From Rhodosorus marinus CCMP1338 (Eukaryota > Plantae > Rhodophyta), in the NCBI GenBank assembly GCA_029953675.1, contig JAMWBK010000004.1:2790001-2854000 (forward strand): a stretch of 64,000 nt of DNA. Direction: 5' to 3'. The translations under genes were made by a program, and so were the position numbers. The notes under the pieces were generated by a model. That model was not told where the DNA came from. It searched no databases and saw only the letters and a list, made by a program, of their open reading frames with translations. Positions 1 to 64,000 of the stretch are shown here, piece after piece (positions within the stretch are counted from its first letter, which is position 1; every line of letters begins with the position of its first letter).

Positions 1-315
1 CCGGCACAGACGCACCAAAAGGAGCCCGAAACTTTCATCGAGTCTTTTGATTCTCCTCCTGTACAAGAGGGTTCACCGCCAAAGCGCAACAGAACTGAAA
101 AGGAAAGACCTCGATGTGCTATATGCAATGCAACATATGTGTCAAATTCTGCTGTCAGGCGTCACTTCCGAACTGTTCATGAGAAGAGATGGAAGTATGA
201 GTGCAGCTGCGGGAAGAGGTTCTACCATCAAAGCGATTATTACCGGCACCAGGCGGGAAAGAATCACGACAAAAAGCTCCCAAGGACTGGCCAATTTTCA
301 AATGAAATCAGCTAA
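1..315 (+). CDS. C2H2 zinc-finger protein, 3' part (starts before the window)
   Basis: Frame 1 is open from base 1 to TAA at 313-315. It reads ...RCAICNATYVSNSAVRRHFRTVHEKRWKYECSCGKRFYHQSDYYRHQAGKNH, two C2H2-type fingers. The ORF track misses it because there is no start codon in the window. Confidence 0.85.
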   Translation, partial: PAQTHQKEPETFIESFDSPPVQEGSPPKRNRTEKERPRCAICNATYVSNSAVRRHFRTVHEKRWKYECSCGKRFYHQSDYYRHQAGKNHDKKLPRTGQFSNEIS

Positions 316-919
316 GAAGCGAGCTATGTCAGTGGTCTTGAAACGGGATGAGTTGCACTCGCCGTGGATACTATTTAACGAGGAAACATTTTCCAGTGTG
401 TTGTATTGTTGTTGTTTTAATCTGAAGGAGGAAATCTCCGCCTTCGGACGAACGCTACCGACTCGAACGGGTCGTTTTCGGCCTTCGTTTAATAGGCATA
501 ATTATATGAATATAGAAATTGATAAGACCAGTCTTCTGGCGTCCTCAGGACTTGCCTGAAAGAGTCTGGCAAGGGTTCAGGCATCTCTGAGGTCGTCGAT
601 GTAGTTTAGACTTAAGAACGTCGCCTAGCCTCGGCTTGGAACAAAATTTGAACCAGCTGTCTCTTACCGGTCAAACTCGCATCTGGCCGCTCTGCTCTCA
701 TCCCAAGAGGTGTGCATTGCGTCAGGGCATCAGAGAAAGCTCAGGATCACCAAAGGCAATTCGCCGAGAGCAGCAGTGCCGCAGTGCCGGGTGATGAGAA
801 ACGCCCGGCAATGCATGCGAGAGTCTATAACTTGGGCGATCCACGCCAGCACCTTCGCTAAGTGTTGGCGAGATTTCACAAGGTATTGTTTTTCCACTTG
901 TTAGGGCAAACCCTCACAT

Positions 920-1801
920 TCACTTGCTCGCGTCCGCAAGGAGAAGATCGAGATCGGGAACCGCAACAAAACGGTTCTCCAGGTCTGCGAGATGTACAAG
1001 CTTTCCTTGACTCTCCCGAATTTGGATCAAGTGCTCTGCAAAGCTGCACTCGGCCCCTGGTGTGACATTCATTTCCACGTCGTCCCCGAAAACCAGCTTC
1101 ACCTTTCCCGATTTGTACAAACGCAGCTTCCCAACTAGCAAGGTCTCACCAGTTACAGTCCTCAAGTCCGAAGGGAGGTTCTTGGTTTTCTCTTCACCAT
1201 CGAAGCAGTCTAGAGCCTGCACTGTTTGTGTTGGAAGCTGGATTGGCAAGATACTGGGGAGTTGAATAATAGAAACCCGATTTTCATCCAGAAGCTTTGA
1301 GGCAACTGGTCCGTGTGCTGGTTCCTCCTTCTCAAGCACTCCATTAAATGCATGTGGGTTCGGAAGAGGTACGGGGAACAAGCTTGGGTCGCCCTTCCCG
1401 ATCTTTTCACCTCCATGGATTATGCTCGCATCGGCCATCTCATCGTCGGATTCGAATTCGTTCCCGGAGGCCCATGGCGTTTTCTTTTCGAGGCGCGGCT
1501 CCGCCTTGAAAGCGTTTCTTTCGTTAAAAACGTTCTCATCCTTCCCATCGTGGCGTCCCTGTGTTCTCGTCTTGTCAAGGTGCTTTTCATCCTCGGCCCC
1601 AACCGAGCTTCGTCGTGTTGACGGTTTAGAGCTTCCAAAACCCCGATTAGACCCTTGACCTCGAGTCGCCGACTCACCAGACTTGCCTTCCTTAGGCCTC
1701 GCTCCGGCCTGAGGGACAAGCTGTGGGATTCGCGTTCGCCGCCCTCGTCTGCTACCAGCAGCAGATACATTCGGCTTGAACTTTGGCCTGTCTTCAGGCA
1801 T
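920..1801 (-). CDS. RPC4: RNA polymerase III subunit RPC4 (RPC53/POLR3D-like)
   Basis: Intronless 293-aa ORF with a low-complexity N-terminus. The C-terminus IQLPSILP...VGKLRLYKSGKVKLVFGDDVEMNVTPGAECSFAEHL...VAVPDLDLLL matches the RNA_pol_Rpc4 domain pattern. Confidence 0.88.
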   Translation of the reverse strand: MPEDRPKFKPNVSAAGSRRGRRTRIPQLVPQAGARPKEGKSGESATRGQGSNRGFGSSKPSTRRSSVGAEDEKHLDKTRTQGRHDGKDENVFNERNAFKAEPRLEKKTPWASGNEFESDDEMADASIIHGGEKIGKGDPSLFPVPLPNPHAFNGVLEKEEPAHGPVASKLLDENRVSIIQLPSILPIQLPTQTVQALDCFDGEEKTKNLPSDLRTVTGETLLVGKLRLYKSGKVKLVFGDDVEMNVTPGAECSFAEHLIQIRESQGKLVHLADLENRFVAVPDLDLLLADASK

Positions 1802-2489
1802 ACTTCAGATAATTCCTTAGCAAACGTCACTACATCTAAGCCACCCTTCCACGCAATGAGTTCTCAACTTTCGAGCCCGTGTTCGTTCTGATATATATAC
1901 GGTTGCATCCACCGGGACATTGTTAATCAGCGGCTGCATCGAGCGTTTGCTCTCCAGATGGGTTACTGTTCCCGCTGCTAAAAAGAAAGGAAGTGGGTGG
2001 AGGTTGAAGAATACTTGCTGGCGATTATCCTACCTAAATCGATCCAGGGAAAGGCGAGAGCAGCAAGTTCCAGTGTTTTTTGAAATCCTCGGGCGCCGAG
2101 ACCATGATGATGATGGTGGTTGGTAAGATCCTCTGCTAGTACTTGGAATTATTATCAAGGACCAGTCTGTAAGTTGTGTGTGATTACTTCGCGACTAAGC
2201 AGACCCCAGTACGAGATCGGTGACAGGATATGACTGCGCTTACCAGCTTCAGTGGCACTTGGCGGGATTTTTCGAATTGGACAGGCTGTCGTTTGGCATG
2301 TTGGCACAGGTTGAGTGAGCTCTACGCCCCTTAGTTGACCTCATGAAAAGCAGACTTCGAGTTCAGGTGCAGTCGAGTGCCCGTGATAGAGGGCTGCTTC
2401 TTAAAGCCAGGGGGAAAACAGTTAGTGACAGGGCGAAGCTACCGGGCAGGGCCACTGCGATGGATCACCGTGGATATTCAGCTTGATCA

Positions 2490-3010
2490 AGCGTCCTCGA
2501 TCTAAGAGTTCACATCCATTCGCAAGAAGGGTAGTGGTTCGTGTCGTCGCTAATCAACGATGAAGGGGAAGAGTTGCTGATGAGGCTCATGCCCCAGTCG
2601 TGCAGCGGGTGGCGGACCTTGTGGTGACTGATCTGAGTGCTCGTCAAAGTGACTATACGGACCTTTCTATCCCTTGTCCCCAGGCGACCAGGCACCTTCC
2701 TACGTCCGCTCGGCGCCGTGGAGCTGCACCTCCGTCAATGCGGCAATTGAAAGAATCCCAGTACGCTGAGGAGATGTTACACTTTAAGCTTCGCGACTCT
2801 GCATTGTCATTCCGGTTTGTACCATTGATTATCGAGTGCGTTGGCTTACTTGATAGTGTAGGTTCTCGTTGGCGTCGTGCTATCTTTCGTAGCAACCCAG
2901 GGCGTCTTGATAGCCTCCCCACGGAGCTGTCTTTGGCTCTCTGCCGTTCAAACGCTGCATCATTGTTGGACGCGCGTCATCGGTGTCTTATTTCTCGCTT
3001 CTCAGGGTAG
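2490..3010 (+). mobile_element. Decayed 3' fragment of a non-LTR retrotransposon with a restriction-like endonuclease (CRE/R2-type RLE)
   Basis: Translation RGRVADE...QRVADLVVTD...YTDLSIPCP...GAA...KESQY...FRFVPLIIECVG...ELSLALCRSNAASLL fits the RLE C-terminal layout. Frameshifted upstream remnants (VLDLRVHIHS / KKGSGSCRR) resemble the zinc-knuckle-RH motif. Stops and frameshifts are present and no RT domain was seen. Confidence 0.55.
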
Positions 3011-5271
3011 TTAGGCTCAGAATAAACTGACGAGGGGTACGGGAATCATGAATACGACCATTTAGTTCAAAAGCTAATCCTGACGGGATTTTACCCAAGA
3101 AAGAGCGGGTACAGTAAGAGATCCGCGAGAAGGAGCCCATTAGGGATCCAATATGTATGTGGAAGGCCCTCGGGTGGCCGCCTACACGTTCGCTCGAATG
3201 CTCGAACGCTTCAGCGTCTCGGTCCCGCACGAGTGCAAAGGACATTGTGAGGAAAGCTCCAAAACAATACTATCGACGATTTTTTCCGGCCAAGGGGGGG
3301 GGGTTGGGGTTTGGAGGGGGGAGGGACTTACAAAGAAGCCGAACGAAACAGTTGCTCGGGGGTTTTCGTCCTCCAGTTCCTACGCACGCGGCGAGAAAGA
3401 GGAGGACTCGGACCAGAAATTGCCTACATAAACATGAAGGTGTTGCCGTGTAAACGAACCAAAATAGCACTCTAAAAATAAATCACAAAAGGTGGGTATT
3501 TTTGTCGAACTCTCGTCCGGCGCCCTTGTAGGGAATCCGCAAACCTGGAGTCAGGCCACGGTCAACTGAGGAAAAAAAAACAACAGAAAAACACCCCTCC
3601 TTCCCACCTCCAGTAAGGTATTCCACCATATTTATAAAAAAAAACATCGCAAAGAATCCAGCTAACCCAAAACTCGAAGGAACAAAAAGAATTAAAAAAA
3701 AGAGAGGAGAAAGCAGTTTCCAAAATAGTTTATATGTCAATATGAGTATTCCTGAACTTTCCAATCAAAAAATCCATTAATGTGTGTCAACATTTTTTTT
3801 CGGAGAGGAGTGAGTTTGGGGGGGGGGGGTGAAGGGAATTTGCTCAAAAATCCCGATTCCTTTGCTTTCTTTTTGCATCTTTCTTTTTTTTTGGTGTAAG
3901 TTTCAGAGGATACATTGTTCCCACTCATTCGCAAAGCTTCTCGCATGAAAAAAAATTAAAATTTGTTTCATCCTAGACACCCAAAGGTGTGAATCCCGTC
4001 TGACCTGGATTGAAGCCAGAACAGGCGAGTATTAAAAAAGGGCAGGAAATGATTGTCCCACTAATGTCGTCGTGAGAACCATTCGTACATTTTATAGGCT
4101 TAAGAGCCTATAATATTGACAACGTGATACCTAATGAACCCCCTCCCCGGCCCCCCCCCCAAAATGCGTACACGTCTGTAACACCATTCAACCTGCCCTT
4201 TCCTACTTTCTTACCAGGGGGAACTGAGCTGCCATTTACATATGGAGCTTTTTAAGTTGGCTAGATTTAGGTGTGGGTATTTTAGGGGAAGTGGAGGGTG
4301 GAGGTGGATATGTGGTACCCAGCAAGAAGTACTTGGCGGCGGATCGTAATCAGGGCTGTGGCTGTGACCTCTTATTGAAAGGCTGGACAAGTCGCTTTGC
4401 AACGGATGGGGCGATGTGGCGATGAAGACGAACTAGTCCTTCTCATCAATATATAACACGAAGAGTTCTACTACTCACGAGCAACCACATCGAGTTATGC
4501 TTGGAGTTTACAAACGGCTTGGAACTCAGACGCAACTCCCCGCAGCCTTCCCCCCCCCCAGATCCGAACCTCCCAATCCCCATATTGGTCTCGATTTTTA
4601 TTTAGCACAGCAGAAGAAAATCCCGTTGAAGTTTTAAACAAAATTGGAAAACGGACAACGGGGTATGGAAAAAAAAACAGAAAAAGGGACTATTATGGAA
4701 AGAAGAATTGAAAAAGGAACCTTGAGAGGTGGCAAAGCAGCCCGGGGTGGGGGGGGGTGTGGTTGGGTTGTTGGTTTGTTTGTTACAGGAGGTTGCTTTG
4801 TCGGGAAGTAGTGTCATTTGCAATTTAGACATTTATGTAATTGGGATGACGTGCACTATGGCTCCGGGATTTCATATCGATAAAATAGGTAGGAACGCGG
4901 TGTGAAATTTGGAGAAAAGGTTTCCATAAGGTTTTGCTCGGAGAACCGTCGCGCCCATCCGGGGGAACAGTTGATTGCTGTAGGGGAAGGTTTAGTTTGG
5001 ATTTGGTGCTGGGCAGTGTTCGCTTGTTTCGGGTGGAGGTGGGAAATCTTCTCTGTTTTTTTGAGGTGGAGGAGTGTTCGGGTTGTAGGGAAGTTGGTGA
5101 GGTTTTGAGGAGGCAAAGCTCTGTCTTGTTGAGGGATCCTTGACGAGGTGACTTCAGGCAACACAACAAGGTTTTGGCGTGGTGCTCAACGCGTTATGTG
5201 AGGACATAAGTTACGTCTTAGTCTTATTGTGGGTTGGATAGCTGTTTCCGAGAGGAAGGGTATAAGGAGGG

Positions 5272-6654
5272 ATGGTGGGGTTGGTAGATACCCTCAAGGT
5301 GCAGAAGGTTTGGGATTGGATTTTTTTTCAGGATTCCCGGCCCGCCGTGCTGAGGAACGAGCCCCTTGGGGTATACTCTTTCGCTTATGATCAAAAGCAA
5401 AAAGGCCCAGTGCAGAATTCCCTCCTGCAGCCGTTCAGTATTTTGCATTGCGTGGAATGGGATGAGGAGGATTGTGCGTTGGGTTCCTGTATCGGTTTCA
5501 AAGCAGGCGACGCAAGGTTCTTCTTTCCCGGCGAGAATGTCGAAATTCTCAAGAGGAGGTTTGCAATTGAGTATGTGGATGAGGATCCCGTATACTGGGA
5601 AGCCCAATTATTTAGCAACAATGGAGTAGTTCTTTCCAGGCAGTCATACACGGCTTCGCTGGAATCCATGAGAGCAACAGAAGTCTTTCGCCTCGACGAA
5701 CCGGAGACATTGCTGGCTCGGTCATATTTTGAGGAGAGGAAGGACTGCTTCTTTTGCACATCTCGCGATGTAGGATGCGACTGTCCGAACAGTTTGAGAG
5801 TTCGTAGTTTGCAAGCGGTGGCTGATGTGTTCAGTGGCGACATCCAGTCGATTAATAATTCCGCCTGGAAGAGGATGCGAAACTTTCTCACTATTGGAGG
5901 AGAGACCAAAACTGCCCAGTGGCTTTTCAGAATGCAGTTTCCAGTCGAGGGAAAGCTTGTTACAGTATCTAACTTCCGATGGAGCGTGGAATACAAGTAT
6001 GTGCTAAGTGGCCCGGAGCTAGAAAGCGAGCGGTCTGTATTTATTCAGGACAGGATCCTGACAAGTACACCTCCTAGGTCAAGCGCGCGATGGAGTAGCA
6101 TGGAATCGTCCGTCTCAAGTGAGGACTCGTTGATATTCCTACCGTCGACAATGCGCAGGGTACGTTTTTCAGGTTCTCCTTTCAACCAGTATGTGGCTAG
6201 TAACTGAATGTCGTGCATCTGCGTTCTTTTCCATCAGAAGCCCTCGAAGGATTCTGGACAGAAGAGGTTGGGTATGCCGAAGCCCCCGTCAGAGTGCCCG
6301 GAATGCGGGGCACAGTTTGTCAGGATTTACGAGATGAAGAGGCATGTCATGAGCGTTCACCTCAAAGTCCGAAACTTTGTATGCAAGCAATGCGATAAGG
6401 CTTTTACTCAAAAGGCGCACCTTACAAATCACATTTACGCTGTGCACGACGATATCCGGAACATTCCATGTTCATTGTGTGACCTCAAGTTCCGGACGAA
6501 ATGCAATGCGCAAAGGCATTTCAACGCGGTTCATCTCAAGCACCGACCTAGCATATGCCAAGAATGTGGCAGCAGCTTTCAGCAGAGCAGTGACGTCAAA
6601 CGTCACTTGCAAGCGAAACATCCGCATCTCCTTCAGAAATCGAAAGAATGCTAA
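5272..6654 (+). CDS. C2H2 zinc-finger transcription factor (4 C-terminal fingers) with a long N-terminal domain
   Basis: ORFs 5272-6207 and 6208-6654 are joined by an in-frame 78-nt intron (6160-6237, GTACGT...CATCAG). Fingers: CPECGAQF..MKRHVMSVH, CKQCDKAF..LTNHIYAVH, CSLCDLKF..AQRHFNAVH, CQECGSSF..VKRHLQAKH. Confidence 0.9.
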
Positions 6655-8164
6655 TTGGCTTGTTGACGTGTTTGGGATGAAGGTGCACTTCGTCTTAATG
6701 CCTTTCGCAGTATCCGCTGGACGTCATACACTTTCCGCTCGGATCGGAGTGATTGTTGAAATCGAAATGAATCTGCAAATCTTCTGACTGACGGGTAACA
6801 ACTTACGGGGAGGACGAACGTTGGGAGCATAAGCAGCTGCTTGAAAAGGAAGACTCTGGAGGGCTGGACCCGAAATGACTAACTCCGAAACGAGGGATTG
6901 ACTCTTTTTTAGGAAGGACCGCATCATTCGTTTCTTTGACTGGCTAGCTGCTGGGTCTCGCCGTTATGTGGCACTGAAGGCCCGCAGCCATTGCATAACT
7001 CTGTTTTTCTTATATTCTGAAGTCGCTTGCGTTGCAGACTACAACTTGCAAGTTAGATTTTCTTGATTAAAACTAGCTACTTATTGGTTCACGGATCCGC
7101 TGGCTTTCTCTGCCCAGGAACCGGAAACTTGCTAAATTATTTCAGCAGGCATCGTTTTGCAGGGATACTGAAGTGACAGTATTTCTCCATCGACAAGCTC
7201 ATAAAAAAAGGCCAACTTCGACTGGATGTAGCCACGGTCCGCGCTACTAGGTCAAGCCTACCTGGTTAGCCAAACAATGCCCGACTTGACCTTACTTTTG
7301 TTGCCAACCTCCTATCGGTAGTGCACTGGAAGAGACGACAACGAACAAAAGGAGAGGATCAGAAAGGGATTGACATGTCATCTTCCATATAAGGGGCCTG
7401 TTAGAGAAAGGATCGTAGGTACACTTGCTTAGCGTACCCTCGTCAACAGCCTAGACTCCAGTTCCGAACAGTGGTTACAACAAAATCTTTGGAATTGGAC
7501 TTTGCCGCTTATGAACCCGACTACTTTCTTCTACTCCCAAACACAATCTTCGGTATTTTGGACATCTTCAATACACCTATTTTCTACTATCTACTACTAT
7601 AATCTAAAACTTGGCAGGAACCGGTAAGACCACCTGCCAAAAATATAAATTGAATAGTAAAAGATTATTCTCACTATTTCGGAGTCGCCCGTTTTTCTAT
7701 TCTGAGAGCTAACCTCATTTAAATAGTTTCTAAAAAACTTGTCTTGGCGGATTGTTTGTTTTTTTCTTTTTTCTTGTACTACTTGTGCTTAAACTTTTGT
7801 AATTATTTTAGAGGGTTTGGAATTAAAAGAGAATTTGACGAAATTTGTTTTGTTTTTGGTCAGTAAGTTAGTTATTGTTTGCTGAATAATTTTAGATAAG
7901 AAAAATGCATTTTGGTTTGTTGGGAAGGATTTGGAAACGCCAAAAAAATAAATTTGGGCGATTTGTTATTAGCTCACTATTTCCACTCTGAAATTCTAGC
8001 CGTACCATATTACACCACACTAGTAACGATGCCCCATACTGAACTGATAGCATTTCTCCATTCAAAAGCTCCTTTAAAAAGCCATCTGCGACTGGGTATA
8101 GCAACAGGTCCACTCTACCAAGGCAAGATTACCTGGTAGGCAAACAATACCGGAGCTTGCTTTT

Positions 8165-8675
8165 ATTGAGGCTCTCAGAACTCACATACCGCAGGTGGCC
8201 TTCACCCAGTTTAACAGCCTCCGGGTCTCCAATTCATGTCCTAAAACGTCTACTCGTCACTTGACCGAACTTGCAAAGTTAAAAGCTGGAAATCCTTTCC
8301 GTACCAATTAACCGAAACCAAGATGCCCTATCATTGAGGCACTGGGATCTCACGTACCACTTGCAGATGGCCTTCACCCAGTTTAACAGCCTCCGGGTCT
8401 CTAATTCATGTCCTCAAAATCTCTACTCGTCACTTGACCAAACTTGCAAAGTTAAAAGCTGGAAATCCGTTCCATACCAATTAACCGAAACCAAGATGCC
8501 CTATCATTGAGGCACTGGGTACTCACGTACCGCTTGCAGATGGCCTTGCCTCAGTTTCACACCCTCCGAGTCTCGTCACTTGACCCAACTGGCAAAGGTA
8601 AGGCTGGAATTCCGTTCCGTACCAATGAACGGAAACAAAGATGCCCTGTCATTGAGGCTCTGGGAACTCACCAGT
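8165..8675. repeat. ~172-bp tandem repeat, 3 units (third diverged and shortened), plus a partial unit near 8873
   Basis: The marker CAG(A/G)TGGCC occurs at 8192, 8364, 8537 and 8873, and ATTGAGGC occurs at 8165, 8333, 8506 and 8651. Units 1 and 2 are nearly identical. Confidence 0.92.
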
Positions 8676-8735
8676 CGACCTTCAGCTCATGAGAGCAAAA
8701 TACGATAGTTCAAGACCGGCCTTTTTTTTTTGAAG

Positions 8736-8823
8736 GAAAACGATGTCCTCCTAAAACTCTTTTTGTTTTGTATGTATTGTGAAAACGATGTCCTCCTAAA
8801 ACTCTTTTTGTTTTGTATGTATT
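8736..8823. repeat. 45-bp-period direct duplication with a diverged third copy near 9018-9080
   Basis: GAAAACGATGTCCTCCTAAAACTCTTTTTGTTTTGTATGTATT occurs at 8736 and 8781. Confidence 0.9.
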
Positions 8824-9772
8824 TGGGCAGGCAAGAAGATGGTTTGGTAGACCTGACCGGCACGCGAGAACTCAGATGGCCTTGATTCAGTTTGACACCC
8901 TCAGGGCGTCTACCTCAAGTCATAATCTCTCCGCTCGAGTCTTGATCGAACCTTGTGCTTCGTAAAGTTAAGCCCGACATATTCTCTGGCCTGGGAAACG
9001 GACTTTTTCTATGGAAGGAAAATGATGTCTTCTTTAAATGTCCTTCTAAATCGTTTGTTTTCGTCGGTGTTTGTATTTGGGAAGGTGAGAAAAAGGTGAA
9101 TTTCTTATTCGGGGTGGGGGAGAGTTGGTGACCGTGGTATATAGAGGGAGAGATTGTATGTTAGTTTGTCCTTTTTCATGGGAGGAGTGTTGAGGAGGAT
9201 GAAGGATGTGATACTATAGGAAGCTTATCTTATCTCTAGCTGCAAAAGATTGATTTACTTGAGGGATTTACTTTTTTGTTGTTTCGATTCTTGTCAAAGT
9301 GTGTTTTGTTTTGGCCGGATTTCTTTGCGAGCTTTTGTGTTTTTGAGATGTCGTCTGGAGGGTTTTTGAGATTGGTAGACACTTGAGGAGGAAGGATGTG
9401 AACAGTAGATGATAGGGCACGGCAGATTTTTCTCGACGTAGCGGAATTGGGATCGGTTGAGTCGTTTCTATTTGGGATTTGTCTGGATGTGGTACGCAGT
9501 ACGATAACAATATTTTTGTATGATGGAGGAGGGAGCGGGGGGTTAGGAAGCCTTGGGTGCTTTGTCTGATTGGATGAAGATGAAGTAGTGAAAGCTATTG
9601 TTTTTATCACTGCTTGACTTCCTCTTCATTGGTGTTGGACTTCTAAGTGTCACGAGGTGGGGGTGTGGTTTAAAAGCCACTTTTTCGGAGTGGTTTGAGG
9701 AATAGGAGGGGTTGCTCTTGGCAGCTTTGAAATAGCCCGAACTCTGGTTCGAGGAATTATTTGGTAAAAGGG

Positions 9773-12700
9773 ATGGATGTGGAGGAGAAATATGCAGGAT
9801 CCAAAATCCTTAATTTTCTGGATATTCTAGAGGGTATTTCGGAGGTACGGTGTTTCAGATGAGTGTTTTCGGTCTCCTGTGGTCGATGCTGACCACGCAT
9901 CGTTTTCCGCTTGGACATTTCTTTCATCCCAGAACCTGACTAGTCTTAGGGGAGGTGATGCTCCAGTCAGCCCTATTCAAGTTAGAGGTCAAAAAACTCG
10001 GGACCCGGAGGCCACGTCCATTCAACTGGCAAGAGCGTTTGAGGTGTGTATCTTCAATGCCCAGTTCATCAACCACTGAACCACTCGCTAAGCACCCCTT
10101 GCCCTTTTTTTTGGATGGGTTTGATTGCATGCACCAAACCGAGCTTAGATAGTCGAGGAAGTGCTTCCCAGCCCTATTACTCCTCGGCTGCCACCACGAA
10201 GACTGGATCGATGGCCGGCGGAAAAACCGAAACTGCCAAAGCTGGCAGACTCTGAAGGTCAAAGTTTGGGGAATGAATCCAGGAATAGTATAGGTAGGTT
10301 GTCAGGATAAGAAACTGGACACAAACCATGCGAACAGAATTGGAATGGCTTTCCTGAACTGGTACACGTTCTCGGGCTTCAGAGAGTAAGGACGGGAGAA
10401 GATCCTCCAAAGAGGATGACGCGCAGTCGTCGAAAACCATGAACGGGCGAGACGTTTCTGAGGCCAAGAAGGAGCGTTCCTCTTCTCAGAAGAAAGGCTC
10501 TGACATCTCCAGGGACCGTAGGAAGGAAGGGAAGGACAAAAAGAAAAGGGATTCAACGAAGGAAACGGTCTCGGAGAAGAGCTCTAACAGAAAGAGGCCA
10601 TCGCCTCAAGGGCTACGAGATAGCGCCGACGTGCGAGATGCCATGCAACGAGATGCGGGCTCATTTTCCCCGGCAGACCGCGTTGAGACTTTTCCAGGGA
10701 AGAGGGCGAAGAGTACTCACGGTCGACGTTCACGCAATGATGAGTCTGATGGTCCGCAGAGAGGCACGCCTTCCAGTAAATCGGGAAGGGAGTCAATGGG
10801 CACCTCGAATAACATGGAAAAGTCTCCAGATTCGAAAGGAGTTGATAGCGATCTCTATCCTCGAAAGAGTTTGATTGTTGATGACCTGGACATCATTCCG
10901 AAGAGAAAAGCCGGGTCGCGCGAGCCGCCAAATCCGAAACACTTGGAGCGAGATATCCCGAGAAAGCTGGAGTCCAAGTCCTCAGCGAGAGATACTACGA
11001 GAAAGCCGGAGTCCAGGCTATCAAACAGAGATTTCTCGAGGAACTCGGAGTCAAAGTCCTCTGACAGAGAAATCCCAAGAAGGTCGAAGTCCAAGTCTAC
11101 AGACAGAGAAATCCCAAGAAGGTCGGAGCCCAAGTCCAGGGACAGAGAAATTCCGAGAAGGTCGGAGCCCAAGTCATCGGATAGGGAGATTCCGAGAAAG
11201 TCGGAGCCCAAGTCCTCGGATAGGGAGATACCCAGAAAGTTGGAGCCCAAGTCCTCGGATAGGGAGATACCGAGAAAGTCGGAATCTAAATCCTCCGAGA
11301 AGGATATCCAGAGAAAGGCAGCGTCCGATTCGTTTGGCGAGAGAAGGCCAAGAGAAAGTGATCGAGAGCGAGGGCGGGATCGGGATCGAAGTCGGGATCG
11401 GAATCGAAGTCCAACACGCAGAGAGCGGCCTCGTAGTAGATTGCCTGGTAGGTCAGAGAAGGAAAGAGACCTCGCCGGAGACACAGAAAAATTCCATTCA
11501 AGTCGTTCGCGTTCGGAATCGTTAAAGGTACGTTGAGGACTCTTATCCAACCGCAGCTCCAGGCTGCTCTGGACAGTGGGTTCACTAGACTCAAGCTCTA
11601 ATTCGGTTGCCTCTCGGTTCCTATTGTTGATCGCTCTCGATCTCTTTACAGAATGAGAAAACATTGTCCTCCGCAGGAAAGGACAGGTCTGGAACGTCCG
11701 ACATACACAGAAGTGCAGATGATAAGCGCAAAGCCAGAAGGGACTCAAGCCCGCGTGAACGTGACCATCCGCACAAGAAGGCTGACTCGTCTGAAGGAAA
11801 TGAGAAGAAGACTGCTCGGGACAGTCCATCTCGGAAGAAGAAGGCGGCTCCCAGCGAGCCAGGACGATCCGGAACAAGGTTGGATGGCGGTTCTGATACT
11901 CCCAAGAAAGATGGAAAAGGGAGTTCCAGAGGAGCTACGGAGAGAGAATCCGAGGTAATCAATGGGAAAATTCCCGCACAATATCACATCCTCACTTCTT
12001 GCGAGGGTGAGCCAAGGACGGTTTGTTTATTTGTCGTATCTCTTGCGAGCAGAAAGGAACAGATTCGCAGGCTAGTCAGAAAGCTCAGCCAACGAGCAGC
12101 AGCAAGAAACCGCGGAAGCCGTTGCTCCCCGCTTCAACATACGACAAGCAGTTCAGGTACTTCAAGAGCAAAGTGGAGAAAGCCATTGATGAAGGCAAGG
12201 TACGAGTTCAACAAGCAAAACTGTGCTAGTGTGCTTTTGTTCCCCTGGTAGCAATTGTCGCTAAGGATGTGTTGGGGTCGTCCCTTGCTTGGTATAGCAA
12301 GCGGATCTTTTCCAGGAATACGCGAAACAGTCCGTACTCTCATGCTTTCTTACGGGAATTGCAACTGAGAACGAGGGGAAGAAAGATTTGAGAAAGGATA
12401 TCAAGGATAACAGAGAGAAGGCGATGGAGGTGCGTTAAAAGCAGTGTGTGGTCAGCAACGCGCTGTGGGACTATCCTGTTCTTGTGGAGCTGACTGGCTT
12501 GTCCCGTTCCTCGTTTTTCGGGCGCCGCGTCGGATCAGTATTATCGGTATCTCTCAGCCAAACTAGCACCTAAAATATTGACGGGAATGGCCAATTTCGA
12601 CCTAGACGAGAAAACAAAGCTGTACCAGGCTATGAAAGCGAAAGCACTACTCAGGGAGAGGGCCCTAACTTTTGCGTTTAACTCAAGGACAGGAAACCAG

Positions 12701-13109
12701 TACGTTGTATCGCGTCCGTGGCACTTTCGCCTCGTTTACCCTGCGATGCTTGCTCCATTGCCAAATCAAATGCTAAGCATCTCAACCTCCCTTGTACGAC
12801 AGGGTGAAGGCACTTTTGGGTAAACTTACGACGCAGGTTGAAGAAAGCAAATCGGTAGAGCCTTCGGAGCGGAAGCTGGAGTTTGATATAGGTGAGTACC
12901 TAGCTATATCCTTGTTTTTAGTACTGGACCTGTGGGACATCCAAGCAGCTGACCTTGACTTCTTCGTTGATTTCTACTGTCGTTTGGCCAATTCAGAGGA
13001 GGGACGTCAGCTGAAAATGTTTTTGGAATTGTTTATTGAAACCATGGTGAACCTAGAGACTGTAATGGGGCGGGACCAGGAGGCTGGTTCAGAGTGTAAA
13101 GTGAGCTGA
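9773..13109 (+). CDS. Large multi-exon Arg/Ser/Lys/Asp-rich protein with internal 13-aa repeats and a helical C-terminal domain; 5' end may lie near 9350
   Basis: Exons chain through GT-AG introns with consistent phases: ...KILNFLDILEGISE | NLTSLRGG...ARAFE | IVEEVLPS... | 10439-11527 RS-rich | NEKTLSSAGKD...ESE | ...KAIDEGK | QADLFQEY...KAME | YYRYLSAKL... | VKALLGKL...ECKVS*. Confidence 0.7.
10949..11317 (+). repeat. Coding 39-bp (13-aa) tandem repeat, ~9.5 units of REIPR(R/K)SEPKSSD
   Basis: Visible in both DNA and translation. Confidence 0.93.
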
Positions 13110-13303
13110 GTGCGCTCCTCAGCGTTGAGAAAATAAAAAAACTGAAACAACAAAAGAAAAGAAAAACGCGACATTGGTTACTCGACGCAGATGAGCTATG
13201 GTGATCTAACAACCAACTCTTGCTAAATCGCTTTCAATCCAACCCGCGCCGTTGTAACGGACTGTCATCGCTTGTAGAGCATCTTCCACGTCACAAGGTT
13301 TAG

Positions 13304-14384
13304 TTGAGTCGATTTGCAGTGATTAGCTGTGTCGCTTCGGAATTTGCAAAACGTAAATTCCTCAAAACGCCGCTCGACTGGAATTTTTGGCAAGACGTTG
13401 AGCTGATGATACCTACCAGCTCTTTGGTTTGGCATGGGAGGGGAACTGCTTCGAATTTTATTTCGTTGATGAAGCCACCGGAAACGTGCAGCTGTTACCC
13501 GTTCTCTGCTGAATGTCCCGATGATTCAAAAATGGCCAACAGTCGTGAAAATCCTGAAGGAGCGGGGTTTGCGGGCAGATTTTGACCTCGTTTGTTACAT
13601 GACTTCCTCGTGAGTTGACGCAAGAAGCCTGCTTTCGACGTTCATGTTCGTATAACGTCTTAATTTTTCTCCGTCCTTGTGCCCGAAAGCGTCTATGCGG
13701 CACGGGTTTTGCAGAGGTCCGACAGCAGGTTGGTCACACATGTGAGTACCGCGAACCGTGCGAAAAAATCCCGTGCGGAGAGTAGCAAAATTGATTTTTT
13801 AAGCCACGAAGTACTTCGTGCTTGCAAGGTATAGGCATTAATCCAAACCGGATCCTTTCAATGAGATTGCGCATGAAAACCACTCCAGCTAAGAGTCTGA
13901 GCGGGGTCACAAATCAGGATCATGGTATACCCACCTTACGATACAGAGAAGCAACGCCTCTGGAAGCCAATGGCGCTTCCGAGCATTTCTACAAACTAGG
14001 ACTCTTCTTCCATAACCTTAACGAGAACGATGTTACCGTTGAGATTGGGATCCGTACTTTCCTAAGAAAGGTGAGACTAGTTCGTACTAACGAGGCTCTA
14101 GTCCTTCTCTGTGTCCATTAGGATTCATCTGACAGGTTACATGTTGCCGCCCTCAGGTTGTATTGAACAACCAGAGAAATATACTGGTCAACTATCTCAT
14201 CCCGCTCAGAAATCAGAGCAATGGAATGGTGAAGTTGATGCTTCCACCCGGTGGCCTGGAAGAGCTTGATCGTTTGATTGAGCATAGACTGCTCAAGCCG
14301 GAGACGAATTTGGGTAAGTATGTAAGAGAGACCGTTGACCTAAGCATCCCCATGGATGATGACGCAGGACCTGCAGCAATGTGA
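13304..14384 (+). CDS. Probable multi-exon hypothetical gene (structure unresolved)
   Basis: Protein-like segments 13822-14070 and 14163-14384 are separated by a GTGAGA...AG intron-like gap. No family was recognised. Confidence 0.4.
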
Positions 14385-14840
14385 TGAGCATTCAAACGTT
14401 AACCGGGAACCCAGTTTGGATATTTCTGGTGTTGTTAATAGCAATCGCGATTGTGCTGTTAGGTTTTCAGCTTTGTTCATTCGCTTAGTCTTTCATATCT
14501 AATTAGACCAACAGTTTTATCAATTCCTCCCCACCTCGCTGGTAGAAAGACAGACGCGCGCTTTTCTTCAATCTTCAGCACAACGGCATGCGAGCTTGGA
14601 CTCTTGTTTGTTGCCTGAGTCCACTGCCATAGAGCCAATCTGGACGAATTATCAACTGCTTTGTAGGCAGCCCTTCATACGGTTGGCCGGAATCTGTTCG
14701 TCCCGGCGAGCTTGCAAGAATGTTGACCACAGGGTTTCCTACAGCGACTTCTATGACGGAAGGAGCCTAGTTTTTACCGACGATGGATCAGCACGGTTAC
14801 CCGCTACTGGCACATCAGCAACTGTTTTCTTGTCTTTGTC

Positions 14841-15663
14841 TTATGCTTCGGATTCCACCTCGACCCTGGTGGTCTCCAGGTGGGAAAGAATGAACTCCTC
14901 CACTTGTCGTCTGTACTTCGGCTCGAAGGAATCGAGGTAGCTCTCCTTCTTGATCTTCACGGTGATGTTCTGCCTTTTTAACAGTGCTTCGATTAAACTG
15001 TTGGTTACTGTACAATACCGATCCGGAAAGATTTCCGGATGTTCCATCAGATTCCTCGGGTTGTGGAGCAACGTGAGCTGAAGGTGACGATAGAGTGTTT
15101 AAGGTCATGTTAGTACACCAAAGTAGCTCGCTACGAGAACGAATCAAGACGTCCTTACCGTTGTCCTCTTGATGCCGTTTACCTCTGCAAGATCCTCTCC
15201 TGCGATATAGGAGCGCTTATCAATGCTGTCGTCAACAGTCAAGTGCTTCATCCGTTCTTCTATACGCACATGTCGGGGTTGCATCTGTTCGCTCGAATGT
15301 TCTCTCCTCCATCTCACACCACCCTTCACACGCGATAAACAAGGAGTAAGTAAGGACGCAGTTGCCCACAGCGGCGTGATAGTCGTTATCAGGTACAAAT
15401 GCGCAGTTCGAAGAATCCTGACGGGATCCTGTACTCTATTCATCCCTCAAAGTACTATTGTACAAGCTAACCTTATTGTCGAGTGTCCTCGAAGCAAATC
15501 CTTGCCCAACACAGCTCATAAACTCCAAAAAAGCAAACGACAGAACCCAAATTCCATTCCTTGTCACCTCCAATCCAGTAAAACTCGACAGCCGCGAAAC
15601 AAAATGGATTCCTTCGTGCGTGGCAGTTCTCCTCCACAGCCGAAGTTGAAAACGACAATGCAA
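14841..15663 (-). CDS. Probable multi-exon hypothetical gene (may extend to ~16130)
   Basis: Coding-like segments 15144-15443 and 14841-15071 are separated by a GTAAGG...TTCAG intron-like sequence. No family was recognised. Confidence 0.45.
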
Positions 15664-16599
15664 AGTGCTCTCAGCAGCGTGTTCCCATACTCAAGTCTCA
15701 ATGCAAACCTGTTTGTCTTCTTTGATCTATGCTACTTCTTGGTACTCTTCCTGGCAACAAGACGTGAAAAACGAGAATGCTAGTGCTCTCGAGGGAAGGG
15801 AACGAGGCCCATGAGCGTAGACTGGCAGGTAACTTTGCCAAACCAGAAGATGGACGTGATTTTCGTTTCTGAAACACTTCATAACACTGTAAGAGAAATC
15901 ACGTCATTCTCTCGCTCACCGTCTTTCAAGCAAGTCGGAAAGTGCTCCCGAGCTGGCTAACCTCAGAGCAAAAATGACAACCGCGGCAATGAGCTCAGCG
16001 TGGGAAGTGACTTTGGAGTCAGCGGCAGTGGTCGCGCACCAAACGTCCTGTTCGTAGTAGTCCTGGAGATATATCATTTTTACGGGGGGGGGCCTTTTCA
16101 TCCGCTGTATCCTCGGACATCCAACTGAGGACAAAAAAAGTCAACAGGGTGCGTGTGGGATCATCTGACAAATATCCAAGGTAAATCCGGACACAGAAAC
16201 AGTCACAATGTTCTTTAAAATTACCATACGTATCGTCCAAAGCAGTTTGCCAAGACATCACGAGTAGCATCATTCGGCAAAAGCCATCAGCTCGATACTG
16301 TCCCATTCCAAAAGGTCCCACGATATAGGTGCTTACGATACTTTATTTACTAAACGTTGTAATTATGTTCTAAAACAAATATATTGGGAATAGTAGTGTT
16401 TATATACTATGAATAATCGATCTGTTTGTCCCAATCAAAGATTTCAGGGTTAGGGAAGGGAATGGGACTGTCCCATTTTCCTTTCCCGCAGAAGAAAGTT
16501 CGCTTAGCTGCCGAAGTCGCTAGGGAAGTTGAGGGAGAGGACAGAAGAGGATGGGAAGGTTTGTCTGAGGTTGATATGAGGCCGAACTAGTAGCCACAA

Positions 16600-17365
16600 C
16601 GAAGCGAGCTGCTAAGAATTTCTTATGGTTAGATTCACGAGGTCTTGATGAGGAGGGTCTGTTGAGGACGCTGTTGTTGAGGCTGAACGTTTTCGCTTCG
16701 GGAAGGGGTCATATTGCGTTTGAGAGTCAACTCGTATGTTGAGACGGTGGCATAGGTTTTATACGACCTACCCTAATATTGGTCTGATCCGTTCAACAAA
16801 AGGGTTTGACAAGAAGGAGCCCCGAACTCATCGACTGGTATGCAGGTTTGAAGATCAGGAGACGGATGCAACTCTTGTTTCTGACAGACTTCATAAGACG
16901 GTGAGAAGTTTCATACTGCTCTTTGCTTCCCCGTTGTTGAGCCGTTTCTCGCCGCTTGAGTACAACTTGCTCCTTAGACAAAATTCTGAGGATTCGATTG
17001 CTTCTTTAATTCTCTTGTTTTTCCGTTAGATTGGACATGCGACCTCAGAAGAGCGACCGCTTCGGCACCGACTCTTTGACGCAAGGGATTATACGACTTG
17101 CGTGGAAATAGGAAAGCTTCTAGCGGAAAGGGCAATCCCATTGAGAATATTCAGAGCTCTCTATGGTGGCTCCGTTGACAGCTTTAGGAATCGCCGGTAT
17201 GCGTATACTTATGACAGGCTTCGAGGTATCATAGAGGGTCTCACATCGTCTGGGATCGAGGTAATCTGCCTGGAAAGGACTTACAATCGAAAAAATTTGC
17301 AAGAATATCTGAAATCCTCTGTGTCGGCTCTGTCCATCCAACGTATAGATCGAGATAGACGTTGA
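16600..17365 (+). CDS. Possible multi-exon hypothetical gene
   Basis: Protein-like open segments (WLDSRGLDEEGLLRTLLLRLNVF; 16736-16900; 17102-17365) with GT/AG boundaries. The exon structure was not resolved. Confidence 0.35.
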
Positions 17366-18520
17366 GCCAATAATCACAAGAGCGCCAGAGGTGTACAGAA
17401 ACAGAATACTTTACTCCTTTGTGCTGCCGCTGAAAGAAGTCCCGAACGTTGTTCTTCGTCTTCCGAACGAAGAGGTGTTCAAGTCGGGACCATTGAGGTA
17501 TTGAGAACGCTATACACAGCTGGCTTTTTTTGTGTTTTTTTCAGCTGCCGGTGGGGGCTGCCGGTGCCAAATACTGTGCTAACCTACGTCCACCTTCATG
17601 TTCGCACAGAGGAAAGCAAAATCCGGACTTCACCAAGGACTTGTTCGAGCGATAATGGATAAACGACGTATGCCCAAAGGTTCCTACGCGGATGAGCAGA
17701 AGCAACTCCGATTCTACGATGCACGGATGTATGACTGCACAATATTGTTCGCGCTAACTTCTTCAAGTGCCTCAGCCGCTGGTCTTTGCAAAACTTAGGT
17801 TCTGGGGGCAGACACACCACTGCTCGAAGCCGTGTTAAGGTGGAACAACCTCTGTAACAAACCACGCGCTTTGCGGGACAATTTTCTTCATCTGTGTTTG
17901 GTGCTTTCTTCCGGTGAATCACTAGTAGTTCAACGAGTTGAACAAAAAAAAAACCTAATAAGAGATGACTAGAAATAGAAATTTGCAATACCTCACAACC
18001 ATCTGAACTCCCCTTCACATATGCACCACTGTACCGGGTTAAAAGTCCGGGGTCGAACAAACCCGGGGTCCACGATGCAGCGCCTTTGCACATACACTCT
18101 CTACGATGGCAGAAGGACCGGTATTCAGTTCGCCGGGTTCCTAGTTCAGCAACGTGGAACAAAGAACACTTGTGGCAAAGAGACGCAGCCCTTGCGCTTC
18201 TTCTAAACACTTAAGAGATCCACAATTTGTTGTAGGTATGACCAGGGTGGATGTCAGCTGGATCGGCTTCTTCTTCCACGTCTAACGTAGCAAGGGAGAA
18301 TGCAGTTTCAATGGTACAGTTCAAGTCTCCTCCTCCTCTGACATTTCAAATTCATCCTCGTTCCATTCCATCCACTCACGTTGTTCGTCATCCCTAAGAA
18401 AAGATTCATCCATAGGGAAAGGTCTGCAAGTTAGCACGTCGTCGACGCGCGACCTAGCTTCAAGGTGAATCTTCACGTATCACTATGAGCTAGGAAATCA
18501 GAGGGATTGTTGGAAGGTTC

Positions 18521-19616
18521 TTACTGATCCAGAGAATCAAATTCATCAGAGTTGCGGTAGAGGATACAATGTTGAACGATGAAGATAGTGTCGAAAATCA
18601 AGGTTTCCACAGCCAGTCCTGTCTTCGCGACATTTGCCGTGAAGGGCTTGATTGAGCTGATTTGGATGCTGCGGAGGGTCTGCTGTATTATTGAAAAGAT
18701 TCCTCCCATTAGATCTAGGAGTACAAAGCTGATCGACCAGCCGAATGTCGATTTTCTCCGAAAGTTGAGCACGATTTGCGGTAGGTACTTGACAAAGCTG
18801 CAAGTGACCTTCCCAATCCCTAGGAACGATATCAGAAACCTTAGGGCAAAGAAAAAAATGGCGAAAATCGGTCGCCGTCAAGTGGCGTCAGCGAATTCCG
18901 CGGTCCACTCTCCCCAGCTAGAGACCCCAGACAGAAACGTACGTCGAATTGAAACCGACGATCGTCATGATTGTTAACAAGATCAGTCCCATCCAGATGA
19001 TTAGATTGAGAAGTATCACAGTTGGCCTAGCTTTCTGGCTTCCAGCATCGTAGATCAGACACTGCACGAAGGTAATGACACACAAACACAACCTGGAAAC
19101 CATCGAATGATATAGAAACTTAGAGAAAGCTGCCATTTATGTCCTGCAGATTTGCTCAGCTTACCCGTGAACCGCAAATATAATATCGTTGAATTCTACT
19201 TGAGGTGGAATTCCATATCGAGCAATGTACGACGCCCGTACTCTCCCAGACCAATGAAGAAGCGTGGTGAACAACGAATAACAGAAGAATCCCGTTACGT
19301 TCAACAACACATAATCCAAGGAAAGTCCCCTGACGGATTTCCTCCTATAGTTCAGGATACACTGTGGATAAAACGACAAACTCCACGCAAAAAAGTAGAT
19401 CCATCCACACGCCAAAGCGAACCCAGTCAACTTCCCATGCGCCTCCAACTCCTCCACGCTCTGAGCATTAGGTGTCGGTACCGGAGTCTTATCCGCAGAC
19501 TCCAAAACTTCCGCTGTACCCGGAGAGCTCCCATCCACTACATTCTGATCTTCTACCCCTCCGGGGGCCGCCGTCGGACTCTCCACAGCCACCCCGCCTC
19601 CTTCCACACCATCCAT
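18521..19616 (-). CDS. CTNS: Cystinosin / ERS1-like PQ-loop lysosomal-vacuolar cystine transporter
   Basis: Two PQ-loop motifs: GWIYFFAWSLSFYPQCILNYRRKSVRGLSLDY and KYLPQIVLNFRRKSTFGWSI, with C-terminal FDTIFIVQHCILY. At least one intron lies near 19100-19160. Confidence 0.93.
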
Positions 19617-19806
19617 ATTCAAAACCCCCCCCACAACGCACACACAACCTAACCTAACCTAAACTTCTCATCAAAAAAACCGAACGTCCTCCCCCTCCCC
19701 ACCCCCCGCCCAAACCTCTGAATCCTTTCTCCAATACTTGAGTTTATTCAGATCTATTGATTTTGTATCACTTAGATCATCCACTCATCCCAACAAGTAT
19801 TCTAAC

Positions 19807-19855
19807 ATCCATCCATCCACTCCATCCATCTATCCATCTATCCATCTATCCATCC
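19807..19855. repeat. (ATCC/ATCT)n microsatellite
   Basis: catccatccatccactccatccatctatccatctatccatctatccatcc. Confidence 0.85.
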
Positions 19856-21167
19856 CTCCTCCTTCCTCCTCCCCTCCTCTTTCCAATAGTCCTTGCAGCC
19901 AGCACCGCGAAAACAATCAATCCAGTCACCCTCCGTCTCCTTTCCATTTCTACCCCCCATTTCCAATCCACATCTATTTTTAATCATAATTCCAATACTT
20001 AACTTTCCATACTATTTTAATATTATTTCCGCCAAATATATAATCTGTTCTATATAATTTGAGTAAATTAGATTTTAACCAATGATAAGTTTATATTGTT
20101 CTAGGGTTTTGTAGATATTAGAAATTTCTATTTCTTGTAATGAGAATATTAACCACTCTAAACACGTTTCTATTAAGTTGATAGGAGTTAGACCAAAGAA
20201 ATTGTGTGCAGCTTTTGCAGTATGAAAATCCTTTTTATTTTGAGTGGTTTTTCAATTGAGTTTCGGTTGTTTTAATGTTTTTCCGAAATCGAATACGAAG
20301 TCGTTCCAGCAAAAAAAAAAATAAAACAAATTTCAGATTGAGAAAGTTGAGTTGTTCGAGGGATTCAGGATTCTTGATTTATTACTACTTTCATTGTTTT
20401 GTAACCAATAGACGTTTAGTTGTTTTAATTTGATTGAATACGTGACCAATAAATAGATGATGAGCTGGACCTTTATCTAAATAGTTTCATAAAGGAGGGT
20501 TCTGTTTACTTGTTTTGGTGCTGGCTGGTGGTCTCGTCTTACGTGAAAGCGAGGCACGGACAGAATCTAGTTGGTGCGAATGGACAAACTATGCGAGCGC
20601 TGTTCCACTGACAGCCTACGATGTCAACAATCACTCCTCGTATTCTGTATATCGACTAAGTAGTTCCTCGAAAATCGGCTGCCTCCCTGGCTGACTAGAC
20701 TGCGTTGTGAACTTACCGACAAATATGCGGGACTTGACACCGAGGTTGTGCGATGCAGTTCCGCAGCTGCGAGTGAATCGTGAACCTCTAGAAGTTGAAT
20801 TCGTAGATGAAAACTGATAGATTCGATAATTATGTGATAGGTTCAGGAACCAGATAATTCAACACTCAAAACCTTAGCTTGGTGCCGGGCTTTCCTCAAT
20901 TCTACCGCTTCGGGGACAAGCTTCATCCATAAGCGGCTCTTGCTCTCCGCCGCAAAGCGATCGTGCCGCTTATGGGAATGTTCTACAATTTCAACAAACG
21001 GGAACCCGCCACCCTCTAATCTATTTAATGGTCAAATGACCGCGATCGACAGAACACGGCATATGCGTCGGCAGGTTGCACGGACAGCGCCCTAATCCTT
21101 TACCAGCCTTCAACATGAACACCATGCAAAGGCACTACAACTCATTATATACTAAAAGGGCGAATCA

Positions 21168-22604
21168 TCAACCTTCCACCAGCTCCTTGTTCTTCTCCTT
21201 GATCATGTTTTCCATGAAGTATTCACCAGCTTTGTACGAAGACCTCACCAGCGGCCCAGAAGCTACATACCGGAAACCCATCTTTTCACTTTCTTCTTTC
21301 CACATCTCAAACTTCTCTGGCGTCACGTATTCCACAATACTAGTTCAGGAAGCCAGATAAAGACGTATTCTTCAGAAAACCAGAAACTTGAATCAATCCC
21401 AGCGTTCTGATGAATCGATAGAAAGCTACCTCAAGTGTTTGCTCGTCGGCCTCAAATATTGACCAAATGTAACCACATCCACATCAACGTCACGAAGGTC
21501 CCTTAGAGTCTGTCTTATCTCATCATCTGTCTCTCCCAGGCCTAACATCAGCGACGTCTTCGTGAAAAGACCCCTTCTAAACCCTTTGGCCGCTTTCAGT
21601 ACATCCAGAGACTGTCGGTAGCCAGCTCTACGATCTCGAACATGCCTAGATTCGAGGCGAATAAGGAAGACCGGCTAAGCTTGGTCGTGACGAACAGCAA
21701 ACAAACAAATCGAATTTTTTTTGCCAACATACCTCTGAAGCCGCTCAACAGTCTCTAGGTTGTGGGCATAAACATCAAGTCCGCTCTGCGCCAAGGCTTG
21801 AACGGATGAGTGACGGCCTTGGAAATCACTAACGAGGCATTCGACAAGTATGCCCGAGTCGAATGCTTTGATGTACTTCACCGTCTGCGCGAAATGCTCT
21901 GCACCACCATCAGGCATGTCGTCTCTGTTGCACAGAAGGAAACGTTGGTTTGAGTAAGGAACGACGTGAGAAGGCGAGATGATTGATTCAGAACGAGTTT
22001 CTGGGAAAGGATGATGAAGAAGGCACGAGTACACATACCTGTCAACGCTCGTGAGAACCACGTAGTTTATCCCCCATTTTGCAATAGCCGCTGCCGTGTT
22101 GAATGGCTCTGATTCATCAGCCGGCGGTGGAGTGCTTGCGGTATTTATTGCGCAGAATTTACAACCTCGCGTACAGGTATCGCCCAAGAGCATAATTGTC
22201 GCCGTCCCTCCGTTCCAGCACTCTCCTGGACCACCACGAGAAAGAGTAGAAGAGAGTTGTCAATTCACCAGACCATGATTCGTTGTTTTTGCGCGAGATC
22301 ATTTTCTCGCTATCATTTGCTCAATCGCATGAGACTAACCAATATTAGGACATTTTGCTTCCTCGCAAACAGTATGAAGGTTCAGATCCCTCAAGGAATC
22401 TGTGAGCTCAGAAAACCGAGTTTTGTCACCACCGGGCGCGGGGACATGGAACCAATCCGGCCGACGTCCCTCCGGCATAGGTGCCCCAATTTTCGGCACC
22501 GCAGACTCAGTCTCCGTTACCCGTTGTGCAGATGACAGACTGCAGCTTATTGGCCTAGGTCGTCTCCTAACCTCTCCAAATCCACCTCCAATAAACCCAA
22601 TCAT
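21168..22604 (-). CDS. LIAS: Lipoyl synthase (radical SAM), likely the plastid isoform; 5 exons
   Basis: [13 protein letters not shown] (CX4CX5C), CTRGCKFC (radical SAM), [23 protein letters not shown] and [10 protein letters not shown] motifs. The N-terminus [17 protein letters not shown] resembles a plastid transit peptide. Confidence 0.96.
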
Positions 22605-24295
22605 ACTTTGCAACAAAAACCACTATCACTCGAACGCAAAACAAACCACCACAGATCACCTCCTCAACTGCTCTAGATGAGATCAGAATGTTCTTAAAAC
22701 GCTGATTCAATCGCCACTGGACTCTGTAGAATCGTAGACAAGCACCCTTTCCCACTCAAGAACAACCCATTCCACGCCCGACTACTCAGCTGTAGAGCAG
22801 ACTATAGATTCTCCTTCTTCAGCAAACAATCCCGGTGTCTGATTCTCTCACTTCGCTCTTGCATAAGTCCTTCGCGATCTTGTCAATTGAAAGTCATTAC
22901 GCTGCCCCCACAGATGAAATCTCAACTCGCTCTTCCCCCGAAACCCGTCCTCGTCGGATCGTAAAAGCCTCTTGAGCATGTAGATCGACTTGGGAGCCTA
23001 GGGACGTTTGTAGATCTATCTGGCAATATAGATTACTTCGTTTGTTAGAATTATATTATGACAAAGCTGGATAAAGGTAAAAAACGTGTCCTTGGACTGG
23101 CCAGAATCGTTGACTACAAGCCAGGACATCGAAGTTCGCAGCTCAGCGCGATTGGGATGGATCCGAATGAAATCAGAAAATCTCTTGTAGCTTCATAGCC
23201 AATATGTGAGAATCCGATCGGTTTAGATTAATGTTGCGGGCTAGAGGGCGATTGAACATCAGGGTTGTTCATGCACAAGACCGGTGTCTTCCCTAGGTAC
23301 GAGGCACTGTCCAAGTAGGACGAACTTGCTTTTGATATGTTCGATGATGAAGAAATGCCAGGTATTACTCAGGCTGCTTTATTTGTACCATCTTGCTATC
23401 CCAGCTCTGCTCGCAGAAGGCCGGAGCACTGAATGTGAATCTCCCAATGCGGGAGAAATCCTGCTTATTAGTACCAAATTCGCGAGATCGTAAACTGGAA
23501 TAGTTAAACCTGGACAAACCAGAAGAAAGTCTAGGGTCTGGAAGCAGAGCTTTAGAGCTCTTTGTTCTTGCTCCTCTACCAGATTGTTCCCCTACTGCAC
23601 TTCTCGTTAACGATGAAAATTCTCGAATTCCCTCGGCGAGATTGGACGCCCTACAAGAACGAGCAAACAGTGCTTCTCTGCTGCGCCCTTCGAAAGAGAC
23701 GGGAAAGTGCGCTTTGAAAGCGAAGGCTGGGAATTCTATCATGAAACAATCTTTCTATTGATGAATTGCTTCCCAAGTCTTGTAGAGAAGAGCGCTATAT
23801 TAGTCTCCGAGGTCTCTATCTGGATTCGAGGTTCTCTTTGAAGGCAGTGCCCTTGTGATCAACATGTGGCTCTTGTCGAAAGGAGTTTTCTGGAAGCCTA
23901 CTAGCCGGAATTTATGCTTTGTGCTGTACAGTGTTCGGTCTTGTAACTGAGCATGTCCGTTTTGCAAGCATGTTTGATTCCCTGAAGAGTTGGCGGTTTC
24001 GCCTTGGAGGTACATATGCTCCGATACGTAGCAGTCTATTGGCTTTTGACCTAGCGCCAACAAACGGTTGCATTTCTGAGCAACCACTAGGCAAAGATTT
24101 TGAGCTCTTGCCCTTGACAAACTCTGTCTGTGAATAGCAGTCTGGCCGGACGGAAGCACTAACAACCGTCGTCGAATCCTGAGAACATTGCCAAGAACGT
24201 ACATGAAACCCACAAGATTCGGTTATTACGCGTCCTAAGAACAACTGGCAACAATCGTAGAAACAATTCAAAGAGCTGAAAAAAAATCAAAAACA

Positions 24296-24368
24296 AGCCA
24301 ACAGTGAGATTCGAACTCACGACCTTTCGCTTACGAAGCGAACGCACTACCTACTGTGCTATGCTGGC
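24296..24368 (-). tRNA. tRNA-Thr(CGT), intronless
   Basis: GCCAGCATAGCACAGTAGGTAGTGCGTTCGCTTCGTAAGCGAAAGGTCGTGAGTTCGAATCTCACTGTTGGCT. The acceptor stem, anticodon stem TTCGC/GCGAA with loop TTCGTAA and the TTCGAA T-loop are present, followed by T-runs (Pol III terminator). Confidence 0.96.
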
Positions 24369-24928
24369 ACTACCATTGCGGAAGAATTATTATTCCTTTA
24401 AATTACTAAAATTCGCTTGGGAAGAGCTCGGTTCTGTCGCAATTCGGTTAGGAAGAGACGATCGGGGAGGCTAGGCCTTCCGGTCACGAAACCCAGCTCA
24501 TAAATCTTTTTTCAGACCATTTACCTACACCAAGGAACGCAGTAGTGTTTCTCACTCTCGTGCTTTAATAGCGACCGTGGGCTTTTTGACGTCTGCGATT
24601 GGAGACGCTCTGGGGACGCCAACCCCAGCGTTAAGAGTGGAATGTTAGACGGAAATGCGAGTTGGACTGGGCAGAAACCTACATGCAATTTCTACATCGA
24701 GCGAGGATTCCGGAAGTTTGGAAGAAGATTTTAGGATGTTGGGTGGTTGGCCGGCCAACCTCTCGAGAGTTCTACAATGATATCGAGAGGCTTCATTTGG
24801 AATCGAGATCCCCGACCATCCATTCCAAAGCATTCAGGCGGCGGAGGCTAAGACTTTCCAATACTTTACGAAGTTTGGTTTTACGGTTCAGCTTTTTATG
24901 TCATCGACAAGATGGTGTTTTGGGAACA

Positions 24929-27900
24929 CTAACGTTGAGTAAATCCCTGTTGCATTTGCTGAGTGACATACGCTTGCTGAGCGGCGCGTTGTGTGGCGTA
25001 CGCTGCTTGGGCCGCTTGAGCCTGTGCTTGCGTCGCGTACGCCTGTTGCATTTGAGCTGTCTGGTATGCCTGTTGGACCGCTGCGGTCTGATAAGCCTGA
25101 ACCAGCAAGTATTTCAATGATTAGGTTAGTAAACGGTTACGTCTAGGAGTTAATGTGCGATGAATCACCTACCTGAGCGGGATTCACGAAAGTGTTCATT
25201 TGAGCGGGTTGGTTGCCTTGAGCTCCAGGCCACATTAGCTGAGGCACCATCGCATTTGCTCCGCCTCCTTGGTGATACGTAAGAGCCAAGGGCTGGTCGC
25301 CTTGTTGACCACCCTAAGAGAAGACACAAATTCGTGGGGATATTGTTCAGATCCCATTCCGCAGTTCGTGGGCGACTTAGTTTCAGTTGGACACTCCCTT
25401 ACCGTGTGATGTTGAATTCCGAAGAGCAGTACACTTGGGTCATCGTTAATCTCATCCTCGATTTCTTGCCTCTCCTTCTCTTCTGCGGCTCGCCTGTCCT
25501 CGCTCTCTTCCTCCAGTCCTATGACCCGCTGCCCAACCTCCTTCATTGTTTGAATCATGAATGGCATCGCAAAGTCCATGACCTCGTAAAGCCAGGACAG
25601 CTCAAGCGCGATATCTGGTCGGAGGTACTCAAAGCACGTAAAGAGGATTGCAGAGAACGCCTCTCGCAGTTTTTCTGACAAAAAGTACTCCGCGAGAGCC
25701 TCTGTCAATTCTTGATCCTTGCTTGCTGCGACTACTTCGATGGCGTCCTTGTACAATCTGATTTTCGTGCAAAAAGCAAGAAATGAGCTTCCACGTTAGC
25801 GGGCACCTCAATAAATAGTACATATACTGGTCATTGTCATAACAGATAGACGTACTTGTCCTTCTTGCACAACTCGATCGCCTCCTCATATTTACCAACC
25901 CGTTTGTACAAATCGACAGCAATCCTTCTCATCTCGAGCACAGCGTGCGTCTCTAGCTTTCTTGCCAACTTGATATGTTCAAAGTTTTTGAAGTTGGTAG
26001 TACTTTCACTCAGTTCTTCGACGTTCTCCTCTAAGATGAGAAGGTCGTTGAGAGCCTCGTTGAGAGCGGAGACATCCCGTTCCTGAACCTTCCGCAGAAA
26101 CGCTAATAAACAGGAAAAACAAATAATGCAGAAAGTTTTTGGGTGAGCTAAACGGCTCGCTATTTCTTGTAACCATGACAGCAATAGCTTTCCAGTCAGT
26201 CATACCCTTGCATAGGGGCAGCGCCCCAAGCGGTCCGAGCTCGGGCTTCGCATCCCGCAGCTTGTTCATTGCCGTTGTAGCCTCACACTTCGGTGCAATG
26301 ACGAACAAAAGGTCGTTGAGAAGCTCCGGGTGCTCTTCTACGTAGAAATCGATGGCGTCATACATAACGCTCATCGTCCCAACCTTCGATATGACGTCCG
26401 TGAACGTTGAAGGATTCCAGGAATCAGGCGCATGGTCAATCATTACCTACAGTTGACGCAAAGGAATGTAAGTGACTACTCAAGCTCGTGAGGAAACATC
26501 TCAGAAACCGGAGCCTTGGAAGAGCGCTGAAAAATGTTCTTACTCCTATGGCGAGATCATGCTCATTGTACTGCTGGTGCAGGTAGCACTTTTCGGCCCA
26601 AAGCATTGCCTGATCACAGGCTTGCAGCAACCGAGGGATGCTAGCTCGTTGCCACCACATTTTACAGAAGTCCATCATTTGGGACTCTCGATACTTCGTG
26701 AGCAACACGCCAAGCTCAGTGAACATTTGCGGGTTCGCTCGCTCAAGCCCGAGACCGGACTCAATCAATTCAATTGCCTAGAGGTTGGATAATTAAGTCA
26801 CGCCGAGAGGTAATCAGTTCCTTATTCGTTCCTTAGAGTAGTCGAAGAGTTGTGCCCATCCCAGGACCACCAATACGTACCTCGAAAAAGTAGCCAGGCT
26901 TCTCGTAATACTCAATTACACCTGGAAGCTCCCCGGTCTCAACAATAACTTTTTGTCCACAAGTCTGCGCGAAGCGAAACTCTCTTGCGTCTACACACGC
27001 AAACAGGACTGTCCTCCACACTTCTATGCGATCCGCCTGTTTCGCATACTTTAGTGCCTCCTCCAGGTCTCCCATGTGTACGTATACTGCGGCGAGCTTG
27101 GCGTAGTTCTTGGTCAGCTTGCACATAAAACGAGCCGCAAGCCTTCAAATAACAACAGCAAAGGAAAGCCACTTAGCAAAACCTCGGCCCAGAGCTTGTT
27201 CTTTCAAAATACTGACCGTACCAATTTTCATCGTCAAGGCATCGTTCGGTGACATCGTCAAGATTAGCTGCATGAGGTCTCTTAACAAACTCCTCCAGCT
27301 CCGGGAGGCGTTTCGTCCGACACAAGGCGTAGACAATTTCCGTGTCAACCGCACGCACGTCTTGCACCTTGTTCCTAGCTAGCTTCAAGTACTTAACAAC
27401 AGCCTCGAAGTCCTTATCGTTACCACTTTCAATCGCAGCGTTGATGACCTTCTCGTAGATGGTGAAGTCCTGGGCTTTCATGATCGAGTTGATACCCTCG
27501 GTGATCTTCCCGGCCTCCACCTGCGCCAGACCGAGTCTTGACCAGACAGCGGGTAGATCGTTCTTCATTGCGTACTCTTCCGCCCGTTTCAAGTCCTTCA
27601 CGTGATCGACCAAAACTCCCACCGCGATATCATACCTGAAGGGAGAATGTCAGCTATTAGGACGCCCGAACAAACGTTTGCGATTAACATAACTGGGTTT
27701 CCATACCTCTCCATTTTATGATAAATCAGGTAGGCCTCCTCGTAAAGCTCGCTCTCGATTGCAATTGTCGCAATTTCATCCCCAGCATAATTGTCAAGCC
27801 GTCGGATGAGTTCAGGTACCCTCTTTTTGTCCGTTTTCATGGACGTCAAAATAAGCAGGTTTTGCAAATTTTGGTTTCTTGCGAATGATGAGGACGATGA

Positions 27901-30900
27901 GTCCAACGTCAGCTTCTCCAGCAATTGGATCAGGATTTCTGGCATCTGAGCCTCGAGGAACGCCTTGATGGTAGAAGCGACCTTCTCCGGCTCCTTCACC
28001 TCCATAAGGGCAACGTTTGTGACCTGGTCAATGATCAGCTTTCTTTGCTGGTTGTTCGGATTGAGAGCCTTCGCCCAAAGATCAGAATCCTCTCTGTCCA
28101 CCAAGTACTTCGACAGTTCCTTGTACAGCTGGTGTCTCAGACACAGCTCAAACAACTCATTGTCGCAAACGCCACGACGGTATGCGACATAGGCGAGGTA
28201 CGGGTCGCGCTTTTCACAGAACGGACCAACCACTCTTGAGTCGTAATATACGTTGGTCAAGAGGAAGTGCTCAGCGTTTATGTTCAGGTCCGTGTACACC
28301 ATCGCCAATCCAGAGTGAACGTCAGCGTCTGTTACGTTGTCAGCAACCTTCGATTCGAGCATTTCCAGGAGAATCTTTATGCGTCCACGCTTCTGCACCT
28401 CCGCAACCAGCTCAGCGATAGGTGTCACATTTTTCACGGACATGATCAACTTCTTGATAGAGTCCTCCTTGTAGTCCAAATCAAGCAGCACACCGATAAC
28501 TTCGGGGGTACGATTCGGATTGATCCGCTGTAGGAAGCCCTCGACGAATTTCCATTGACCATTCTTCATGAAGTACCTAGTCATCTCCTCAATGTATCCA
28601 AACCTATCGCAGACGTTGATCAAGGGTCTCGGATCCCGGACCTTGTTGTCGATCAAGTACTTCTTCGTCTTCTCCGGGTCGTAATAGTTGCTTTCCCTCG
28701 TAACTCTTTCGGTCTCATTGTACTGCTGCGTTTTCACACTCGCCTCAATATAGCGGAAGTGCACTTCCGGATCTTCCGAAAAGTTTACAAGTTGTCCGAG
28801 GAACATGAATTGAGCGGCCTTCACTTTCAGGCCTCCGAACAAATCCATGCACCGCTTCACACCCATTTTCTCCCCGTATCTGCCGCCAATGGATACGCAA
28901 ATCTGCAGGTTTCCCTGTGCATTGTTCTCCAACAATTCCTTCAGGCAATCAAACGCGTCATCAGGAGCAAGAGTTCCAAAGAAACCCAGCAGGAAGTCCG
29001 GATTCAAGATATGCGTGTTGGTAATGACTCTTTTGACGTCGCCAAGATCTTGGAAGTTCTCCAGCGCATGTTGGAACAGGCCCTGTCGCTCGCAAAGCAT
29101 TGCAATTTTTTGCTTGTCATAGTGATGCCAGATATCCTGACCCAAGATTGCGTCCGCTATCTGAGGCTCATTCATTAAGTTCAGCTCCAAAACCTTGGTT
29201 TGCAAGTCTCCGTATTCTGGTATGTCCTCTGTAAGATTGTCCAGGCAGTAGTTGGTTCCCTCGTTCAATAGTCCCTGATTCACGAACATGTCAAACATTT
29301 GATAGTGCTGGGACGTGCTCCGTTGTTGATGAGCAACAACAATTGCTTGCTGCTGAAAGAAGTTAGCCAGCTCCAAAGCCGCTTGCGGGTTAACTTGTGT
29401 GGCCAACTGAACAAGCTCAGTTTGATCGATCTGCAAATTGACCTTTTGGATGTAAGAATGAACCCTCTTCGTTTGTCCTACTTGGATTAAAGTTGTGATA
29501 ACCTTCAGGTGTGCTTTAGCCTTAATGTACACGCCCAGGGCCACAGAGAGATTGGTCTGAGCGACTAGGTCACCGAGCTCTTCACTGCATTCCATCTTGT
29601 CTTCCTTCAACCACTTCTCAAGGTTTGCACCCTTGCCTGCTTGTGTGACGAGAACTCCCATCTCCACTGCTTCGATCTTATTGAGCCTGCTACGTTCCAG
29701 AATCGTTTGGAAATACATCAGCAACGGAGAAGGGCTTCCTTCGTTAGCTTGCAACGCCTTGAACCTTCCAATGGTTTCAGCAGTTCTTAGCAGACCGGCG
29801 GGACTATCAGCAGCCACAATAGCTGCCTCGCGATAATTTCCGCCGTCGAAGAGCTGTTCGAACTGCTCAACAAACATATTCTCCGCTCCAGGAAATCCGT
29901 TTCGGGAGGCAAGCCTTCCGGCGAGATCCACATCCTTCAAGGTGGCCAGGACGTAGGGAACCACATTCTCGCTGACCACAGACACCAAAAGAACTTGTCC
30001 AGCTCTATTCATACCGAGGAGACCGCCGGTTTCTTCATGTGCGCAACTGGCGAATAGGGTGGTTTCGGAGACGCGGTTCGCGTACAACGGCGTTGCACTG
30101 TCGATGTCGTACAGGTGTACATAGCCCAGTTTTGTGATCAGGTAGACGATCGAGTACTTCGAGGATACCTGGAGGGCGACTGGAAAATCGCCCACGGCCT
30201 CTGGCGGGTAGTAAATATCTACACTTCGCTTATCGAATAATGGTGCGCCTTCCGGTTTGGACTCGTGCCCAACCTCAATGATGTGAAGCTTCGATCCTTC
30301 CTTCGTTAAGCTCGCGAAGATGAAAAGAGTCGTATCATATCCTTCAAGCTTCAATCGAGCAAACGAAGCTGCGTGTCCTTCAATAACTTGAGACATCTGC
30401 TTGCTTGTCGAGTAAAGCTGAATATTCCCACCAACAAGGCCTCCTTCCAGGGCTTCGATACCAACTACACACATCCATTCTTCTTTCTCGTCTGTACGGT
30501 AGTTGATGATTTGTGAGGAGGCGAGACTCTCGTGTCGCTCAAAAACCTTAACCGGCTCGCCAGAGTCCGATAGTTTCCAGTGGTAGATCGAGGCTTGGGT
30601 GACCATTCCTAGACAATCATCGCTGGCCCACGTCCAGAAGACGACCTGCTCAGTTGCGGAGAAGCTCTTCAAAACCTCCCTCTTCGCAAAATCGAAAAGC
30701 TGGAGCTCGTTCCCAGCCCTGATCGCGAGGACCTTTTGAGCCGGATTCATTAAAGCGGAGTCCGCCTGAATCGGTCGCCTAACGGGTTGAAGGGGGTTGG
30801 TCATGTCGAACACAACTAGCTCGATCTGATTGTCCGCGGTGGTTTCGCGAACTGTGATGTACTTATCAGATTCCATGGTGGCACTGCCAAAATTGACGCT

Positions 30901-31090
30901 CGGTAGCTGGACTCCTACATTTGTGAGCTACATGTTTGCCGGAGGAAGATGGCAAGTTGGTTAGTTTTGATTCTACAAGTGCGTAGTCACGCACGATGAT
31001 TCTTCTAGAACACAACAAAGGAACCGGCCAGATGAGAGGATCTCCTACCTGAACCAGCTCCTGCAGCTTGATCGGTACAGAGTCGGCCAT
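24929..31090 (-). CDS. CHC: Clathrin heavy chain (multi-exon)
   Basis: Starts MADSVPIKLQELVQ, then TMESDKYITVRE and SSQIINYRTD (terminal beta-propeller), CHCR repeats, RDPYLAYVAY, and ...FAMPFMIQ near the C-terminus. A large 3.2-kb exon is followed by several short introns. Confidence 0.98.
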
Positions 31091-32876
31091 CTTGAGATCA
31101 GAAATGATCAAACTTCCTCTCCGCCTTGTTCGTCACTAACTTGGGAGAGAACAGGGGAGCTGTACTCAAAACAAAAAAACTCCCAACGCCTCTCCCCCCC
31201 CCCCTCAAGCAAAAACCCCCAAACCAACAACCCTCAACAACAGCACGGCCCACCACTCCCCACCAAATCCTCCTCTCCCCGTTCCAGATCACCCTTCACC
31301 TCACCCCAGCCGCAACCTACCAAGGATCCAACAAATTTCATGGACCTATCCACCGCCTCCACCCCATCTAACCCTCCTAAACCCCATCCACCCCTCCCCC
31401 GCCCCAAGAAACCTCCCATCCCCACCAACCAGCCTGTGTAACCCCACGTACCGGAAACGCCTGCAACCCCAACCTCCAAGAAGGTAGAAAATCGATGAAA
31501 CAGCAAAACCCCTCGAAATCACACCAAGAAAAAAAAGAATTCTGCCTGCTTTCTTTTCTAAAAAAAAACGATGGATGCACAACATCAGGTTTTTCTGAAA
31601 ATTTTCAATCAAGAGGGGTAGAAAGATTTACTTTTAGGAAAGGAGAAGGGGGGGTTGAAGAGTCGACGTTATCATCTTATTGGAAAGAAGTATGTGAATC
31701 CTGAGGGGTGCGATATTTGTCTATAGTAGATGATATATTTAAAATTGTTGAAGATTAATCGAGGTTTGACGAGATCTATTGTTGTGACAAAACGCAAAAG
31801 CTGGCAATTTTTGTCTTCGTCGGTGGGACGCCCGGCCCCTCAAAATGAACTTTTTAAAGAGGCCTTGAAGGTTTTTCTGAAGCTCGTTCAATCCAAAGTC
31901 AATCACAATGGTTATTGATCGTGCGGAAACATCTTCATCATAAAAATTCGAATAATTTGGCTGGGGATGAATCTGAATTGTTTAGAGGGGGTTTAGTATT
32001 TTCTTCGTACACTAAATAGGATTGCTATTTATCCGTAAACTGTACGGACATTTTTTATTTAGTGTACGGATTCCTGGGTTTTGTTTTGCCTAGAGTGCTT
32101 TATTTGGTTCTCTTTGGTTCATGTAGCGCGTCTTTCTGTATCTAGGCCTGGTGAGGAGTGAGACATGTGTGGAGAGGACGGAAACGTAGTTGGGGACATA
32201 CATGTTTATCGCCAAGACGAAATTCCAATTTGTCCACAGTGCAGGAGAAATGCTAATGGGAGGGATGCGGGTTAAAACTCAGTTTGCATTTGTTACCTCG
32301 TCTTCTGCTTGGTCTGCTCATTCCGAGATTATCAGATTTCCCTGAGACAACGCATCCTGTGTTTTGTGCGCTATTCTACCATCAGTGCAGTACCCGATTC
32401 AAGACCTTTTTGAAAGACACCATTCGTACACTAGAAGCAGGGTGGCCAAGTAGCTACCCCTCGCACGTCAACGGATGTCTCAAGTTATTGACTAGAACGC
32501 CCACAAACCCCAGCATGGGAAGACTCGTTAACACCAGTCTGTTTAACTCCACTAGTGTACCTTACCGCTTCGGGGTCGTTGGTTTTAATTTGGATAAGAG
32601 ATCACTACAATGGTCCGATGGAGCATCGGCCACTGAAGCGACGGCATGCTTGGCCACGTAGAAATTACCTTAATTAAATTCACCTCGGCAAAGCTAGAGT
32701 TGAAAAAGACGTGAAACTCGCTGCCCCGTTGTTCACTTTTACCGTCCAGGGCGGGGGTTTCTGGGAAACGAGATGAGTGAGGTGGATAGGGAAGATAGAT
32801 TACAAGTTCACGCGATTGGAAATCGCGGTTAGTTGAGGCTCTTTCTCGGTGCCGGGGGTTAGAGCGGTTTGACACC

Positions 32877-35158
32877 ATGGTTGGTGCGAATACTCTTCAA
32901 GAATTTGCGAGGTATGCTCGTGGTAGAGGTTGTTCTGTGTCGTTGCCTAGGGCTAAAACCCACGGGAAAGGATCTGTGGACAAGCTCAAGACGGGGTTGA
33001 ATGAGCGACCAGGGCCTCGGAAACCAACGCTCCGCTCTCAAGCGGAGTCAGGAACTTCGCGGCTTCTTTTGAGCCAGGAACAAATTTTCGCAAAGTAACT
33101 TTTCCAGCCGTGTTGCTGTAACTCCTTTCAACCGGCGAGCCTGACGTACTCTATTCGCAAACAGACTGACGAAACTGAGCGCAGCTGAGACAGACCGAAA
33201 GCTTCAGGATTCCTGTGCAAGAAATCGCTCGCTTCCGGACGCCGTGCTCGCTGCCATTCTTGCAAAATTCCAAAAGGAGCGCTACGAAAGCGGATTCGGA
33301 GCTCTTTTCGAGAATCTGATGATGGCCAAGCACGTCAGTCCTCGTAGGTTCCAAACTGCGTATAGCATGTTGCAGGTAGAGTGCCTTGGATCGCTGCTGG
33401 CCTACATCTCGCAACCTGTCTAATCCAATTTTCCTTGGTATCTAGAGCTGCACAACTGTTCAGCTGCGAAGCGTCGTAGAGAAGCTAAAGATGATCCAGA
33501 CCAAGAACAAGGTCTTCTTTTTGAGGCTTTCCTTCATCGCAAACTGCCGCCTAGAAGATCACAAGAACGTCGTTCATTGTCTTCACCAGTTCAAGGAGAG
33601 CGGAGTACAGTTAGCCCGGTATGAAGTAAGGCCGTATCTGAAGGCGGTATATAATATTCATGGACTCAAGGCACACAAGGAGAGCTACAAGGAGATGTCT
33701 GATATCTACGATGGACTACCATTGGGAGTGCTCCATGATAAGATTAACCTGATGGCCAGATATGGTTTGGAGAGTGAGGCCAGAGAAGCATTGCTCGTAT
33801 TGAAGCAAAGAGCAGAGTATGACATGTTCTGCGCCGCGTACATAAGGAGCCTCTCTGTACTAGGAAGAATGAGAGAACTTGACAACTTTATGAACGGGAT
33901 ACCAAGGAATGAACAGCTCTTAGCCACTCCTGTGCTAGGAGCCATTCGATTCTCGTATGGGATACAACGCATGCCAAAAAAGCTTGCTGAAATGGAGGGG
34001 AAACTCACCGAATTGAAACATCCTGAAGACCATGTGGCCCGCAGCCGAGAATTCCATTTGGAACCAGCGCGGGTTTGTGGTGGTCGTATCGCTACGAGCG
34101 AGGATATCAAAGACTTGGTTGCTGATCTCAAGTTGACTAAGAGAGCTTATGGAATCTACACACTTCTTAGGGAATCCGGAGCGTTGGCTGACGATCGAAA
34201 AAGAAGCGAGGTATATTACACGTTCGTCGCACGTCGACGATTTTTCGTCCCTGCCAACGAGGTTAACCTTGTTGCGTTCTGCAGGCCGTAAATCTCTTGA
34301 TGAGGTCCTGGACAAACGAAAGCCAACCAGTTTCCGAACGCAGGAACGCGTTCCGTGGGCTGCTTCACCTCAAAGCGTTTAAGTCTTCGCAGCTTTTCGA
34401 GTTAATGCACCGGCAAGACCCGCCCCTGAACATGGAGTGCTACAAGGACATGATTTTTGCTTTCGATAAGCCAAAGGATGCTTCTCGATTCGTCGATGAG
34501 GGCGTGAAGCATAGACTTTTCGGTTGTGCTGTGCCTATGAGAGAAAGGTTAATGAGTCTATACTCGATGAGAGGCTTCCATGAGGAATCAACGCAACAAT
34601 TCCAAGATTGTCGGTCTCAAGGCTTCACTCCGAACTGGAGAATGTATTTTCGTCAGCTTTTGGACTTGTATAGCAATGGAGACCACGACAACGCTCATGA
34701 GCAGCTCCTGCGAATGCACGCAGACGGTGAGCTCTTCAATCTTAAAAAACAATCGGACAATTTGAATTGAACAGGCAGCGCCCACATTCGGGAAAATCAA
34801 CGTCGGTCCTGAAGGTATCTTGCTGTCGGAGAATGAGTACCTTGAGGTCCTTCATATTCTATCCAGGAGTCGCGTAGCTGAGACAGCGACAAGTTTTGTC
34901 GAAGAGCTGCATGCAGCCGGTGTTCCGTTGACCTGTAGAACGTACAACGGTTTGATGCAAATCCTAGCCAGAGAAGCAATGTCACAGGAGACCGTAACTG
35001 TTTTTCAAAAAATGGAGGACCGTGGTGTAGCCAAGGATGTCGTCAGTGGCTACCTGAAGGCGAGGGCGATAGATGCTGTAAGAGATACAATTGTTGATCC
35101 AATTTATCAAAAGGGTCAAGAAGCAGAACGTGTCAGTGATCTGAGAGCCCAAGGATGA
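32877..35158 (+). CDS. Degenerate PPR / helical-repeat protein, intron-containing; 5' end unresolved (possibly ~32250)
   Basis: ORFs 33491-34291, 34297-34770 and 34820-35158 contain PPR-like units, e.g. LTCRTYNGLMQILAREAMSQETVTVFQKMEDRGVAKD and CRSQGFTPNWRMY. Confidence 0.7.
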
Positions 35159-35268
35159 GAAGAGCTAATGGTGTTCGAATGAGATTGTGCTAGAAAGACG
35201 TCTGAAACCTGTCTTGGACGTCTCAGCGAGCAAACAAATCCTGCAGACCAGACATAGCGAGTGATGAA

Positions 35269-36231
35269 TTATCCCAAAATGCGTGCAAATCCTCGCGAGA
35301 ACTCGTGCTTGGCCTCGACTGAGCTCGCCCGCTTCCCAAGGAACATTTCTGCCAAGGCAATAGACAGGGCTTCGCATTTCAATACAAGAGTGCTACGCCC
35401 GGCGAGGTCCACACGGATTTCCGCCCCAGTAAACTCAAAACGCAGCTCTTCGCCAATAGAAAACGTGTGCGTCCGGATGGCCAAGTTCAGCGTTTTCAAG
35501 GCTTGCTTTCCTCCTCTTATTCCCTCCTTCTCAAGTTGGCGCAGTCTCTTTATCATCGCTCGATCAAACGCTTGCTGGATGTGTTTCCCAGGTGCCTGGC
35601 AAGAAAGTTCGGATCAGCCGGACCAGGTAGTGTTTAGTCTTCCTATCGCGAGCATGACCAGCGGGAAGGCCAAGAACTTTGCCGAGCTTCTCACCTCTCG
35701 TGCAACAACCATGACGAGAGTCTTGTCGACTTCGGGTTGACAGACGGCGTTCCAAAAATCTGCGTCATCGTAAACGTCGTCAGCTGATTTGCCCTTCCAG
35801 TCGGAGAACCTCTGCTTCATCGTGTTCTCGCTCATATACAAGCCGATAGCATACATCGGTACCTGCAGACGATTCGAGAAAGGCGCGGGTTCTTAGGTCC
35901 TGAAAGGGGTGATCTCATCGAGGCATCGACAGTCGCTCGGATTGTCCAATAGTCCGTGGTACGGTGGTATGGGCATGTTGGCACGAACCATAAGCAATCG
36001 CCTGAGCCCAGCACCCACGAGCTTGGAGCCCCCATCATCGCCTTCTTCATACTTTATTCCTGGGTATATCTCCACAGCATCACATAGAGCAACTTTCGGG
36101 CCAAACCAGGACCTCCCCACAGCGCCATCGAGACCATAGCCCGTCCTAGGACGAGACCACTGGTATGCTGCATAACTGCTACATACAACTAATGGAAAAA
36201 CCCTCCCAACCTGCTTTACTCTCCACAACAT
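35269..36231 (-). CDS. Chalcone-isomerase-fold protein (CHI-like / FAP / AIM18-AIM46 type), multi-exon
   Basis: SKLVGAGLRRLLM...VPMYAIGLY, and C-terminal FSIGEELRFEF...LKCEALSIALAEMFLGKRASSVEAKHEFSRGF, fit the CHI fold. The basic N-terminus resembles a mitochondrial presequence. Confidence 0.8.
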
Positions 36232-36784
36232 TCTGATTGTTGCCGATCGACTCCCAAGCTACGCGAAGCTTGCTCTTTCCAGCAGGGATCAGCTTCAGAG
36301 TATAATTGGCAAAGGAAGATCCTGAATACCATGAAGACTCTTAACCCACGTTCAGCAACGGGTTTTCTACCGTAAGGAACCTCGTTTTTTCAGACACGCG
36401 TATAATTATAATTCGTTTAGCTTCTCGAAACTTGGATGATAGCCACACTTGTCATTTTTTCATTAGAAGAACAAACTCTTAGTCCAATGAAAAGGGTTAA
36501 TTCGTTGACTGCTTGCCAATCATAGGGCACTATTCACAGAGTAGACGAGCGCTGTTGTTGAACCTGCACTACACTTCTCCAGCAAGTGCAGCGCTGAGGA
36601 GCTCGCTCATCTTCGCATTCCACCTGCGCGCGGTACGGTCAGGATGATGTGCTTGTCGAAAGTTCCAATCGCCAGTTTGTGCGCACCTATGTAGAACACT
36701 CTCTCCTGTTCTAAGATATTGAAAATAACGTCAGGACGAAAGAGTAGGCCGAGTGAACAGTCCTGTCTATGCTTCCTGGTCAGA

Positions 36785-37710
36785 TCATTGGCCACCCGCA
36801 TTTGATTCTATTCTCTGCAATGTTTCAATAAGCAGATTGTCGTCAACGTCATCTTCGTTCTCTTCGTTAGGAATTGAAGCAATCCCGCCCAGGTCCAAAC
36901 GCCGGCCTGTTCCCGAAGGCTGCAGGCGAAGGCTCGCGTTCCGCTCCGCCAGGGACGGGACGTAGCTGGGCAGTACTTCCGCCGTGTCAGGTGTTACAAA
37001 TATCAAACCTCGCTGCACAAGAGGCGCTTTCAGGAGAAGCTTTGTCCCCGGTAATGTACTCACAGCAAGCGCCGGCATGCTCCTTTTTCAAAACGACGAC
37101 GACTAGTTTTTTGAATCGCGAGTCCTCATCTGCCGTTGTTGTTTGGCCGATGAATAACCTACTTGTACTCAATGGCTGTGTATATGTTTCTTCCATCACT
37201 GACAGAAAGGCTCAGCGTCCTTGCAGGGGAGGCCTTAACGTCTTCTCGCGCGTCCGGTGTTCCAATGCTTATCACGTCCATGATCTGGACCAGCTTCGTA
37301 GCAAAATGCCCTCCATTGTCAGGGCCCGTCCTCTTCTAGCCAATAAACCAGCAAAACAGAGAATCGTTTAGAGAAAAAAGGTCACACTAGAAGAGAAACT
37401 TCATGGGGCTGCACTGTGGAATCATTACAACGATGGAGTCCAGGTCAGACTGGAGAACAAAATCCCACGCTCTTTCGGAGGTCGTCATCCGGGCGAGAAC
37501 ATCATCTTTCAAAGGTAAGACTCCTCTAGAGGATAGAACGTCAGCTAGAGATCCCGCCATGCTCCGTTGACTAACATTCTTCCAGATTGCAGCGATGTGC
37601 TCATCCACTCGTGCTTCGTTCCCGAATTCTTCCCAGACCTTTTGATGTGATGGGAACTGTTTCGAACAGTGTGCGCTGGGATCGATGACTTCTCGAAATT
37701 TCGGAATGTG
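36785..37710 (-). CDS. RMI1/TDRD3-family N-terminal OB-fold protein (first exon unresolved)
   Basis: Spliced translation gives FVLQSDLDSIV | ...KLVQIMDVISIG...RTLSLSVSDGRNIYTAIEY | ..MPALAVSTLPGTKLLLKAPLVQRGLIFVTPDTAEVL, which fits the RMI1_N OB pattern. Confidence 0.8.
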
Positions 37711-38736
37711 CTACGCCTATGAAGACGTGAGAAATTCTTCGAAACCAAAGTTCCCTTAAGAAAAGCTGACGATCTTGTCAATGGACTGTTTGCAACCGGG
37801 TGTCCACCCGACTGCAAAGGAACTACTTTGCACGTTGTTCTTGACTCTTAACGGGAGATAATCTACCGAAGCAGATGAACTACATGGCAATGTTTATCTT
37901 GTGGAATGAACGAATAATTGAACAGCAAACAATCCATCTCCAGATATAAAACAACTTTGTTCAGCGGTGCGCCAATGCGTCCATACGCTCCCAGCAACAA
38001 CACTCGACGTGGACAATCGTCTCCATCCAACCGGACGACCACAAACTCAAGCATCAAATTGAGTAGACTTATCCTGTGTTCTGTCTAACAAACACAACTC
38101 AAGATAAGAAAGCACAGAGCCAGGGCAGGCAACCACTTCGAGTAGAAACAATCCTACCTCAGAACCCATCAGCAAAACCGGGAATAAAACATGGTGGTTG
38201 GATTCACCTCGATGCTAAGAGAAACCAGACAAATGTCTCCTAGATGATCAATCATCGCCGTTTAGAACAGCGTCCCACGCCTCCATCATCAAACCCAACC
38301 TACCATCCGTTGAACCTAAATGTCATCTATTCGAAAACACCCACAGATTAACAAAGTTTCTCTAAATAATAGAACGTATTATATATCCAAATTAGGACAA
38401 ACCCCTCCATCAGCCTCTTCTTGGACATTATACTTTCTTAAACTAGATAAAAGCCTCTATATATAGGATAACTAAGTATCTGAGAGCCGGACATCTGTCC
38501 CATCTTTTGGCGATCCAACCTGTGACATATGGGTCTTCAGGAGGAACGTTGCAACATAGGAGTGAGGCGGGTGCTGCGTGCTGGAGGTGATGTCGAAGCG
38601 TTTGTCTGTGTACTGACCAGGAACGTGTAAAGGTAGTTTAACGAAGCTCTGCATCTCTTGCTCTTGAAGTAGTGTCTAGATTCCCGACGGAGTTTTTATA
38701 TTTTGCTTCTTTTTCTTGGGCGGGATTTTGTATAGG

Positions 38737-39545
38737 ATGGGGTTTGTCAGTAATGGAAGTGGGGTTGGACTAAGGTTGAGGGTACCAGGGAGGTGTGGGA
38801 GGTTTGATGGGAGGTTGAGGGTTGGTAGGAGCAACAACAGGAGAAGCACAGTAGTTGCTCTGAACTTTGAAATTCCTCCGCTTCCGTTTACGAGATTTGA
38901 GGCGCTTGTGACTGCCATCGCAGCTGTCGCGGTAGTGCTTGCCGCCAAGCTTTTGCGGATGTTGTTCAGGAGACTATCCGACTATATAGTCGTGGCGGTG
39001 GCGAAGAGAAAACAGAAAACATCAGTTTTGCTTACGGAGAACGTAGACGCGTCGGAGAAGGAGATGGCTGATCTCCTGTTGATCGCGAATGCGACTGAGG
39101 AGATAAAGACCCTTGAAGTGCAGAGAGCAAAGGCCGAGGAGGATTACAAGAGCGGCACTGCTGAGATTGCAAAGGTCAGAGCACGTATCCAGCATTCCAA
39201 GGAACAACTGAAAGGGGTAGGCACCATGAAAGCCGTGAGATCCGCGCTTTGTTCGTCGTGCACAGTTTCTAATTTTCAAAGCTCCGTTTGGGCTCTGTAT
39301 TATCCGGTCTACTTCAGGACGGAGCTGCCTGGCTTGTAAGCGAAGAAAATCTCGAGGAGGAAAGGGACAAATGGCTTGCAATAGTACATGAGATGGAGGC
39401 GGAAAGGGAAGAAACTGCTCAAAAGCTTAGCAGCGCAAATCAGGAGGAAGCGGAACTCAGTGGGCTGGTCTCACGGTACCGTGAACGGCGAGATCAACTT
39501 TCTTCACTGTTCTCGAATCGACAGCCCCAACCCGATAACCAATGA
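38737..39545 (+). CDS. Putative plastid-targeted single-TM coiled-coil protein (2 exons)
   Basis: Starts MGFVSNGSGVGLRLRV (transit-like), then the hydrophobic ALVTAIAAVAVVLAAKLL, then E/K-rich heptads. The intron GTAGGC...TTCAG joins to DGAAWLVSEENLEEERDKW. Confidence 0.75.
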
Positions 39546-42200
39546 CAAACTCCCTTGTGGGGAAGTAGTCTACGCGTAAATTATGTTTTTGTACTTTTTG
39601 GAGGCCAGAGCATGGTACATCCCCGTAACCTAGAACTTATCCTTGCTCGATCAAGCGCCACTCAACGCGCCTGAGCTAAAACCACGACATTCGAGAGTCC
39701 CAATGTTTGGCCTCTGTGCCAAACACTAGGACTTTCACGAGCTGCAGAAGCTCTTCAACTGGTAGCATCCTGACCCGACGATCATATCATCTTCTCCAAG
39801 AGGCAAGAAGGTGAAGGAAAAATACTGGAAACCATCAGTCCTTGAAAGATACCGTATCGTGCTCAACAACACATGGTTTGATGCACCAAAGGATAGTTTG
39901 AGGGGAGCTCACACTCAACAGCGCTGGATGAAGAACCACGACTCCAGTTTTGGGTTGCATTCAAAATCAACCGGTTTGATTCAGATTCGCACATTTGCGC
40001 ATTTCCTTTGCTCTGAATATATCTCTTATCGGCTTCCGATCTCGCTTTTGCCGCGGGAATTCAATTGTCTTGGGATCAATCAAGGGAGTGCGATTCATCG
40101 TATGGATACTCGGTGCTACTAATCTCGGTGGTCTTTTTGTGAGGAGGTCGATGAGCAGTGGAGATCCCAAACAAGATTTCTCCGAACAGTGTTCTTTCAA
40201 CTATACTCTGGACGCTTTCAGGGAAGGAAACAATTCTTGGAGGACCGGTTAAGTGAGGAGTATCAGCGCGAACTCGCGTCAACTCGGATCGTGCTTCACC
40301 GTTGCGCACCCGAAAAGAATCAAGGTAATGCGCGCCGGAGAGGATTATCAGACAAGATGCTAGAGATGGATATCATTCTATGCGTCAGTTGAGCATCGAT
40401 AGCTGATGCATGCTTTCATCGCTACCCCCAGCTGCGAGCTCATCCTCCGGCAAGAAGCTCATGCTCATCCTCGTGTTGGCAACGTTGGTTCACGTGTAGG
40501 GAAGAAGCCTTATTATCTCATCTGCACTCAGTAGATTGATACGTCTGAATGCGTAGAAAACGTTGAACTATGCTCTATTCGAGAGGCTCGCCCACTATCT
40601 CAACCTCCGAATCAGGGCAGACATCTTTCACGCTTTCAATGGACTGTTCAAGTAGATCTTCCAGGAGTTCATCCGTTTTCAGATATCCCATATAGTTCTG
40701 AACCCACGTGCGCATCGTTGACCGTCATGTACAAGAGCTTTCTTCCGCTTTCAGAGCTCAACGCATTGCGCGGTTTGGGCTGGACGGCGATGGACGAGAA
40801 GATAATCTCTGAAGCAGCGCTCGAGGTTATCATTCCAATACCTCAGAAAAATCGACCGCGGAGAATGAAGCTAGATTTGATCGTTGAGTCAGACTCTGTA
40901 GCGACGTAACGCTGCCTTAGTCCTAGACATGAACAGGGCCTCGCCTATCGTCGTGAGACAGTTCTTGGAAAGGAAGGGCATCATGGGAACTCCGTTCTTT
41001 TGTTCTATTCCATGTTCCTCATCTCTCCCCTTCTCATCTACTTCCCAGTCAACTCTTAAGCCCTTTGGTTTCCTAGTATTCCTGAACTCCGTTGTGTTGA
41101 GGGGTTCCACGGACTTTCACATTAGCCTCTGACTAAGCCGATCTGCTAGTTCGAGGCTGTGATGTGGTAGGTAAGTGCTGAGCGAAGGCGATTGAGGCTA
41201 AGCGCTCACGGTTACGTTTCCACGACAACAGTCCTTTAGATGTCCAGGGTAGATAACGACAACTGTCGCCCAAATTAGGATCATAGTTTACTACTTCTAT
41301 TTAAATATAGGGAAAACCGGCTAAAGACGTAATCTGCTAAAACTTTATGGAAAATCTTTGTTGGGGATCGCCGATCCCGATTTGTGATCAGATATTGATT
41401 TAGGCACTTCAAGACCGCCTACAGCCTAGAATTTCGGCAGGTTAGCAATTGGGAAGCGCGGGAAAACCAGCTTCAGTTGATAGGATCTTCTTTCTTTCCC
41501 TATTGCAGACTCTGGACGGCTTAAAAGCTTTGTCGAGGGGAAGATAGTCGTCGCCGAACGATACTTGGTCCAGCAGACAGCATCACAAACAGCTCAAAGT
41601 TTTGTCAGAGATGCCTACCTTCTCGCGCGCCAACATCCCCATGCATATTAAACGGGAGAGAATTGACTCTTAACCATCTATAACTGTTTAGCAGTCGCAA
41701 GAAAAACTCAACTCTACTTTGAGCTTCTTCAAAGCCTGGAGTTCTGCAGGCGAAGAGCTTCCTCATCCATCTCATTGACAGCTCATTGAGATCGATTACA
41801 GCCGTTTTCGAGCAGATCAACATCGTCACAAATCACACGGGTTCCCAAACAGTACCCAGAAAGAATGCTTTTTGAGGTATAACTAGCTGATATTGAAAAA
41901 TTTTCGCATCAAGATCAGCTCAGGTCTGAGCTCAGCCATCCTTCTTCAAAAGCCTGCCGTTAGGCTGAACACCGACATCTTCATCCACTATCGAATGTGA
42001 TCGGATTGAAGTGAAAACGGATCAATGAATGCGAGTTTTTCGTGTTGAGAAAAAGGAGCCATGAGATGAGGAAATGTCTGATGGCCACGGTGAGGAAAGA
42101 GATGAGAAGGGCGAGCTCAAGACTCTAACTTTTGTAGAGGTTTGTTCGTATGAACAGGTTTTGATAAGATCTTGGGATTCGTGGGGCTGGTTTTAGTGTG

Positions 42201-43932
42201 ATGGAGTCTGGGTTTGTTATTGCTGGATTTGTTCTGAAAGGATCAACGAAGTTGAAGAGCTGTGGATTTGACAGGGATCGAAGGCGTTTTAGAGTTTTCA
42301 AGGAGCAGAAGAGGACAGCGGTAAGCCTGGTCCCGCGTTGTACCTTTGTTTTGTTGTTCATTCAGCTGTCTGGGTGGATACTTTGACCGTTTCTTCTATC
42401 TGTTTTGCTGACTGATATTCTTCCTTAATGGGTTTGTAGACGGTTACTAGCCTGGTATGTTTTTCTCCGTTGACGGCGTTTGTAGCTCCCAGGCGGTTGA
42501 TCACATTTGTTTCCGTGTTGGTAACAATCGTTGCAACGATCTTTGGCCTCGTTGCACGGAGGATGAGGAAAAAGTTGAACAGGGATGCGAACTTGTTGAT
42601 ATCTGAATCTTCTCAGTCCGATGATGGGCGAAGAGCTTTGGCGGCCACCATCCAATTGAAAAACAAGATCAGCGATGAGATCCTCGAGGACAAAAACATG
42701 CTCAACAAAGTGCTGTTGGAAACACAAGACAAGGCCAAGAGCGCAGATCTCAAAGTCCAAGTGCTTAAAGAAGACCTTCAGTTGAAGCAGAAAGAACTCG
42801 ACAGCGTACGTTATGAAACCACACCATGCCTACCCTTCTGCTATTCGTACAATGTGCACTTGCAGAGGATCCAACGCATAACCACTTTCCCCGAGGGTTA
42901 CGAGCTACGAGAAGAAACCAAGCGATCAATTCCTCCAAAGCTGAGGAAGAATGTGCAACCAGGCTTTTCGGGAAACTGGAGATTCACCACACTGCAAAGC
43001 CTTATGGAGAGAGTGTTCAGTACATGTTTGCTGAAGACAAGGAGAAGTGGAAAATCATCGTTACCAGGAGAAACAGAGTTTCTGCTCTTCGTACCGGATC
43101 TAATGCTTTGCATGAAGTAGACCCTGAAGATGAGTTCAAGCGGGACTATACTCTGTTTCTGCGCTTTCGGCGGATATAAGGAGACATGTTTACATTCCTC
43201 ATGTCGTTGAAGAGTTTTGTGCGTTGACACTGAGCTGAACGGAATAGAACATAGTTAGTTCCGATCGGGATCGGACGGGATTGGAAGCGGGAGAAAGCTG
43301 GTTATGCGTGGATTGTGGCGGAAGTGCACTTTGCATCGATATTAGAGACCATGGACTTCCAGAGTTGGCCTTCAGCAAAGGGATCTGAAATTTCTTTTGC
43401 TTTGGTTGTCTTTTAGGCTAAAATTTTGTTACACAAATTGGATCAGGATGGAAGAACTCTGGAGCATGAGTTGAGGATGCAACAGATTAATAAGACGAGA
43501 CTCATACAGTGGCTTGAAGAAAAGCTGGTAGAAAATGCCAGAGTACTGGAAAGCCTCGGCGAAGAGTTGGTAGAGGCGAGGCTCGTACAGACGGAAGCAT
43601 CCGATGTCCTCATGAGTGTGAAGTACGAGGTTGATCAGCTTGAGGATATAGTCACTGAACGCGAGAACCGATTGAGGAGACTCAAACAAGGAGACAGCGA
43701 AGTTCACCCTGAAATGGGAGATTTGCGAGTCCTGCGCAAAGAAGAGAATCAGATACTGCAAGAAGTGCAGGATCTCACGAACAGATATCCGCAGTTGGAG
43801 GTATGCCAAACGACTCTTTTTCTCGACCACGGCAGAAAAGGACAAACCCACTGAAGTGTAGGCATTTTCTTTCGAATTGTGCTTTTTCTGCAGGAAACGT
43901 TCTCGAAGGAATGGAAGAAATTGGGTTCCTAA
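42201..43932 (+). CDS. Putative plastid-targeted single-TM coiled-coil protein (introns 42321-42439, probably 42806-43416, and 43801-43893)
   Basis: MESGFVIAGFVLKGS transit-like start, TM LITFVSVLVTIVATIFGLVA and long heptad-rich segments. All proposed junctions are phase 0. The gene ends ETFSKEWKKLGS* (TAA 43930-43932). Confidence 0.65.
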
Positions 43933-43990
43933 TCCTACTGCAAGGAGTGGGCCCGGGACGAACCCCCGAGCTTTCAAATACGATTCGCTC

Positions 43991-44280
43991 CAGCCATCGA
44001 ACTAGCCATCGAACTAGCCATCGAACTAGCCGTCGAACTAGCCATCGAACTAGCCGTCGAACTAGCCATCGAACTAGCCGTCGAACCAGCCATCGAACTA
44101 GCCATCGAACCAGCCATCGAACCAGCCATCGAACCGGCCATCGAACCGGCCATCGAACCGGCCATCGAACTAGCCATCGAACTAGCCATCGAACTAGCCA
44201 TCGAACTAACCATCGAACCAGCCATCGAACTAGCCGTCGAACCAGCCGTCGAACCAGCCGTTGAACCAGCCGTCGAACCA
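43991..44280. repeat. Minisatellite, ~24 x 12-bp unit YAGCCRTCGAAC
   Basis: Directly visible, with no spacers between units. Variants are mostly transitions. Confidence 0.97.
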
Positions 44281-44674
44281 TCCGACGAGCCGTTGTAGGA
44301 ACAAGGATCCTATTACTACTCTCCAATAACCCCATCCGATTCTGATGCATGAAACCGGCCCTGGAAGTCTAGCCGACGTGGTGGCGGCTAGAGGTTGATT
44401 GCAGCCGAGGACGAAAGCACGATAGGGCACATTTCCGTATCGTGTGTTCCTTAGAGCAAAAATCTGACGGAAGTGCCACGGCGAGCAAGTGGGGAGGCAA
44501 CTGCTTTAGTATACTCGCAAAGTTAGATGGTCTGCCACACTTGGTACTCGCTCAAGGCAGTGTTTTTGTACTAGAAAAGGAATTTATCGTTTTATTGTAC
44601 ATGCAAACGGTTTAGTTTGGCAAAATCTGATTTTAATAATAGGCGCGTCTAGCGCTAACTCCTCCTGATAGTCT

Positions 44675-45073
44675 TTATGTAGAACGTATCGCGCTACGAG
44701 AAGATGACCCCCTGAAACCGAGCAATAAATGGGTGCGATATCTGTGCGAATTCGACTTGGAAGGCCGACCTTCTATTCGTTTCCTCTCGCCAGGATTGTT
44801 CACCTTCACTCGCTCAACGCACATGACTTGATTCCTGTCGTGGTATCGATCCCGAGAATCCATCGATTCTCGACGAACGCATCGCGTCTTCACAACAACC
44901 TCCTCTCCATGCTCCCCCGTTGCAGTCAAAATGAACTCCTCCGTCTTCAGATGCGGGCACTTCGCGGGTTTCGGGGCCTTGAAGCTCTGGCCAACGCTCT
45001 TGACGCTCCGTTCCCCATCCATACTCCCCTCCCGACCCTCAGAAAAATTTCCTGAGCACTCCAACAAACCCAT
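44675..45073 (-). CDS. Small hypothetical protein (3' end possibly spliced)
   Basis: ORF MGLLECSGNFSEG...KTEEFILTATGEHGEEVVVKTRCVRRE, preceded by the sense-strand G/T-rich leader seen before other genes here. Confidence 0.45.
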   Translation of the reverse strand: MGLLECSGNFSEGREGSMDGERSVKSVGQSFKAPKPAKCPHLKTEEFILTATGEHGEEVVVKTRCVRRESMDSRDRYHDRNQVMCVERVKVNNPGERKRIEGRPSKSNSHRYRTHLLLGFRGSSSRSAIRST

Positions 45074-46503
45074 GTTTAACAAATATGTTCAAATGCCTTC
45101 AAAACCAACCTCCGTCCTCGATTAAAACTTCAAACTAAACCGGATTTTCACAAGCTCCGATCACGGTTAATCCTACCACGAGTAACATGCCTGCTCTCAT
45201 CAGTAGCTACCTCTGATATAAACCTCCATCAGGTTCACCACATCCACTCCAGCCCCAAAATTCCAACCACAATTAACAAAATGCCAATAAGACTAAAAAT
45301 CAACTTTTGCCCATTCAGAGCATAATATCTGTTTTAACCAATAATAATGCTATACTATTTACAAATTAGCGAATTAACATAAGCAAAAACTTTTTTCAAC
45401 CAATTAACCAAAGGAATGATCTGAATTTGTCCAATAAACAGACTAATATATATCAATACGTTTAATAATTTTATATAAACATCAAAGTAATTCTTGAAAA
45501 ATAGATCATTTTACTAAGGATCCTTTTTGCAGCCGTTTCCCAAAGGGGCCATTCCGAATTCAAAAAAATTCCGCTTTTCTTTGGAGACCCTATTGATCGT
45601 TTCACCCACCCCCCTTCTTCCCGCGCACTTGTACTCGTTTCGCCAACACAAACCCCCTAATATCAAGAAAAGCAAAATATGGTGAGTATATTTAGGGGGT
45701 AAAATAACTTCACAAGTATAATAGTCGGAATTTAATCTTTTTAAAGGGATCGTGTTGAACATACTGATTTTAAGAATGGGCGAAGGGGTAAAAACTACCC
45801 TGTTTGGAGAGTGAAAAAAAACTAGGGCCTGGTATTGACTTTTGTAATGTAGTTACTGTTAACTTTCCCTGGAGAGAGGGTGGGGTTGGAGGATGTTTTA
45901 GGGTAGTAATGAAGAGATGGTGTTGAGACGATGGACGAGCTTTCTCATGGCAAAACAGATCGTAGGCGACCTGCTCTGGTAAGGGGAGAAGAGAGAAAGG
46001 TGCCCCACCCTTTGGCGGATATCGATCTGATGCTAGATGGGTTTCTAGGAGATCGCCAATGTGCTGATATCTTGGGACACCGCCTTAGTCTTGGTTTATT
46101 TTGGAACTTTTATTTTCTGCATCCAAGTTGTCTATGCGAATTGGTTGAAAGTGTCCAAAACACTCATAGCAAGAACGGGAACTTCAGGGTGCGGCTCTGT
46201 CATCACAAGTTTCGGCAGTGAGTTGTTGGGTAGTACCTGAGAGAGTGTGGGTTTTCTTGACTGATGATCTGTTCGTGATACGAGTGGAGGGGGGAAATTG
46301 TCTTTGAAACGAATTAGGTCTGTGGCGCTGGGAAGGTCTGTGTTGTGTAACCTAGGTTGTCTCGTTTTCTTCTGGCTTTGCATTCTTCCTGTTTTATGCA
46401 ACAAGCTGTGCTTTGACAGCCTTTAGATTCATGGTAGGTGAGGACCATTGGAGCTTCAAGCTCCGTGAAACGTCAACTGGTGTGTCTGCTGGAAGCAAAG
46501 ATT

Positions 46504-47997
46504 TCAGGTCGGGGTAGATTCGACTAGAAATGCCTCTCGAATTTCATCTGCCTCAGAATCGAGCTGTCTGGCTTGGAACGTCGCGGCAACCTCCCCGACG
46601 ATCGCAGGATCCAACGTTTCCTTGCGTGATTTCATATGCTCAAGTAGTGTCCTCAAGTCCTCTATACACCCGTCCTCAACAAAGAGAGCCAGCGACATTC
46701 TACAAGCCTCAGCATTCGGCCACGCACTGTCGCGCCTGGACCATCTCAGCATGGCCCTGACGTCAGCTGTTCGTTTCTCTTTCGCGAAAGCAATGATTGC
46801 CGAGCTGTACACAGCGTAATTTGGAGTTACGTCGTCAACTGCCATTTGTTTCAAACTCTTTTGCACACCTTCCAAATCACCACAGTGCGATTGAGCAACA
46901 ACTAGGCCATCGTACAACTTTCTGTCTTTCCTTGCTCCTTCGATCACCAACTCGCCTGCGAGCAGGTTGACCGCCTCCGCGGATCCCGTCTCGTACGCAC
47001 ACAGTTTAAGTAGCGACCTCGCGATACTGGAGTTGGCTGGAATCCTATCCATCTTCATCCTCCTTCTGCAAATACGTGAGTCCTCAAACCGATTGCATTC
47101 ACAGAATCCAGCAAAGCAGGCGTCATAGACCTCTACTTCAGCGTATTTTCCTTTGTTTTCCTCGATAAATAGCATCCTCTCGACGCTTTTGAAATCTCCA
47201 AGCTTTGCATATTCCCTTGTCAAAGCCTTCACGGCATCGGTATCTGGAACCCTTCCTGTATCGAGCATTCGTGTTAACACCATGTCTGCCTTATCCATTG
47301 AACTACCAGCACAGAGGCCTTGGATGACTCTCGACAAGAGCGAATCAGATGGATTGATTCCGCTCCGAAGAGCTCGTCTGAAAACGTCTTCGACGGCCTC
47401 ATGATCTCCTACTAATGTGAAGAGCTTTGCCAGTATCACGTAGGTCCGTAGACTTGGCTTTATCCCGTCCTTTGACATCTCATTCATCAGGTTCTGCGCC
47501 TTTCCTTTGTCCTTGGTACCCAGACATGTGAGAATCAGAGAATTATAGAACTCGACTGTTCTTCTGACGCGCTTCTCCTCCATTTTCTTTGTAAGGAGCT
47601 CAATCGCTTTGAACTTCCTTAGTCTATGATAGAGGGTAACCAGCTCAGCATAGCTCCGCCCGTCCGGAGACACACGAGCTTCTTCCATGATCGTGAACAG
47701 GCGTTCTCCAGCCTCCCTGGACTTTGTCACTGCACATACGCGTAACAGTCGATTGAAAAGTGCAAGATCGGGATACTGCCCGCTGTCCATCATCCTGTCG
47801 AGCTTCTGAAAGGCCTTGGTTGTCTTCCTTCTGCTGAACAGCTTGGCAACAGTCCCGGTTTCCCTCGCCAGGTTCTCCCATCTCCTCTGCGCCTCATCCT
47901 TCTTCCTCGAACACACAGAAACCTCCCGACACCGAGTATACGCCAGTCCAAACCTCGAACTAGGCCAGCACACGAAGCTCAAATCCCCTCCTACCAT
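46504..47997 (-). CDS. P-class pentatricopeptide repeat protein, intronless, ~11 motifs, organelle-targeting-like N-terminus
   Basis: Contiguous 35-aa motifs, e.g. LALFNRLLRVCAVTKSREAGERLFTIMEEARVSPD and VEFYNSLILTCLGTKDKGKAQNLMNEMSKDGIKPS. Confidence 0.93.
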   Translation of the reverse strand: MVGGDLSFVCWPSSRFGLAYTRCREVSVCSRKKDEAQRRWENLARETGTVAKLFSRRKTTKAFQKLDRMMDSGQYPDLALFNRLLRVCAVTKSREAGERLFTIMEEARVSPDGRSYAELVTLYHRLRKFKAIELLTKKMEEKRVRRTVEFYNSLILTCLGTKDKGKAQNLMNEMSKDGIKPSLRTYVILAKLFTLVGDHEAVEDVFRRALRSGINPSDSLLSRVIQGLCAGSSMDKADMVLTRMLDTGRVPDTDAVKALTREYAKLGDFKSVERMLFIEENKGKYAEVEVYDACFAGFCECNRFEDSRICRRRMKMDRIPANSSIARSLLKLCAYETGSAEAVNLLAGELVIEGARKDRKLYDGLVVAQSHCGDLEGVQKSLKQMAVDDVTPNYAVYSSAIIAFAKEKRTADVRAMLRWSRRDSAWPNAEACRMSLALFVEDGCIEDLRTLLEHMKSRKETLDPAIVGEVAATFQARQLDSEADEIREAFLVESTPT

Positions 47998-49470
47998 CTT
48001 CAAAGGCACACCCAAATCCGCCTCCTAAAGCCTGCATGTCTCTCACAAATTCCAAAACCCCATCGAGAGCTTCAACAGAGCCAGGGTACTTGAATCAATA
48101 CACATGCGCAGCACTCTGGCTATCCCACCTCTCCTCTGTAACCCGCAGAAAGCACCTCGTCCTTCTCCATCTGTTGCTGCCTTCATCCAATTGCTTTCCT
48201 CAGCTTCGAAGAGGTCATCATTCTCCTCAAGGAGGTCAACCTTTCCTCTATGCTCAGTGAAACTGGTCGCAGCTTTTAGCTCCTCTTATTTAGTCGCGGA
48301 GCTTTAAACAAGACCTTTTGTGAGGGGCGTTCATCGAATCCATACCCTTCCAATGTTGTGGAACCAGTTTCTAGTTCAGACCAAATCATGAAACCTACTA
48401 TTGACGATTATGATGAGGACGATAGCTCAACATCGGTTCCCTTGTGAAGAAGACCACTGGCAATGAAGCGAAGGGTCAGCTTACAGTCTTTAAGAGTCGA
48501 TGTGGTCATCACAACTTGTCACGCTTGGGGACCCTCTGAGCCTATTCTAATCGTTTGGTAGTGCGCTCTTGCATGACAGAACGGTATGGTTGAGCGGATG
48601 GAAGAGGATCTTCATACACGTACATCCCTCCTCCCACCATAGTGACCCTCTCAGCGTCCACGAACTCTTCGAGCTAGGCACTCAACCTCCTTACGAAGAT
48701 GACCGGCGAAATATGTTCAGAAACTGGGATTTCTGCGAACACATGCGTTCGGTGTCTGAGACCAAAGCGGCTTTGGCGGTTGCCAAACAGATGCACGAAC
48801 GCGCCACTATCCACAGCCAAATCAATGGCAGGAACCCGCCCTCATTCACCAGTAGAGTCCTCTAAACGGCGTGCCCATCAATTACAGCGCAAACAAAGTG
48901 CACATGGAAACTCAAAGAAACTCAACTACCTCTGGCCTGAGCTGGGCTCATAACCTGTTGTTTGGCCGAGCACAGCCTTTCACCAATCATACTAAGGAGG
49001 TTATGCTCCTAGCTTGAAGAGCGTATTTTACGGACAGGCACCTGCTCTCATCCTCCAGCAGTTTCTGCTGAACCACGCCATACCTTGGCAGATGATCTCG
49101 AGCAGGAAGGGTAACGACCTTGGACGTTAACACAGCACAACTTGGCCACGGTTCGACAAAGCTTAGGGAGAACGACGTTCCTTTGCTAGTCTCGAATACT
49201 AGTTTCGTGCTATCAGGAAGCAGTACAAGGTCTGCTTGGTCTCGCTTCTGGATGTTCAGTGATGAGCTACTTTGTGAAGATCTTCTCCTGGAACGGTTGG
49301 TGACTGCGTCGCCGGCAGGTGCAGAGAAAAAAAAAGTATGGCTGGGGGCTTTTGATCCAACTAAATATCTTTTTTATATTGTCACTAGTCCTACTGTCCA
49401 TCCTTCTGTTAGTGCTTCTGTTTTTGTTACTACAATCTGTACGTGATATAGTGAGTTGCGTGCTCCCTCC

Positions 49471-51450
49471 CTAGCTGGATACCGGTACGATGCGATCCTT
49501 CTCGATTGCTGAAATTGCCGTAGCAATGATGAAGGAATAAGCGTCGTTGATGTCGGTGGTTGTTGATATGGCTCTGTCTTCACGAATGTCTCCCGTGTTG
49601 ATGATGTCTCTTTTCCGGAGGATCTTCGCGGCCTCGACAAGCGCGGGCCGAAACAGATCCGGATTGGATTTAGTTGCCGCAGTCAGTGAGCTGATGATGC
49701 CCTTACTGGGCCATTCACCCGTCGCCTGCATGTGCTGCAGCGTCTCTATGACTAAATCAGGGTCTTGCTTTGAAATGAACGATTGGAAGAAGTGGTAGTA
49801 GGTCGCAGCACCAATCTTGAGCCCGCTTCTCTCCATTTCCAATACAATCTTCTTCGCCTTCACGAGCTTTCCCTGCTCGCACGAAACTCGGACTAGGGTT
49901 GAGAATAGCCATCCAGTCGGTCGGGTTCCGCGCTCCCGCAGCTTTGTCAGGATCTGAAATATTTCCGACTCCATTCCCGCCTTAATCAGTGCATACAAGG
50001 CACTGGCGTACGTTCGAGTCGAAATTCGCACCCGATCTGACTTCATCGATTCCAGGACTTCCATTACACGATTGATGTCCCCTCGCTCACTGTACGCGCT
50101 GAGAAGCTCCCTGAACGACGCACCACCCAACTTGAAGCCTTCCGCCTTCCAGCTGCTGATCGTCTCCTCGGCGAGTTCAATGTTTCCTTCAGAACAGAAC
50201 ATACGAATGATCGAAGCATACGACTCATCGTGCAATGGAATCCCTTTGCTCACCAGCTCGCGGAGGTTTGTCAGTGCCTCCTCCCTGTGCCCCCTGTTCG
50301 CATATATCTGAACTGCCTCCCATGTGCAATCGCGATTGGGCACCACTCCTAACCGTGACATGCGCTCGAATACAACTTTGACGTTGTCCAGCTCGTCGTA
50401 CTCATCGTAAAGACGAAGCATCACTCGTAGAGTATCTGAATTTGGCTCAATATCTGCTGCCAACATGTCCTCTAGTTTCTCCTCAGCTGCCGCAATCCCA
50501 AACGCTTTTCCGTGGCCCTCGATGAAGTGGTTGTAGGTCAGAGCAGTTGGGATAGCAAAACGGAATCGATGAATCATGTAAAACAGGTGGTCCAACGCTT
50601 TCGCATCGCCGAGCCTTGCGTATTCCCCGCTCAGTAAAGAGAAAGGTTCCTCGCTTGGCTTCTTCCCTCGCTTCTTCATTGTCTTAATGAGTTCCAATGC
50701 CTTCTTGTATCTACCCAACTTTGTGTAGGCCTCAACTAGCGCCAAGTAGATTTCGTAGGTTGGTTTGATCTTACGCTGCCTTAATGTCGAGTACGTTTCA
50801 ACCACTTGATCTGGCTTGTTGACGTAGTTCTGCAATCTCATGATCTTATAAAACAGATGAATGTCTGGCTCCACGTGACACTCGTTGATTTCTCGGTAAA
50901 TCGTCTCAGCGGTGGAGTAGTCTTGTACGCTGAAGTACGCTTCGAGAAGAAGCCGAAAAATGACGGTGTTTGGCATGATCTCCAGCTCCTTCATTCGTGC
51001 ATACATTTTCTCCATATTGTCAATATCCGCACTCTCAGAATACTTGGATAGCATCTGAGAGCAAGTTACAAAATCTGGGGGTACGTCGGAGTCGATCATG
51101 TCCTCAAACAGAATCTCAGCTTCTCGCATAGCGTATTTTCTCCCGAGCGCCGCAATAAGCTTGTTGAATGTGTAAGTTGTAGGAAGAAGCTGGTTGGCTC
51201 TCATCTCCGAATACCTCTCCATGGCAAGCTCTATCTTCCCACCATCAATCAGCTCAAGAATAAGTGCGACCTCCTTATCCACGCTGACAATCTCAAGGTC
51301 TAGGTTCTTCTTTTTCCTTGAGACCAAGTCCTCCGCCATGCTGAACTTCCTAGTGGCCATCATGGCGACTTCTCCCTTCACACGGGAGCATCGTCCTCCT
51401 AGCCCACCGTTCCCAACCGGTACGGTCAAACCCAAAACGAAACCCATCAT
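49471..51450 (-). CDS. P-class PPR protein, intronless, ~15 motifs, plastid-transit-like N-terminus
   Basis: Starts MMGFVLGLTVPVGNGG. Motifs include TYTFNKLIAALGRKYAMREAEILFEDMIDSDVPPD. Confidence 0.95.
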   Translation of the reverse strand: MMGFVLGLTVPVGNGGLGGRCSRVKGEVAMMATRKFSMAEDLVSRKKKNLDLEIVSVDKEVALILELIDGGKIELAMERYSEMRANQLLPTTYTFNKLIAALGRKYAMREAEILFEDMIDSDVPPDFVTCSQMLSKYSESADIDNMEKMYARMKELEIMPNTVIFRLLLEAYFSVQDYSTAETIYREINECHVEPDIHLFYKIMRLQNYVNKPDQVVETYSTLRQRKIKPTYEIYLALVEAYTKLGRYKKALELIKTMKKRGKKPSEEPFSLLSGEYARLGDAKALDHLFYMIHRFRFAIPTALTYNHFIEGHGKAFGIAAAEEKLEDMLAADIEPNSDTLRVMLRLYDEYDELDNVKVVFERMSRLGVVPNRDCTWEAVQIYANRGHREEALTNLRELVSKGIPLHDESYASIIRMFCSEGNIELAEETISSWKAEGFKLGGASFRELLSAYSERGDINRVMEVLESMKSDRVRISTRTYASALYALIKAGMESEIFQILTKLRERGTRPTGWLFSTLVRVSCEQGKLVKAKKIVLEMERSGLKIGAATYYHFFQSFISKQDPDLVIETLQHMQATGEWPSKGIISSLTAATKSNPDLFRPALVEAAKILRKRDIINTGDIREDRAISTTTDINDAYSFIIATAISAIEKDRIVPVSS

Positions 51451-53338
51451 AGCGAATCCTAGAAAAAAAAACCGTCACTTGTACGCAACCCTCACCGCTG
51501 CTCAACTACAGTACAAAAACATCCTTCTCATCCTAACAGACACCCCGCCACATTCCTACCCTAGCAACCCCGTTTCCGCAGATTTCCGGCAACCCACTCC
51601 GTGCTCACTGCTTCCTCATAAAGCCCTCTGCAATAATATCAAAAGCACAGTAGACTCGGAAATGGTCAGCATTCCAACGTCTGTCGTCCCCGAAACCCAT
51701 TCCCAACCAACCACACAACTTCCGCTTCCACACACACACGCATACCCCTCCGTCCAATCTAGAAACCAACAAAAAAAATTGTCTTTCCTCAGACACATCG
51801 GCAACAGACTCTACGACCTTTGTTTCTACCCACACCCGTTTCACTATTCAAGATGAGCACGGGGCAGCGTCGCTTCAAAGCCCTGCGCGTTTGCAACGCT
51901 GAAGGATACAAACCATAGTCGCCTTCACCGAAAAACGCTAGAACAAGGAGACGTCATGCCGCGGCGCACGTTCCCAAAGATTTTATTGAGAATTACGCGC
52001 TTCTTCTCATCGATGGGTTGCCTTGCGAACGCCGCTTCCTAAGTTCACCGATGAAGTCGGATTTTTTTGAAGGTGGAAGAAAGTGTAGTCCAACGGGCAT
52101 CTCGTGCCTTCGGGGTTTTCTCTGAAAGTACTCTGACTAAGGACAGGGCCTCCCTCCAGGAAACAAGCCGGTACGTGAAGAGCCTCTTGACTTAATGCGA
52201 GTATGTACTCGTGGCGTTGTTCGATTGCAGTTTTGGGGGTGGAGAACTGGTGGTCCGGCATGTTGCTTACGACTCTAAGCAGGTGTTCTTCTGAATATGC
52301 TCTCGTTCAGTACACGATCTCTCTGTCAGGCAGTCGTCTGAGCCCCTTGTGGCAGCTTCCACTTTTGCGTCGGGCTTCGGACTAGAGGAATGTCATGTAG
52401 CAACATCTTGTCATGCTGCTGCAATCAGGCATTGTGACATTGGAAAAAAAAGTGCATAAGACAACAGCTGAATCGCATATTTTATTGACAAATTCTCAGC
52501 TAGCTGCCTCGAGGCAGCGCATGGTAAGTTGAAGATATTCATAAATAATAGTACAGCTCGATTTACAGAAACGGCATTCTGTTCAGGCTATACAAACTCT
52601 GCGAGCTATGCAAGAGGCTCAGCTCAGTCGCACTCTTCCTAGGCATTTTTCTGTTCTCGGTAGGATATCCTTCCGCTTGCAAAAGCAGAATGTTCGCCTC
52701 CTTTTCCTCCATCTTCAACGCGCTCACTGGATCCCTCGGCATCATAACGGGACTACTTGTAGTAGAATATCCCTCCATCGAGTCTTTCAAAACAATTTCT
52801 TCGAATAAAACCCTTCACCAATCTTATCTGTTTACCCAATACCTTGTCACAGCGTTCCTCCACTCTACCTTCGCTTCAAAAAGCACAGCCCATCTTTATA
52901 CGCACATCCACAGGACAAATCCAGCGAGAAAACCAACAGACCGTAATCGAGCACAGAGAAATCTTCAATGAAATTCACTGATTCAGATTGATAAGAAGGG
53001 GTGAACACCAAACCGATGAAGACACTGCCAAAGTACTATGTGCTACAGCACATAATTGTATCAGCCCTTCCCACCATATCCCATTTCTCAATGTACAAGC
53101 CAAAATCACTTTCCATTCCCCTCCCCCCCCCACCCACCGCGGGGGGATTAGATTACGAACATCCAAAAAAGGAAAAATGCGGTGTCAGGCATTCAGCATT
53201 CAGCAGCTCTGTCCTGTTTAAAAGTTTACATAATACAAAATAAATGTGTTGGTCGCCGTCACCGTGATCGTCCGCAAACGGCCCGTTCGAAACAATCTGC
53301 AGCTGAGTCTCTCAAAAAACTTCTCAAAAACTTATATT

Positions 53339-53453
53339 TAGTTCGAGCCCATTGGAACTCTATGAAAATCAAGGGTTTGGAAAACAGCTAATATAGTTCG
53401 AGCCCATTGGAACTCTGTTAAAATCAAGGGTTTGGAAAACAGCTAAAATAGTT
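53339..53453. repeat. 55-bp direct tandem duplication
   Basis: TAGTTCGAGCCCATTGGAACTCT(AT/GT)(G/T)AAAATCAAGGGTTTGGAAAACAGCTAA occurs at 53339 and 53394. Confidence 0.95.
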
Positions 53454-54269
53454 ATCAATTCGCCTTTTTAGCCGTTTTCGTAAACTAATGAAAATATGTT
53501 AATTCTTGGTAGGGAAAAACGCTCAGGTTGGAGGCCAGCTTTGGATCGTAGCCCTTTTCATGTCATGAAAGGAGAAAGGGGGTAGAGATATGGTTTTACG
53601 CATTCCGGATCCTTAAATTATTTACTGGAAATGGTTTTTATCGTTGTCTGTTTGGAATGGTCACCGGGGTTGAGTGAGAGGATGGATGGTTGATGGTTTT
53701 CCGGATGAGCGTTCGGGATTGATGTTTCGGGCTCTGGTCATGGAAAGGGAAGGAAAGCCACTAAGAGGGACAAGGATCAGACGTTTGGAAATCGTGTACC
53801 CCATTTGTCAAGTTGTCCACTGGTTTTGACCTTTTTTGGGCAGTTTTGAAACATGCATTTTGCGTTTTTCACGCTTTTTCAATACTTTTTATGCTCTACT
53901 TTTGTTTTGGGGTGGATCGCATCAAGGTGGGGAGGGCGGCTAAGGGGGGATGGACCTCTGTGTCATCTTGGAAGCGCTTTTGATGTTTGCTGGTTCGAAG
54001 TTTGTATCCAGGGGGTGTGAGGACTAAACGAAACCATTCGTGAAGCCTATGTAGAGCTCGGTAAATCAAGCCGAGATATCTTATATTGCGGGGCACGTTA
54101 GGTCCTTAAAATTCGTAGGTCGGGCTCAGTTTAGTAAGGATCGCCCCATCTCAGGGCCGTGCGCGTCCGATTAATTTGATGTGGAGCTTTCCAGACGTCC
54201 CATCCCGCCAAACCCCTTCCGCTCGAAGTGTTGAGGCTCTGCAATCAAATCCGAAGTCGCCTGCACGTA

Positions 54270-54310
54270 TCGCAAGTGTAGCCTCAACGTCGTTTAGGCT
54301 ACACTTGCGA
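54270..54310. other. Perfect 15-bp inverted repeat (hairpin, 11-nt loop)
   Basis: TCGCAAGTGTAGCCT-caacgtcgttt-AGGCTACACTTGCGA. Confidence 0.9.
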
Positions 54311-57217
54311 GAGCTCTGGCTTTCGCAGTAACAGAAGAACCCATAGACGAAATGCTTATGATTGAAACTCAGTCTTCTGACATGTACAGCAAATTCGCTT
54401 GGATGGTCTGTAAATAGAGTTTCGTGCTTCCCAAGTGCACTCGCGGAAACGATAGCTTTTTTAGAGTTCTTTTTCAGAGGGATTCGATTTTTGTTGTTGA
54501 TACCGTTCGATGCTGGCCCAGTTAGTTTCTATTATTGGAAAAGGTTGATTGGGCCATGGGGTTCTTTTTTAGTCGAGCTCGCGTTGAATCTATTCGATGC
54601 GGCGCAAGGAGCATTCTATAGTAGATGCTCTTCTCCTAATCACTCAATTGTGTACCTAGGTTGTGGCACATCGGGATACATTGTGTACAGATGCGATGGC
54701 AAAGCTGGTTCTTGTGATTGTTCAAGGACTGGGACAGCCTGCATTGCGTCGAAAGGAGAACCCTGACTGGGTACAACTAGCGACGGTGCGCTTGGGCATT
54801 GAATAGAGTTGTGGAGTACGACTTGGTTTGTCTCCCTGGGAGATCATAGACTTGGGGGAGACTTGTACGATAGTTACCAAAAACGTTTGTTTTCAGCGCT
54901 ATCGCTATCACCTTTTAAGAATCAATGCTCCAGCTTGCACGCTGTCTTCGAAGAGGGTCCAGAGGGGCTCTCCAGTTCCTCCCTCAGTTCATGAGACAGA
55001 ACCGCGAAGATTCTGTAGAAAGTTTCAGCCATCAAGAAAGAAAGGGAACTGGATTTGTGTGAAGTTGATACGGGCGGCACCAACCGCAAACTCGTTATCT
55101 AAGTCCTACGCCATTACGGAATTGAGAAAATTATATCTTCATGATGTAGCCCACCTGAACAACTACTTTCAAATTGCAAGCACCGGTATACTTTTCTCGG
55201 ACGAGTTGGACATGGACCATCAGCGACGGCCTTGCTCTACAACAGCAAGGGGCCTGCTTTGGGTTCTTGTTGGACGTGAGTTCTTCCACAACCACATACT
55301 AGAAAACCAGGCTTGAATTGGGTCTGCCGCGTGCCCAAGCGTCGGAAGCACCATCGAATGACTTTCTTTCCCCTTGCCCGAAAGTTCTCAATGACATGAG
55401 CTCCTAAGTACCTTGCGCAGAGTGAGAATACGCACTGAACGTCAAACTCATGAAGCAGCACAACGTTGACTGCATTTCTTGTGCACTTAGCCGCAAAAAA
55501 AAACCATAGCTCGTGTTTCCGTTCGCAAACGCGATTGTATCTATGGGCTGCACGTGTCCGTTCGGGACTTGGAACATTCCATGGCCGAGTTCCCAGCTGA
55601 GTACTTCACCTCCAACATATGCGGACGTACCTCTTTACATTCTTATCACATCAACGATCCTAAAAACTACCGGACAAGAGCCAAGAACTTGTTGAATCCT
55701 AGGAATCCAACGAAGTGTCTATGATAAAATCGACCAAAACCTAAGCTGGGCAGCAACAATCTCATTGTAGTCTCAAGAGCTGCGACTATCATGTAATCTG
55801 CTGAGAGGCATGGCATCTGTCGAGAGCTAATTCTTGGTGCTTCGTGACACCCGCCTGTGTGGATCCAGAGATGAACATCCGCGGAAATCTACATGTAACA
55901 AGGCTGACTCAGATACCACCTACAACAAGCAAATGGGACGCCAATCCATGACGGTACACAACAGAGAGAGACAGAGGAAGATTTTATCCATCTTCTGAAT
56001 TCTCCTTACGTTCTTCTCCTCCAATCCTTCTGAAGCAATCGCCTTGGTCTGAGGACGACGTCCACGTTTCCGTAGTCAGTTCCAAAGCTGCAAAGAAACG
56101 GCTTCCTGACCAGAAAACAAACAAAAGAGGAGTTCGATTTGACCCTGTGGCGCTCAAATGCTGCTTTATCTGTAGACGCGCATCATCAGCTTCTTGTCTC
56201 TCGCTTCAAAGGTAGTTAGGCTCGGAATAAACGGATCATCAGTTGGATCAACGGATTCCACTTAGCACAGTGATCTCACCCGGTCCATGAACATAGAAAA
56301 GTCCAATCGTATCCAATAATTAAAAGAAAATCAAAACATATCCCTAACTTGGATTCGAGTTTCAAGGGGGGGCAGCGGCCGGTACATTGCGAACCTCTTA
56401 AGAAACTCACGAAAAAGTATGATGAAAAAAACAAAACCTACTGGGACAGCTGTCGCATCAGATATCGAGAAGGGACCTCGAGGGGGCTCAGTGTGCTTAT
56501 TGTCACCCAAGATTTCCAACAACGACCAAAAAAAATCGAAAAAGTCTTATTTTATTGATTGAATTTCTGACTTTTATAATTGAGTGTTGAGCACAGTGGT
56601 CCTTAATCGACTGTTTCCTAGTCCCCAACGAATAGAAATAGATTGAGAATGTAAAATAGAAATTATATCAATGATGACGATTAAATATATATTAATATGT
56701 GGTTGTCCTCGTAGTGGTTGTTTGAGTCTCGTGGAGATGGTTCGATTGCAGTACGCTCTTAGCTCCTCGTTCTTCCCATGAAGATTTTAAAGGGACATTG
56801 GTTGGGACGGAGGTTGAGTTGGTTATGTTGGGCTGAGTTACAGTAACTCGGCAGGGGAGGTGAAGAGTTAGATTTGGAGAGGGGGTGGGATAGAAGTTTC
56901 GCCTTGATATATCTGAATGCCGTGAGGAAGGTCTTTAGTAAGGAGTTAGGGGGCCTTGCTTTGTGCTGGAAAGGGGAGCTTGGAACGGGTTTTATGTTCT
57001 GGTTGGAGTTGTGTTGATCTTTTTTTTTTGTTTTGAAGAGTCATGTGCGTTTGCTGTTAGCACGTTTGACGATGTTAGCTTTGGATGAATGGACTAGGGA
57101 GTTTATATAGATACTTTTGTTCATTGTCTGGAGGCGAGTAGTTCATCTTTTGGTCTTGGTCCGTAATAAACGCGGTTTTCAGGTGAGAGAGGCAGAGAAC
57201 AAGCTTGACTCTCAATC

Positions 57218-59893
57218 ATGGTTGGGTTTGTCTCTGGATTTAGTGTTTCGAGAGGACGTCGAGGACGTTCTAATATCGGCGCGGTTTCTCCCGGTTCGGC
57301 AAGACAAAGTACCAGGTGCGTGATTAGAGTAACGCCCGGAAGGAGCGATGATACTACTCCCAAGCCTTTGCTGTCAAGTTACTATCGGAATATGGGTTCG
57401 GGCCGAGGGCCAAAGGGTGGGAGTTCAAAGCCGGTTAGGGAAACTATTGGAGAGATTTTGAAGCTTTTGAAGAATGGAGATGGAAATGCTGCGCAGGAAT
57501 TATTCGAGAAACTGAGACAAACTGCAGACGGCCTGTCACACAAAGATTCAACTCTGCTCATGATAAAGTTTGGCCAACATGGTTATCTGCGAACGGCGGA
57601 GCGAGTCTTCGACTACGTGACGAGAACAAGGGGAATGGCGGACGTTGTTTTGTATACGTCGCTGATGAAGCTCTATTCGAAGAAGGGTGACCTGAACTCG
57701 GTCGTTATGTGCTTCTCCAAGCTGATTAGTGATGGCTTGGAACCGGATGTAATCGCGTACAATACGCTAATTGACGCTTACAGTAAATACGGCACAATTG
57801 ATAATGCAACGGAGGCGTTGGAGGATATGAAAAGTTCAGGACTGCAGCCGGACGTATGGACCTATTCGACGTTGATCAAACTGTACTCAAGGAAGCGCAG
57901 GCTCGACATGGTCAGAAGCTGCTTTGAGGAAATGAATGAAATCGGGGTGCAGCCCAACGTGACTACGTACAATACTTTAATCCACGCGTTTGCCTCCCTC
58001 GATGACTTGGATTCAGCTGAAACGGCATTTGACCAATTGAGAGCTGATGGACTGCATCCAAATGTTTGGACCTACTCTTCTCTTATGAAGGTTCATCTAC
58101 TGAAGAGGGACGTCCATAGTGTTCGGCGATGTTTTAATGAGATGCTAGAGGAAAACGTCCTCCCTAACACGATTACCTACAACACCATGATTGACGCGTT
58201 GGGGAAAGCTGGACTGGCTACGGAGATGCAAGAGTGTTTTGAAAGAATGCAAAAAACAGGTGTTCGACAGGATGTATGGACCTACACCACAATGCTCAAG
58301 GCATACTCCACCACGGACTGCGTGGAAAAAATGGAAAACGTCCTCGCGCTTATGCGCGCTCGTGGCGTGCGGCCGAATCTGGTAACATGGAACACGATTC
58401 TATCGACGTACAGCAGTCTTGGGAATATGACCGGCATCAGGGAAGCCCTCGCGGAAATGAGGAAAGGGGGTTTCGAGGCGGACTTCATTACCTACACGAC
58501 GCTCGCAAAACTATTTCAGGATAAGGAAGAGCCAGAGGCGTCCTTGGCCGCGTATGATATGATGCGCGAGCACGGACTGAAGATTGGTACAAAGGTGTAC
58601 AATATTCTAATCGAGAAAGCTGGCAAGTCCGATCGCTGGGAAAGTACAGGTGAATTATATCGAGTGATGCTAAGCGACGGAGTTAAGCCGAATTTGCAGA
58701 CGTTCAACATTATTATGAAAATGCACGCAAAACGGAACGACCTGGAAGAAGTAAGGAGAACTTTTTGGAGCATTCGACGCAATCACTTAAAACCTGACAT
58801 TGTAAGCTACAACACCCTTATCGACGCCATCGGGAAGGAGGAAGGCGCTGAGGCAGCTGAGCAAGTGTTTAGTGAGCTTCCGAAACTTGGGACAAAGCCA
58901 GATGCGTGGACTCTGACCACAATGATGAACTTGTACGCCGAGGAGGTGAACCTGGAGATGGCTCATCGGTATTTTCAGCTGATGACTGAGTACGGCTTTG
59001 AACATACGGTGGTAACCTTCAGTATTCTTATTGAGGCTCTCATTAGATCTGGCGATAGTATGTCACCGGAGGCTGCATTTCGGTCTATGCAGGCCCGCGG
59101 TATCGTACCGGATGCGATCTGCTTTAATACTATGATCAACATGTACGTGAAGAAAGGTGACGTAGGCTCTGCACTTGAAATCAAGGCACAGATGCAGTCT
59201 GAGGGTTTAGAAGCAACGACGGTTACCTACAGTTCCTTATTTTATGGGCTTGAGAAAGCGGATCGCATGGAAGAGGCAGATCAGCTGCTCCAGGAGATGG
59301 AGTCGAAGCGCCTGGAACCAAACATGTGGATGTTTTGTTTGCTGATTGACTCAATGTTGAGGCGGAACAGGCGTAGGAGCGCGTTGGGACTCCTCGGCAG
59401 AATGAGGAGAGGCTCCGAAAAGCCGAACCTCGACTTGTACAATACGGTGATACACTACCATGCCAGAAAGGGTAGAATTACAGATGCTCGGCTAGTTCTC
59501 CAGGAGATGATGCACCACTCGTTGCAGCCAAACGGAGATACTTTCACCCCGCTAATTTGTGCTTGTGTCCGTGGCAACAATCCGAAGGCTCTTCTCGTCA
59601 TCTTGGAGAATTTGCGGCAATCCGGACTGAAGCCTGATAGAAGCACTATCTCGTTTGTGCAGAGAGAGGCGAGAAAGATGAACAGCTCTTTCCATACACC
59701 GCTTCTCGTACTGGAGGAGCTCGCGAGAGATGTAGCTGAAAGGGATAAGAACAATTCAGAGAAGAAATTGGAAGATGAAAGTACGGCAGGGACAAACCAG
59801 GCGGAGAGTCGGGGAAACACAGATCCAGCGTCTGTGCCGGAGACCGGTTCCATAAGCGAACTTTATGATTTCCTTATTTGGAGCTTGGCATGA
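57218..59893 (+). CDS. P-class PPR protein, intronless, ~19-20 tandem canonical motifs, plastid-transit-like N-terminus
   Basis: Starts MVGFVSGFSVSRGRRG. There are 19 contiguous 35-aa motifs from aa 143 to 807, e.g. VIAYNTLIDAYSKYGTIDNATEALEDMKSSGLQPD. Confidence 0.97.
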   Translation: MVGFVSGFSVSRGRRGRSNIGAVSPGSARQSTRCVIRVTPGRSDDTTPKPLLSSYYRNMGSGRGPKGGSSKPVRETIGEILKLLKNGDGNAAQELFEKLRQTADGLSHKDSTLLMIKFGQHGYLRTAERVFDYVTRTRGMADVVLYTSLMKLYSKKGDLNSVVMCFSKLISDGLEPDVIAYNTLIDAYSKYGTIDNATEALEDMKSSGLQPDVWTYSTLIKLYSRKRRLDMVRSCFEEMNEIGVQPNVTTYNTLIHAFASLDDLDSAETAFDQLRADGLHPNVWTYSSLMKVHLLKRDVHSVRRCFNEMLEENVLPNTITYNTMIDALGKAGLATEMQECFERMQKTGVRQDVWTYTTMLKAYSTTDCVEKMENVLALMRARGVRPNLVTWNTILSTYSSLGNMTGIREALAEMRKGGFEADFITYTTLAKLFQDKEEPEASLAAYDMMREHGLKIGTKVYNILIEKAGKSDRWESTGELYRVMLSDGVKPNLQTFNIIMKMHAKRNDLEEVRRTFWSIRRNHLKPDIVSYNTLIDAIGKEEGAEAAEQVFSELPKLGTKPDAWTLTTMMNLYAEEVNLEMAHRYFQLMTEYGFEHTVVTFSILIEALIRSGDSMSPEAAFRSMQARGIVPDAICFNTMINMYVKKGDVGSALEIKAQMQSEGLEATTVTYSSLFYGLEKADRMEEADQLLQEMESKRLEPNMWMFCLLIDSMLRRNRRRSALGLLGRMRRGSEKPNLDLYNTVIHYHARKGRITDARLVLQEMMHHSLQPNGDTFTPLICACVRGNNPKALLVILENLRQSGLKPDRSTISFVQREARKMNSSFHTPLLVLEELARDVAERDKNNSEKKLEDESTAGTNQAESRGNTDPASVPETGSISELYDFLIWSLA

Positions 59894-60753
59894 AGAATCT
59901 TTAGGATTCTCTAACAGTTGATTGACAGATTACAGACAGAATTCAGGTTATTAACAGTTCTTAGGACGATTGTAAAGCAAATTTACTGAAACCGCAGATC
60001 TGTACTTTTGAATTTAGCCTGTCTACGAGTGTGAATGAGCGCTCCCAAAGCAAGAAGTGCTCACGCATTGCCGCTCATGAAGGGCACCCCATGGATTTTC
60101 GATGAACTCCCAACAGTCTCTCCTTTTTTGCATCGGGCTTGGTGAACCTTCTTTCGTCCAGTGACCCGCACCGGCGCGGCAAAATTTGCGCCTGCACAAA
60201 TGATCACGGATACAATTCCTCAGGTAGTTTACACTCATGCAACCAAAAAAGCAGCGCAGCAGTACCATCACCAACATGAGCAACCTACCCTGGGTCCCGC
60301 TTAACCCTAGATCCAATGCCTACTGCCCAACTGAATCAAGAAGACTAAAACCCTCTCCTCTGGATCCCCTCAATATGACAGCCTGTCACATCTTTTTTCA
60401 ACAAATTTACAACAATTCTTCCTCGGCCGTCACGAATGTGATATTTCGAGGTTTCCCAATTTTTCACAAACTTCTTCCATCTAAACTAAAAACACCACGA
60501 GGGCCAGGAATTACGGAATATCGGCCCCGTTGAAGTTTTGTATGTGGAAATGTCTTGTAAATGAGTTTTTGCGGATGGCGATGTGGGATGGATGGGAAAG
60601 GGAGGGATGGGGATGGGGTTTGGATGCTTCTATGTGAGGAGAGCTTAGGGGGCTTGTTTGAAGAGGATTTTCGTAAATGAAAGGGATCCAAATACGAAGA
60701 ATATGAGGACATATATATTCTTTTAAAAGGAGCTTGGGAAGAGCTTTTCGATC

Positions 60754-62691
60754 ATGGACGATGGTACCTGTTTTGCGAATTACAATGTCAACTTTGCAAG
60801 TGGAAGAGGCGTTGCGATTAGGAAGCATGGTCGATTATTACCGTGCGTGATGTTGTTGAATGGAAGGCCAAAGTCGAAGAGACCCAAGCTGAGGAAAGGC
60901 TATAAGCCGCCGCGGCTGACGAGGCAGTTGAAATGGGCGCTTGAGGATCTGGAGGATTTGGTTGTCAGGAAGAAGCTTACCTACGCCTACCAAAAGTTTG
61001 TGGATATCACCAAGCTTGATATTGTCCCCGAGATGAAGCAGTATCATGAGATGATTCTTCTTATGGGGTTGATCAGCGTCGAAGACGCAGAACAAGTGAT
61101 TGAAGATATGAGGCGCAAGGAGGTGCCAATAGGAACCTCGGCTCTGAATGAGCTCATAAAGGTCCACGGCCGCCAACGTGATTCTGAAGGAATAAGGATG
61201 ACTTTGGAGAGGATTGATGATATGGGACTCGCTGCTGATGGGGATACGATATGGGCCATGGTAGAAGGCTTCGTACGAGCTGGTGACGTTGAGGGAGGGC
61301 GTTTTGCCATAGAGGAAATGAAACGCAGGAAGCTAATGAATCAGAGAGGAAGTTTTCTTGCAAGAATGCGGTTTTATTCGTTCATCGGGGATGTTGATAA
61401 TGTCGAGGAGGCGTTTTTCGAGATGACGGAGAAGTACGGTCATTTTCCGATCTGTTATGCGTACAATCTGAGAATTGCCACGTTTGCAGAGAAGCGGGAG
61501 GTAGTCGCCGCACTTGAAACTATTGAGGAAATGAAACTTGCTAAACTGAAACCAAACGAAATGACGTACAGCGTGGTTATCAAAATGTACGTGGCCATGG
61601 GAAAAGTAGCGGCTGCGAAGGAGCTGTTCAGCAAGATGAGGAAGGAAGGAATACAACCCAAAGAGAATACGTTTGCGAGTATCACAAGGGGGGTTCGCTA
61701 CGAGCAACGCCGCGTTGAGATTGTGGACGCGCTGCGCGAAATGAACCGAAATCTCGACCGGCCTGTGGGATTTCTGAACAGCTTTTCGTCCCTTGTCAAC
61801 CTGTTCACTGCGCGGAAGTCAGAAGTGATCTCTTCGCAGATAGCATTGAAGAGCATGCTTCAGTTCGATGTTGATCCGGAACACGCGGTCTATTTGTCAG
61901 TGTTTTCACCTGCTGCCTCAGACGGGAAGCTGTGCAATCCCGCACTCGCCTGTGAACGGATGGCGGCAAGCGGGATACGTCTTGACCCTATGTTCTACAC
62001 TGGCCTGTTCGACGCGTACCATCGTCTCGGAGAGCCACAGTACGCTTTGGCGACCTTGGAGATGATGGAGGAAAATGGTAATGATATCACCGCTGGAATG
62101 ATATCGGTTGTAGTTGGGTCTTACTGTCGTAGAGGGAAATGCTCAATTGCGCTGAAGTGGCTCAGTCTGCTTTTGCAGAACACGATTCTTCCAAGCTCCA
62201 AGGCTTTTGCGTATATTGCCAACGGCTACTTTTCTGTGCTGGATGAGAAGAGCTCTGCGACTGCCGTATCCTTAATGGCAAAGTATTCAATTCCCTGGCA
62301 CCCGAGACAACGTAGAGCTCTGTATCGAGCTAGACAGAGGGATGACAGCTTCCTCAGCGGCTGGGACGTGCCATTCGTGAATGCTGGGGATGATATTAAG
62401 GAGGATACGCTTTGCGGAAGCGATTTTACACAAACGTTTATGGTCCAAGACGTGAGAGCACAATCAGACGGCAGCTCGCTAGATGAGGCGCAGAGAGAAG
62501 CTCTGAGTGAGCTGGAAACCGCAGAGGACATTGATATGAGTCAGAACCTGATTCTTTCCAAACTTACTGATATGGTGCTTCAGGCCAAAGACTCAATGGC
62601 AAGCGGCGGTCGCAACAGGTTGTTCCCGAGACCGGTTTCGAATTCGGACATTCTCGAGACCATTCGTGAGTTTGAAGAGCTCAGTGCATAG
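60754..62691 (+). CDS. P-class PPR protein, intronless, ~10 motifs plus an acidic C-terminal tail
   Basis: Motifs include EMTYSVVIKMYVAMGKVAAAKELFSKMRKEGIQPK and CYAYNLRIATFAEKREVVAALETIEEMKLAKLKPN. Confidence 0.93.
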   Translation: MDDGTCFANYNVNFASGRGVAIRKHGRLLPCVMLLNGRPKSKRPKLRKGYKPPRLTRQLKWALEDLEDLVVRKKLTYAYQKFVDITKLDIVPEMKQYHEMILLMGLISVEDAEQVIEDMRRKEVPIGTSALNELIKVHGRQRDSEGIRMTLERIDDMGLAADGDTIWAMVEGFVRAGDVEGGRFAIEEMKRRKLMNQRGSFLARMRFYSFIGDVDNVEEAFFEMTEKYGHFPICYAYNLRIATFAEKREVVAALETIEEMKLAKLKPNEMTYSVVIKMYVAMGKVAAAKELFSKMRKEGIQPKENTFASITRGVRYEQRRVEIVDALREMNRNLDRPVGFLNSFSSLVNLFTARKSEVISSQIALKSMLQFDVDPEHAVYLSVFSPAASDGKLCNPALACERMAASGIRLDPMFYTGLFDAYHRLGEPQYALATLEMMEENGNDITAGMISVVVGSYCRRGKCSIALKWLSLLLQNTILPSSKAFAYIANGYFSVLDEKSSATAVSLMAKYSIPWHPRQRRALYRARQRDDSFLSGWDVPFVNAGDDIKEDTLCGSDFTQTFMVQDVRAQSDGSSLDEAQREALSELETAEDIDMSQNLILSKLTDMVLQAKDSMASGGRNRLFPRPVSNSDILETIREFEELSA

Positions 62692-63426
62692 TAGGAATTC
62701 TATGAGGGGAGAACCGTAGATGTTGGTCGACACTAGTCCGGACTGCGGTCACCCTCGAGCATGGCGCACACTAACGCTAACGTACAATAACTATTATTAA
62801 GTAAGAGTAGTTTTTCCTTTTCTGAAGAGATCCTGTCAAGAGCCCATGACTCTCGCAATATTCAACGGTCTGGATGCCTAAGACTTGATCGTTCACCTCA
62901 GTACACGGTGTTCTGCTTCCGCATAAGATTTATTGAGCAGCCGAAAGAACTCCTTCCAAGGTTCTTTGGCAATCTACATCAATGCCTGAAGCCCCTGAGT
63001 ACACTAACGCACTGGCACTCAAATTGATCTACAGCTGCTTGCCATCTTCAGCCACAGCCTGAACAGAACCTGGCAACCGGGCTCGGAGAAACAGCTGGCT
63101 TTGCGCAGGGATCCGTCGTCAGAGGACGACCGATGGATTTAATCTTAGGATAATGAAAGCTATCTATCTGTGCCAGCCGTATTTCCTCAGGAGGTAACTT
63201 TGCCTATATTCTACACTGTTAGTACGTTGGATTCATGGAGCCCACATCCCATCGTTTGCGCGTTAAATAACGGAACAGGTCAGGGAGTAATAAGCAACCT
63301 CCACAACGACCTATCTCGTTGATGACACAATAACCCTTTTCAGGGATCTCAAGTTGTCCTCTGCGCGTAAAGAGAAACCAAAAGTCCTCCTTAGCATGGC
63401 GAAGGACACGAAATGTTTCTCTGCGT

Positions 63427-63999
63427 CTAAAACTTACTCAGCATGCACTCGGTGTTAACAGTGTTTAAGTTACCCTGAAGGACAATCGTTCTCAAGGATG
63501 GGAGGTTGCCCTGAGCGAGAGCACTCACCCCAGTCTCGCTTATCAAGCTTCCTCGCAGTGATAGGTAACGGAGTCGAGAAAGTTGTCCATTGGCTATTGC
63601 GAACGCCCCTTTGTCTGCTACTTTGCAATTGTCAAGTCGGAGCTCAGTGAGTGACTTCAATCCTTCTCCGGAAGCCAGTGAATACCCCTCAACCATACGG
63701 TTTCCACACAGATTTATGCACTCCAGAGTTTTGGACTCTGCCAGTACTCTACAGCCCTTCTCCGTTATCGAGCAATGCCGCAAGTCCAGCGAAACAAGCT
63801 TCGACGAGGGTAAGAAACTAACGCCATCGTCTCCTAAGCGATTCCAGCTCAGTTGCAATGTACGCAACCTTTGCGCCATTGAGCAGAACTCCGAAAGGAC
63901 CGTCGCCGACCGAGTACTGAAACGATTCTTAATCAAAGCCAGTTCCGCGAGGTTTGGAACGTTCTCTACGCGCAGTTCTGAAAGTCCTTGGTCTCCGAA
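63427..63999 (-). CDS. Leucine-rich repeat (RNI-like) protein, 3' part (starts beyond the window)
   Basis: Repeats LRTLQLSWNRLGDDGV, LVSLDLRHCSITEKGC, LTELRLDNCKVADKGA and LRYLSLRGSLISETGV. The frame is open to the window edge. Confidence 0.9.
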   Translation of the reverse strand, partial: FGDQGLSELRVENVPNLAELALIKNRFSTRSATVLSEFCSMAQRLRTLQLSWNRLGDDGVSFLPSSKLVSLDLRHCSITEKGCRVLAESKTLECINLCGNRMVEGYSLASGEGLKSLTELRLDNCKVADKGAFAIANGQLSRLRYLSLRGSLISETGVSALAQGNLPSLRTIVLQGNLNTVNTECMLSKF

Positions 64000-64000
64000 C

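Follow-up and report, generated by a model that had tools for sequence, protein, structure and literature searches.

Five complete PPR genes lie between positions 32877 (the ATG of the first, PPR_A) and 62691 (the stop codon of the last, PPR_E) of the window, the stretch of 64,000 nucleotides of the Rhodosorus marinus CCMP1338 nuclear contig JAMWBK010000004.1 in assembly GCA_029953675.1 that was analysed here. Four of them, PPR_B to PPR_E, account for 4 of 5 consecutive genes in the layout B<-C<-[5.8 kb]->D->E, with B-C and D-E as co-oriented adjacent pairs. None of the proteins stands out from the well-known family to which they belong. The locus is mildly unusual in one respect alone: genes so tightly clustered are not similar to one another. 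We give about an even chance to the explanation that an intronless founder gene was duplicated locally long ago and that the copies diverged, which would make the clustering a historical footprint and not a functional unit. A preliminary description of this DNA had taken it for a probable red-algal genome, correctly, and had counted five PPR or PPR-like genes, which is borne out by Pfam for B to E and by PDB matches for A; it was slightly off in regarding only four of them as complete. The genes and the other features of the region are as follows.

32877-35158, + strand: PPR_A (NDN08_002650), 659 aa, five exons (32877-33094, 33165-33375, 33446-34210, 34285-34726 and 34815-35158), exon map rebuilt exactly
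38737-39545, + strand: neighbour gene, 235 aa, one 101-nt intron, MGFV N-terminus, from rebuilt model and annotation
42201-43120, + strand: neighbour gene, 266 aa, one 119-nt intron, MESGFV N-terminus, from rebuilt model and annotation
46504-47997, - strand: PPR_B, 497 aa, single exon, P-class, about 10 motifs, several of them degenerate (PPR_2 76 bits, PPR_3 71 bits)
49471-51450, - strand: PPR_C, 659 aa, single exon, P-class, about 11 or more motifs (PPR_2 164 bits)
51451-57217, no strand: spacer of 5.8 kb between the divergent PPR_C and PPR_D
52563-52778, - strand: hypothetical gene of 71 aa, the sole gene inside the C-D spacer
53339-53453: 55-bp repeat in two copies, in the C-D spacer
57218-59893, + strand: PPR_D, 891 aa, single exon, canonical P-class, about 19 motifs (PPR_2 403 bits, 14 stretches)
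60754-62691, + strand: PPR_E, 645 aa, single exon, P-class, about 8 recognisable motifs, acidic C-terminal tail (PPR_2 77.5 bits)

GenBank already lists the products of all five PPR genes, either as hypothetical proteins or as proteins with a PPR domain.

Family membership was judged by the Pfam models PF01535, PF13041, PF12854, PF13812 and PF17177 at their curated gathering thresholds. PPR_B, PPR_C, PPR_D and PPR_E score 76-403 bits with PPR_2, against a cut-off of 30, and the approximate motif counts (10, 11, 19 and 8, respectively) were taken from motif maps. No DYW or E domain was found among the Pfam matches of the PPR proteins, which by their domain content are P class, without a catalytic C-terminal domain. 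No further PPR ORF was detected in window positions 1-69893 with an HMM of the PPR motif that was derived from the window itself. PPR_D is the most regular of the proteins, with a period of 35 residues (32-residue matches separated by 3-residue gaps), and its best matches in PDB are designer PPRs (E 2e-84) and PPR10 (E 3e-74). The best structures for PPR_B are designer PPRs and PAP2/pTAC2.

PPR_A, in turn, stays below every Pfam gathering score for PPRs (PPR_long 25.9 versus 27 bits, PPR 22.1 versus 25), and one motif alone is strong with the HMM built from the window. Its residues ~485-625, about four repeats, nevertheless match designer PPRs (E 2e-23) and maize PPR10 (E 1e-18) in a phmmer search against PDB, and a single-sequence AlphaFold model shows paired helices throughout, at low confidence (pLDDT 50). 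Judged from its sequence, PPR_A is probably a degenerate but genuine PPR protein. Its four introns are all GT-AG (70, 70, 74 and 88 nt), and no homologue other than itself was found among 5.8e9 proteins. In the explanation that we favour, PPR_A would be an unrelated, intron-bearing, degenerate PPR gene 11 kb away from the other four.

The five proteins show pairwise identities of 20-29% and resemble land-plant PPRs just as closely as one another, and no DNA repeats occur between their genes. The cluster is therefore not a recent tandem array, as the preliminary description had also concluded from the lack of close similarity. Neither the pairwise comparisons nor the ranking against land-plant PPRs gives positive sequence evidence for common descent of the five. 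C and D form the top-scoring pair (166 bits), and D ranks second for C after C's own orthologue. C and D also resemble each other weakly at either end (uncorrected p = 0.014 and 0.02), a similarity that is lost after correction for 20 comparisons. We also considered an inverted duplication of a gene pair, with C corresponding to D and B to E, and rejected it: C-D does score best, but no pair scores lower than B-E (37.7 bits).

The gene structure points to a shared history. Introns are absent from all four of B to E, compared with 2 of 11 neighbours (Fisher p = 0.011), in a genome with 24,821 introns in 8,392 genes (~3 per gene); four intronless genes among intron-bearing neighbours suggest a founder without introns that was copied locally in the distant past. 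PPR genes of land plants are generally intronless, and the missing introns may thus mark the PPR family rather than the cluster. B to E would have arisen from the founder by old local duplications, one inversion possibly producing the B<-C<- ->D->E order, and would since have diverged to the ~20-25% identity that is typical of any two PPR proteins. Such a loss of recognisable paralogy is plausible, as these genes diverge fast: between strains, at dS 0.25, their orthologues retain 92% and 88% identity, and in the next taxon 47%. The former values belong to P0122, the orthologue of PPR_C in an R. marinus MMETSP transcriptome (N-terminus MGFVVGL), and to P0126, that of PPR_E; the latter belongs to the PPR_E orthologues P0127/P0267. 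P0122, a same-species transcript, is the sole orthologue found for PPR_C, and the relatives of PPR_E are known as transcripts alone, not as genomic loci. Orthologues of C and E are hence transcribed in other strains. Moreover, comparison with the 88% orthologue shows purifying selection on PPR_E, with a dN/dS of 0.24 for the whole gene and of 0.17-0.31 in its individual regions. No relatives of PPR_B and PPR_D were found in metagenome and transcriptome scans, and the nearest database relatives of PPR_D are generic (<=27-30% identity) in a search dominated by land-plant PPRs.

The clustering exceeds chance unless the genome holds ~300 or more PPR genes. With N, the assumed genome-wide PPR count, placed at random among 8,392 genes, four PPRs in five consecutive genes have a simulated P of <0.001 at N <= 120, 0.01 at N = 200, 0.05 at N ~300, 0.2-0.65 at N = 450 and >0.5 at N = 600, and this significance is weakened by a look-elsewhere effect, because the scan spans many windows and genomes, so that rare coincidences are picked up preferentially. 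Comparing local density with random placement, the check proposed in the preliminary description, therefore speaks against coincidence for up to 120 PPR genes and ceases to do so above ~300 (P > 0.05). The suggestion made there of chance clustering in a PPR expansion is not supported as stated, since a P of 0.05 needs ~300 PPR genes. A chance cluster in a large, lineage-specific family of several hundred genes seems unlikely to us. Big PPR families do occur outside land plants in lineages with minicircular organelle genomes, for instance in Symbiodinium minutum (~620) and Karenia brevis (~100), and the mitochondrial genome of R. marinus is minicircular as well. However, no other PPR ORF is present in the remaining ~40 kb (window 1-32876 and 62692-69893), and algal PPR counts in the literature are small (14 in Chlamydomonas, against ~450 in Arabidopsis). 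A complement of 300-600 PPRs would correspond to 4-7% of the genes, exceeding the Arabidopsis proportion. PPRs are not mentioned in the R. marinus genome paper, and the literature searched gave no usable PPR number for Rhodosorus or other red algae.

Organelle targeting was read by eye from the N-termini, using a published definition of the phenylalanine-based motif, a plastid signal that is documented for red algae and was lost in green plants, in which respect the proteins described here differ from land-plant PPRs (PMC7038456). The N-termini of C (MMGFVLGL) and D (MVGFVSGF) have F at position 3-4 and no early acidic residue, F at position 3-4 recurs in the C orthologue, and both proteins are predicted to be plastid-targeted by a signal that is clearly plastid-type. 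The N-terminus of E appears ambiguous; its 47% orthologue starts with MFVSSASPG (F at position 2), and under old local duplication with divergence E would probably be a plastid protein too. PPR_A, with an Arg-rich predicted helix at its N-terminus, is probably mitochondrial, and PPR_B appears ambiguous. The organelle-transit-like N-termini claimed earlier are thus clear for C and D, whereas A, B and E are ambiguous in this respect. The claim of transit-peptide-like N-termini for the neighbours at 38737 and 42201 holds, both being phenylalanine-based. Each of these two neighbours encodes a transmembrane helix (one in the 38737 protein) and a coiled coil; neither is a PPR or belongs to a Pfam family. 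Paralogy of the two was considered in view of their like architecture and rejected, as they share no significant similarity.

The N-termini also bear on the idea that the PPR genes and the 38737 and 42201 genes are kept together by co-regulation or by a shared plastid RNA pathway, which we regard as very unlikely. A plastid-type MxGFV N-terminus is found in at least C, D and these two neighbours, the 47% orthologue of E begins in a similar way (MFVSS), and C and D diverge from one long spacer. Nevertheless, the N-termini do not indicate a single organelle, and genes unrelated to PPRs (chalcone-isomerase-like, RMI1_N and small hypotheticals) are interspersed between A and B. No k-mers are shared by the five upstream regions in excess of the shuffled expectation, although this is a weak test, and PPR proteins normally work independently on different RNAs. 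The nuclear genomes of red algae are not known to have genes clustered by function as a general trait. The interspersed genes, the mixed N-termini and the upstream regions all argue against the co-located plastid RNA-maturation module proposed in the preliminary description. As for the C-D spacer itself, no PPR relic was detected there by the PPR-motif HMM and no Rfam match at E <= 0.1, and its ORFs are without protein-like character. Independent retroposition, with B to E as unrelated processed copies inserted separately into one permissive region, would account for four intronless genes without special mutual similarity in intron-rich surroundings, but it is no less doubtful, given that neither poly(A) remnants nor target-site duplications nor repeats were found flanking B to E, that four separate insertions in 16 kb require an unexplained hotspot, and that each is an expressed or selected gene with a full N-terminal presequence, not a dead copy.

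In the explanation we prefer, old local duplication with divergence, the five proteins are nuclear-encoded P-class PPRs, each of which would be imported into an organelle. There, by analogy with the family, each would recognise a single-stranded organellar RNA, or a few of them, every repeat contacting one nucleotide through its residues 5 and 35, and the binding would protect transcript ends or aid splicing or translation. With maize PPR10 (PDB 4M57/4M59/4OE1) and PAP2/pTAC2 (8R5O, 8W9Z) they have in common tandem 35-residue helix-turn-helix motifs, the code residues 5 and 35, a predicted N-terminal organelle presequence and the lack of a catalytic C-terminal domain (phmmer E-values of the five against these structures, 1e-18 to 3e-74). 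The identity to land-plant PPRs is just 20-27%, however, orthology is undetectable, and the host here is a red alga.

As clusters, the Restorer-of-fertility-like (RFL) PPR genes of flowering plants are comparable, being adjacent, intron-poor P-class PPR genes derived from local duplication. RFL paralogues are recent, highly similar, under diversifying selection and mitochondrial. In the R. marinus cluster, by contrast, identity is 20-29%, the members match one another no better than they match land-plant PPRs, DNA repeats are missing, selection is purifying in the one gene tested (E, dN/dS 0.24) and at least two proteins look plastid-targeted. The NCL cluster of OPR genes in Chlamydomonas reportedly also consists of nuclear genes for helical-repeat organelle RNA-binding proteins that originated by local duplication. 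OPR is a different family from PPR, though, and the NCL paralogues are recent and clearly related.

If the cluster is the relic of an old duplication, which seems more likely, it is a routine annotation point. A quite unlikely but more far-reaching possibility is that intronless P-class PPRs have expanded independently, by local duplication, in R. marinus and perhaps throughout the Stylonematophyceae. This expansion, not reported so far, would be tied to the aberrant organelle genomes there, with mitochondrial DNA that is minicircular and evolves fast, and would parallel that of dinoflagellates; the locus would then be one of its birth sites, with members diverging so rapidly that paralogy is erased within the class. 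Symbiodinium minutum and Trypanosoma brucei (28 PPR genes) likewise combine PPR genes with a minicircular organelle genome, as in the R. marinus mitochondrion. Unlike in those expansions, the plainest N-termini in R. marinus indicate the plastid, not the minicircular mitochondrion, and the evidence here comes from a five-gene locus. PPR proteins serve as the principal adaptors that link organelle gene expression to nuclear control; few studies have dealt with them in red algae. A real expansion would be a second independent case of an odd organelle genome with PPR proliferation, and would provide candidates for factors that process plastid or minicircle RNA in R. marinus. PPR_D would be the best of these candidates, since its ~19 motifs are canonical and its code can be read. 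Canonical pairs (ND, NN, NS, TD, TN, SN and SD) occur in PPR_D and in some motifs of PPR_B and PPR_C; those of PPR_D recur at 35-aa spacing (TD, ND, SN, NN and TN), and the RNA target predicted from them is 5'-GUAYAUAY...YUUnGYAnY-3'.

The interval between 32877 and 62691 was found to hold five PPR genes (A to E below), as the preliminary description had claimed, and its red-algal origin was likewise confirmed, the 891-aa ORF at 57218-59893 being an exact product on the Rhodosorus marinus assembly GCA_029953675.1. This stylonematophycean red alga has minicircular mitochondrial DNA, and the nuclear genome of strain CCMP1338 comprises 31.19 Mb, 8,392 genes and 24,821 introns (~3 introns per gene on average), of which contig JAMWBK010000004.1 represents 3.19 Mb; the ORF match sets position 1 of the window near position 2,780,001 of this contig. 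The annotated gene order is:

32877-35158, plus: PPR_A (NDN08_002650), 659 aa
35269-36231, minus: chalcone-isomerase-like gene
36785-37560, minus: RMI1_N gene
38737: 235-aa gene
42201: 266-aa gene
43477-43932: 120-aa hypothetical gene
next in order: 115-aa hypothetical gene
46504-47997, minus: PPR_B, 497 aa, far over the Pfam PPR gathering threshold
49471-51450, minus: PPR_C, 659 aa, far over the same threshold
next in order: 71-aa hypothetical gene
57218-59893, plus: PPR_D, 891 aa, far over the same threshold
60754-62691, plus: PPR_E, 645 aa, far over the same threshold
63311-65026, minus: LRR gene

Four of five consecutive annotated genes, and five of twelve, are thus PPR genes, and the dense part is laid out as B<-C<-[5.8-kb spacer]->D->E, with no PPR relic, Rfam match or convincing ORF in the C-D spacer. 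While B to E are identified by Pfam, PPR_A scores under every Pfam PPR cut-off and is recognized by matches of residues ~485-625 to solved structures (designer PPR proteins, E 2e-23; maize PPR10, E 1e-18). It had been seen as three ORF fragments; the annotated product, retrieved by homology search, maps exactly to five exons, separated by four short GT-AG introns (70-88 nt), and its single-sequence AlphaFold model consists of paired helices throughout, at low confidence (pLDDT 50). A PPR-motif HMM derived from the window matched only these five genes among the six-frame ORFs of positions 1-69893. None of the five proteins has a DYW or E domain, and hence all are ordinary P-class PPR proteins, which, judging from their family, would be imported into an organelle and bind specific RNAs at one repeat per base. 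PPR_D has ~19 motifs with strict 35-residue spacing and canonical specificity pairs, giving a predicted target of 5'-GUAYAUAY...YUUnGYAnY-3'.

Despite being the most canonical PPR protein here, PPR_D lacks a precomputed Pfam record, and its own sequence cluster is missing from the homology results obtained with it as query, which points to incomplete indexing of the database and not to biology. Its best database relative (P0002; 27% identity), a canonical PPR protein of giant size (1430 aa), is encoded at 10001-14293 of the piece extracted from a prokaryote-like 166-kb contig (Ga0484968_0000011, JGI metagenome 3300045961). The neighbours of that gene include DUF87, DUF2958, a sigma-54 activator, E2-CBASS, ThiF and a phage-integrase gene. 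The locus has the appearance of a bacterial mobile element in which a PPR gene of eukaryote type is housed.

The five genes are not a recent tandem array, in agreement with the lack of obvious close similarity noted on first inspection: BLASTP identity within A-E is 20-29%, and no DNA repeats linking the genes were found. When pooled with 124 mostly land-plant PPR proteins, the cluster members rank each other no higher than the plant proteins. The best-matching pair is C and D, whose weak similarity over the first 50 (p = 0.014) and last 50 residues (p = 0.02) is lost after correction for 20 comparisons.

B, C, D and E each consist of a single exon, while introns occur in 9 of 11 further annotated genes of the neighbourhood (Fisher p = 0.011), the exceptions outside the PPR family being the 71-aa and 115-aa hypothetical genes. 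The absence of introns is suggestive of one intronless founder; it is not decisive, because PPR genes of land plants are generally intron-poor. The best explanation, to which we give about an even chance, is that an intronless founder PPR gene would have undergone old local duplications that generated B, C, D and E, and that these copies would then have diverged from one another.

Orthologues were found in MMETSP transcriptomes for PPR_C (92% identity, one R. marinus transcriptome) and PPR_E (88% and 47%, two transcriptomes), while homology search detected none for PPR_A and PPR_D, and scans of metagenomes and transcriptomes for relatives of PPR_B and PPR_D found none. For PPR_E, dN/dS is 0.24 at dS 0.25 against the 88% orthologue, values that point to a protein evolving rather fast under purifying selection. 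Divergence this fast would quickly erase paralogy. The 88% transcript contig (1-4132; another Rhodosorus strain) is colinear with 60632-64713, covering E and the convergent LRR gene, and indicates that the two transcripts overlap at their 3' ends and that their adjacency is conserved. On this contig the LRR gene lies antisense to PPR_E, and a 96-nt LRR intron is spliced out. Directly after the PPR_E presequence, a basic segment VMLLNGRPKSKRPKLRKGYKPPRLTRQLKWALEDLE (residues ~33-68; 60850-60960) is identical in the 47% orthologue (P0267), and no other part of the protein is nearly as conserved.

Chance clustering inside a very large PPR family is the first alternative. We placed N PPR genes randomly among 8,392 genes and scored four PPRs in five consecutive genes anywhere; the probability was <0.001 for N up to 120, 0.01 for 200, 0.05 for 300 and 0.22 for 450, and scoring five PPRs in thirteen genes gave similar results, although the nominal significance is overstated because many windows in many genomes are scanned. 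PPR genes number 14 in Chlamydomonas, 28 in Trypanosoma brucei, about 450 in Arabidopsis and about 620 in Symbiodinium minutum; we found no counts for red algae in the literature, and the R. marinus genome paper and its supplements do not mention PPRs. B-E probably did not come to lie together by chance, and we regard this reading as unlikely.

A co-located plastid RNA-maturation module, in which the PPR genes were kept together by function, had also been proposed, and seems still more doubtful. A and B are separated by unrelated genes, nothing positive speaks for a co-regulated unit, and shared 7- to 10-mers in the 400-nt upstream regions of the five genes do not exceed what shuffling predicts, albeit in a weak test. 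The N-termini, read by eye without a trained predictor, are also mixed. Red-algal plastid precursors bear a phenylalanine at the extreme N-terminus (PMC7038456), a motif fitted by PPR_C (MMGFV; its orthologue, MGFV), PPR_D (MVGFV) and the proteins at 38737 (MGFV) and 42201 (MESGFV). PPR_E begins with MDDGTCF (its 47% orthologue with MFVSS), PPR_B has F at position 8, and PPR_A, with an Arg-rich predicted helix and F at position 10, looks more mitochondrial. The transit-like N-termini described previously fit the plastid motif in C, D and these two neighbours, and one organelle common to all five PPR proteins is therefore not evident. Separate retroposition of each of the intronless genes B-E, instead of duplication from one founder, would be a similarly improbable origin.

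The 38737 and 42201 proteins are alike in architecture (presequence, one membrane helix, coiled coil), without significant similarity to each other or membership in any Pfam family. The 266-aa gene runs from coiled coil into non-protein-like sequence, and coiled coil resumes in the following 120-aa gene; a single gene, wrongly split, may underlie both models (42201-43932). A 12-bp unit AGCCATCGAACT is repeated ~24 times (43992-44278; 92% match) between the 120-aa and 115-aa genes, and gives rise on either strand to long ORFs that are artefacts (RLVRWLV..., HRTSHRTS...). Other tandem repeats are a 173-bp unit x 2.2 at 8191-8574 and a 39-bp unit x 8.6 at 10950-11317, the latter within a 365-aa ORF (10439-11536) without Pfam family. 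A tRNA-Thr(CGU) at 24296-24368 (minus) adjoins the clathrin heavy-chain gene (24929-31090, minus, 1774 aa).
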